Assembly: GCF_004010195.1 (NCBI RefSeq)
Contig: NC_057759.1
Coordinates: forward strand, 7,653,910 to 7,715,909
DNA: 62,000 nt
DNA from: Chiloscyllium plagiosum
Taxonomy: Eukaryota
Direction: 5' to 3'
Each line of letters starts with the position of its first letter. Position 1 is the stretch's first letter. Of this stretch, positions 1-62,000 are shown in pieces. A program made the position numbers and the translations under genes. The notes under the pieces were generated by a model. The model saw only the letters and a list, made by a program, of their open reading frames with translations, had not been told where the DNA came from and did no database searches.

Positions 1-3000
1 CATCACGTTATTATCTTCCATCACATTACCTGCCAACTTCCTACGCTTCAGTGAAAAATGTCCCAGCCTATTGAACCTTTCTATCAGTCTCAAAACTTCC
101 ATACTGGGCAACATTCTGGTTAATGACTTCTGAGTGCTCTCAGTTTAATAAAATGTTCTGTAAAACTAGGCGACCAGACATGAACACAGTATTCCAGAAA
201 AGGCCCCACTAACGTCTTGTATAAACGCCACACGATTTCCCAAATCCCATACACAAAGGACTGAACAATGAAACCAAGTGTGCCAAGTGCATTTTAACCA
301 CCCTGTGTATGCATGATGCAAAATTCAAATAATTATGTATCTGCTAGTTCCTGCTGTTCTACAACACTACCCAATGCTCTTAAATTTATTGTATCAGCCC
401 AATTCTTGCTTGTTGAACCAAAATGCAAAAACTCGCATTTAACCAGTTTGTACTTCATCTGGCATTGTATTCAGCCTTTGGACCCAATTGAGGAAGACAC
501 CTTTTTACACTATGTCAACCATGTGATTAAGTTTGGTGTCGTCCACAAACTTACTAACTGTGCCTTCTATATTCTCATCCAAACTAGTTTTTTTTTAAAA
601 TTTCCAGCAGAAAAAATCCCAGAAACAATACCAGCAGAGAACCGCTGATGACTGGTTTCCAGTCTGAAAAGCAATTGTCCACCACCACTCTTTGTCTCCG
701 ACCGTCAGACCAATAAGGTATCCAATTAGGAGGCGCACTCTGAATACCATGTGGCCTAACTTTGCTAATTCGTCGAAGGCTTCATTAAAATCCAAACAAA
801 CATCCTCTACTGATCTGCCATCAACAATCGTTTTGCTAAATTTCTCAGAAAGCTCAATCAAGTTTGCCAAACACGATCTTCCTCGCACAAAAACATACTG
901 ACAATCCCGAATCAATACTTACCTGGTTAAAAGTCCACAAATCCATTTTTTAATAATTACATCCAACAATTCACCCATAACTGAAGTCAGACTCATAGAC
1001 TTGCAGTTCTCTGGGTTCTCCTGGCAACCTTTTTTTTCAGCAAGGGTTTAATATTAGCCATCGTCCAGTCGTCGGACCCCTCACCCTTAGTGATAAATGG
1101 CACAAATACTTCTGCAAGTTGTCTCGAAATTTTCTCTCTGACTTATGTGATGCACGAGATGAAGTCTGAGACATTTACCCATATTTATACTCTTTAAGAC
1201 CGCCTGAACTGCCTCTTCTGTAATGTTGAACTGTTTTTAAACATCAAAGTCGTTTGCTCTACCTTCTGTAAACTTCCTTTCGTTGTTCACAGTAAACTCT
1301 GACATGCAGTATTCGTTTTGTATCTCTCCTATCCCCTCGGGGTCAAAACAAGGACGGCCTCCTTGATCTTTAATAGATCCGATCTACTCTCTCCATAGTT
1401 ACCATCTAATTCTTTATGTACTTACAGAATCTCTTTGTCTTAAACTTAACGTTATCTGCCAATGCTAAATCATATCCCTTCTTTGCCTTCCTGATTTCTT
1501 TCTTAAGATTAGCCCTCACTCTTAACACTGATTAAGAGCCTCAGTTGAACCAAGTTGTTTTTATCTAAACTAAGATTCGCTTTTATTCTTAACTAGAATA
1601 TCTTTATTCAATATCTCAATATCTTTATTCGTTCACTATTCCTTAATTTCACGAGACTTTTCCTTCGCTCTAACGGAAACGTCACACTTCTGAACGCTCG
1701 GCGTCAGTCTTTAAAGCCTCCCACTTGTCAGATGTCCTATTTACATTTGAACACTCTCCTCATCGCAAAACTTTAAAATTTGCTTACTGAAACCAAACAA
1801 AGCATTCTTTGGAACTCTGCAACCGTTTCCATAATCATTTTGAAACTCACGGAATTGTGATTGCAAGACCCAAAATATTCCCCTACTTTTACTTCAGTCA
1901 CGTGCCCTACTTTATTACCCAAAATGGGCAGCACCATGGCTCAGGGGTTAGAACTGCCGCCTCACAGTGCCAGAGACCCGGGTTAGATTCCCACTTTGGG
2001 CAACTATCTGTGTGGAGTTTGCACATTCCTCCTGTGTCTGCGTGGGTTTCCTCCTACAAACCAAAGATGAGCAGGTCAGGTGAATTGACCTTGCTAAATT
2101 GCCCATAGTGTTATGTGCATTAATCAAGGGTAAATATCCTACTGGGGACTGGTCTTCGAATGGACAGTGTGGACTTATTGGGCCAAAGGGCCTGTTTCCA
2201 TACTGTGGGGAAACTAATCTAATATGAGGTCTCCTCCTATTCCTTCTTTGGTTGAAGCATCCACATATTGAAATGAATAGTTTTTGAACTCTTTTGACAA
2301 TTTCTTGAACATCCACACTTTTAATACGACGTAGCCATAGTCAAAGTTTGGAGAAAGAAAATGACCTCTTATTATAACCATTATACGTTTACATATATAA
2401 GACTATAAGACTGTAAGACACAGGCGCAGACATGAGGACGTTTAACCCATCGATTTTGCTCTGCCATTCAATCGTGTCTGGTCAGTTTCACAAACTCGTT
2501 CTCCTGAATTCTCCCCGTAACCCTTTATCCTTTGATAATCAAGCTATCACAGCTCCTCCTGCAAATTTATTTTTCAACATCCACGTACTGTAGGGGGGCC
2601 TAAAACATATTCAAATCAACGTGATTTTTCCATTTTCAGTTCTGATTTCTACCCGTATATTTTCACTGAGCATTTGTTTTGAGAAATGTATTTTCTAGTT
2701 CCAGCATCCTTAATCAAAAACTGCTATCTCCCCATTTCCTGCCTCGTTTTCAATCCTTCCCATAGCATTTAAAACCCAAACATTGAGCTGCCAGTCCTGC
2801 CTATCTCTCAGCCAAGTTCCTGCAATAGCTATTACGTCCCAGTCCCATGTTATTTAAAAATGCCATGATTTAATCAGACTTACCTCCAAACCCCTTTGTA
2901 TCATAATAAATGCAATTTAGTTCTTCAGAGTTATCAGATACTCTGACTCCCTCTTCTATTTATTCTCTAATTGACGTGCTCTCTTCACTTTCAAGGCTTT

Positions 3001-3900
3001 CCCCATCAACCTTTCTATTTACATCACACCTGGAATTCCTCCATTCCTGCTCGCTATCTGTACAAAGTGTCCCTTAACGAAGCAAACAAATTTCCCTGCT
3101 AAGAACTCGGTCCTTTACATTTCAGGTTTGATCAAACAATTTCAAAGATCTTTTTCTAGACCAAAACACATTCAAATTGTCCAAAAACCAGAATCCTTGC
3201 ACAATACAACAGTTTTTCAGCCATTCATTTATTTCCTTTATCCATTTGGTTCTTTCCCTTGTTTGAGTTCAGTACTGTGAGTAAAATAGAGATCATTTCT
3301 TTTCAGATTTGATTTTTAATCTGCTACCTAATCTCTTAAATTCATTCTGCACTGCTTTTGTGTGTTCCCTAAAAATGTCATTCCTAACAATGTGTACAGT
3401 AATTTCTGGTTCCTCAATGCCACGTTTAAACATTTGCATGAAATGTAGTAGAGACGTCCTTCATCCCAGCACAAGGAAAGCAACAAATCATCCTAAATTT
3501 ATATTCACTGCCACAGAATCTACTGTCTTTCCCCCGACAAAACTATACCCATAACAATAATTGTATCAAATCTTGTCAAACGCTGCCTAACATAGGAATG
3601 ACTCCAAATAAACAATAACTGACTATCCCGTCTATTTTTCACAGTAAAAATCTATTCATTTAACATTCAACAAAGACTAAATACATGTTACATAAAGCAA
3701 TAGCCATCGGAGGACTCTGAAGTATTTCTTAGCTTTTCAGAAAATCACCTATCTATCTAACTGATGCTTTGTAAAAACTTTTTTAAAATCAACTATCCAC
3801 GTCACTCCATGATTTATATGTGCCCTTAATAATATTAAGTCAGAAAAAAACATTCAATAACTCCTGATAGATTAAATAAACTACATTTTGATATCTACAG
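1..3900 (-). mobile_element. Decayed CR1 LINE fragments (RT, endonuclease and ORF1 remnants)
   Basis: Translates FVRGRSCLANLIELSEK...DVCLDFNEAFD (CR1 RT) at 595-915, with further EN and ORF1 similarity to the 32497-36120 copy. Interrupted by a SINE. Confidence 0.75.
1926..2223 (+). mobile_element. HE1-like tRNA-derived SINE
   Basis: A box TGGCTCAGGGG, B-box-like GGTTAGATTCC, core GTGTGGAGTTTGCACATTC, (CTAAT)n tail. Confidence 0.85.
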
Positions 3901-4249
3901 AAAATAATGCTAAAACGAAAAAAATATATATACAATATACAACATTTAAAGTAAAGTCAGAAACATAGCTGATTAACTAAAATACAAAAGACACCTCTTC
4001 AATTAATTCCCTGAAAGAAATTTCTCTACATCGTCAACCGTGACTGTTCGAATTGTGAACAGAACTCCTTATTTTTAAAAGAGGGCTTTTCAAAAAAAAA
4101 AATTTTGCAATGCAAAAACTCCCTTTAAAATCGACGTAGACTTTTTCCAACTTGTAAACGGAATTTTTAAAAAAATACTTAGTCGTTCACTGTAGACTCT
4201 GATCTTTTAAAGAACAAGTCCGATTGGAAAAAAAAGACATTCACGCAAT

Positions 4250-7200
4250 TTCGTTCTTTTTAATGTTAAACAAACGAATTGTTTAAAAATGTTCCATTAA
4301 TGACGTATGATAACTGCAATAACTGCAATGAAACAATAATAAATCTTTAACTGAACCTGTAGTCCCAGGAATAGATGCAAAGTTCACGCTGCTTCTTGAA
4401 TAACGTGGAGACACGGGTGATAACGGTGGAATGGGATGCAAATAAGAATTTTTAGCTTCGTTGACTTTGTGATATTCCATACATAGTTTTTGGATACTAT
4501 CTGTTTTTGGCACGATTTCTATGGGTGAACTTCAGTCGCTCAATACACTTTACTCACATTTCCCATGGGCATGCATTTCTGAAACTGTTGCCAAATTTAG
4601 AGGGTCAATTCTACACAGATTTTAAATAAATGGTGCAGCATTTCCTGCATCGATATCATGCATATTTAGATTAGCACTTCATAGTTTCTCCATACGCATC
4701 TCTCCACATGTGATTGTAATAAGTCTTTGAGTTCATTTCTATTTGTTTCTGGAATGTTTTAACGAATTTACCCAAAGTTTTGAGAACATCCTTATTGTCC
4801 AATTTAAATTGATGAATTTCCAGTTCAGAATCATCTGCATTTGATTAATCACTGTTTGATTTAATCAATAAGCGAATCTTCTTTGCTTTCCTTTCCTATC
4901 AAAATACTTTTTGAGCACATTCACATGACACTCTCTGTGAGACTTATTTCCATCTGGCGCTCATGTCAAATAATTCTTTACTTTCGATTTAATAAGGCCT
5001 CCTGATTTGCATTTGAAGGTTCATGTGCCATTCGAAGCAAAAGTAGCACATTACCTCCACAAAGAAAATTGCGAGCTTTTTGTTTGCTTTTTGTTCCTTT
5101 TTTGACAAGATGTGCGCTACTTTTAAATGTTGTCTAGCCAAACAATCAAATCTATTTAATGTTTCCCTAAGGTCTGACACATCATCCAAATGTTTGGTCT
5201 CTGATCTCTGACTCATCAATTTCGCCTTAGTTCATTTCGGTGGTCCTCTCACATCGTGCTCCCAAAAAAAACTAATTCAAATGGACTGAATTTCGTTGAT
5301 ACATTAGGTGCTTCCCTAATCGCAAAAGTACAAATGAAATTCCTTTACCAAATCATCTGCGTAGTCTTGAATATATGTCCTCAACATAATTTTTAAAGTT
5401 TCATGCCACCATTCTAATGTTCCCTGCATTTCTGGATGGAATGCTGTGGATTCGAATTGTTTTATTCCTCAGCTAACCATAACTTCATTGAATAAATTTG
5501 ATCTGAAGTTTGACCCTTGATATGATTGCATCCCTGCAGGTAGTCCATATGCAAAACAAAAACAACTCTTCCACAATCATTTTGAACGTGATACTGCGTA
5601 ATGGAATGGCCTCTGGAAATCGAGTAGACACATCCATTATGGTCAACTCATTCTGAATCCCACTTTTTATTTTGAGTAGGTGTACTATGGAATCAATCAA
5701 GATTCTTCGTCAAATCGTGAAACGGATATTAAGGGTACTGATTTTATCACTGACTGCAGGTTTCAAGTTAACTGACACATATATGTCCCGTGAAATTCAA
5801 TCACATTCTTAAGCAGTCCAGGCCAATAAAAATCTTCCTTTTTTTTTACTTGAGTTTTCCATAATCTCAAATGACGTCTTAATGATAATTTATGTGTTAA
5901 CCACAGCAACTCATTTCCGTAACCCAGTGATAAAACAACTTGATGGACTTCTGCTCATTTCTCTTCCACCTGAATATGTGAGAGTCTCCATTTCCTCATC
6001 AAGATTTTAGTTTGAGGAAAGCAATATTCTGGAAACATTCAGATGCTTATTCTGTGTATAATGTTTGATACTGCCGTGTAGTTTTTAACCTTTGCATTAC
6101 CATTCAGCTAATTTCTCTGTACCTGAAGCATTCACTTTGTCCCCCACTTGTTCTTACGTTGTACCAATCATTTGATCAAATGTATTCTCTGATAATTGAT
6201 CTTCAACATTCTGATCTTTATTCATTGATTTCTCCTCCTCCTTCAACCTGTGGCTTTGTGACATTGTTACACAGAAAAGGTAAAATCCCAGGGCATATTT
6301 CCTATGACACTGCAGTTGCCCGATTTTCCACTGGTCTTTCAACCACAAGAGGCATCACTCCTTCCGGTGATCCAGTTATATCATTTCTAAGAGAAACTGC
6401 ATGCGTGAAATAGAGAATTTTTCTGCCAACACTTCACCCCTTTTCATACGACATCCTAATCAACGTTATATAAAGGAGGACTTCTCGTCACACCCTGAAT
6501 TCCACATACTACCATTTTTCCTGCACATTCACCTTCTGAATTTCATTTCATCAAATCTCGCACCATCAAAGAGTGCCATGATCACGTGTCTCTCAAATAT
6601 ATTAATAGTTTTCCCTGCTTCTCCTGGCATACATGTGTAAGCATTAGCATCGCAAATAAGTTTGTAAAGGAGAGTCTTCTCGAAGAACTTTCAATCAGGC
6701 TGAATATTCCCCTGAAAATGTTTAGCTTCCACTGCTTTCTTTTACCACTTCAACAAATTTCACTTGCTTGCCCTCTTCTCCCATATGCGTCTTCCCACGC
6801 TGTTGCTAAACCACTAGCACTGTGATTTCATGTGACCCACATTGTTCTAGTGAAAATACCTAAGCTTTGTTTACTCCTCTTTCACCCGCATGCGATTCCT
6901 TCTTACCCTGTGGTTAACTATCTTTATAAAATTCAACAAGATCTACTTTTCCCTCGCCACATGAAGATTTTTCTTTTCCTCAATTTTTATCCCTCACAGA
7001 TTGAAATTGTTGTCTTAAGCCAGAACTTAATTCATGAGCCAGCTCATATTCATCCGTTATTTCCGCTGCTGCAATGTCCATCCACGCTCACCCAAATTGC
7101 TTCGTCTATATCTTTCTACATCTTTCCAGAGATATTTGTTCAAATGACTTTTGAATGTTCCTAATGTAGCCGTCTCAACCACGCCCATGGGCAGCAAATT

Positions 7201-7260
7201 CCCTATGCATACTACCCTCTTTTGCCACTCGTGTTACTTTTGTAATTTTCCCATTAGCCT
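4250..7260 (-). mobile_element. Decayed gypsy (Gmr1-like) LTR retrotransposon internal region
   Basis: On minus: gag-like sequence (~7260-6800), integrase (IMDVSTRFPEAIPLRSITFKMIVEEL, 5485-5700), then an RT remnant (~4300-4750). Many stops; no LTRs recognised. Confidence 0.75.
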
Positions 7261-7476
7261 TAAAACAATGCCTCTAGACTGCGATTCTCCAAACTTGGCG
7301 AAAAGACTGAGTGCATTCATTCTATTCATGCCTCTCATGTTTTAATGCTCCTCTATAAGATCACACTAGTCTCCTATGCTCCAAAGAAAAACGTCAGATT
7401 TTGTCCAACCTCATCCTATAACTCAGACCATTAAATACTGGTAACATCCTTGTACATTTCTTCTGCTCTTTCCGGT

Positions 7477-7772
7477 TTAGATTAGATTAGATTTCCTAAC
7501 GTATGGAAACAGGCCCTTCGGAGCAACAAGTCCACACTGACCCTTCGAAAAGCAACCCACCCAGACCCATTCCCCAACATTTACCCCTGACTAATGTACC
7601 TAACATTATGGGCATTTTAGCATGGGCAATTCACTTAACCCGTACATCTTTGGATTGTGGGAGGATACCGGACCACCCAGAGGAAACCCATACAGATACG
7701 GGGAGAATGTGCAAACTCCACACAGACAGTCTCCCGAGGTGGGAGTTGAACCCGGGTCGATGGTGCTGTGAG
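7477..7772 (-). mobile_element. HE1-like SINE (5' truncated)
   Basis: Reverse complement of the SINE body, with a (TAATC)n tail. Confidence 0.85.
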
Positions 7773-8720
7773 TAAAACCCCAATAACGTCACCGTCCCCT
7801 TCTTATTTTTTAGCTCCACTGACAAAACGTCACTAGATGAACCTTCAGGAACTTCATCCCTGATGACTGCTGTGGTGCTCACCTTTATCCGATTTCAACT
7901 TACGCCTCCCCTCATTTTTCCACCTCTGTCACACCTAAAGCACCTGTAACCAGGCATATTGAGTTGTCAATCCTGTCCCTCCCTTAGCAATGTTTCTGCA
8001 ATGGCTATAGTATGCTGGTACCACGTACGTATTCACTCACTACGTTCATCAACATTGCCTTTCTTGGTCTGCACCAACATGACGGTTCAATATTAACGAA
8101 ATAACGAGTTTGGAGTTTGGAAAGAAATTTTCTGTGGAAGTATTGTCACCCCAGAGATGTTGTTGTTGTTTGGGGAGATGTCAGACAGAGCGGGTTGGGA
8201 GCAAAATATCACAGTCTTGTTTGAGTTGTCAGAACAAATGGTTTATTTTGGGAGATGTCCTCTGATTTGGATCGATTGGAGGCGTGGCCTTCGGCCCGAA
8301 ACTACTCATTCGATGCCGCCTGATCGGCTGTGCTTTTCTAGCACCACACATATTCTGTTGAAATTGAAGCTTTATCAGTGGGAGAAAACAAAGTCACGAG
8401 GACGATTTGAAAAGGGCAATTCTGAATCTATGCAATATGGCTTCAGCTGTCAGATATATTTCTCTGGAGCGATTTCATTGGAGCTTTCGTTCTAGACACC
8501 CAGATGTTTGCTTGTTTGGTACCACGCTATTTTCATCAGGTTAAAATATTCAGCTCCAATTTGATTGTTCAAGTTACTGTAACTAATATCTGCAAACTAT
8601 GACTATGTCACTAGAGAATAAGCCGTTGCTTTAAATCAGTATCCTTTGTAAACTTTCAGCTCACATCGACTGCTGGATACGTGATTGCCACATAGATAAC
8701 TGTAATTGGTTCTCACAACG

Positions 8721-8790
8721 ATGGAACACCCAGCAATTGTCCAAATCGAACGAATTTACTATCCTGTGCTGGCAGTGTTTGGGATAATTG
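8721..8790 (+). CDS. GPR139/GPR142-like class A GPCR, coding exon 1 (MEHPAIVQIERIYYPVLAVFGII+G, first half of TM1)
   Basis: ATG at 8721, 23 codons plus 1 nt, then donor G|GTGAGC at 8791. The phase-1 junction joins in frame to the exon at 11830 and completes TM1 (YYPVLAVFGIIVNVLAIVVL). Confidence 0.85.
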
Positions 8791-11700
8791 GTGAGCTGTG
8801 ATCTCAATTGTCACTCTTCCAAACGTGTTGTAATTGTGTGGCTGAAAGGGAAAAAATGTCCTTCTTGATCCGATTGCTTCTTAACTTTGGTTAATGATGG
8901 AACGTTATACGTTCTTTCATCAAAAAATATTATTCTTGCTTTTCTGGGCAAAGATGTGCTGAGTGTAATATATGTGATATTATTATGTCCTTGGTAACAT
9001 TGTGATTGTAGTCCTTAAATTGATCCATGTAACGAAACATCTAGTATATTTTTTTTCTGTGCAATGATTCGGTTTTAGAGCTTTAATTCTCAAAAATCTA
9101 TTTTGATGCAGTGATAGTTCTGACTGACATGAAGCACCGACGTCAATCCTCACCAATGACTCATTCATTTTGTTCATTGTGTCATTCCTTTTATACGTTT
9201 CTACTGATGAAAATTATACGTTTCGTTTCATATCTAAATGAATCTAATCGATCTGGCGTCTGGCTATTGAACCTTTCACGTCTCTTTGTTTCTTCAATGA
9301 GGAATCATTCACTGACATTGGCCTTTACACCAAATCGAATGAGATATTGAGACAGTTTAAAATGTATCAGTTCGAGCAGGTTGCTTTCCATCTATTTGCA
9401 TCTGTGCAAGTAGTTGTGATAAAGATGGTGTTTTACTAATTTAGAGATCCCACGAACTATCCTTTAGACTTCACAGTTGCTCTTCTTTTCTCACCTCACC
9501 GGACTGAGAGAGGTAAACTCCGAATTTACAACACATTAAGCAGATCAATAACCTTAAAGCAGAAAGTGAAGCTTGAGTTCAAAAGTCTGCATTTAGGATC
9601 CTGCCTCCACAGTAACTAACTCCCAATTTTTCGAATTCTGTTGCACAATGGAGTGCAAAAGTTCAGTCATCAAAAAGTACGGATATTGTTGCTTTCTATG
9701 TACAAATGATGATGTGATATCGTAGGAACATGACAACGTATGACCAGCGATTATCTACAATGGGGGGAAACGTTCGATGCGTTGACTGACTTATTCTTGC
9801 TTCCATGTTGCTTTCACTTACTCAGGCAAACGACTGGAGTCCTGATGTCTTCAGCCCAGGTTGTATGTATAATAGTTAATATTGAGTTGAGCCCTTCCTA
9901 AACGTAATTGGATAGAGAATCTTTTTGCCATAAGGAAGGAATCTGTGCTACCAGATTACGCAAATGTTGCAGGAACGGATCACCAACATGTTTGTTTCGA
10001 ATCATGAGTTTTGAAAAATACTTTATCCTGATCTTATTCGGAAGAGTGTTCGAATCTCCATTATCTCTGACAATGGAAGATTTCTTTTTATGCAACTGTC
10101 CGCTTCAAGTTGTGGCTTATTTGCCCAGCAACATTAAGGACTGATCACAGGAAAAGAAATGCTGATCTTTGTTTTATAATGATGTAAATATGACCAGGGA
10201 AGGCAGCTTCGGTCCTTGCACAAACATGAAGTAAAATAATGTAGGTTAACATGCCGTTATCAAACATGTTTGATTATGGCGATGACAATCTGATCTGTGC
10301 TCCTCCCTGACATACATTTAACATCTGGTTTAGCATAAGTGATGATGTCAGCAATACGGAGAACAAGCAGTAGTTAAATTGTTGGATTACACGCCGGTGC
10401 ATCATTTGGGGACCAATCGTATCTTCTGGATGCTGGCAATTGAAATTCGACATTTCCTTGATCCATTATATTTTGTCAGGAAATATGGAGCATTATATGA
10501 ATATAACGAATGCAAATACGAAGTGTGCTTAGTTGATTTGCTTGGGGGACAGCCAGATTGATGAATGCATTACTACATATTTTTGTTCAAATAATTTTAG
10601 TTTTTAATTACATAGTCTAAGAACCGTGTTCAGAAATCGTTGACTGGACACCATACTGTCAAAGAGCGCTGCTGAATTTCTTCATATTCTTCCCCTCACC
10701 ATGCTGTGGGGGCATATTTTTCATTAGAATTCTCAGTCTCCACTCTAGCAGTCAGGGCAATTGTGCCGATTAAATGCAGAATTCCATCCTGATAATGAAT
10801 TTAATCTGAGTCAATGTGTGGTGATGCACTGGCAGGGTTAAATAATGGACAAGAATACATGTTTAACGGAAGGACCATGAGAAGCACCGACGACGGTAGG
10901 ATCAGGACACCTGGATGAAGTGGTTAAGAGCCCCTGTGCATTTGTTGCCTTTATGACCGAAAACATGGAGTTTAAATGTAGATCACGCTGCCATTGTATA
11001 AAGCGCTGGTTCCGACGCAACTGATGCATGAAGTGAAGGTCTTCAATCCTAAATATAAGAGAGAAGTGACAGTAGAGGACGTAGGGGAGAGGAGGAAGTA
11101 AAGATTGCCCAAGATGCTGCCTGAGGTGGAAAGTTCCAATTACCAAAAGAAATTGGACAGACTGTCAGTGTTTTGTTAAACCAGAATAAATTGAGACAAG
11201 ATATGATTAGGATGTCTAATCTTATGAGGGTCATAAATAGGGCAGACTGGAAGAAACTAACCCCCTTGAGAGATGGCACATTGCCGATAGAACATAGATT
11301 GAGCGCAAGATAAAGCAAGATGCGAGATGAAACGTTTTTACTCAAAGGATGGTGGGAATCCAGAACGCTTGTTAAGGTGGTAGAAGTAGAACCATTCAAA
11401 ACATTTATGATATATAGAGATAGGCTTTTGTAATTTCACACCATGAAAGGTGATGAGACAAATTCTGAAAAGTCGGGTTAGAATAATGAGGTAGCTGTTT
11501 CTTCACAGGCACGCATATGAAAAGGAAGAAGGATTTTTTTTTCTGTACGTAGGACTGCATGACTCCATGAATATTAATTGTTGACCATATCCATTGGCAC
11601 ATTGCAAAGAGGAAACATTGTGTAACTTCCATAACTGGCATCTCTGCCAGTAATGCTGCTGATCACAGGAGATGTTGATGTTTTGCATATGGGGGGTAGT

Positions 11701-11829
11701 CAATTATCAGCTAGTAATAACAAAGAACTTCTTTGTCCAGATAACAAGTTTCTTTTAAAAACTTCTGGTGTTCCAACGATACTATCAGACAGAAATGTAT
11801 AACTTCTCTCTTTTCCACCTATTTTACAG

Positions 11830-12731
11830 TTAATGTTCTGGCGATTGTTGTTCTCTCCCGAGGAAAGTGTGGTCTTTCTGAGTGCATCAGACATTACCTA
11901 ATAGGAATGGCGGTGGCTGATCTCTTAGTTGTTATTTCTGAACCACTATTTTACAGAATTCCTCAGTATTACCTTCACGATACATTTCTCTTCATTACTC
12001 CTGCCTGCAGCTTTATTTATTATCTAATGTTCACATCAACAGTGATTTCCGTTTGGCTCACAGTTGGTTTCACATTTGATCGATTTATAGCCATTTGTTA
12101 TGAGAAGGTAAAACTAAAATACTGCACTGAAACAGTCGCTACTCTGGTGATCGGAACAGTGAGTTTGTTGAGCTGTTTGGTGTCTATCCCCTGGTACTTC
12201 AAACATGAACCTGCATATATTATTGATAATGTTCCATGGCAATGCATGACCAAACCTACCTTCTTCTCCTCCAAATCATGGGCCGTATTTGTCATTTTTT
12301 ACGTCTTCTTAACTCCCTGTGTGCCATTCCTTCTCATTTTGCCACTCAATCTTCTGACTGTGAGGCGCATCTTCTTGGTCAGTAAGCTTCGCCAAGCACT
12401 CCACGGTCACAACAAAGATCAGAATTACAAGGATACCGAGATGGACAAACGACGAAAATCCATTGTCCTGCTATTCAGCATATCTGGCAGTTTTGTGCTG
12501 TTATGGATGACACAAGTTGTTTTCTACATTTATCGGCAAGTAACGCAGAATAATTCGTATCCGCTAACAGACCCTCTTTATGTCACTGAATCCACAGCAA
12601 ATATGCTGCAGCTCCTCAGTCCCTGCACAAATTCTTGCATTTACACGGTGACACAGCGTAAATTCAGACAGGAGTTGAAGAACGTGGGAAAATACCCATT
12701 TTATTTACTCCTTAAATTAATTCAGTTGTAG
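11830..12731 (+). CDS. GPR139/GPR142-like class A GPCR, coding exon 2 (rest of TM1 to C-terminus; spliced protein 323 aa)
   Basis: Pyrimidine tract and TTTTACAG acceptor end at 11829. The frame is open upstream of the 274-aa ORF (VNVLAIVVLSRGKCGLSECIRHYLIG-MAVADLL). Motifs: TM2 MAVADLL, TM3 TFDRFIAIC (DRY-like), TM6 FVLLW, TM7 CTNSCIY, helix 8 KFRQEL. No stops or frameshifts. Confidence 0.92.
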
Positions 12732-12886
12732 AAAGTGTTGAATTCTTGTACGTTTTAGAACATAAAATATTTTCATTTTAAGAAAAGAAACGCCTACAAA
12801 TCCCCATGAAATGGACATTGCATTGTGTATCAATTGCACCGAATTATCTTCAGAAAGAACTGGATGTCCATTTGAATCCTGATGTA

Positions 12887-12892
12887 AATAAA
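12887..12892 (+). promoter_or_regulatory. Candidate poly(A) signal of the GPCR gene
   Basis: AATAAA about 155 nt after the TAG stop codon. Confidence 0.4.
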
Positions 12893-15511
12893 GTAAGAAT
12901 ACAGCACACAAAGGAAATTCGATACCTCTTTAATTCCCACCACACTGATGTTTATCTGATCAAAACTGAAAGTGTATTTTGCAGTAGAAAGGCAGAACAG
13001 GGGAGTACATTGGCTAGACAGTAACACGCGGAGTGAAAGAGATGCATAGAGAAATATAAGAAGAAACATAAGAGACACACACGTAGACACAAACACAAAG
13101 GAAGCGAGATAGAGAGAAACGTTGATTAAAAAGCAAGATACATGGTGAGACGGAATGAGAGCAGACGGCAAGTAAATGAATAGCTTAATAAGTGGCAGAC
13201 GAAAATAAAAAATCAGTTTGCCCAATGAAAATGTACAATTGGACACAACAAGTAGGTACTCGCAAATGTGATTCATTGACATTTGATGTTCGTTATGAAA
13301 GTGTAAGTACCCTTAATTTCAGATCTGTAGTTCAAGTGATGCGTAGAGCCTGATAGATGACAGAAATAATACCGACGATGCATTGCTGAGAGATTAAATT
13401 TTGGCGAGATCAAAGTTGAATTAAAGTAGATCTCAAGCCAATGTAAACAACAAGACAGTCGAATGAGTCAATACATGTTTAATACAATTGCTTCAAATCA
13501 AACAATATTATGAAGGCCGACTTGGTTGTTTTTAAGCAGACCGTCTGTTTAGATGTAATGCAGTGTAAAAACAGCAAACACAAATCCTTTATCCTAATCA
13601 TCTAGATAGTCTTGAATATAAGCCCTCAACAAGTTAGTTAATGTCTGATGCCGCCTCTCTAGCGGTTTCTGCAATTCGGGATGGTCTACAGAATCTTTGG
13701 ATTGCTTTATTACTAAACTGACCACAAATTTCTTCAATAATTTTGCAGTGAAGTTTGACTCTTCATATGATTGTAACTCTGTTGCTAGTTCATACCTAGT
13801 GAAAAATTTGAGTAACTTGTCTACGATCGTATTAGATGTGATATTGCATAATGGAATGGCCTCTGGAAAACTAGTGTACACATCCATATTCTTAAATATC
13901 GCTGATCCCACTCTTTGTTTGAGGAAGGGGACTATGCAATCAAGTAAGACTCTTGTAAAAGCTTCCTCAAATGCAGAAATGTGTATTAAATTTGTGGGTT
14001 CATTACTGTCTGTGGTTTTCCAATTATGTTAAATGGTTAATATGTTTGGTTGAATTCAGCTCCATTTTTGTGCAATCCTGGTCAGTAAAAATATTTTGTA
14101 TTTTACTTCACGATTTTCTTATCCCAAAATAACCTTCTATTAGTAGTCCATGTGCTATAGGCAATACCGTCCTTCTGTAACCCACTGGCAATACGACTTG
14201 ATGAACTTCTTCCCATTTCGCCTCTGCCTGAATATGTGGTGGTCTCCATTTCGTCATTCAGACTTTTTTTAAGAATGTAGCACGCTGGGATGCATTTTGG
14301 TTCTATTTCCGTGTACGATCTTTGATACAATTGTTAGAGTTCCTCATCTCTCTGTTATTACTCAGTTAAGTTCTCGGAACTAAGTATGTCTGCTTTGTCA
14401 GCGCTCTGCTCCTCGTTTGTCTCCACCATTTGTCAAACAAGATCTCAGTTAATTGCACTTCAACGTTCTTATCTGTACACGTTGATCTCTTCTGTTTCAA
14501 CTGGTGACTTTGTGACTTCGTTACAACACAGTCAGAATAGAAATCCCAGGATATCTGCCTTGTAATCGTCCAGTTGCCTGAGTCCCCACTGGACTTTCAA
14601 ACACAATAGGCAACACTCCTGACTCTGAACCAGCTATATCGTCAGCAAGGACAAATTGTATTCGTGGAGCTGAGAGTTTCTCCAGGACTCCGACCACAAT
14701 TTTTCCACTCTTCACTGTATGGTCTACTGTCACTCCACATAATTGAGCGCTTACTGGCTCACCGTGAATTTCTGTTACTAACCCTTTCTCTGGCAATATT
14801 CATTCACAGGTACATATCTCCTCATCTTTCAACATCTAAGATTGAGAGGTTCCTGCAGTTCTTAATATTATAAAACCATTACCTGCTGTTCCTAGCCTAT
14901 GCGAATTAACTTTACATTCGCAGGTATATTGTTTAAGAAGGTAAGGCACTTGCTCATTAAACAACTTGCGAACAGGTTGCACATTCAGATGCAGCTTTTA
15001 GTCTCCACTCTGCTTTCCAGTACTACTCCAACAAAATTCACTGGCTTATCCTGTTTGCCTACATCTCTCTTCCCAATGAATGGTCTAACACGCTTTGATT
15101 TCAAATGGCATACTTTATTTCAGAGAAACCACCGGAGCTTTTTAACTCTCTTTCACGTTGAAGGGATTCATTTTAACCTTTGCTAAGTTATCCTTATTAT
15201 CTTACCGAGATTAACCTTTCCCTTACTACATGAGTATTTCTCTTCACCCTAGTTTCTATCTGTCATGGATTAAAACTGATGTTGGAAGCTAAACTTTGAA
15301 TAACAAACTAACTCATAATCACCAGTCATTCCAACTGCTATCCTTGTCATTGTAACTTTCTGCTCTACCACGTGGCTTCTCAATACTTCAGGAAATGAAT
15401 TTTTAAATTTCTTCAGAGTAGTCATCTAAGAGCGTTATACGTTTGCTCTATTGTTAATGCGTTCATCCACCTTTCGGAGCTGATTTGTGTGATAGTTTCA
15501 AACTCAAGGAA

Positions 15512-15641
15512 AATTCCTGAAGAAGAGCTTATGCCCGAAACGTCGATTCTCCTGCTCCTTGGATTGCTGCCTGACCTGCTGCGCTTTTCCAGCAACACAT
15601 TTTCAGCTCTGATCTCCAGCATCTGCAGTCCTCACTTTCTC
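15512..15641 (+). mobile_element. Penelope-like pLTR fragment (hammerhead-bearing) inserted in gypsy gag
   Basis: Same sequence as the other copies, ending CTCACTTTCTC. TSD CTCAAGGAA at 15503-15511 and 15642-15650. Confidence 0.8.
15517..15544 (+). ncRNA. Minimal hammerhead ribozyme core (one stem II mismatch)
   Basis: CTGAAGA-A-GAGC-TTAT-GCCC-GAAACGTC. Confidence 0.6.
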
Positions 15642-17402
15642 CTCAAGGAAGATTTGGCCAGGATCCGTCCATAGATTCCTGAAACGCTGTCTCTAGGCTT
15701 CTGGCACAGGCTTATGTGCACTTAAAATGGCTTTCTTCACCTCCTCAGATCCCTTCTCCAACAGTGATGTGAATACCTCACTATCTCTACATCCAACATT
15801 TGTTGGAGCAACAAAACCTTCATGGCCACTGGCACTGCAGTTGTTTCGCCACCTTTTTCTCCATCCTTCTCATGATATTTTAAGCAAGGCCATGATCCAT
15901 TTAAACAGATACCCACCAGGTATTTAGCTACTATGGGCTTTGTTATGGACTAGGCCAGACCACTCAAAATATTCTTAAACATGCAACTCTCGATCTAACT
16001 TTGCAATTTGTTTCGGTAAGTGTACAGTGAAAATTACCTGGAGCTAGTTTAACTGTTAGATTTTAAAACATAAAAACCATTTATTCAGAAAATTACACAA
16101 TAAAACATAAATAAACAGAACAACGAACGCCCACAGAACTCAGTCCATCCAGCTAGATTTAATTATGCTGTTCCAAATACACACAACAGTCACAATAAGC
16201 AAAGTCCCTTTAAAACCCAGTATAAATGGAATACATACTTCCAGGTTGAAGTTGAAGGGCAGAGAAGAGAGAGGGTTTTCACACAGCTCAGTGGGGCACG
16301 TCCTAGTTCAGGACTGAAATGAAAACAGCTCAACCCATCTCAGCTATAGAGCTGACCACTCCACTCTCATTATACAAGTAACTTCTAAAACATGAGCACC
16401 TTGGTCTGAAGTCTTATTTGTTTCCAGATGATAGAAGCCTCTCAAAATCCAACTATGTGCAAAATCAGACTGATTGGAATCCAGCCCTGTTTATTGTCCC
16501 TTTGAAAAAAAAATCAAGGACAGAATCTCTTTGAGACAAGGAACAGCTTTTAAAAAATAAAGAGACTAGTTTGGTGAAAACTCCCCTTAAAAAGAAAAGA
16601 ACCATCAATACCAAAAGATGCTTTCATTTTAACCCTTCAAAATTCCGATTAGTAGTTTTTAAACACACTTACACACTATACTAACTATAAACATGCACAA
16701 CCACATGCAAATTCAGGCCACAGCTCACCCATCACCCCACGCCTCTATATCTCATTCAAGTCTTCATAACGCATTGGCTATCACGTTTTTGCGACCTGCC
16801 ACTTGCACAATTGTCAAATTGAATGATTACAACAGCAAGCTCCATCTAAACAGTCTGACATTTATGCCATTACTTTTTCGGCACAAATGTCAATAGGTTG
16901 TGATCAGTGTATATGATTGCTTCGTATACCTTGCTGGTATTAAAACCATTGAAATGTTGTAATGCCAACACCATACCTAAAGTTGAATATTTTTGTTTAT
17001 CAACGTTTAAGTTCTTGTAAAAAATACCCAATGGATCTTTCTATCCCCTCGTCAGCCTCCTGCAGGAGCACCACGCCGACAACCACATCACTAACACGGA
17101 TAGTCACCTTGAAAGATTTTGTGTAATTCACTGTGGCTAATACAGGGTCAGGAAGGTGACATAGCCTTTGGTAAATTTACATTTACATTTGAATTTAACA
17201 GCCAACCTGCGTTCTGAAGTTGATCGAACAAGTCTTACTAATGCTGAAAATATTCCTCTATCAGTGACGAAAAGTTCCCAGCTCATCAATGTACATCACA
17301 CAGTTGGGTATTCCGGCAATGACCTTATTTGTCAGTCTCTGAAATATGGCTGGGGCGTTTTTCATACCAAATGGAATGATTTTGAACTGATGTAGTACAT
17401 TC

Positions 17403-17723
17403 GTGGGCGGCACGGTGGCACAGTGGTTAGCACTGCTGCCTCACAGCTCCAGAGACCCAGGTTCAATTCCCGCCTCAGGCGAATCTCTGTGTGGAGTTTG
17501 CACATTCTCCCCGTGTCTGCGTGGGTTTCCTCCGGGTGCTCCGGTTTCCTCCCACACGCCAAAAATGTGCAGGTTAGGTGAATTGGCCACGCTAAATTGC
17601 CTGTAGTGTTAGGTGCAGGGGTAAATGTAGGGGAATGGGTCTGGGTGGATGCGATTCGGCGGGTCGGTGTGGACTTGTTGGGCCGAAGGGCCTGTTTCCA
17701 CACTGTAAGTAATCTAATCTAAT
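17403..17723 (+). mobile_element. HE1-like SINE, full length, inserted in gypsy RT
   Basis: A box TGGCACAGTGG, B box GGTTCAATTCC, (TAATC)n tail. Confidence 0.9.
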
Positions 17724-19186
17724 TTGGCATTACGAAATCCGAAACTGATTTTGTTGTCTGTGTCAGTAACCTCTCAGCAAGTCCAAATTATAAATGTAAG
17801 TTAATTGTCCGACGTGTCGACACAGTCCTCCAACCGTGGAATTGTATATGCATCCATCTTTGTAATGGTTTTGACATTGCGATAGTCCACACGTTGCTAT
17901 TGGGTAGCATCTGGCTTCAGAACCTTGTCTATGGATGAGCTCCAGTCACTGTAACTCACTTTGATTCTACCATCTTGGAGCATGCGCTCTATCTCCTTCT
18001 GAACGCGTGCCAACCTTTGAGGGATATCCCGAGAAGATTGTTGCTGAATAGGAACAGTGTCTCCGATATCTACATCATGCAGCATTAGGTTAGTATTTCC
18101 CAGTTTAGTTCCGCAAATCTCCCCATGTGATAGTAATAACTTTTTCAGGTCATTTTGAATTTTTTGTGGAAGGTAACTCAATAATTTATCCCATTTTTTA
18201 ACAACTTCCTCGTTGTCCAATTTGATATAAAGAATGTCCAATACAGAAACCTTTGAAAGTGGTCCTTCCTTCTCTGCTGTAATCATTAATACCTTCTCAT
18301 CTTGCTTTCCTTCCCTATCAAATACCTTTTGATCATATTCAAATGACACACTCTGTGAGAATACTTCCTGCCTGGAGTCCTTACCAAGTTGTTCACCTCA
18401 TACAATTTCTTCTGAATTTGATAAGGTCCAGTAAACTTTGCTTTTAAAGGCTCACCTGTTATTTATCCTCAATTGCAAAATTGCAATTTGTGATTTCGTA
18501 TCCGCTTCTTGTTTCATTATATCCAGTGATACTTGTAAATGTTGTCCAGCCAACACTCCAGCTCTATTTAATCATTCTCTAAAACTTGACACATAATGGG
18601 CGATCCCTGAATTCTGATTTAATAATTTCTCATTAATCAATGTGAACGGTCCTCATTCATCATGACCACAACTTAATTCAAATGGACAAAATTTGGTCGA
18701 TTCATTCGGTACATCAGTTATCGCACAAAATACAAATGGAACTCCCTTAGCCCTGTCATCTGGGAAAAACTGACCATGACGTTTAACATTGTCTTCAGTG
18801 TATGATGTCATCTGTCTAGCGCTCCCTGCAATTCTGGATGGTACACAGTAGATTGGAATTGCTTTCTTCCCAAATTATCTATAACTTTCTTGAATAGTTT
18901 GAATGTGAAGTTTGATCCTTGATCTGACTGGATTTCTTTTTGTAGTCCACATATAGTAAAAAAAAACATTTCTACAGTCCATTTAACTTTGATGGGATTG
19001 CCTCTGGAAATCTTGTCGACATATCCATTATTGTTAGTAAATACGTATTCACACTTTTTGTTTGAGGTAGGGAATCTACACAATCAATCAAAACTCTTGT
19101 GAAACGTTCCTCAAATGCTGGAATACATATTAAAGGCACAAGTTTTATTACAGCCTGGTTTTACGATTAGCTGATATATAGATTAG

Positions 19187-19319
19187 GTAAAAACAATGAC
19201 TGCAGATGCTGGAAACCAGATTCTGGATCAATGGTGCTGGAAGAGCACAGCAGTTCAGGCAGCATCCGAGGAGCTTCAGCAAAATCGACGTTTCGGGCAA
19301 AAGCCCTTCATCAGGATTC
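19187..19319 (-). mobile_element. Penelope-like pLTR fragment, second subfamily (hammerhead-bearing)
   Basis: Ends ...CAGCATCTGCAGTCATTGTTTTTAC on minus. 16-bp TSD CTGATAT(A/G)TAGATTAG at 19171-19186 and 19320-19335. Confidence 0.78.
19287..19314 (-). ncRNA. Minimal type I hammerhead ribozyme core
   Basis: Minus strand reads GGAATC-CTGATGA-A-GGGC-TTTT-GCCC-GAAACGTC-GATTTT. The flanks can form stem I (GGAAUC/GAUUUU, two G.U pairs). Confidence 0.72.
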
Positions 19320-19327
19320 CTGATATG

Positions 19328-19570
19328 TAGATTAGATTACTTACAGTGTGGAAACAGGCCCTTCGGCCCAACAAGTCTACACCGACCCGCCAAAGCGCAA
19401 CCCACCCAGACCCATTCCCCTACATTTACCTCTTCACCTAACAGTACGGGCAATTTAGCATGGCCAATTCACCTGACCTACGCATTTTTGGATTGTGGGA
19501 GGAAACCGGAGCAACCGGAGGAAACCCACGCAGACACGGGGAGAATGTGCAAACTCCACACAGAGAGTCG
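19328..19570 (-). mobile_element. HE1-like SINE (5' truncated)
   Basis: Reverse complement of the SINE body and tail. Confidence 0.85.
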
Positions 19571-22500
19571 CCATGACATGCCTTTCAAAATTCAACTCCA
19601 TCTTTGTGTAGTACAGGCCAGGAAAAACGTCTTTGTATTTTAGCCTGTGTTTTACTCACCCCTAAGTGACCTCAAAGTGTTAGCTCATGCGCCACTCGCA
19701 GCATCTCCTTTCTATACCCTACTAGCAAAACAATTTGACGAATCTCTGCCCGTTTTTCATCTGCTTGAATGTGTGATCGTCTCTATTTTCTCATTAAGAC
19801 ATAATTTGTGAAGTAATCGCACACAGGAATGCATTCACGTCGTTTCTTTGTAAATGCCTTTTGATATAACTGTTTTAATTCTTCTTTATGTCGGAATTCA
19901 ATCAGCTTAGCAGAGCTAAATATATTGACATCTTTATCTAATTGCTCCTTCTCTGTTCCACTTATGTGATCAAAGTGTGTTTCGGATGGCACGATGTCAA
20001 CTTCTATATTTGTGCCTTTTGATCTCTCCAGCTTCAAATTGTGTCTTATTGTGATCACACAATAAGGGAAAATTCCTTGATAAACGTTCTCCAGGTTTCA
20101 TTGCCTGCGTCACCACTGACTTTTCAACTAGAGTATGCAGCACGCTGCTGCTGAATCAGCTATATCATTTGCAAGGACAAACCGTACTACTGGAGCTGAG
20201 AGTTTGTTCACTATTCCCATTACAAATTCTCCAGTCTTCGCTGGAATTTCTAGCCTCACTTTATATAACTGAGTGCTTTTGTCTTACCATTAATTCCTGT
20301 TACCAGTACCTTTTTTGGCAATAGTCTTTCATGAATACATATATCCTCATCCTTCAGCATTACAGACTGAGAGAATCCTATTAGCCTTAATATTGTAACG
20401 TCCTTACTTATTACTCCTGGTCTGTGTGAATAAACTTTACCTTTGCATATATATTTTTGAACAGATCTGCCACTTACTTCTTAATCAACCTCTGATTATT
20501 TCATACACTCTGAGGCAGTTTTCTGACTTCCCTTGTGCTTTTTGTTACTAGTCCAACAAAACCTTCAGGCTTGTCTAGCTTTCTCATAGCCCAGCAACAC
20601 TGTGATTTCCTGTGGCCCACTTTATAAAGATGAAAACACTGGAGATTTTTCTTTACTTTGTCCCCCATAAGAGTTTCTTTTTTATCTTGTGGTAAGTTAT
20701 CCTGATGAACTTCACTCAGATCTACCTTACCCTGTCCACGTGTGGATTTCTCATTGCCCCAATTTCTATCTCTCATGGACTGAAACTGATTCTGGAAGCC
20801 AAACTGTGTTTTGTGGACCAGCTCATAATCATCAGCTACTTCAGCTGTTAACCATGCTGGTTTATCTCTCTGCTCTTCAACATGAGTTCGCACTACTTCC
20901 TCACTGGGCCTACCCGCAGTCATTACCTCCAGCCTTTTAAGCTGACTTTCCTTTTAATGTGTCACTTTTGGAAGTTCAAACACTCTATTTTTCCTTCTCT
21001 GCTCTCTTCTTCCCTCTCTTCTGCTTCTCTCTCTTTTCTCTCTCTTTTGATGCTCTCTCTGTTTCCCTCTCTTCTGCTTCTAATTGTAACTCAAACTGTT
21101 TCATTTCTGCTTCACTTTCTTTATCTCTCGCCTCTAACTGGAGCTGCTTCATTTTCAATTGAATTCTCGCCATACCTAGAGATTCTGATGATTGTTCCAG
21201 TAAGCTTAAATGTTGAACCACTGCTGTAATTATTTCTCCTTTCTTCACAGAAGCAGGCAGCTCCAATTCAAGCATCTCTTGCAACTAGGTCTTATTCACT
21301 TCTTGCAAATTTCCAACGTCACCGCATCCACATCAAGAAAACGTTTGGCGACTGAAAGAGCCATTATTATCCCAAGCTTTGTCTACCCAACCAAATCAAC
21401 ACTCGAAGTAAAGACACTATCACCTTCCACTCGCTATTTAAATCCCACAAAGACATCCCAATCTGTACTGGACTCGGCCAGAAGAACAAAAACATTCTTA
21501 AGCAGGCAGCCCTAGACCTAACTTTGCAAATTGTTTTGTGAAGTGTACAGTTAAAATTACACGGAGTAAGATCGTCAGGCTGACTACCAGGTTTTAATAC
21601 AGACAAAAGAATAATTCGTACAATTACACAGTGAATCACAAAGAACAGAATAAAGAACTCCTACAGAACTCAACCTATCGAGCTTCACTTAATTACGTTG
21701 TTCTAAAAATATGCAACGGTCCCAATAAGCAAAACCCAATAAAACCCAGTATAAATGGAACACATGATTACAGGTTGAAGTTCAAGGGCAGAAAAGACAG
21801 AGAGTTTCCACACAGTTCCCTGGTGAACTTCCCAGTTCCGGACTGAACTGAAAACAGCTCAGCTCAGCTCTGATAAAGAGCTGACCACTCCACTTTCATT
21901 ACACTGGTTACTTCTAAAATATGACCACTTTGGCCTGAAGAATCATCTGCTGACATATAAACAAAATACCCCTCAAAATCATTTTCATTTCTGTAACAAA
22001 CCAGACAGATCAGAGTCCAGCCAGGTTTCTTGCAATTCTGAAAAGAAATCAAAGACAGCGTCTCCTTGAGCCAAGGAATAGGGTTTAGAAAAAAAGGGAC
22101 TAGCTTTGTGACAGTTTGCTCATCATTATTCTCTTCCTCACTAAGTTTACCTTCAACTCTCATCTCCAACCTTTTTTAGCTAACTTTACTGCCAAGGTGC
22201 CTTTTCTGCCGAGGTCCTTTACTGCCTAGGTCCTTTTCTCTCTATTCTTCCTCCCCTTCCATCTCTTCTATCTCTGTCACGGTAACTTCGATTCTGTCAT
22301 CTTGGAGCATGCGCTCCATCTCCTTCTGAACGTGTGCCAACTTTAGAGGGTTATCCCGATCAGAATGTTGCTTAATCGGAAGAACATCTCCTATGTCTAC
22401 ATCATGCACGATGAAGTTAGTACTTCCCGGTTTATTTTCGCAAATCTCCCTATAGTAATAACTCTTTCAGGTCATTTTGAATTTCTTGCGGAAAATAATT

Positions 22501-24589
22501 CAATAATTTATCCCAATTTTTGACAACTTCCATGTTGTCCAATTTGATTTAAGGAATGTCCAATTCAGAATCCTCTGAACTTGGTCCTTCCTTCTGTGTG
22601 TAATCACTAATACCTTCTCCTCTTGCTTTCCTTCCCTATCAAATATCTCTCTTTCTCTCTTTCTGCTGGGGCCTTTCTTTCTTTTTTTCTCTTCCTTCTG
22701 ATTATAACCGTAATGCAAATAATTTCATTTATTTTGTCTTTTCCTTTTGCCTCCCACTCAAGCTGGTTCATTCCCAAATTAATTTTAGCCATCTCTCAAG
22801 ATTCAGACCGTGTTTCCAGCAAATTTAAATGATTACACTTTTGTTGTAAATATCTCTGCTATCCTCAAGGAAGGAAGCAGCTCCAACTCCACCTTGACTG
22901 CAAATTCCAGCAGTTATTACTTGCTCATCTTTTGTAAAGCCGCCAAGAGCAATTCTTCCAACGTAGAAACATCTTAGTGAATGAAAGAGCCATTGCTCTC
23001 TTCAGCATGGTCCATATCAACCGAATTCAACACCGGAAAAAAAGACGCTCACTCCCTTTGCGTCCAAAAACCCTAATCCCACTTGGAATTATAGAACAAT
23101 TCCGCAAAGACCACCAAGTCTGTTAGGGACCAGGCCGGAACCCTTCGAAATTTATAAGAAGATATCCCAGACTTTAAATATTATGATTATTTTGAGCAGG
23201 TGAAACGTCTATGTGCCAGGAGTGATGCAACTGGCCCAACCAGTTGATTTTGAACAAAATAGAATCTATTTATGTACGCACAAAACAGCATGGAACATAG
23301 AATGACATAACATATCTGAAAACACAATCAACAATGTCACAACTTCATGACGTTTTCCAAACACTTGCAACACTTCCATAAACACCCCTTTGACTAAACA
23401 AAGCGAAAATGAAACATGTTCATAGAAGAGAAGTGACAGAGAGAGAGACAGAGAGAGAGAGATGCCCAGAATCGAAATTACGGTCCAGCAGCTTCTCTCG
23501 GGTCCCACCTAAAACTTGCCCAGCAGTTTCAAAGCAGCCCACTTGGTTTGCTAAAACCAAAACAAACCAGAATAAAGCTGACCTGAGAGAACAGGCTACT
23601 CCAGTTTCATTGTACAAGTAGTTTTGTTAAAACTTGAAAGCTTTTTTTTGCCGGAGACAGTATCTGTTTGTTTAATCAAAATATGGCTGTAAAACACACA
23701 CAAACTAAATTTAACGAAACCTCTGCATTTATGACGCCTTTTAAAGAAAACAAAACAAGGACAGAATTATCTTGTCATTCTATCTCTTATCAAGGGCAGC
23801 TGCAACGGAAAGAAGACACTGTTACAGTCCTGTATGAAACTGCAGACGCAGAAAATCATAGTTGAGAGATGAGCGGTCACAAGAAAGCATGGAAAGTTCT
23901 GTTTCCCACATACCAAAAGAAGCCCTTTAAGACCATAGCAACAAGATTACTAATTGAATGATGGACTGGGATTGCAATCATAATTGAATAACTCAGCACT
24001 AATTCAACAATAGTAGGGCTGGGTGGGGGGAGGAGGAGGGGGCAGTATATTTGTCACCAGATTAATATTACACGAAATACACGTATAACAGACAGTTATT
24101 TTGAAGTTGAAATTAGAGTATTATTGACATTTCTTCCGATCTGAGCTGAACATTAAGACAGCAGTTGAACATTCACATTGAGGGAAGATTTGAGGGAAGT
24201 CTTTGGCATTGCCTTGTATTCGATCGATGGAAAACATGCATAAAATTACCATATGCCTCAAGCTCGATAATCTCCGAAAAGACCATTATCTCCATAAAGA
24301 TTGGCTCCAAAACGTTGTTGCAAGTAACAACCAGAATAAGACCCCTCAGTAACCATGTTAATCCCCACAACTCCACTCAGCTATTAACCGCTCACTGGTG
24401 AAATTCTGCAGATCTCAAACAGCAATTTCTGTCTCTGGATATCCAGGATTCGATTGTTGTGCAGTGCTGTTCTCTGGAGTTCTTAAACACTTTTCTGATC
24501 CTCAAGGCTGTGGGTTTGCACCATGGGCGATCCTTCAGAAGTTTCCATCAGAAATATTGACTAATGCTGTGAATCTAACAAGCCTGCAG

Positions 24590-25500
24590 GTTGCGATATT
24601 ATCAGAAGTTACATTTGTCATTTGTTTTCAAGACAAAGCTATCCTGCGAACATCACTTGTCAGAGAAGAGAGAGTCATGTTGGAAGGGTACTATTATGAC
24701 TGAGGATCTGTTGCCAGTGACATCCTTTAGGAATCAGTGCTGTCACCGCTGTTGTTTATAATATGTAATTTTTTTGGATCCGAGTGCAGGTAGTGTCCTT
24801 AATAGGTTTTGAGGTCGCAGAAAGACTGGGGGACCTGCGGCGCGTTAGGACAACTGCCAGAGGATAGATTAGATCAAGGCTGGAGTTGTAGGAGGAGAAA
24901 TGGGTGATGCAATTTCATCCAAACAAATGTGATGTGGTGCATTTTCAAGATGTCTTGCAGGGGTGAGTATGACGTAAATGGCAGAATCTTTTGAAGCGTT
25001 AATGTACAGAATGGTCAGGAATTACAGAAACACAATTCCCTGAATACAAGTGAATAAGGTGTTTAAGGATACATGTGGCATTTTTGCCTTCATCGGTCAG
25101 GACATTTTTAAAAAGTTAGAAACGGCACGACATTTTCCAGATGCATAGTATTTTAGTTAGCTTAATTTTGGAATATTTTGTGCAGTTATGGCCGCCACAC
25201 TACCTGAAGGAGGTCATGGCTTTCGACAGTGCACAGAAAATGTTTACCAAAGTGTTGCTGGTAGGAGAAATGAACAAACTTACATTGTTTTCACTTGAAC
25301 GTCGGAGGTTCGGGGCGCAATGTCGAAGTTTACAAAATTATTCAGGAGTAAAGGTGGACAGAATGGATAGTTATGTCATTGTTTTATTTGCTTATGGTAG
25401 AATTTATTAGGGAACATGGACATGGTTTTAAAGGGGGCAAGTTTCGATGAGATCAAAGATGCAAGTTGTTTTTAAACAAACTGTTGACATTCTCTGAAGC
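24590..25500 (+). mobile_element. Decayed CR1 LINE 3' fragment
   Basis: Translates LVSLILEYFVQLWPPHYLKE...QKMFTK, the CR1 RT C-terminal motif. Confidence 0.7.
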
Positions 25501-25665
25501 TCTGCCAGTCGTGCAGACTCACAATTTCCAGACAATAATTAACTTGCATAACCTCCCAAATTCTAACACGTACTGAAATCCACACACACACTTCCAAATC
25601 TTCGTACGTTCTCACAATTCACTCATGCTTTGACAGAAACACTCGCACTCTCACACATTCACACA

Positions 25666-25695
25666 TTCTCTCTCTCTCACACACACACACACACT
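25666..25695 (+). repeat. (TC)n(AC)n compound microsatellite
   Basis: Directly visible in the sequence. Confidence 0.85.
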
Positions 25696-25806
25696 CAAAT
25701 ACATCATTCACGCACACACCCTCACAAACACTGAGGCTCACTTTCTCAAATGCAGAAACTCATCCATATTTGATTATTTTTCATAATGCACACATCGAAA
25801 TGCTCT

Positions 25807-26413
25807 GTTATGGAGTAGACCAGACTGTCTCAAAATATGTTAAGAAGGTTGCCTAGACCCCAAACTATTCTTGTTTTAAAGGAAAATTCGGTGTGGTGTT
25901 TCAGATTCAATTAGATTGGTCAAATTACTTAACGTTTACAAACAAAATGCAAACACTATAGTTAAAATGCATCAAGAACCAGAATGACTCAAATCTACTG
26001 GAAAACTTAAAATAATGGGTGCAGTGTATATTATTAATTAACTATTCTAACCCCATAAACATACCCATGGCAAACAGTAAATTCATAAACCAGATTTTAT
26101 CTCACATGCAATCCATCATCCTATGAAGACAGCTCCCAGCTATTGGGTATAATCAAAAAAGGGCAAGATTGCTTCAACTTCTGCAACATCCTGACACAAC
26201 TTCAGTTAACAAAATCTAACATTCTTGGTAATGTACATGGGAGCTTAACCACGCCAATTCCAGCTGTTTCTATTATCCCAACCTTAAAAGAAAAACGCAA
26301 AACTTAAAAAGTGATTTTGTGTCTTCGCATAGACAGCAAGGCGACTATCCTCCAATCACTATCTAAAGGACATAAGGACAAAACACATCTCTTGAAGTCA
26401 CAGCATTGCCACA
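25807..26413. mobile_element. Solo LTR related to the gypsy LTRs
   Basis: Starts TGTTATGGAGTAGACCAGAC...AAAATATGTTAAG like the 15941 and 23121 LTRs, and ends ...CACA. Confidence 0.6.
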
Positions 26414-28907
26414 ACTCTCATAACCATACTGACTCACGTTCTTCTACGCATTATCATACTTTTCGTTAATCCAATTTAGATATTTTATCTCATGATATCA
26501 AATAGGCAAAAGCTGACATACTCCAAACTTCAGTTGAAGACCAGCTCAGAGTACTGTATAATTCGAAAACGATGAGTGTGGAAATTAGTGCTCGACCTTG
26601 GAATCCGTTGTCCATCCTTTTAACAAATATATCTGCTTAACAAATCACCTGCAGTTGTTGGAAACGTTATAGCTACATCTGCCGTGTACTCCACCTGCTC
26701 CCAGTATTGCAATTGATTTAAACTGCCCTTGGAAGTGGCAAAGGGAATTCAAATAGCACCGAGCATGCAAAAATACGAAGAAAAGAATTGTATCAGCTGT
26801 TAAAAATATCATTAACACAAGTACAAAAAATCCACTTCCATTGTGTCATCTTTCTTAATTTCCTTCACTAATGGAGCTGTTGTTGCCACACTCCCCCTTC
26901 CCACATGTCGCTTATAGCTGGCCACTTCCACACCAAGAAGAGCAGCATTACAGACAGACAGCTCAGCAACACATTCTTAAATTCAATGCGATAGACAATA
27001 GTTTATTAGACAAACCAACACCGAATGGAAAGCAACAGATGAAGAGGAGAGCATAGAAGACTCAATTCGTATCAAGTCTTCTATGTTCTTCAGCGGGCTC
27101 GCCTTCTGAAGCATAAAAAGGCCATTTAAAAGAAAATCACATTATCAAGGGTCTGAGGTCAGCACTGGTAATGATAGCATATTCATGCATGAAAGTTATG
27201 GATTTTACAACAAACCATAGTCATCATTTGGCTAAATTCTATTTTCAGATTTATTGAATTTACCTTTGTTATCCGGTAATTGCATTTTGCAACTCTTGGC
27301 ACCAAAGGAAATGCTGATATCTCTGGCAGAACTCTTTCCATGCTTTTGATGTAGATGTCATCATCTCTTCTAGTTTGTTGTGACCTACCTGATGTCATAT
27401 TTCAAATATTCTTGGAAATTCTAAATGTGTTATTGTAAGGAAAATTAACGCATCAAACAGGTAAAAATAACAAGTTTATCTCTTGTTCACATGCCCTTAA
27501 CAAGACTGTCTATTGCTCAGATGCATAAAAATGAGGTCCACAAATATTCCCCAGGCTTACTAAACCGCAAGATATAAAGCATAATTTCCTGAATGAAGCC
27601 ACATATAAGAACATTACGTTTAACATGTAAAGTACACCGCTTCCGTGTTTATCATGTCCAAACATTATGATGCCCTGTCATACAATTGTCCAAACAATTG
27701 TCAAAATTGACATTCAAGGCCACTATGCCACTAACGTCACATTCTAACTGTTTTCTTAAGCCTTTTTGGAGATTCATTTCTTCATGAAAACCTTTACCCA
27801 TTCAATAATATTTCAGAATTCATTCCTAGGGTTATTGCTCAAACAGCTTCTACTCAGACGCAGATTAAATACAAAAAAGATCGACAATGACATGAATCTT
27901 TCAGATTTATATCATAGTGCAGAGAAATTGCAGATGGCAGTAATGCACGGGCAGAGTTTTCCAGTCAAAATTCAGTTGCTTCCCAGAAATTTTGACTCAG
28001 TTCAGCAAAGACTTAAAAATCTCCAGTCACGAGCAAACCAGCACTGAATGTGGTAAATATTGAATGCAGAAACGTTTCCTGTGTCTCTCTGTGGCATAAA
28101 TATCCATTTTCACAACAAAATTTGAAAAACAATCTTGTTTTCCGGAAGGAGGAAGTGGCAAAAGATTGAATACAAAGACTAGTCTTTCATGTACACCATG
28201 CAATGAAATGAAAAATGTATTGACTGATCGAATGATTGGCAGTAAAGATCACTATTGTTGTTAGAAAGAGGGAAAATGTGTTGCATTTTGCATGACGACG
28301 GACTTCAAGTCTTAATGACATGTTATAGACAGAGGAATATAGTGGACGCTGCAAGCCAGAAACTGAATTTGCTATGATTACTGTGATAGAATCCAAACAG
28401 CACAAATCGTTTTCCCATTGTGTTTATGACAACTCAACTTGCTTCCCGCTCACCGATCTGCAGGAGTTCACTTTTTGTCTTGACGTGCAATGAAGGTTCT
28501 TCTCCTTCTTTGGAGTCCAGAGTAAAATGAAAGAAAAGGCTTCAATAAATCCGTCCAATGAACAGCAATGTCTAAGAAGATTCGCAAACACACAGAAACG
28601 CGCACACAAACATACGCAGGAAGATTGAGCTTAAACTAAATTGTGAGAATTGTGTCTAATCACTCCAATCATTCTCAGAGTTATCCTGCCCAAATAACAC
28701 GTAAATAAGTTTACAACTTATCTATTATTCAAAACCAAGTATCGTTCAAAAGTGAGCTCCAAACCTCCAGGGCATTTCAACAACTGTTCTCAATCGAGCA
28801 GAAGAAAAGAATAAACCTTTTAACTGACGAAAAGTCACGATGGACAGAAGAGATTAAGGTATTTTCTCTATCTACATATGCTGCCAGAACTGCTGCTTTG
28901 CTACAAC

Positions 28908-29059
28908 ATTAGATTAGATTACTTACAGTGTGGAAACAGGCCCTTCGGCCCAACAAGTCCACACCGACCCGCCGAAGCGCACCCACCCAGACCCATTCCC
29001 TTTCATTTACCCCTGCACCTAACACTATAGGTAATTTAGCGTCGCCAATTCACCTAACA
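28908..29059 (-). mobile_element. HE1-like SINE 3' fragment
   Basis: Tail and 3' body only, with AACATTA on both sides. Confidence 0.8.
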
Positions 29060-29518
29060 TTATCTGTTTCCGCTTCAGTTTTAAAATGTACAAATTTTAA
29101 TTTCTTTATCAACCCATTACCTCATCCCAATTTAATGAAGTGTTCGCCAGACTGTGTAAATTGATCAGCGTGCTATGTAGTCTTCATGCGTTTGTGGTTT
29201 CTGACTTCTTGATCTCATTTAACGTTGCAATTTGATGCAAATGAATCAAACTATTTCAAAGTGTCTGTAAAGCAGACCTGCACGATATTCAGACATACGC
29301 AGTGCATGTTTTCCAATACCAGTTCAATTCATCTTTCTTTATTGTTGAGGATGCATGTAACAACTGAAGGGGTTTTCAGACCCAGTTCCACCTGCAAATG
29401 ACATCCACATGCGTTTAACGAGTCTGAACGATAAATTGCACAGTACACTGGTTCTGAAGACATGTTTTCTAAAGGAAATAGGCTTTTCTTTATCATTCGT
29501 TGTCTGTACATATTTGCA

Positions 29519-29735
29519 GGAGAAAGTGAGGTCTGCAGATGCTGGAGATCAGAGCTGAAAATGTGTTGCTGAAGAAGCGTAGCAGGTCAGGCAGCATCCA
29601 GGGAACAGGAGAATCGACGTTTCGGGCATAAGCCCTTCTTCCTGAAGAAGGGCTTATGCCCGAAACGTCGATTCTCCTGTTCCCTGGATGCTGCCTGACC
29701 TGCTGCGCTTCTCCAGCAACACATTTTCAGCTCTG
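29519..29735. mobile_element. Palindromic Penelope-like mini-insertion (inverted pLTR pair)
   Basis: 92-bp arms at 29550-29641 and 29644-29735 with 2 mismatches, plus a 31-nt tail. TSD TCTGTACATATTTGCA at 29503-29518 and 29732-29747. Confidence 0.85.
29642..29669 (+). ncRNA. Minimal hammerhead ribozyme core
   Basis: CTGAAGA-A-GGGC-TTAT-GCCC-GAAACGTC. Confidence 0.68.
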
Positions 29736-30086
29736 TACATATTTGCACTTCATCTGTGTGGCTCAAGCCAACGAAACAAGGCAAGGGCAGAAAGTTTCAG
29801 TTCGTTAATGAATGCGCAGACTTTTGCAACTAATACTGGTGACCTGGTAAAAATTGGATTAATAATCAAAAGCAGATTAATCTGAAATAGTTTGTAGAAT
29901 CATACAATACAGAACAGGCCCATCCGTCTATTGAGTCTGTGCAACCAAGAAAAAAGTCTTCCAAAACTATGTTCACTTGCCTGCATTAAGTCCATATCCT
30001 TAAATGGTCTGACACATAAAGTGTACATCCAAGGACTATTTCCACCGCAACTACCATCCCAGATAATGCAGTCCAAAATCATAGCA

Positions 30087-31900
30087 TTGAATTGAATTGA
30101 ATTTATTATCACGTGTACTGATGCACAGGGAAATGTGAGCAATACAGGCCGATCACAGTTAAGTGGCATGTATAAGTAAACAATAGGTAAACAAAAACAA
30201 AAAAAAGGTACAGGCGAATGTTAAGAGTTTGTGAGATAATTCAGTATTCTAACAACAGTTGGGTAGAAAGTATTTCAAAACCGGTTGGTGCGTGTGTTCA
30301 GGCTTCTATACTTTCTTCCCGAGAGGAGAGGTTGTAGAAAAACATGCTAGGGTGTGAAGAATATTTGAGAATTCTGGAGTCATTTCCTTGACAACGGGCC
30401 TGGTAGATAGATTCTGTAGATGGGAAGTTGGCCTTCGTCATTGTTTGGGCCGTGTTCACTACTCTCTATAACTATCTCCGATCTTGAATGGTACAGTTGC
30501 CATACCAGGTACTGATGCATCGAGACAGAATGATCTCGATGGCACTCCTAGAAATGTTGGCAAGGGTATTCGCCATTATGCCAAATTTCCTCAGTTGCCT
30601 GAGGAAGAAGAGACATTGTTGGGTCTTTGTAACCAGTGTGCCCGCATGAAGAGCGTAAGAAGCTGGTTGTGAAGCTTGACACTCTCCACTCGTTCCACCT
30701 CCGTGCTGTTAAATTGTAGGGGGCAGGTGTACCATCCCGCAGAAAGTCAATAATGAATTGCTTGGTTTTGCTGGCATTTAGATATAGGTTGTTCCATCTG
30801 TAGTCTGTTTCATCGCCATCTGAGATTCGACTGACTATGGTTGAGTCATCGGCGAACTTGTAAATGCAATTTGTCTGGTATTTGACAACGTAGTCATTGG
30901 TATACAGTGAGTACAGTAGGGAGCTGAGCACGCACCCCTGGGGGGCTCCAGTGTTGAGTGTTAATGACGATGGAATATTGTCCCCAATTGTCACTGATTG
31001 GGGCCTGTGGATCAGGAAAAGAAAGATCCCAATTGCAGAGACTGGGACTTAGTCCAAATCTCTAAGTTTAGTAATCAGTCTCGAGGGGATAATAGTGTTT
31101 AAAGTTGAACTGTAGTCAATGAGTAGGATTCTTAAGTAGCTGTTCTTGGTGTCAAGATGTTCTAGGGAGTAGCGAAGGGAAAGTGATATGACACCAGAGT
31201 GCATATGTTGGTCCAATAGACAAATTTGAGTGGGTCAAGTGGTTTGGGAAGTGGGAGTTGATTAATGTCATGACCAGCCTTTCAAAGCACTTCATGACCA
31301 CCGATGTTAAGGCCACTGGGCAGTAGTTATTGAGAGATGCTGCGTTTGCATTCTTAGGCACAGGGATGATGTTGGCCTTTGTAAAAGAGACAGAGACAGT
31401 GGCCTGCTGCAGGGAGAGTTTGAAGATGTCCGAGAAGACCTCTGCCAATTGATCTGCGCATTGTCTGAGTGCACGGCCTAGTATTCTGCTTGGTCCCATT
31501 GCGTTCCTCAGATTCACACGAAGGAGAACTGGTCTAACCTCTGATGTAGTGACTGTTGGGTAGGTTCGTCAGGATTTGTCAGAATAAGCGCCATTTCGCC
31601 GCCGAAAGTCTGCTAAAAGTGAGCATACAAGGCATTGAGATGATCTGGGAGGGAGATGATATTGTCTGCTATCTTGCACTGTTCCTTTTTAGAAACTGTG
31701 ATATCATTCAGTCCTTTCTATAGTCGCTACGTGTCTGTCTGTCTGGATTGGTATTGATGTTTGGCTGTCTTAATGGCTCTGCGAAGGTCATAGTCGAGGA
31801 GATTTGTTCTGTTTCTGACGTTTTCCGCCATGTTGTTACTGGAACACATGGCCCGAATGGTTCTCTGCCGTACACATTCAGTGTCACAGTAAAACCAACA
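30087..31900 (-). mobile_element. Rex1/Babar-like LINE 3' portion
   Basis: RT motifs TLNTGAPQGCVLSSLLYSLYTNDY...KFADDSTIV and CADQLAEVFSDIF...PVALTSVVMKCFERLV. 3' end is AATAAA followed by a (TTCAA)n tail on minus. Confidence 0.82.
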
Positions 31901-32274
31901 TCTCTCAATGCAAAAAAAAATAGAAAAATAAACTACATGTGACCTGCTAACTCGGCATTAATAAACAATTTATGCATTTTTTTATTATATATGTTTTGCC
32001 ATCTCATAACTAGAACAGATTCAAGCCTCCAGAAATCCTTTACAATCTCATAGGCACAGCAATTTATTTTCATTAGTGGACTGATACCTTTCCTGGACCT
32101 GTAAAACAGTTTAATGTTCCACATCTACTAATTAATTTTGGCTTCTGTTGGCTTTTGCATTCAATTAACAAACGACAGCATAAATATTGTCAGGCCAATT
32201 GAGTATTGGAGTTGGGAGGTCATGTTGAAGCTGCACAGGGCATTGGTCAGGCCATTATTTGGAGAACTGCATGA

Positions 32275-32490
32275 GCTGAGCATGGTGGCTCAGTGATTAG
32301 CACTGCTGCTTCACAGCTCCAGAGACCCGTGTTCTATTCCAGACTTTGGAGACTGCATGCATGGAGTTTGCATATTCTTCCTGTGTCTACGTGGGCTTTC
32401 TCTGGTTGTTCCGGTTAGGTGTGCAGGTTAGGTGGATTTGCCAGGCTGAATTGCCCACATTGTCCAGGGATGTGTAAGTTAGATGGATTA
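32275..32490 (+). mobile_element. Degenerate HE1-like SINE
   Basis: GGTGGCTCAGTGATTAGCACTGCTGC...GGAGTTTGCATATTC. Confidence 0.7.
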
Positions 32491-32496
32491 GACTTT

Positions 32497-33209
32497 GGAA
32501 AGGTGAATGGATAGTACAGCTGTTGAATATTTCTCCTATAGAATGTGGGAAGTAAGTCTCATCATAATTGTCTGCACTGAATTCATCTGCGGGAATTGCA
32601 CACAACTCCAGCTCCTCGGAACTCACGTTAGGAAACTGGAGTTGGATGAAATTCGCAACATTTGGGAGGCAGAGAGAGTAACTGAGAGGAGTTACATGGA
32701 AATAATCACACCTCAGCTGCAGGAAAAATGTAGGTGACTTACATTCAAGGGTCGGAAATGGAACAGGCAGATAGTCCAGGGTGTCCCTGTGGTCCTTCCC
32801 CTCAATAACACAGGCACTATTTTGGATATTGTTGGAAAGGACAACTTACCATGGGTAAGCTATGGGGTGCAGGTCTCTGGCACAGAGTCTATTCCTGTTG
32901 CTCAGAAAGAAAAGGGGAAGAGGGGGAGAGCATTAGTCATTGGAGCCTCCATAGTTAGGAGCACAGATACGAGATTCTATCAGAACAAGAGATATTTAGG
33001 GTTGGTCTTTTGCTTCCCAGGTGACAGGGCACGTGATGTCTCGGATCCTTAAGGGGGAGGAGGAGGAGCCCCAACTCGTGGTGAACATAGGCACCAAAGA
33101 CATAGGTAGGAAAAGGGATAAAGTCAGAAATTTAGCGAGCTATGGTGGAAGCTTTGAGCCAGAAAAATCGAAAGTTTGTTACATACGCCACATGCTTATG
33201 AGACGAGGA

Positions 33210-33255
<46 letters not shown>

Positions 33256-36120
33256 CGACCAGTTAAACACGTGACTACAGGGATGCTGCAGGAGGGAGGG
33301 ATTCAGGTACCTGGATAGCTTGAGCTAATTCTGGGGTAGGTGGGACCCATACGAACGGCGTGGTCTACATCTGAGCCAGAGTGGTGCTAATATCCTGAGG
33401 TCGAAACTTGGTATTGCTCTTCAGGAGGGTTTAAGCTAATTCAGAAGTGGGATTGGGATCTCAGTTGTAGCACCAGTGTACGGGAAGTTGCAAGTCGTGA
33501 GGCCATGATTACGATTTCAAGGTCGCAGGAGTGTTCCAGCAGGGGGCAAAGTGATTTGAACTGTGTCTACTTCATAGCCAGGAATATGCGGAACAAATTG
33601 GTGAACTTGCAGCATGGGTTGGTAGCTGGGACTTCGACATTGTCGTCATTTCGGCGACATGGATAAAGCAGGATCAGGTATGCTTGTGGTAGGTTCCTGG
33701 ATTTCGATGCTTCAGCCAGATCAGGGAATATGGAAAAAGAGTGGCAGGTGTAGCATTGTTACTCAAGGACTGAATGACTGTGGCAGACAGGACGTTTGAT
33801 AAGGACTTGTCCACTGAGGTAGTATGGGCAGAGGTTAGAACAGGAAAGAAGAGGTCACTCTATTGTAGGATTTCTATTGGCCTCCGAAGATTTCCAGAGA
33901 TGTAGATGAAAGGATTGCAAAGCCGATTCTGGATAGGAGCGCAAGTAAAAGGGTAGATGCTATGCGGGACTTTATGTTTCCAAATAATGACTGAAAACTC
34001 TATAGTTCGAGTACGTTAGACGTATCAGCATTTACCCAATGTGTGCAGGAGGGTTTCCAGACGCAGTATGTAAATAGACCAACAAGATGCGACGCCAAAT
34101 TGGATTTGGTACTGGCGAATAAAACAGGCTAGGTGTTAAGTTTGGAGGTAGTTGAGCACTTTGATAATAGTGACCACAATTCGGTAATGTTTACTTTAGC
34201 GATAGAAAAGGATATGCATATGTATATACCACAGGGCAAATGTTATAGCTGGGGGTGGGCGGGGTGGCGGGAGGCAATTATGAGGCGATTAGGAAAGACT
34301 TATGGCGCATGCGATGGGGAAGGAAACTGCAAGGGATAGGCACAACTGAAGTGTGGAGCTTGTTTAAGGATCAGCTACTGCATGTTTTTAATAAGTAAAT
34401 ATTTGTCAGGCAGACTGGAAGTGGTCGAGGGAGGGAATCGTAATTTACTTAATAAGTTTAATTGCTTGTCAAGAGTAAAAGGAAGCTTATGCTAGGATGA
34501 GGTGCGATGGCTCAGCTAGGGCGTTTGAGAGATATAAGTTAGTCAGGAAGGACCTAAACAGAGAGCTAAGAAGAGGTAAGACGGGACACGAAAAGTCTTT
34601 GGCATGTAGGATCAAGAAAAAAAACTCAAGCTTGGTATTGTTATGGAAAGAATAAAAGAATGGCTGGACTGAAGTTAGGGCCAGTCAAGGAAATGAGTTG
34701 TGTGTGGAGTCTGAAAAGATCGGAGAGGTGCTAAATGAATAGTTTCCATCAGCATTCACACAGGAATTAGACAACGTTGTCGAGAATACTGAGCTACAGG
34801 CTATTAGACTTGGCAGGATTCAGGTACATAAGGAAGAAGTGTTAGGAACTTTGGAGAGTGTGAACATAGATAAGTCCCGTGGGGTGGCTTGTTTATATCC
34901 TAGGATTCTCTGGGAAAGGAGGGAGGAGTTTACAAAATCTTTGGCTTTGATCTGCATGTCGTCATTGTTTACAGGAACAGTGCCAGAACACTGGGGTAAC
35001 GCAAGTGTTGCCCCTTTTCCCAAAAGGGATGTAGAGATAATACTGGTAATTATAGACCAGTGAGAATTACTTCGGTTGTGGGTAATTTTTTGGAAAGGAT
35101 TGTAAGAGGTAGGATTTATAATCATGCAGGAAAGAATGATATTTTAGGGATAGTTAACTCAGTTTCGTGAAGTGAAGGCCACACCTCAGAAACCTTATTG
35201 AGTTCTGTGAGAATGTGGCCAAATAGGTGGATGAGGGTAAACGTTGATGAAATGTATATGTATTTCAGTAAAGCATTTGATAAGGTTCCCCACAGTAGAC
35301 GTTTGCATAAAATACAGATGCATCGGATTGAGGATGATGTCGCGGTTTGGATCTGTCAGAAGACAGAGGGTGGTGGTTGAACGGAAATGTTAATTCTGGA
35401 GTTCTGTTTTGGGGCCACTGCGGTTTGTCATTTTTATAAATAACCTGAAAGAGCACAGACAAGGATGAGTTAGTAAATTTGCTAATGACACTAAAGTCGT
35501 TGGAGCATTGGATAGTGTGGAAGGATGTTGCATGTTACAGATGGAAATAGATAAGCTGCAGAGTTGGGATCAGCTTATATCATGTTGCAACTATACAAAA
35601 CCCTTGAGCGCCCACACTTTGATTATTGCATACAGTTCTGGTCGCCGCATTATATCAACAGTGTAGACGCATTGGGAAGGCTGCAAACGAGATTTACCAG
35701 AATGTTGTCGGGTATGGAGGGAAGGTCTTATGTGGAAAAGCTGAGGATGCTGAGGCTGTTTTCATTGGAGAGAAGAAGATGAAGTGATGACTTAATAGAT
35801 ACATAGAAGATAATCAATGGAAGAGATAGGGTGGACAGTGAGACTCTTATTCCTCGGATGGTGGCGGCTAGAACGAGAGGACTTAGTTTTAAATTGAGAG
35901 TTGATAGGTATAGGACAGATCTCAGAGGTAGGCGTTTTACTGAGCGAGTATTAAGGGCTTGGAATGACCTGACTGTAACAGTAGTAGATTCTCCAATTTT
36001 AGGACTTTTAAATGATAATTGGATAAGCATATGAATGATAATGGTATAGTATAGGTTAGATGGGTTTCAGATTGGTTTCATGGATTGCAACAACAGAGAA
36101 TGTCGAACGGCCTGTCCTAA
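32497..36120 (+). mobile_element. Near full-length decayed CR1 LINE (ORF1 zinc finger plus esterase, ORF2 EN-RT) with an internal deletion near 35565
   Basis: ORF1: MWEV...ICGNCTQLQLL and ALVIGASIVR...CFPG. ORF2: EHFDNSDHNSV, YMYFSKAFDKVPH, LYKTLERPHFDYCIQFWSPHY. Confidence 0.85.
33213..33249 (+). repeat. (GA)n microsatellite
   Basis: Directly visible in the sequence. Confidence 0.95.
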
Positions 36121-36794
36121 ATGAACTGTAACAGGGACAGCATAGATCGGTGAGTCTGGGTGGTATGGTGCTCGGGAAATTAGAGTGGCCCTGTGAGCGG
36201 AATGGCTTATACCCACACTGTCAATAGTCTATGATCAGCATTCTCGTCTCCCTGCTGCAGAAAGGATGTTGTGGAAATTGAAATGATTCAGAAAGATCTG
36301 CAAAGATTCTGTCAATTTTGGAGCTTTTGAGCTATGTGTGGCATGGATAAGGAAAATAGACAATATGTTATCCCCGGGTTTCGATTAGGCTAATACTAGA
36401 GGGGAGTGGAAGGATTTAAAAGTGGCCTAAGGGGCAACTTTATCATGCAGTGTGCCCTACGTGAAAAGAATGAGCTGCCAAAGGAAGTGGTGGAGCTTCA
36501 CGCATTTACAACTTTTAAAAGTCATCTAGATGGAGACAAATAGGTAGAGTTTCGAGGGATTTGGGCCAAATCCTGGCAAATGCGACTAGATTAGTTTAGG
36601 ATATCTGGTCCGTATGGACGAGTTAGACTAAATCTTTTTTTTTAATCTCTGCTACGTATCACTTGACAATGTGACTCAAATTATGACTGTGACAGGATCA
36701 TTGTCTGTCCTGAAACTCCATCGGCGTCATTGACAATCTGAGAGGAAAAAGGACGGACGCCAACGTGTTAAACCAGACCAAGAGCAAAATGTTT

Positions 36795-37014
36795 GAGAGA
36801 AAGTGAGGGCTGCAGATGCTGGAGATCAGAGCTGAAAATGTGTTGCTGGAAAAGCGCAGCAGGTCAGGCAGCATCCAAGGAACAGGAGAATCGACGTTTC
36901 GGGCATAATCGAAACGTCGATCCCTGAAGAAGGGCTTATGCCCGAAACGTCGATTCTCCTGTTCCTTGGATGCTGCCTGACCTGCTGCGCTTTTCCAGCA
37001 ACACATTTTCAGCG
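36795..37014. mobile_element. Palindromic Penelope-like mini-insertion (inverted pLTR pair)
   Basis: Perfect 78-bp arms at 36831-36908 and 36936-37013, plus a tail of about 34 nt. TSD AGAG(C/A)AAAATGTTT at 36781-36794 and 37015-37028. Confidence 0.85.
36924..36951 (+). ncRNA. Minimal hammerhead ribozyme core
   Basis: CTGAAGA-A-GGGC-TTAT-GCCC-GAAACGTC. Confidence 0.68.
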
Positions 37015-37479
37015 AGAGAAAAATGTTTACAATATCATCGAGTATTGAAATGGTCAAACAAAATATTCAGCTCAATAGGAACAGAGGAACGAGGCCTCAA
37101 TCACACGACAGAAAATAAACATTTTGCTGATTACCACCTTAGGACATCGCTTTCATATTGCATTAAATGGTAATTACAAAAACAGAAGCATAAAGTTAGA
37201 CGTTTGTTTTTAACCTTTCTTTTTTTCTTGGATATGGGGAAGCTAAACAAAGGTACACCACCAAATATTCCATCGAACCATCAATTACATAGAGTTGTGA
37301 CAGGAGCACGATAACAAGAGCCAATAACAATACTTCCCACATACTTCAATTCACTACACGTGCTCTAACCGAAATGGTTTGGAGAATGTCTTACAGGTAT
37401 CGCTTTCTATCCGTCACAAATATTTCAAACAACCGTATGACATTAATGGCAGGATTAATTATTTAGAAATTTTGAATTA

Positions 37480-38620
37480 TTGAAGTCAGACAATTGTGTG
37501 GTCCTCAATCCCATATGGGCAAACATGTCTTAAGTTCATCTACCTTATGTGTTGACATCATCTCCAGGAACATTCAAATGCTCTTGCAATCAAACAAATC
37601 CAGGTTAACTTACCAGTCTTACCTTGTTCTCTGCCGTGGATATTTGACTTGGTCTGCTTCGCAAGCGTATGAGTCTCAACCTCTCCTCTCTTCTGATTAT
37701 CAATCTCAGACCAAACTTTCGCTAACAAATTCACTAAAAGTTTAAAGCTTTCTGACTAAAACTAGTAAATCTACCGCCAAAATATTGGTCCTCTTCTAAT
37801 TCAAATGCAAGCTGTCGACCTTATACAGATCACTTGTAACCCAGAAGAAATCACAATGTTACAAAAATATGAATTTTGATCGTATACCGCTCCTAAACCA
37901 CGCATTCAACTGCGTTATCCTTATATTCATTTACTGACACACGCGTGGGACCTGGGTTCATCTCGTTACTTCAGCAGGTGAAGGCATACTTTTTAATGAC
38001 CAGCCATATTTCCCACATTCTCTCTGCAGAGCCTCCACCTGATCTCGATCAATATCATTGCCAGCAACTTGCACAACGGGCCTTCTGTTATTTTCTGCCT
38101 GCTTTCAAAGTATTCTGCAACTGCACCGAAACACCCTTGACCCTGGCATTAGAGAAGCAACACAAGTCGCGTTGGCGACTGCAGATATGCTTGTCTGTAT
38201 CCACTATCATAATTGGTCACTTGGAACCAGAAATACCATTCATTACAGGAGAGACATTGATGGTACGAGACACCTGGCTGAGAGAGCTGCATTCCTCTGA
38301 GAGGCCGTTATCCCCAGCTGTACATTCAAAAATGTGTGCTTGTTTGATATAGCCATATCCACAAGAGAATCGTACAGTACCTGCCTGCATCTCTTGCCTT
38401 TCCTAGCGGTCACCTGTCTGCATTGCGGTATTTCCAACTTCCTTAAACAGCCATCCTGACTTCTGTTAACTCCTCGCTGCCTCGAACTGCCAGTCCTACG
38501 AATCCATGCAATTTGATAGGAATCGCAACTAAACACACGTCATGTTGACATCATCTCCAGGAACATTCAAATGCTCAATTATATCCGAACTCCGAGATAA
38601 AAACCACATCAGTCTGCTAA
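37480..38620 (-). mobile_element. Decayed CR1 ORF1/ORF2-start fragment
   Basis: Translates DSLVDMAISNKHTFLNVQLG and carries an esterase-like remnant. Similar to the CR1 ORF1 regions elsewhere in the window. Confidence 0.6.
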
Positions 38621-38639
38621 AATCAATCTCTACACCAAG

Positions 38640-39570
38640 AGTATACGTTGCTGGTGAAACTCAGCAGTTCGGGCAGCATTTGTAAAGAAAAATCAAATAT
38701 AACAGTGCAGGTAGGGTGAGCATTCTTCAGAACTGATGTGAGCTCGGAAAATATAAGTTTATGTGCAGAAGAAAGAGTTGGGGGGCAAGGAGTAAACAAT
38801 AGGAGGAGGTAGAGCTCAAAGAGAGAAATGAACAGTTGGATAGACAAAGTAATAGAAAACGAACTGAGTTGGAGCGCAAGTAGCTAATTAAGACTGTTAG
38901 TGGCGAAGAGCAGGTAATGTGTAATGGCAGACTGCGATGACAAGGCTGGGTGTGTGGGATAGCGGGGATGGACTTGGGGCAGTTCATGCCGTATAATTAC
39001 TGATCTCGATATTGAGTCCAGAGGGCTGGAGGGTCAGCAAACCAAAAATGAGGTGCTGTTCTTCAACCTTACAATGAGCTTCTCTGGTACACAGCAGAAA
39101 GCTGAGGCACAGCTGTTGACCAAGGAACAACGTCACGTGTTGAAGAAGCACGCAACTCGAAGCTCGGGGTCTTTTCTGCGGCCAAAAAATAGACATTCTG
39201 TGAATTAACCATCCAATTAATGCTTCAGTTCCCCAATATGGAGGACACCCACATTGTGAGCAGTGAATGTGTGACACGAGATTTTATGAAATGTGGGGAA
39301 AGAACTTCTTCACCTCGAAGGTATGTTTAACCCTTTGGATATTGAGAACGGAGGAAGTGAATGGTCAGGTGTTACACCTTTGGTCATTGATGGTGAAGGT
39401 GTACTGGGACTTTGCAAGGAGGTTTTGGAAGTGATGGAAGAGTGGAACCGGGTGTCCCAGAGGGAAAGTTCCCTGCGGAATTTGAATATATGTGTGGTGG
39501 TGGGATTGTGCTTAAGGTGGAAGAAATGGCGGCTGATGATCTTCGGGAAGTGGATGCTAGTGGGATGGTA
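38640..39570 (-). mobile_element. Decayed Penelope-like element 3' end (GIY-YIG endonuclease remnant plus degenerate pLTR)
   Basis: Translates IHCSQCGCPPYWGTE... and EAHCKVEEQHLIFGLLTLQPSGLNIEIS. Downstream lies a CTGAAGA...ATGCTGCC...CTGCTGAGTTTCACCAGCA pLTR-like motif. Confidence 0.7.
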
Positions 39571-39574
39571 AGTA

Positions 39575-40050
39575 CGAACAAACCCCTATGGCAGCAGAAG
39601 GTGCAAGACCTGTCCCCATAGCTCCACTCTCACCTCTTTGCAAGGCCCCATAAATCATTCTAAGTCTGGCAGAGATTGACATGCATTTCCTTTAACCTGA
39701 CTTATTGCATCCGTTGCTCCTGATGTAGTCTCCTTTACTTCGGGAAGATTGACCACAAGCTGGGGAATCAGTTCAGGGAACATAGATGATCCATACGCTC
39801 CAATCAGCAGAACCTTACCGTTTCCAGCTATTTGAACCCGTCTGCCCCCGCCGCCCCATTCGACGACCCATTTTTCCTGGATGCGTCCACTACCAACACA
39901 AGGCCACATGCGAACTGGAGGACGAACAGCTCACTTTCCGTCTCGGGTGCTTGCAACCATACGGCCTCAACATGGATTTCACAAGCTTCCAAATCTTCCG
40001 AAGCCCCATCTCATCCCAGACCCATACCTCTCTCTCTAACTTGCCTCCAT
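39575..40050 (+). mobile_element. Decayed Penelope-like GIY-YIG fragment
   Basis: Translates YCIRCS*CSLLYFGKIDHKLGNQFREH and ATCELEDEQLTFRLGCLQPYGLNMDFTSF. Confidence 0.72.
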
Positions 40051-40401
40051 AACGTAACATTCATCCGAGGACAAGCCAAACAGTTGCACGCACGAGAATT
40101 CCTAGAATCATGGCATTCAAATCGGAACTCTATGAACAAACAGATTGACTTGGATTCCATTTACCATTCCCTGAGAAAAAGAACAGGGAATGACATCACC
40201 AAAGGCAATGACATCATCAACCCAAAGAAACCCAATCATTCCAATGCAAAGCAGGAAACGTCGGCAGTGCTTCTCCTGGAGGCTCACTGAAAATGTTACT
40301 TTGTGTGGCGATGAAACGTATGGAAATGAACCTTCCAACTCAGCGAGCAAACCTACATCCAGAGCCTCAACCTGAGCTACAAACCTTCTCAAAAGTCGCT
40401 A
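40051..40401 (+). mobile_element. 3' end of a different Penelope lineage with a degenerate hammerhead at 40287-40320
   Basis: Translates IRGQAKQLHAREFLESWHSNRNSMNKQIDLDSIYHSLR, then CTGAAAATGTTAC...GATGAAACGTA (G8 lost). Confidence 0.65.
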
Positions 40402-41858
40402 GCAGCAAAATTTATACTTTGTTCCTACACTCAGCATTAAGCTGTTGAGAATATCAGGTATCTCGCTTAATGTAAGGAAATGTTAATATGTTGATCCACT
40501 TTCGTGTGATTCCTAGAAAAGCGAGAGTTATATTCACTCGTCATGTATTTTAAAGTTTTGACTCGGTTACACTGATGTGATCAGTACCTCAAAGATAGCC
40601 ATCAAGCTCAACCATCTTCCTGAGAGCCAGGTTATGATGAGAAACAACTGAATGTATTTCTCTGATTTTCAGTGTGTCCATTTTTGTTTCTCAATCTCCT
40701 CAATGCCACACTGTGAAAAGCGCCTTTGATATCAGGTCCTCACCTCACATCTGGAATTCAGCTCTTCTACCCATATTTGAACTAAGGCTGTGCTGCTTGG
40801 TATCACTGTGGGTTACACCTTCTTTCACGCGTTGATGTCTTTCAGTGGAGTAGATAGTAAATCTTGAGAACAGGAGAAAAATTTGTCAACGTTTGAAAGT
40901 TTCTTTCACTAACGTTTTGTTTCCAAGTCAAGCATTAAATTCCAATGAGAAGTTGAAACACCGTGTTTCTCGAGAGAACACATCATGGTACATATATGCA
41001 AAGAATCCCTCCTGTGTGGAAACTGACCATCGAGTCCACACAACGGGTAACCCACCGAGACCCACACCACAGTCTATCATTTCCCATGATTAATCCCTAA
41101 CCAGCACATCGCTGGGAACTGTGGCCAATTAACATGGAAAGCCCTCCTAAACGAAAAGGATGTGCAAAACAATAGACCTTTCAATCTAGTACATGCTCTC
41201 ACCTTGCCTCCAGTCTGCAACTGAGGCCATGCTCGGATAAAAGAAAGCACGGTCTGCCAAGAGAACGCCATTCTGGGCCAGGAGATCGCCACACCTGGTC
41301 CAGAAATTGCCACGCCGGTCCGCTAAAGGACCGCCTTAGGCCTGCAAGAGACTGTCATTGCAGACGGGGAGATCAGAAAGCCGGGCCAGGCAATCACAAG
41401 CCCGGATTGAGACAGCACCACTTCGGGCTGAGAGTCCAATTGTGCGCTGACACCGGGAGTTCAGGATGTCACTGAGAAGAACGAACAGGAAAAATAAGTT
41501 GAAAAGAATTCAGGAAAACACATAGAGCGGACGAGCTCCAGCTGAAGTGTCATAATTCGCCGCCATCTTGAATTGATTAGATCGGCGACTGAGTGGCAAA
41601 TGGAGTACTTTTTGTTGTTCTGGAGACCTCTGTACAGGAAGAACGTTAATACCCCGGAGGTAGCCCAAGAAAAATACATTAGAACATTGTCTGGGATGAA
41701 GTAATGCAACTATGCAGAGAGGTCGGTCATGATCAGATTGTGTTCTTTGAAACAAATAAGTTGGAATACGGAGGGGGTGGCTGATAGCAACGTAAAACAC
41801 TCTAAGGTGTACTAAAGAGTGTGAACACAGAACGCATTTTCCGCTTAGTTGTGCACCA

Positions 41859-41886
41859 CTGAAGAAGGACTTACGCCCGAAACGTC
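41859..41886 (+). ncRNA. Minimal hammerhead ribozyme core (first of a tandem pair; stem II mismatch)
   Basis: CTGAAGA-A-GGAC-TTAC-GCCC-GAAACGTC. A degenerate second copy lies at 42057-42084 (GAAA changed to AAAA). Confidence 0.55.
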
Positions 41887-42180
41887 GATTCTTCTGCTCC
41901 TTTGATGCTGCCTGACTTGCTGTGTTTTTCCAGCAACACATGTTTCAGCTATGATCTCCAGCATCTGCAGTCCTCACTTTCTCCTAGTTGATTTTAACCT
42001 ACTGCGAATCCTCTTGCGAGGATGCCTTCCTTGAAGAAGCTCTCCTCCCTCGCTTCCTGAAGATGGCCTTATGCCCAAAACGTCGATTTTCCTGCTCCTT
42101 TGATGCTGCCTGACCTGCTGCGCTTTTCCAGCAACATATTTTTCTGCTCTGATCTCCAGCATCTGCAGTCCTCACTTTCT
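41859..42180 (+). mobile_element. Direct tandem of Penelope-like pLTRs (198-nt period)
   Basis: Two copies of the hammerhead/pLTR unit separated by an extension beginning CTAGTTGATTTTAACCTACTGCG. Confidence 0.8.
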
Positions 42181-42749
42181 GCCAGTAACAAGATAGCATA
42201 CTTTGAAAAGTAATGCCAGGAGGTTTAGAAGAGATTTGAGGAGGAAAATCATATTCTTCCAAACATTGGGGTGTCCCTGAGGAGTCTAGAATGCACTGTC
42301 TGCTAATGTTTCAGAGACCAGAAAATTAATATTCTTTAAAAGTAAAGTGCTTGTATGAGCACTTGATGTGGCATAAATTTGTAATCCATAGGTCAAGTGT
42401 GGTTAAGTTGGATGAGTGGATGGCATACAGCATTTTATGGTGATGGAAACTCGATGGGTCAAATGATATGATTCGATTATTCGAATAAAAGCTAAATGCA
42501 GCACAGGGTGACTGAACAACATTTGTCTTCACTCACACAGTTGATCAAAGAGTGAAAATCTGATCAGCACCTCTGAGATGATTCTTCAGAAACCTCCAAC
42601 AACTTTATCAAACGCAATTTCTTATGACCGTAGTCAGAATGAATTTGAGCAATTAGGGCCTAACCTTGAGTGATCTTTCTGATAACGGGTCTAATTGGCA
42701 CGAGCTATCTGGAAGCCAATTCAACTGAAGACTATCACCATAGTCTTCA

Positions 42750-43098
42750 GTGGGCGGCACGGTGGCACAGTGGGCGGCACGGTGGCACAGTGGTTACCAC
42801 TGCTGCCTCACAGCGCCAGAGACCCGGGTTCAATTCCCGCCTCAGGCGACTGACTGTGTGGAGTTTGCACATTCTCCCCGTGTCTGCGTGGGTTTCCTCC
42901 GGGTGCTCCGGTTTCCTCCCACACTCCAAAAATGTGCAGATTAGGTGAATTGGCCATGCTAAATTGCCTGTAGTGTTAGGTGCCGGGGTAAATGTAGGGG
43001 AATGGGTCTGGGTGGGTGCGCTTCGGCGGGTCGGTGTGGACTTGTTGGGGCGAAGGGCCTGTTTCCACACGAAAGTAATCTAATCTAATCTAATCTAA
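42750..43098 (+). mobile_element. HE1-like SINE with a duplicated 20-bp head
   Basis: TGGGCGGCACGGTGGCACAG twice, B box GGTTCAATTCC, (TAATC)n tail. Confidence 0.9.
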
Positions 43099-43474
43099 AC
43101 CATTTGGGGATACATTGGTAATATTTCCGAAATCTTCCTGATAACAGATAGGTCCCCGCAGTAATATCAAATTGCAGGCATTGCATGGAACCTTCTATCT
43201 TGCTTCAGACGAGGGGACCAGGGAGACATTAAAACGGACCTCGGCATTTTGTGTTTGTAATCACTTGCCGACACCATCAGCCCTGTAGTATTGCCAACAA
43301 CCCATTACTGCGGGCTCACTTCTTCGATATGCTGGTTCCTCAGTCTGCCCACTATTCTGAATTGAGTAGAGTTCCTGGACTGGCTACCTCTGGGAAGATC
43401 CAAACTACGGTTTTACGGTTCTTGATTCAGATTAGCCGCCAATCAGGCTAATCAGAATCAAGAAGACGACCCAA

Positions 43475-43830
43475 TGACGCAGTGGTAATGTCACTGGCAT
43501 ACCAGTCTGGAACCTCAGCTTATTTTCTCAAAGATGAGGTTTGTGTCTGTCTGTGGCACGTAGTCAGAAAAATATGAAAGATAAAACCTGGACTTGGGAC
43601 AATCACAAAAACATTGTCAATTGTCATCGAAAGCTCAATAGTTCACTCACGGTTTTCTTTTGATATCAGGAAATCTGTGTGTTTTTATTGGCTTGTACTA
43701 TGTGATTCTAAACCGTCAGAACTTTAGTTGACGCTTAATTGCTCAATCCTTTGGCTAGAAAGCCACTTGGTTTGGGGAAATTAGGAAAGGGCGATAAACA
43801 CAAGCTAGAGGAATGCCTACACTCTATGTA
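43475..43830 (+). mobile_element. Old tRNA-derived SINE of another family (degenerate); related head at ~44147-44260
   Basis: GCAGTGGTAATGTCACTGG head, ...GGAAATCTG...TTGACGCTTAATTGC... body and GGAAATTAGG...GATAAA 3' region. Confidence 0.45.
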
Positions 43831-44589
43831 AAAATAGATTTTGGCTCATTTAAGTTCGAAGTGTCAGCGGTTATTACCGCTGTTTAGGATTGCAGGTGGC
43901 TCCTACGTCTCCCAAATTGGTCTTTAGTCAAAAATATAATTCCAGAAGCTGTCATCCTGCACAAGTAAACAAGGTTTGCATCGTGTACGGCGGCAATTGG
44001 TTGTTGTGCAATAACAGGGTTCTAAATATTAGACACTGCTGATTAGATTTAGTATCTATGTATTTCTCTATCTATATTTGTGAATCTAAGTGACCACTTT
44101 TTTTAGGTCAGGATAAACAATGCCACGTATCCAAAGGGTTACTTAGGCGAGGTGATGGCCTGATGGTATTATTGCTAAACTATTAATCCAGAGACACAAG
44201 CAATATCCTACAGTTGTGCGTTTGAATCCAATCATTGCAGTGGATGGAATCTGAATTCTTTTTGGAAATTCTAACATGGACTTCCAACTGTTGCTTCCTC
44301 TTTGCTGGCCGAAATTCGCAGGGTATGGAAAACTTGAGTTACAAAGGAGGATTGGATTGCCTGGGACATTTTCACTGGAGCGTAGGGATTTGTGAAGTGA
44401 CCTGAATGAAGCTTATAAGAGTAATCAGTGGTGCAGATAGACTTAATATCAGCTGTGCTTTCTCCAGGATGAGGGATGTCAAAACTCTAGGGCATATTTT
44501 TTAATCTGAGAGGAGACAGCTATAAGAAATAGCAAAACCAATTTATTTTGCACACAGCGTATTTCGTGTGGAATTAATGTCCTGGGGAA

Positions 44590-47550
44590 GTGCCCAAAAC
44601 TCAACCCCTCGACCAATAAAAACTAACTGTAAGCCTTCTTAACAACCCATGAACCTGGGTGGCAACTTTCAGGGATCTATGTACATGGACAACAAGATCT
44701 CTCTGCTCATCCATACAACAAAGAATCTTACTATTAGCCCAGTATTCAACATTTAAGTGACTACTTCGAAAGTGAATCACCTCACGTTTTGTTTCTCATT
44801 GAACTCCATTTCCCACCTCTCAGCTAATCTTTGCAGCTTGTCTCATCCCTTCGGCAAAGCCGTCACATATTTCTGCCCTGACCACAACTCCACTGACCTT
44901 AGTGTCAACAGAAAATTTACTAACCTATCCTTTTACGCCCTCATCCAGGTCATTTATAAAAATGACAAACAGCAGTGGTCCCGAAACAGATCATTGCGGT
45001 ACACCACTGGCAACTGAACTCCAAGATGAGCATTTCCAATCAACCACCACTCTGTCTTCTTTCAGCTGGCCAATTTCTGATCCAATCCACTGCATCACTC
45101 TCAATCACTTGACTCTGTATTCTTTGCAATAGCCTGCCCTGGGAAACTTTATCGATTTTTTTTGCTGAAACCCACATTCACTGCATCAACTGCTTACCCT
45201 CATCCGCTGCTTGGTCACCTTCTCAAAGAACACAAACAGGTTCACGAGGCACGACCTACACTTCACAAAACGGAAGTAAATATCACTAATGAAATTATTC
45301 ATTTCTATACGATTATAAATCCTACCTCTTGCAATCCTTTCCAACAGATTATCCACAACCGAATAAGGCTCACTGCTTTATGATTACTAGGGGTCTCACC
45401 ATTCGTTTGTTTGAACAAGGGTTCAGCGTTTGCTACCCTCCAGTCTTCTGGCACTATTCTTGTAGACAATGAGGGATAAAGATCAACATCAAAGTCTCGA
45501 CAATATCCTTCCTTGCTTCCTATAGAAACCTATGATAAATTCCATCTGATCCAGGGGATTTATCCATTTTCACACCTTCCAAAATTGCTAACACTTCCTC
45601 CTTATGAACGTCATGCCTGTGTAATCCGATATCCTGTATTCTAGTATTCTCCTCGACAACTTTATCTTTTCTTTTCTGTGTGAAAACTGACGGTAAATAC
45701 TGATTTAATGTCACTCCTACCTCCTAGGTCTTCACACACAACTTTCTATTACTGACCTTGACCGGCCCTAGTTCTTTCTAGTCATTGTTTCATTCTTGAC
45801 ATACTTATAGAAAACTTTAGGATTTTCCTTGAGCATGCCTGCCAAAGACTTCTCATAACTCTTATTTGATCTCTGTTTAGGTCCTTCCTAGCCAATTTGT
45901 AAATTTCAAGTGCCCTAGCTAAGCCTTCATACCTCATATTAACATAAGTCTCCTTCTTTCTCTTGACAAAAGATACAACTTATTTAATATATCACAGTTC
46001 CCTCTCTCGACCACTTACTCCCTGCTAACAGTCCTCCTTATGAACGTCATGCCTGTGTAATCCGATATCCTGTATCCTAGTATTCTCCTCGACAACTTTA
46101 TCTTTTCTTTTCTGTGTGAAACCTGACGGTAAATACTGATTTAATGTCACTCCTACCTCCTAGGTCTTCACACACAACTTTCTATTACTGACCTTGACCG
46201 GCCCTAGTTCTTTCTAATCATTGTTTCATTCTTGACATACTTATAGAAAACTTTAGGATTTTCCTTGAGCACGCCTGCCAAAGACTTCTCATAACTCTTA
46301 TTAGATCTCTGTTTAGGTCCTTCCTAGCCAATTTGTAAATTTCAAGCGCCCTAGCTAAGCCTTCATACCTCATATCAGCATAAGTCTCCTTCTTTCTCTT
46401 GACAAAAGATACAACTTATTTAATATATCACAGTTCCCTCTCTCGACCACTTACTCCCTGCCTAACAGATGCAAACTTTCCAGGATACACAGCAGCTGTT
46501 CATTGAATATGCTCTACATTTCCTTTGTGCCCAGCCCCTGCAAATTCCATCCTATGCATTCTACATCTTGTCTAATCTCCACATAATTGTCTTTCCACAG
46601 CTATTACTTTTGTCATGCAGTATATACCTAGCCATTTCCAACGCTAATTTAAACGCATCCGAATTGTGGTCACTATAATCAAAGTGCTCTTCTACCTCCA
46701 AATCGAACAAATAGCCGGATTCATTATCCAGAACCAAATCAAATGTAACATCGCCACTTACTGGCCTATCTACATGGTGTGTCAGAAAACTGTCCTGCAC
46801 ACATTCGACAATGTCTGACTCATCTCAATGACTCAAAGTATAGCGTTTCCAGTCAATATTTGGAAAGCTAAAATTCACCATCTGAACTACATTGTTACTT
46901 TCGCTCCAATTCAGAATCATCATTGCAATACTTTCCTCGATAACTGTGGAACTTTTCGGAGGCCTACAGCAAACTCCCAACAGGGTGACCTCTCCTTTTC
47001 TGTTCCTAACCTCAGCCCATACTACCTCAGTAGATGAGTCATCATCAACCGTCCTTTCTGCAACTGTGATACTGTCCTTGACTAACAATGCCACACCTCT
47101 CCCTCTTTCAGCACCTTCTCTGACCTTAATGAAATATTTAAACACCGAAATCTGCACCAACCATTCCTGTCCCTGCTCTATACATGCCTCCGAAATGGCC
47201 ATAACATCGATGTCACAGCTACCAACCCACGCTGCAAGTTCACACAGCTTATTCTGGATAAATCTGGCGTTGAAGTAGACACACTTCAAACCACCTTCCT
47301 GCCTGCTAGCACGTTCCTGCGACTTTGAAACCTTCTTCATAATCTTAATACTCTCAACCACCTGTACGCTGGAGGTATGATTCAGGTTCCCAGCCCCCGT
47401 TGAATTATTTTAAACGCCTCTGAAGAGCATTCGCAAATCTCCACTCTACAAAACAAATGTACCCTCTGGTATAGACCAACATGTTTATACATCCCCTACC
47501 TACACCAGAATGATGCCTAATTATCCAGGAATCCAAAACACTCCCTTCTG
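44590..47550 (-). mobile_element. Decayed CR1 LINE (EN-RT) containing an internal tandem duplication
   Basis: Endonuclease GLKCVYFNARFIQNKLCEL...DVMAISE...GRGVALLVK at 46825-47361, EHFDYSDHNS, and RT motifs at lower coordinates. Confidence 0.85.
45596..46468 (+). repeat. Tandem duplication of about 436 bp (two copies)
   Basis: Units 45596-46031 and 46032-46468 are nearly identical, with CTAACA microhomology at the junctions. Confidence 0.9.
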
Positions 47551-49269
47551 CACCACAATAAAAGCTAAAGAAATCATTAACAGAAGTAAGGTGTTTCTAA
47601 CAAGTTTCAACTCCACCTTCAACTCCACCTGCCGCTGTCTACCACATTTCTGAATTTACAAACTTTAGACGTTTCCTTTCATTATTTAAAGTCGGAATCT
47701 TGCTCATATTCAAGCACCTTACGTCACAGCTGGATACTCCAAGTTCCATTATGAAATTTTGTTATGACTCTATTTCTTGGCAGAACCCCGACTAATAGGA
47801 ACCTGCCATGTGATCCCTGGCGTCAATACGTTTGACTCCTTGTCCCCTCAGTTTCATTTTCCTGGTTGGCGACAGTTACAGAATTATTGTCACCACAAGC
47901 ACTTGCATCCTTAATGGCACCACGATGCATGTTGCATTTCTTCATCAACGCTATCCCTGCTTTGCCAATTGTGGTAATTCCTCTATTTGGTCATCTGCCA
48001 TCTAACCTTGACCCAATCTCACCAGTCTTCATCAGGCTTCATTATTCCTGAAATTATTCTGACAACCGAGTCTGATTCCATCTGCTTCATCATCTTCTCA
48101 CTATATTATAGGAGCTAAAACTGCCGTCTCATGTTTTCTCATTTTTATCAGCACCAGTACGCAATGTGACATTAATAATACTCATAAATACTGTCTGTCT
48201 AAACCCACCTGTCCCTCAAGTTGCTCTTGGCACTCACTGCACCTGGGGCCATTAACTCTCGCTTTTCCTACGTGAACTTCACTTCTCGTCAAGATATGAG
48301 CTTTTCTTCTTTTTTGTTTCATTTCCAACGATCTCAATCCATGACTGCACACAATCAAACATTAAAAAACTTCAGTAAGACCTCACTCACAATTGAAAAC
48401 TGGTTGAAGTTTCATTTATGTTTCTCCTTTTCGCAGCTAAACGAGTGACGATTGTGAACCTACCTTGGAGAAACTGAGAATTCCCAAAATGTATAAGACA
48501 ATACGTTTTGGCAATGGAAGATCTCACGCATTAATCTGACTTTGAGCCAAATTCTGACTCAATTTGTTGATAAGATTACGTTCTTGATATCCATTCCTCG
48601 ATGCAATATATCAGCAATCGTTTTTTAAGCGGTAAAAGGGCTCTGGGTCATTCATTGTTACTTTTAATCTTCAAAAGTTTGTAGCACACTGCTGTTACAA
48701 GCCGAAAAATTATTATTGAAGTGGGAGAATGGCAACTGTTAATTTTTTTAATAGAAATTGTGATTGTGTTAACCGATCAATCAACTACTTCTGGTGTTTT
48801 ATGTTATAAACTGAGGGTTGGCTGTCAAACGGATATTTTGCTTTGTATAAAACTCAATGTCCATTTTATATTATTCAGATATTAATCAAATTGTCACATT
48901 ACTTCCACTCGCTGTGTCTCGCTTTGGTTTTGATTCATTTTTCAAGTTCTTTACCAATAGAAACAGTGCAGTGATCAATAGAACTCATTGAAGACTTCGG
49001 TGTCACACCTGTGCAGAAAGAGGTAGAAACTCAGAGATGGAAATTCGGCAAGAATCGATAATTTTGTTGTTTTCCTATCTCTGCAAAATCCAATCTGTTC
49101 TGGGCAACACTAATGCTTCATGCTATGTTCACGCTGTTCCTTTGTTTGCAAAGTATAGACCCTGAGATGAATTTTTTAGTGATGGTTTTGGGCACGCAGA
49201 AACAAACGCTGTGACGCAGCACAAACACTGCAATTTATCCCCTTACACGGACGACATTAGAAGAAGATG

Positions 49270-51480
49270 ATGTAACGATGGAAAGGGGTAGCTATATACC
49301 GCAGGGCAAAAGTTGCAGCTGGAGAAAGAGCAATTATAATGAGATTAAACAAGATTGAGGATGCATAGCATGCTTAAACAATCTGCAGGGGTTGGGCACA
49401 AATGCAATGTGGAGCTTATTCAAGGAATAGCTACAGTCTGACCTTGATATGTATGTACCTATCAGGCAGAGAAGAAGGTGTCGAGTTGGAGAGTCATGGT
49501 TCACTAAGAAAGGTGAATCTCTTGAGAAGAGGAAGAACAAGGCTTATGTTAAGATGAGGTAAAAACAATGACTGTAGATGCTGGAAACCAGATTCTGGAT
49601 TAGTGGTACTGGAAGAGCACAGCAGTTAAGATGAGACATTGAGTCTCAATTAGGGCATTTGAGAGTTACAAACTCGCCAGAAAAGACCTAAAGAGAGAAC
49701 TAAGAAGAGCCAGGAGGTGACATGAGAAGTCGTTAGCAGATAGAATCAGGAAAATTCTAAAACCTTCTATTGGTATATCAGGAATAAAAGAATGACGAGA
49801 ATAAGATTAGGGTCGAACAATGAAAGTAGTGGAAAGTTGTGCGTGGAGTCCAAGGAGATCGTGGAAACGCTAAAATACTATTTTCATTCGTATTCACACT
49901 GGGAAAAAATGTTTTCGAGGACAATACTGAGATAAAGGCTACTACACTAGATTGGATTGAGGTTCACAAGGTGGCGTTGTTAGCAAATCTTGTAAGTGTG
50001 AAAATAGACAAGTCTCCTGGGCCAGGTGGGATTTATCCTACGATTGTCTGGAAAGCCAGGGAAGAGATTGAAGAGCTTTTGGTTTTGACCTTTACGTCGC
50101 CATTGACTGCAGGCATAGTTTCAGAAGACTGAAGGATAGTAAATGTTGTCCCCTTGTTCAAGAAGGGGAGTAGCGACAATCCTGGTAATTACACACCAAT
50201 GAGCCTTTCTTTAGTTGCGGGTAAAGTGTTGGAAAACGTTATAAGAGATATGAATTACAACCATCTAGAAAAGAAGAAGTTGATTAGGGATAGTCATCAT
50301 GGTTTTTTGACCGGCAAGTCGTTCCTCACAAACCTTATTGGGTTATTTGAGAAGGTGACAAAACAGGAGGATGAAAGTAAAGTGGTTGCGCTGGTGTAAA
50401 TGGATTTCAGTAAGGCGTTTGATAAGGTTCCCCATATTGCACAAAATAAGGAGGCAAGACATTGAGAGTGATTCATCAATTTGGATCAGACATTGGCTGT
50501 CCAAAAGAAGACAGAGGGAGTGGTTGATGGAAAGTCTGTATCCAGGAATTCTGTTACTAGTGGTGTACTGCATGGATCTGTTTTGGGTCCACTGTTCTTT
50601 GTCATTTTTATAAATTACCTAAATGGGAGCGCAGGTGGATGGGTTAGTAAATTTGCAAATTACACTAAGGCCGGTGGAATTGTAGGTGACAGAGGGACAT
50701 AGATAAGCTGCAGATCTAGGCTGAGAGGTGCCAAATGGAGTTTAATGTGGAAACGTGTAAAGTGATTAACTTTGGAAGAAGCAACTGGAATAAAGAGTAC
50801 TGAGATAATGGTATGATACTTGGCAGTGTAGATGAGCAGAGAGATCGCGATTTTCACCAAAGTTGATAGGGTTGTTAAGAATGCACACGGTGTGATAACT
50901 TTTACTGTTAGAGGGATTACGTTTGGGAGCCACGAAATAGTGTTGCAGCTGGAAAATAAAACATTGGTGCAGCTGCACATGGAGAAATGTGTTCTCTTCA
51001 GCACATTATAGAAAGGATGTTGATGCCTTTGAAAAAGGTTGAAAGGCGATTTATTGCGATGTTGCTGGCATGGAGGGAACGAATGATGATGAAAGGCTGA
51101 GGGACTTGAGGCTGTTTTCAGACTTAATTGAGACATATAAGATAATCAGAGCGTTCCATATGTTATACAGTAAGAGCCTTTTTTCCTTAGACGGTGATGA
51201 CTAGCAGGAGGGGGCATGGCTTTTAATTGAGGGTTCATAGATACACGACAGATGTCAGAAGTGTTTTTTTTACTCAGAAAGAAGTAGGTGCGTCGCACAC
51301 CATGCCTGCAAAAGTTGTAGGCTCCTCAACTTTAAGGGCGTTTAAATGGCTATTGGATAATCATACAGATGAAAATCGAATAGTGTAGGATAGATAAGCT
51401 TCAGATTGGTTCCACAGATTGGCGCAATATCAAGAGCCAAAGGGCTTGCAATGCTCTGTAACGTTCAGTGATCTATGTTC
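49270..51480 (+). mobile_element. Decayed 5'-truncated CR1 LINE
   Basis: Translates KSPGPGGIYP, FKKGSSDNPGNYTPMSL, HGFLTGKSFLTNLI and GVLHGSVLGPLFFVIFINYL...SKFANYTK, followed by a CR1-type 3' end. Confidence 0.85.
49559..49624 (-). mobile_element. 66-bp extreme 3' fragment of the second Penelope-like subfamily, inserted in a CR1
   Basis: Same terminus as the 19187 copy. TSD GTTAAGATGAG at 49548-49558 and 49625-49635. Confidence 0.8.
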
Positions 51481-51610
51481 CAAACTGTATGCCGAAATAC
51501 CCCTTCACTCCAGTTTTCACTGTGTTCAATACAGTTACAAAATGGATTGCGGATTTATGGATGTATTTTTTCTTTCACACTTGCAGCACGTCAGATTCGA
51601 TTCATTTTTG

Positions 51611-51925
51611 ATGGCACAGTGGCTCACTGGATCGCCCTGCTGCTTCACAGCGCCAAGACCTGGGTTTAACTCAAGCTGCTGGTGACTGTCAATGCAGAGT
51701 TTGCACATACTCGCCGTGTTTCCTCTGTGCGCTTCGAATTCCTCCCCACAGTCTAAACAGATGCAGGTCCGGTAGATTCGCCCAAATTACCCAGGGGCGC
51801 CTAGAAATTAGCCTTGAGAACTGCAAATTTAAAGGGTGTGTCTGGCTGCGTTTCTCTTTGCATGGGCAGTGCGGACTCGTTGGGCCGAATGGCTTGCTTC
51901 ACACTGTCACGATTCTATGATCCTA
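51611..51925 (+). mobile_element. Degenerate HE1-like SINE
   Basis: ATGGCACAGTGGCTCACTGG...GAGTTTGCACATACTC...(TCTATGA) tail. Confidence 0.7.
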
Positions 51926-54830
51926 TGTCACAAGAATGGAACCGGCCTGTACATAAGGTGACACAGTAGGGCTAGTAGTGCTCACTAATTGATGCACTGG
52001 CAGTGGCGACAGAACGATTATGTAAAGGCAAGAAAATCAACGGTGATTATTACGTAGTTTGGATTTCAGCATGTCTTTTACAATTTGCACGGATATATTT
52101 GTGCAGAATGCATTATATCTGCAAACATCAAAGCATGGTATGGTCACGGACCTGCAAGACCAAAATACACAGCCCAGCCTGCAGACCTCGAGCAGCAAAG
52201 GCCGGCGTGGAGCATAGAGCAAAGAATATTACGGCGCAGTGAAGGCCCTTGATATTGCTCCAACCTGTAAAACCAATCTGAAGCCCATCTACCCTACACT
52301 ATTCCATTCTCGCCTATACGCCTATCCAATGACCATTTAATTGTCCTTAAAGTTGGCTAGTGTACTATTGTTGCAGGTGGTGGGTTCCTACTACACTATG
52401 AGGAAAGCAAATACCTCTGACATCTGTCATGTATCTATCAGTATTTAAAAACAAATAGCAGACGGGAGTGGGCCCAGCGCAGACCTTGAATGAGCCCTTA
52501 ATTATTTTTCTGTGACGAGCTCATGATCTGGCATTGCAATCGATTGTCGCTTTCTGGGTAGAGGCGACGTCAGTGAGGCAGTTCCAGTAGCGAAAGATGG
52601 TGCCTGGGGGCCACCGACATCTTTGTTCCATGGTTCTGGCACAGGAGGTGGCGAAATATGGTGGAAGGGCATTGCAGTGATAACGAGGTGGGCCGAGAGA
52701 TGTATCTCCAGTAATAGTTAATATAACACTGATGAGGAGATGGCGATGGATGACTATCACAGTGAAAGATAGCATTTGAGGACTGATGAATTCCATGCTT
52801 ATTGTGTATAATATACACATGTAGTAAAGCATTGGAGAAGCGACAGAGACATAGCCATCATTAATGTAGATAAACTGGCTTAGGACTGATGGTATTTGAA
52901 TGGGAAATGAAAGTTTTGGATCAAGGGGATTGTCCACAAAATTAAGAAAAACGAAAACGGAAAGAGGCCGCTGGTACAATAAAAAGCACTTCCACCAGGA
53001 CATAGCGTCTGCACAATCATACTCAAGAAAAAATGAGATGCACTTTTTTCTTCTTGAAACACACATCCAATCATACAGTACCCTGAGATCAGCATCTTCA
53101 ACATTATCTTCGAATATAGCATGATAATTCAGTAAATTAAACTGTCAAAAGGGGAAGTATAGTGTTGTATGCTCAGCAAATGGTGGACTAGCCCAAATTA
53201 TATATAATTCTTGTCGAAATTACAGCTCCTTATATAAGTGGAAGAAATATTTCTCATGACACAAACCTTTTGGTTTTGCACAGATATTCTCTGAAGGATG
53301 AGCAAGTTTTTTTTTAATTGGTTATTTTCTTTTCAATTTTACTGTGTCAATGCAATGGCATAATGTCAGATCCTTGCACCACATGGAACAAAGTTCGAAA
53401 ACTTTAATGACCTTGTACCGATTTTATGAACCTTTTGCACACAACGGCATAACTACATCCATGAAATGCTTGCAAGAGGCATCCTTACATGTTTTTCTGC
53501 TCTTTTTCAGTGGCCGTCTCGACATGCACTTTCGTCTGTTGCCATTGAACTGAGATTCCGTATCATGCTGTTGGGAGAGATACAGCTAGCAACCACTTTT
53601 CATCAATTAATGATAGACCGTGTATTTATTGTGGTGGAATAGATAAGCACCACTTGTGATTCTGGCCAATAATGATAATGGATTATGCAAACACAATGTT
53701 TCAGTCTTTTGTCTATGAGAATCACATGGAATTTCCCAACGCTGTCAATGGATTTATAGTCTTTCATTTTTTAGCTTAGGATTCTATTAATCAGCTCATG
53801 AGAACTCTGTTCCCCTGAGAGCAGTTGTTTGTTGAGTCATTGAAGTTTAGCATGTGTCATTCACATACCGTGAGTATGATTAAACTAGCTAGACGGGAAC
53901 GGGTTGGTGGTATCTATTAATTAAATCAATCTGTCTCATTAGCAGTTTTTTTTGAGTGCATGTGGAGGGGGGGGGGGTAAATTTATTGTTACGGTGACAA
54001 AAAAATGGCACAAGGAAAGCAAGGAAAAAGAGGTCCCTGGAGTTTGACTCAATGAGAGAGAATGAGTGGTGAAATACTTCATAGTCAGAATGGCATAGAA
54101 TTGGAATGGAATTTGCAAGCTCGGTTTCTGTTCTCGTGTATCTTTGCTCTTGTCCATTGAGATGGAATTTCGGAGTTGCTGCAGAAGCATCTGCAACGAA
54201 TTTCTGCAGTGTGTTTTACATATGGATACTTTTTTTTACTCAATGTAAACAGAAGAGCGAGTCAATGTTTGTGGATGAGATTTTAATCAAGCTGGCTGAC
54301 TCGTCATTTGTGCATGAAGGTTATTGAGTGTTAAAAGATCTGCAACCAGTCTGGAAAATTCGGATATTCCAACAGACGCCTGCCTTATGCCTTGTCGATA
54401 TTATATGGACTTTCGGAAATTGGGAAGTGAATTACTCACTGCAGTATTCCTAGACTCTGAACTTCCCCAGTATCATTTGCATTCATAGTTCGGTTCAGTT
54501 CATGTTAAATTCCAGTTTGTGAACAGTGGCACTTTCAATGATGGCAATGCCATTGAATATCAAGGTGCTTTAATAGTTGTTTATTTGTGATCTCAATTGC
54601 CTGCCGTTTGTGCAGATTACGTGGTCCACTAATGAACAATGTTCATGTTGCGATTCGGTCTTTTGCAGCAGGAGAAAATAGAATCACTTTATTTACGTTT
54701 GATAAACGAGAGAATACAGTTCAATCACGCAAATATGTAAACTTTGCAACGGTTTCGTTATTAACATAATTTTGTCAAAAGATGGGCTCCTGAATACTTT
54801 CTGCCTTCATGGTGCATTGCTGGAATGGGT

Positions 54831-54922
54831 TTATTCTGTTAGCAGGATGATTAAACTCCCAAGAAGGACAAAGCCAAACAGATACAAAGGACTAAAATAC
54901 ACATGGGATGCTCCGTTCCGGT
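54831..54922 (-). CDS. Terminal exon of the Ig gene encoding a GPI-anchor-like hydrophobic C-terminus (DRNGASHVYFSPLYLFGFVLLGSLIILLTE*)
   Basis: Long pyrimidine tract and TTTTTATAG acceptor end at 54923. Phase-1 entry matches exon D. Small-residue triplet N-G-A, spacer, hydrophobic run, then TAA. AATAAA overlaps the stop codon. Confidence 0.75.
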
Positions 54923-55419
54923 CTATAAAAATGTGAAGACAGAAAAAAGAATATCAACAAGAGATTTCTTCTGTACACCGAAAATACCAGTTGATCTTTC
55001 TGTCTTTCCATCTCCTTCGCCCCTTTGGTTCCCAACTTGTTTCCAATTACGTTTATAACTCAGACAAATCTTATCCTCAGGTCCAGATATACCCATGGCC
55101 CCGTACCTCCTCCCTCTCTCTGAACCCAACGACACGATATAGGCAGGAATTTAGCGTCAAGGTGAGTCCATTCGATTAAGAGAATAATAAATGAAAGGAC
55201 TGGAGAAGTCTGAAGATAATAGTTAGGATCAAAGCATAATTGAACGTTTTGAACATGACACTGAGAACTGTAGAGGTTGGAGGATATTCAAGCGATAGAA
55301 TTATTGTACACAGTTCTAGTCTCCATAGAATCCCGACAGTGTCGAAGTAGGCCCTTCGGCCACACTACCTTTCAAAGAGTAACCCACAGACCTATCATTC
55401 ACAGGTACGGGCCACCCCC

Positions 55420-55467
55420 GGGGGTAGGGTGTGGGTGTGGGTGGGGGTGGGGGTGGGGGTGGGGTGG
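55420..55467 (+). repeat. G-rich (GGGGGT/GGGTGT)n tract
   Basis: At least seven G-runs of 3 or more. Confidence 0.85.
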
Positions 55468-55484
55468 TAATGATGATGAAGAAA

Positions 55485-55803
55485 GTGGGTGGCACGGTTG
55501 CACAGTGGTTAGTACTGCTGCCTCACAGCGCCAGAGACCCGGGTTCAATTCCCGCCTCAGGCAACTGTCTGTGTGGAGTTTGCACATTCTCCCCATGTCT
55601 GTGTGGGTTTCCTCCAGGTGCTCCGGTTTCCTCCCACAGTCCAAAAAATGTGCACGTTAGGTAAATTGGCCGTGCTAAATTGCCTGTAGTGTTATGTGAA
55701 GGGGTAAATGTAGGGGAATGGGTCTGGGGAGTTGCTCTTCGGAGGGTCGGTGTAGACATGTTGGGCCAAAGGGCCTGTTTCCACACTGTGAGTAATCTAA
55801 TCA
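55485..55803 (+). mobile_element. HE1-like SINE nested in an opposite-orientation SINE
   Basis: A and B boxes plus tail. The host SINE on minus spans ~56063-55810 and ~55400-55325. Confidence 0.85.
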
Positions 55804-55809
55804 TCAGCC

Positions 55810-56063
55810 CCTATTATCATTTGCTTAACCCTCAATAATGCATCGAACCTCCACATACCTGAACACTATGGGCAACTTAGCATGGCTAATTCACCTAATC
55901 TGTACATCTTTGGACTGTGGGAGGAAACCCAAGCACCCGGAGGAAAACCACGCCAGGGGGAGAATCTGCGAACTCCACGCAGACAGACTCCCAAGACTGG
56001 AATCGAATCAAGGTCTCCAGCACTGTGGGGCAGCAGTGCTAACCAATCAGCCACGCCGCCACC
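55810..56063 (-). mobile_element. HE1-like SINE (5' part; 3' part at ~55325-55400)
   Basis: Minus strand begins GGGTGGCGGCGTGGCTGATTGGTTAGCACTGCTGCC. Confidence 0.8.
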
Positions 56064-56600
56064 CTGTCTCCTTATCTGAGGAAGGATATACTGGCTTTGG
56101 AGGTGGTGCACAGGAAGTTCATCAGGTTGATTCCAGAGACGACGGGGTTACCCTATGAGGAGAGATTGAGCCGCCCAGGGCTGTACTCGCTAGAAATTAG
56201 ATGAACGAGAGAGGATCTTCTAAAAACATTAAAAGTTATTAAAGTTTAGAAAAGATAGATGCAGTCAAGGTGTTTCCGCTGATTGGTGAGATTAAGACGA
56301 GGAAACATGGCTTCAAGATAAGGAGGAGTGGATTTTGGACAAAGATGAGGAAGATCTTCGTTTACCAGAGAGTAGTGAATCTATGGAATTCTGTGCCTAA
56401 AGAAGCAGCTTCATTAAATATGTTCAAAACACAGTTTCTGCATGAAAGGGAAATAAGGGTTATGAGGATATTACAGTTTGGACGAATAGGGACGAGATTG
56501 TAGATGGATTAGCCATGACCTTTGTGAATGGTAGAGAACTCTCGATGAGCCAAATGGCCAACTGCTGCTTTTATTTCTATGAACATCTGAAACTATGATA
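56064..56600 (+). mobile_element. CR1 LINE 3' fragment
   Basis: Translates MFPLIGEIKTRKHGFKIR...QRVVNLWNSVP. Confidence 0.7.
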
Positions 56601-57319
56601 GCGGAGGTGCCGAGAAATTGAGAGACGTGAAATGGTAATGAAATGTTTAACGTCTGAGGGAGGCTATAGAGTTAGTGAGGCCATGGAAATATTTGAATAT
56701 ATGCTGAGCATGCAAGACATTGAGAAGGTTATAAAAACATTGAATAGCCTATACAATAACAGGAAGAAGAAGTTGAAAGATGCAGAAGATGTTTGTAAAG
56801 TTGCCAAGAGACATAAATGAGGTGTGTTGGATAGTAATTGAATGGAGAAGGAGAATTGTTGTGGATTAATGAAAAATAAATAAATTTATCGACATTTCTG
56901 TTCAAAGGAAGACTAGAATCTTATTATGGTGACCATGCTGGACACAGAGCTATTAAAGTCATTGAGTACAGCATATGGGGAAACTGAAGATTACAGAGCA
57001 TGGTCAATTTGGACCCGTGCAGGGAGTGACATAAAAGTCAAGGCAAGACTGAAAAGAAGTGTGTAGGTGGGTAACAGCAGCGTACGAGCCAAGGCAAGAA
57101 TAGAGCACGCCAAAGATTCTGAAGTGGAATCGTTGGCACAGATATCACGGGATCCATAATCACATGTTCATCTTGGGGAAGGACAATCGTGGCTTCAGAT
57201 ATGGCCCGAGATTAATGATATATTCAGGTAAAGTGAGGGCAGTTTTCAGTATTCCACAGCGTATATGTTGATCTGATGTGTACATTCCAGATCATGCTAT
57301 GAAGAACATTGTCACTTAC

Positions 57320-57613
57320 CTCTCACTGTTACCAGCACCGGTTCGCTGGTTGGTGAATAATGCTTCGTTTTATTTACTTTTCTCGCGTATTGGCACTTGT
57401 ATTTCCAAGTTCCAGCTCTTGTTAGGATGTTGAAAGCAGTGGATTGAACAAAGCCTGCTACCGATTTGGAAAGAGTCTGCTCGCCAACTTGATAGAGATA
57501 ATACCAACCACCAGAGCTCAGAATGGATCCTGAGCAGGTCAGACGAAATGTATTCCCTCTATTGACCACCCCGGACGGTGGGTGTACAGAGATCATGGCC
57601 GTCGGGAGAATAT
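57320..57613 (-). CDS. Multi-Ig cell-surface protein, Ig exon D (divergent, membrane-proximal)
   Basis: 294-nt phase-1 exon with TTTCAG acceptor and GTAAGT donor. Encodes ILPTAMISVHPPSGVVNRGNTFRLTC...WYYLYQ...GTWKYKCQY...SEPVLVTVR. Confidence 0.88.
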
Positions 57614-58246
57614 CTGAAATTGGAATGGCATAAAGCTGAATCGATACAAGTAGATTTGATGGCAATTAGAATCAATTAAGTTTCGGTTACATGACAAACG
57701 TGGAGCACACACGACACACTTTGGAACAATAGCATGACTCTATGAGAATTATATTATTCTGACATCGGCGTAGACATTTTCACAGACCTAACCTCCTGAA
57801 TCCACTTCATCATCCCCACCCCTCATTGTAAGCACTGGGCGAGATCTGTAATGTTGGAGAATCAGGCATATACTATCAAACTTCAACTCCATCAACGAGC
57901 CACCTTACACCTGTTGGCAACAGAAAGAATGCTCCACCATCAGAGGACGCTACATTCCGCATAAGACTTGAGTTCAGAAATGGTTTCCTCATTTACCAGC
58001 GAGAAACAATTTCCTGAAATAACCTAATCAACCCCTGGAGGGAGGCATCATTCACCGTGCTGCCCACCAAGCTTTTAAACACACTGTCAATTGTGGTGTC
58101 ATGATAAATAACTTCTCCATACGTCTACAGGCGCAAACTCTTGAGCCATAAAATCAGATAGTACATAGGAATAAAATGCCATTATGCCAAACGGACGTTT
58201 TAAAAATAATGACATTCAGAGACGTCTTAAATAACATCATCCTTAC

Positions 58247-58546
58247 CAGTTATATTGATCTCCATAAAGTCACTGAGGGGTGATTTATAAACTGCTCCTT
58301 TCACAATAGCTAAGCAATGGCAGGCGTACAACCCACTCTCCTTTGGCTCAAGGTCTCTCATTTTGTAGGTGACTGATACCTCAGAATCTGACACTTGCCG
58401 TGTAGCAACAGGTATCTTGCCATATTTCTTGTTCAATTGAGAGGTCTGACAGGGGTAGTTGCTGCTGCAATTAATCTGAACGCTGTCCCCGACTGTAACG
58501 ACACCAGAAGCTGGCAACACAGATATTGTTGGCTTTGGTAACTCAG
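58247..58546 (-). CDS. Multi-Ig cell-surface protein, Ig exon C
   Basis: 300-nt phase-1 exon with TTACAG acceptor and GTAAGG donor. Encodes ELPKPTISVLPASGVVTVGDSVQINC...ESGLYACHC...SDFMEINIT. Confidence 0.88.
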
Positions 58547-59256
58547 CTGTAATAAATAGAGATCACAGAAAATTAAAATGTCTATTAATACACAGAAAAT
58601 AAAAGGAAACAAAGATGAGCAAATTTGCATTGGAGTCTGAAGAATACTTGAAACATGGTACTAGAAAGGAAAAAATAAATGCAATGTATTTATGTTTTAA
58701 TGGTGATTTCATACATCGCCTTATCAATCAATTCTAAAATGTGCATTCAATGGTTGGGGAATGAGGTCGGGGATGTGGGTAGGGGTGGTGTTTGATGGGG
58801 GGTGGCAGTCTTTCAGCGATCATCATCTAAAACTTCCATAAACTCTAAAGGACGTAGGATAATTCTATTATACCTCGCAGCACAAAACAGTAACGCCCAA
58901 ACATGGTGACCAACGAAATTTGATTCCAGTTCCTATTAATCAAACATATCATTCCTTACATGAACAGTCTAACACTGTAAAAAGTACTCTTGATTCTTGC
59001 TCTGTTTATATTTAAAATTGTTCAATAGATGTTAAACTAGTAAAAGAAATTTGCATATGAATGACAAATTGTCTTAGATCCATCTTGTAATGGACCTTTT
59101 TGGCAGATGTTCTCGGAAGCCTGCAAATTATTGTGAGATTCCAGTCCTATATTGTCGACAATAAACAGTGCAGAAGCTAAAATCAGTAAATTCTGACGTT
59201 GCCAAAGGAGCAGCTTATACAAAGAGGTAAAACTACTTCCCAAGTGCGACATTACT

Positions 59257-59623
59257 TTTTTTTTCAACCCCCACACTACCACCTAAGTGCGGTAGTGCTT
59301 ATTTTATCCCCAGCACCCATGGTGTGTGTGTGCAGGTGGGAGACACAGTGAAAGACACAAAGTGCACCAATCTTTTATTCAATTTCCACCACCAGGAAGA
59401 TAGGAAAACACCCGGGTGGCCAGTGACAAGCACTGCCCTTCACATCAAGGGACAGTGCTGTGTGATCAAAACAGTGAAGGGGAGGGTAGGGACTAAATCA
59501 AAATAGAATTGGAGGGAGAAATGATGCACTCCACTCCCTGCGGTGCCCACCTCTCCTTGAACAACTCCAGGGTGTTGGTGGACACCGCGTGCTCCTTCTC
59601 CAAGGACACCCGGGCTCTAACGT
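59257..59623 (-). mobile_element. 5'-truncated L1/Tx1-like LINE 3' end with poly(A)
   Basis: Minus strand encodes ...VRARVSLEKEHAVSTNTLELFKERWAPQGVECIISPSNSILI*, followed by a 3' UTR with AATAAA and an A-tail. Perfect 15-bp TSD AAGTGCGACATTACT at 59242-59256 and 59624-59638. Confidence 0.8.
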
Positions 59624-59980
59624 AAGTGCGACATTACTAAAATGCAGTCGGATCAACACTATTGGGTACTGATCAAATGGGAAAATAATTAGCAGGTTGC
59701 AGCGTTAAATCATCATGCTGTTAACAAACATATTCCTGAACACCAAACAGAAAGATGGAGCTGAGATCACAGTTGCAGGTAATCCTCAGTGCTGCAAAAT
59801 TTTCATGGTGTATGCAAAGAAACAATCATTTTGCAGAATGAACAATTAATAGCTAAAATGAAAGAACAGATATGCTACCATGCAGAATATGGAATTCGAA
59901 TATTACGGTTCGAAAATACTGAAATTGGGATTTTTTGTGAGAATGTGAAATACAGATGCTTCAATGCATATATCACTCAC

Positions 59981-60280
59981 CAGTTACAACGATGTTCACA
60001 AAGTTACTACGTAACGTTTCATATACCTCTCCATTTGCCATTTTCATAAAACTGCAGCAGAACTTCCCACTTTCAGCTGGTACAAGATCTTGCATGATAA
60101 AGGTGACTGACCATTCGGATCCGGAGTTATTGTGAACATCAAAAGGTTTGTTGACATATTTCTTGTATAGATGGGAGGCGATGCTTGGCGAGCTGGAGTT
60201 ACAGGTAATTTGAACTCGCCCACCCACACTTATGGTACCAAAGGCTGGCTCCATATGTATCGTTGGCTTTGAAATATCAT
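59981..60280 (-). CDS. Multi-Ig cell-surface protein, Ig exon B
   Basis: 300-nt phase-1 exon with TTACAG acceptor and GTGAGT donor. Encodes DISKPTIHMEPAFGTISVGGRVQITC...LYK...ESGKFCC...SNFVNIVVT. Confidence 0.88.
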
Positions 60281-60864
60281 CTGTAACGAAGCACATTCAA
60301 GCAGAATTTGGCAATTTTGTCAAAGCAGTGGAACCATTGTTACATTGTGATGGGACAATTTTCGCGCTAACAGTGTGGAAGTGAGGTTAACCAGTCTGTT
60401 ATGAGCGTCGAATCCCAAACATTCACACGCACACAAACACACGCACACACACACATACTTCAGCGAAGGGAAATAATTTCTTACCATCGATTCTCGCAGC
60501 CACTTGGTACATGTTGTCAGTTTCAGTAAGGTTGTTAATTGTTTATCTTGACGAATAAGAAAGTTGACTAGTCGATCAACATTCTCCTCATACTCCATTT
60601 GCACACATCAAAACAACGTCAGAGACCCACCCATGATTGCTGCGAGGCAGTGAAGTATTCAGCTGCAAATCGTTGGGTAAATCCAACTTTTATACATTAC
60701 AAACAGTTTATTTATGCAAATTTATCACAATACCCATAGTATTTCCAGCTGTATTGGGGCTTGGTATACTCAATTTTCTGGACAGTTGGCTTGTAATTCA
60801 GTGTTGAAACTTTATTGCTGGAACAGCACAGCAGGTCAGGCAGCATCCAGGGAACAGGAGATTC

Positions 60865-60892
60865 GACGTTTCGGGCACAGGCCCTTCTTCAG
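60865..60892 (-). ncRNA. Minimal type I hammerhead ribozyme core, sense to the Ig gene pre-mRNA
   Basis: Minus strand reads ATTC-CTGAAGA-A-GGGC-CTGT-GCCC-GAAACGTC-GAAT, giving a 4-bp stem I (AUUC/GAAU). Confidence 0.72.
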
Positions 60893-60912
60893 GAATTGTT
60901 TAATTGCCCTTC

Positions 60913-60940
60913 CTGAAGAAGGGCCTGTGCCCGAAACGTC
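60913..60940 (+). ncRNA. Minimal type I hammerhead ribozyme core
   Basis: TTC-CTGAAGA-A-GGGC-CTGT-GCCC-GAAACGTC-GAA. Confidence 0.7.
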
Positions 60941-61667
60941 GAATCTCCTGTTCCCTGGATGCTGCCTGACCTGCTGTGCTGTTCCAGCAATAAAGTTTCA
61001 ACTTTGATCTCCAGCATCTGCAGACCTCACTTTCTCCTGCTTGTAATTCAGTGTTGCTCATAACGTACTTTCAGTTCCTGCAACAGCCGAGTTTAATATG
61101 AACTTCCTTCTTCCCCACCTTTCTCCTCCCTTGAAGCCTGGTGGTCCTCAGGTTAAGCCACCACACAGAGTAGACATTATGGAATTAAAAATGGCCCTAA
61201 GTGTGCAGTGGTCCAGGCCATGAACGGCTTGAAATGAAACTGCTTATGCAACAATCTGAAACACCGACAAACATTTCAACTGGAAATGCATAAAAGAATG
61301 GTAAGGACAGAGCTGCAGAAGGTAAAATCTCCATGGTATGGCTGACCTCCCGTACAGTTCTATCGTTGGAGAAAGTCCGCCGATGGCTTTCTATTCAGAG
61401 GGCCATGATACATCAATGGAGGGGAAGGCTGAGGAAGAGGGACATTAAGATCGGCTGTTGCAGGAATTGAACCCATGTTACGAGCAACATTGGAGTGCAA
61501 CACAAACCACGAGTTCAGAAAACTAAGCTTATGAAGCTCCAACGCAGCTCCTAAAACACGCTGAAGTGCAGCAGGCTTGCATGAAAACAAAAACAGTTCA
61601 AATGTGTAAAAGTTGGAATGTTACGAGAATGATGAGAGCGATGTAATTTCAGTAGAATTTTACTTAC

Positions 61668-61967
61668 ATGTAACATTCAGCTTTACAGTGTCACTACGGG
61701 ATGAAGTATATTCTGTGCCTTTTAAAGTTTTCGCAAAACTACAGCTGTACTCTCCACTATCCAGCGTTTCAAGGTCTTCAATGGTGAAGATAACTGTCTG
61801 CTCAGAGTCTGATACGTTCTTAGTTAATATAGGAATTCTGCTATTATTTTTGTACAGACGGGCGATGTGGCTTGGATAGCTGCTCGTGCAGTTGATTTGA
61901 ACCTCTCCCCCTACTGTCACCGCTCCGGAGGCTGGTTCTAGAGAAATCGTGGGTTTTGGAATTACAC
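61668..61967 (-). CDS. Multi-Ig cell-surface protein (LRC/IGSF1/A1BG-like C2-type domains), Ig exon A; gene continues beyond the window end
   Basis: 300-nt phase-1/phase-1 exon with poly-T tract plus GAG acceptor and GTAAGT donor. Encodes VIPKPTISLEPASGAVTVGGEVQINC...LYK...DSGEYSC...SDTVKLNVT. Confidence 0.85.
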
Positions 61968-62000
61968 CTCCAAAAAAAAAATAGAGGAACAAAATCAAAT

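Follow-up and report, generated by a model that had tools for sequence, protein, structure and literature searches.

The 62,000 nucleotides analysed here (the window) carry a short, ribozyme-like motif at dispersed places on both strands, which raises the question of what this motif is and how its copies came to lie there. A reading made from the letters alone, the sequence-only reading, had proposed seven copies of a hammerhead ribozyme spread by mini-elements. We find that the motifs represent type I hammerheads of the minimal kind, located in the pLTR of a Penelope-like element of Neptune type, and we hold this identity, together with the inertness of the window copies, with high confidence. 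The copies are rather likely to be short, probably dead by-products that arose when both target strands were nicked and the element's RNA was copied from two fixed internal starts.

Hammerhead motifs and insertions in the window

The core descriptor CTGANGA-N(8-30)-GAAAC matches nine times in the window, against a chance expectation of 1.29 +/- 1.05, and nine matches were reached in none of 100 shuffles. Seven are copies of one family (C3 at 15517+, 19314-, 29642+, 36924+, 41859+, 60892- and 60913+) and two are unrelated. All seven proposed sites are present, but two had been given by their C17 ends (19287 and 60865) instead of C3, and the seven motifs represent only six insertions, 60892- and 60913+ being the two arms of one; the inverted partner arms of 29642 and 36924 had been omitted. 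The core (C3-A9, G12-A15.1, U16.1, H17) is complete in all seven copies, and the extra A after A9, the variation of N7 and the loop, and the ACGU helix III are as claimed. The suggested check with the hammerhead covariance models of Rfam returned no hammerhead match in the window at E <= 5 (six matches in all, none a hammerhead).

Stem II, described as GGGC/GCCC, holds in five of the seven copies, whereas 15517 (GAGC) and 41859 (GGAC) each have an A.C mismatch. Helix I reaches at least 4 bp in 60892- and 19314-; in the other five copies its 5' strand is truncated or it contains a U.U mismatch, truncation having removed helix I in four of the seven. The sole window copy with an inherited 4-bp helix I (AUUC/GAAU) is 60892. 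The covariation put forward for stem I is an artefact: GAAUC/GAUUU is private to copy 19314, and since its closest sisters (L210, L244) and other subfamily-B copies have AUUC, GAAUC stems from that copy alone, as a change at the junction or a point mutation. Subfamilies A and B differ from C by GAUU versus GAAU, a change on one side only, with the U.U mismatch in A and B and AUUC/GAA in 10,740 subfamily-C copies. Isolated motifs fold weakly (z -2.6 in one of the seven, -1.05 to +1.7 in the others), helix I never forms in sequence context for the window copies, and in the fold-back arms the motif is buried in a 90-bp hairpin, with a helix II pairing probability of 0.00 in four out of four. Dimer formation by any window copy is not plausible.

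Counting from C3 as +1, the solo stub of subfamily A (15513..15643, plus strand) spans -4 to +127, its hammerhead (15513-15549) being mismatched in both helix II (A.C) and helix I (U.U), with a target duplication at about 15503-15511 / 15642-15650. The subfamily-B stub (19187..19319, minus strand; C3 19314, C17 19287) retains an intact core and helix II and is flanked by a 16-bp duplication (19171-19186 / 19320-19335, one mismatch); it sits inside the tail of a SINE-like repeat. The subfamily-A fold-back at 29519..29731 combines a minus arm from +3 to +127, with the tail but without C3-U4, and a plus arm from -3 to about +92 (C3 = 29642), between 16-bp duplications (29503-29518 / 29732-29747). 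A second fold-back of this subfamily, at 36795..37014, has a minus arm with tail (+13 to +125), a short re-copied piece at the joint and a plus arm (-1 to +91; C3 = 36924) in which the 5' strand of helix I is gone, flanked by a 14-bp duplication (36781-36794 / 37015-37028, one mismatch). In the subfamily-C fold-back (60807..61038), the minus arm (-4 to about +90; C3 60892) and the plus arm (-3 to +127; C3 60913) are separated by a short spacer and enclosed by an 18-bp duplication (60789-60806 / 61039-61056). The direct partial tandem at 41859..42180 (plus strand) consists of +1 to +190 followed by -3 to +124. Its first unit lacks the 5' strand of helix I, has a mismatched helix II and reaches, beyond the tail, the probable beginning of the ORF (ATG at 42022); the second unit (C3 = 42057) has G12>A, and a search for a target duplication at this tandem found none. 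The arms of the window pairs differ at 2/92, 0/78 and 0/93 positions, so that the description "recently mobile" fits some copies, while the unbiased median divergence of copies is 7%.

Among the copies previously listed as decayed, 42057 belongs to the family, whereas 40287 derives from a second Penelope family. The latter hammerhead (40287..40320, plus strand; G8>A, C17>A) stands behind a coding remnant (40060-40290) and has a longer helix II, with helix I TCA/TGA in sister copies; we take this family to be Poseidon-type from its peptide, which has no Pfam match. Neighbouring remnants on both strands (38993..40046) encode a broken, older Neptune-type linker and GIY-YIG domain (tblastn with the peptide of a natural copy as query, E 6e-16 to 9e-8). 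The listed sites at 8290, 28824 and 38725 are old relatives with weak or by-eye matches only: 8290..8355 (plus; core mostly gone; blastn E about 1e-5), 28824..28906 (plus; by eye, no blastn match) and 38643..38735 (minus; blastn E 5e-4). Missing from that list was the 3' part of a subfamily-B pLTR, devoid of a hammerhead, at 49552..49630 on the minus strand.

Copy number, parent element and constraint

The whole genome contains 104,853 core-complete motifs (reversed control 0), 10,740 of them with a strict helix I, compared to published counts of 4,000-14,255 in other genomes obtained with different criteria. More than 100,000 copies are thus present, mostly broken and likely inert stubs. The stubs fall into three or more subfamilies with uniform units of 96 and 131 nt; an A follows A9 in 86 of 89 arms and G10.1, which pairs with C11.1, is found in 81 of 89. 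In at least four unrelated families the catalytic core is exactly the same while the helices differ throughout: helix I is TTC/GAA, CAC/GTG, GTT/AAC or TCA/TGA, and helix III, the palindrome 15.2-16.2, is ACGU in the main family and AGCU in another. The proposal of minimal, dimer-type hammerheads of Penelope-like elements, in several subfamilies and at very high density, is supported.

Elsewhere in the genome the pLTR is continuous with coding sequence for DKG, linker-CxxxxCxxC and GIY-YIG, and natural copies run from GIY-YIG and the 3' UTR through the pLTR into the ORF start. A C-terminal GIY-YIG with CCHH and a CX2-5CxxC linker, the latter common to Neptune and Nematis (PMC8557442), is present in the peptides of two loci (L004 and L112). 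The Pfam GIY-YIG score lies slightly below the cut-off in two of seven scanned peptides (E 1e-4; 22.5 bits versus 22.6), and broken copies retain the DKG motif and the C-terminal part of the RT in pieces without a Pfam RT match. The 20 loci picked by endonuclease match include no intact full-length parent. The likely start codon of the parent is at +164, behind a tail of about 35 nt, and every subfamily has read-through parents carrying the upstream UTR. What had been called ribozyme-bearing mini-elements are 5'-cut by-products of this protein-coding parent.

The earlier statement that the core is invariant was circular, the seven copies having been chosen by their core: in 75 unbiased arms the catalytic G12 and C17 differ in 16%, which is the CpG rate. 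Non-CpG core positions vary less than the flanks (0.029 versus 0.086, p 0.002), and a block at +47 to +56 matches the core in conservation (both 0.029). The cores of stub copies decay neutrally, and no constraint on copies was seen; selection on the ribozyme would act in the parent lineages instead of the stubs. It seems highly improbable that the motif is a protein-binding or promoter structure of the parent, with cleavage lost in subfamilies A and B at the least. The premise for these two subfamilies is the U.U inside a 4-bp helix I; the weak folding, the unformed helix I and the equally conserved block fit such a structure, as does the insertion of Anolis ribozyme mutants regardless of their defect (PMC11167929), whereas the core kept exactly among unrelated families, its lower variation relative to the flanks and the cleavage of the Anolis motif with protein speak against it.

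RNA reads with the motif come from both strands and 93% continue into unrelated flanks, so we regard them as passengers of host transcripts. There is no pile-up of read ends at the C17 cleavage site in this poly(A) library, which is poorly suited to show it and to that extent agrees with a non-cleaving motif; the reads appear to hold little footprint of self-cleavage. Host co-option of some copies, which would act within introns and UTRs as long hairpins or sites of self-cleavage, could draw on their transcription within host RNA and on the 90-bp hairpins of the fold-backs, yet with unconstrained copies and no window copy inside a recognised exon we give it hardly any credit. The sequence-only reading had in effect proposed self-propagating mini-elements, or retrozymes, moving by means of RNA of their own that is short, cleaved or circular. 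The uniform units, the several subfamilies and the very high number would suit such elements, and non-LTR retrozymes do descend from pLTRs (bioRxiv 10.64898/2026.07.22.740005). On the other hand, head-to-tail arrays of whole units are absent from the window and the loci examined, the only direct pair of the window (41859/42057) has both motifs damaged, each subfamily has its read-through parents, and the stubs begin at -4 rather than at the cleavage site; with the neutral core decay and the RNA reads added, we find this origin very unlikely.

The ends of the copies

The 3' ends of copies cluster at about +92 or about +127. In head-to-head pairs one arm extends to about +127 and the other to about +92 in 91 of 95 classifiable cases (enlarged locus set, duplicates removed; 21 of 116 pairs with an arm in neither class excluded). 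An earlier tally gave 78 of 82 pairs (p 4e-19), 27 of 29 in unbiased DNA, with no tail-to-tail pair among the 82, and the rule recurs in the unrelated AGCU family (17 of 18 pairs). The arms of one pair are near-identical and belong to a single subfamily (diagnostic sites concordant at 489 of 520 versus 65% in shuffles). Still, the short arm extends at least 10 nt further 5' than the long arm in 36 of 91 pairs, the tail being in the long arm alone, so neither was copied from the other. Target duplications accompany 66 of 78 pairs (mode 14-15 bp), and solos with a target duplication are long-ended in 10 cases and short-ended in 12. RNA reads of another species have the same ends at -4, +81/86 and +125/127.

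We consider twin priming the probable source of these structures. The element's enzyme would nick both target strands, each nicked strand priming at one of the two RT start sites, and both cDNAs (96 and 131 nt) would likely run off the capped 5' end of the RNA. Joined head to head, two cDNAs from opposite strands would give a fold-back; one cDNA joined to the far target end would give a solo copy, and a cDNA jumping to another RNA position a direct partial tandem. In the Poseidon element PAc of Anolis carolinensis, two RT start sites bound the tail, both strands are cleaved and extended, a protein dimer is predicted, and the protein-assisted ribozyme is dispensable for insertion (PMC11167929). 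As a counterpoint, this Anolis enzyme showed no strand difference in start site in vitro, while the rule seen in the genome requires each strand to have a site of its own. The parent ribozyme would cut after C17 only as a dimer via the palindromic ACGU, probably with protein help, in line with the low, dimer-only activity given for minimal hammerheads in PMC4209133. Cleaved RNA would be a minor template at most.

The 5' ends accumulate at -4, where helix I and with it the ribozyme begin. Among the 17,686 exact copies that have ATTC, parent sequence continues to -8 in only 8,791, so that half of the exact copies read seamlessly across -4, and a base other than the parent's stands at -5 in 4,794 (G 2,876, A 1,382, T 536), G being 2.3 times background; some -4 starts in the unbiased 5'-end tally are read-through copies of other subfamilies. 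The G at -5 is mostly found in the partner sequence too (target or opposite arm, the latter purine-rich), and inspection by eye showed one additional G, in small numbers, at 5-7 of 50 G junctions versus 2 of 23 A and 2 of 20 T junctions. TCATTC forms an initiator-like site at the -4 start, and of the 67 read-through arms that include the region 31 nt upstream, 53 have TTTATCT there; these 53 are not independent cases because they are copies of few masters. TTTATCT is TATA-like and not a canonical TATA box. The AGCU family has TATAAA at -40, and its solo or leading arms begin near -8 (by eye), not at the edge of helix I. Judged from the TATA-like box, TCATTC and the G excess, a capped transcription start at -4 is somewhat favoured, in which case the ribozyme would form the first 37 nt of the mRNA. 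The ATT at -4 is also the preferred cut motif of the Anolis enzyme (PMC11167929). Neither the upstream box nor sequence behind +127 is present in stubs, which would therefore not be transcribed on their own and not be bound again.

Both ends could alternatively be made on DNA, by one cDNA that folds back to prime on itself (or primes on an antisense template) and an endonuclease that trims at ATT (-4) and at +92, leaving inert stubs. Self-priming of Penelope (PMC3846280), tail resolution by the endonuclease (PMC8557442) and a cutting preference for ATT (PMC11167929) have all been proposed or described, the near-identical arms of pairs agree with it, and palindromic joints GGAATTCC are common at A junctions. 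The 36 pairs with arms that are not mutual copies and the target-duplicated solos ending at both sites are difficult to accommodate, however. ATT also occurs at +30, but the number of ends at +29 shows just a slight rise (1,568, with 1,474 at a control position; judged by eye, 8 of 12 were true cuts, as opposed to 3-4 of 12), and trimming leaves the G excess and the -8 starts of the AGCU family unexplained. We rate this route as unlikely, if the most serious competitor of twin priming.

Comparison with known systems

L1 twin priming uses two primers on one RNA and leads to inversion, and retroviral strong-stop DNA is a short cDNA running off the RNA 5' end. The shark stubs would differ in their fixed internal start points near the 5' end, primers provided by target-DNA ends and a head-to-head product.

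Hammerheads of the minimal kind were described in pLTRs of metazoan Penelope-like elements, fish elements of the Neptune and Poseidon types among them (Cervera and De la Pena 2014, PMC4209133); the portion of that paper available to us names none in sharks. Shared with them are the type I core, the extra base between 9 and 10.1, G10.1-C11.1, the palindromic 15.2-16.2, a short helix I and mostly single dispersed copies with some opposite-strand pairs, while here helix II has 4 bp and the main subfamilies carry U.U in helix I. The 104,853 core-complete or 10,740 strict copies compare, only roughly given a different descriptor, to about 4,000 in coelacanth and 9,000 in Xenopus in the same source. 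In a known element of this kind the ribozyme is to be expected, and the catch of the sequence-only reading is therefore correct but not new.

In common with PAc (Frangieh et al. 2024, PMC11167929), there are likely two tail-bounding RT start sites and cutting and extension of both strands, and there is a pLTR hammerhead upstream of the start sites. The element here is Neptune-type, with its likely start codon behind the tail and not inside the ribozyme, and the rule of one site per arm and the fixed 5' end go unreported in the available text on PAc. Canonical EN+ Penelope (PMC8557442, PMC3846280, PMC2377424) is alike in 5' truncation, partial tandems, head-to-head inverted pLTRs, a 30-40-bp tail at one end only, target duplications and a promoter that lies in part within the upstream unit's 3' UTR; those papers treat the structures qualitatively and invoke self-priming or endonuclease resolution, whereas here they are counted and the arms are not mutual copies. 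Non-LTR retrozymes and newt satellite 2 (PMC6155905; bioRxiv 10.64898/2026.07.22.740005) share dimer-requiring type I hammerheads with a short helix III and descent from pLTRs, in contrast to the shark copies without tandem arrays of whole units each with a working motif.

The finding is valuable for the statistics it permits, given the large number of copies; their count would appear to place the hammerhead-motif load of this genome among the largest reported, and Rfam sees none of it. Sharp, testable predictions follow from the long/short pairing and from the fixed 5' end. As a tentative generalization, for which we would not yet claim even odds, Penelope-like elements may undergo obligate twin priming by a dimeric RT-endonuclease at +92 and +127, on an mRNA beginning with the hammerhead, the two nicked target strands using different sites and the strong-stop-like cDNAs running off the cap. 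If so, a single step would account for why the tail is one-sided, why repeats lie head to head and why solo pLTRs are so numerous; joining of a run-off cDNA to the RNA 3' end created by ribozyme cleavage, with its repeat of -4 to +28, would restore the pLTR; and the shark genome, with its more than 100,000 stubs, would be a fossil record in which twin priming can be counted.

Unequal arms of the paired insertions

With C3 of the hammerhead numbered +1, helix I runs from -4 and cleavage is predicted after +28. With a loosely defined hammerhead pattern, nine matches are obtained in the window against 1.29 expected; seven represent one repeat family and the other two are unrelated. A pattern search of the window finds the seven cores where the sequence-only reading had placed them (C3 at 15517, 29642, 36924, 41859 and 60913 on the plus strand, 19314 and 60892 on the minus strand, for which the positions given in that reading, 19287 and 60865, are the C17 ends), but what had been counted as seven separate copies are in fact six insertions. 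Three of the six are fold-backs, i.e., head-to-head pairs of the end-repeat (pLTR) of a Penelope-like element, and five are flanked by target duplications of about 9-18 bp.

The individual repeat copies, here called arms, have their 3' ends at about +92 or +127, and the 35 nt separating these sites are the Penelope tail, which the work on the Anolis element PAc ties to two RT start sites (PMC11167929). Head-to-head pairs combine one long and one short arm in 27 of 29 classifiable pairs of the unbiased sample and in 78 of 82 overall (p 4e-19), a tally that omits five pairs (N or edge) and 18 in which one arm or the other fits neither length class; no pair is tail-to-tail. In an enlarged set with duplicates removed, the rule holds for 91 of 95 pairs, with 21 unclassified; part of these loci had been picked by their 5' base, none by their 3' ends. 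Twenty fresh stretches yielded six pairs, five of which obey the rule, the sixth having a shorter short arm. The AGCU family, an unrelated Penelope hammerhead family named after its helix III, obeys it in 17 of 18 pairs.

In 36 of the 91 pairs, it is the short arm that extends further 5', by 10 nt or more; each arm thus carries sequence absent from the other, and neither can have arisen as a fold-back copy of its partner. Of 520 subfamily-diagnostic sites, 489 agree between the arms (65% in shuffles), and among solos (single arms) with target duplications 10 end at the long site and 12 at the short one. Judging from the 3'-end statistics, each target strand would prime its own cDNA, one per RT start site. 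A MITE is ruled out, as the arms are unequal, stand head-to-head and end at RT sites. In the literature covered by the search, which does not extend to subscription papers such as Arkhipova 2006, neither the pair rule nor the fixed 5' end nor a shark count was found to be stated.

The parent element is accessible through 30 loci (query window 41859-42056) that run past the repeat into the start of an ORF, several of them with a C-rich UTR upstream of the repeat. Natural copies encode an N-terminal peptide, the DKG motif and the C-terminal part of the RT, together with a linker bearing CxxxxCxxC and a GIY-YIG domain of the CCHH type (Pfam GIY-YIG on the parent peptide, E 1e-4, just short of the cut-off), and the coding part is followed by UTR, hammerhead and tail in that order. 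An intact parent copy was found at none of 20 loci. By the criteria set out in PMC8557442, such an element is placed as Neptune- or Nematis-type, of which Neptune would be the likelier in a vertebrate (bioRxiv 10.64898/2026.07.22.740005). A nest of Penelope remnants at 38993-40420 of the window contains two pieces of old Neptune-type endonuclease sequence, one on each strand; behind them stands the 3' end of a different family, which bears the hammerhead at 40287. This second family is presumably Poseidon-type; at L101:9195-9327 and nearby, outside the window, a hammerhead of its type adjoins a main-family arm, as if by template-jump capture.

The 5' end at -4

Exact copies of pLTR subfamily A reaching -4 number 17,686. 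The parent sequence is kept to -8 in 8,791 of them, while 4,794 carry another base at -5 (G 2,876, A 1,382, T 536), G amounting to 2.3 times background. The sampled -5 junctions are real cuts, with read-through in 0 of 50 G rows and 2 of 20 T rows. Since solos, fold-backs and direct tandems are alike cut at -4, the stop is independent of a partner.

In the parent, the -4 region reads TCATTC, which we liken to the initiator consensus, and TTTATCT stands 31 nt upstream, a spacing shared by 53 of the 67 arms bearing the motif (33 nt in seven). The AGCU family has a canonical TATAAA at -40 and leading ends near -8 (by eye, small numbers). An untemplated 5' G is a recognised mark of cap copying in L1 (PMC9341517). 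On these sequence features, the chance that -4 is a capped RNA start may be put at even or slightly better. Against the cap reading, most of the -5 G's are present in the partner as well, in many cases followed by AT microhomology; the opposite arm is rich in purines, and a single extra G occurs in just 5-7 of 50 junctions (by eye). A block of the RT at the edge of helix I is disfavoured, as the AGCU family begins about 5 nt upstream of its own helix I (small numbers, by eye). A splice acceptor, as reported for the Drosophila motif in PMC4209133, is ruled out at -4, where the parent has no AG. The joints at three loci outside the window (L134, L173 and L200) and at window 36909-36922 hold multiple short stretches of target or element sequence that were copied again, which suggests repeated re-priming while the 5' joint is repaired.

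Hammerhead motifs, their abundance and their surroundings

Helix II is broken in two of the seven window copies; a helix I of 4 bp is likewise limited to two of the seven. The sole same-strand pair (41859, 42057) consists of two damaged motifs. No hammerhead match was returned by an Rfam scan of the window at E <= 5, and the Rfam miRNA matches are fold-back hairpins scoring far below the gathering threshold. In context, the pairing probability of helix I is 0.00 in all eight window motifs and one read-through copy, as is that of helix II in the four fold-back arms; the folding model has no score for the hammerhead core, and these values speak only to hairpin competition.

In the genome of 3.56 Gb, a core-complete pattern (whole core, extra A, ACGU-C and the shape of a 4-bp helix II, with letter sets allowing some A.C mismatches) has 104,853 exact matches, against 0 for the reversed control; 10,740 matches carry the AUUC/GAA helix I. 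A structure descriptor was run on 80 stretches of 10 kb spaced evenly over the genome, with 770,549 non-N bases in all. It detected 52 sites, whereas Markov controls gave 3, 4 and 4; at least three of the four helix I pairs are present in 41 of the 52 (0, 2 and 1 in controls). This density extrapolates to about 2 x 10^5 for the genome. Counts published elsewhere, obtained under other criteria, are about 4,000 and 9,000 minimal hammerheads (PMC4209133) and up to 14,255 tandem retrozymes (10.64898/2026.07.22.740005).

The AGCU family (L060, L107, L085, L056 and other loci) is abundant, Penelope-type and absent from the window; it has a CAC/GTG helix I, a 5-bp helix II and predicted cleavage after UA or UU. 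At L054:+6010, L079 and L037:+1541 lie hammerheads of older families, in which helix I is GTT/AAC or ATT/AGT and position 17 is U.

The window further contains an apparently intact single-exon rhodopsin-family GPCR (11745-12731, plus strand; Pfam 7tm_1, E 1e-23) and, by eye, two minus-strand ORFs resembling immunoglobulin-domain exons of one receptor gene (57312-57665, 58227-58562), upstream of which, on that strand, lies the 60807-61038 fold-back. A tRNA-headed SINE family with a (TAGAT)n-like tail, which we take to be shark HE1, is found at 1920-2226, 7483-7772, 17399-17726, 19328-19572, 42756-43093 and 55481-55809, and the 19314 insertion landed in the tail of such a SINE. Broken LTR-retrotransposon-like pieces (5337-6008, 13582-14266, 17897-18951, 20501-20953; by eye, their peptides resemble integrase, RT and gag), broken LINE fragments (30548-31568, 46825-47409; RT, endonuclease-like, by eye) and a local direct duplication (45596-45895 and 46032-46331, period 436, 98% identical) are also present.

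Constraint, age and cleavage

Among 75 of 89 unbiased arms (14 left out as 5'-cut), non-CpG core positions deviate from the commonest letter in 2.9% against 8.6% in the flanks (p 0.002). G12 and C17, both in CpG, differ in 16%, which is like other CpG sites (11-23%). Positions +47 to +56 form a block that equals the core in constancy. The contrast of core and flanks, together with loss at the CpG rate at G12 and C17, points to masters under constraint while copies decay. The stem I covariation proposed earlier dissolves, GAAUC being confined to the 19314 copy; true covariation lies between families and not within them, one core being combined with helix I TTC/GAA, CAC/GTG, GTT/AAC or TCA/TGA and with helix III ACGU or AGCU. 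The GTT/AAC family is known from two descriptor rows, and a fuzzy motif search for it gave 0 matches.

Arms within one pair diverge by 0-2% in the window and by a median of 7% in 27 unbiased pairs, and close relatives are present in sequencing runs from four organisms. Past activity extended over a long time; the proposed mobile mini-elements find no support.

Ends at +29 number 1,568 against 1,474 at the control position, a mild rise at most, and true cuts by eye are 8 of 12 against 3-4 of 12. The cleavage site as main origin of the copies' 5' ends is rejected, the local excess being at most 2-3-fold (about 1,000 copies) and partly microhomology. RNA of a related species gave 3,102 reads (about 2% of the run) from both strands, 93% of which continue into unrelated flanks; loose ends occur at -4, +81/86 and +125/127, with no pile-up of molecule ends anywhere in these reads, from a library poor at catching 5'-OH ends.

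What deserves to be retained is the statistics of the ends, as they make the question of Penelope integration directly testable. The hammerhead of the element is a further case of an already known kind, to which the ribozyme claim adds little. Its scant cleavage footprint agrees with PAc, for which uncleaved RNA is given as the main template (PMC11167929).
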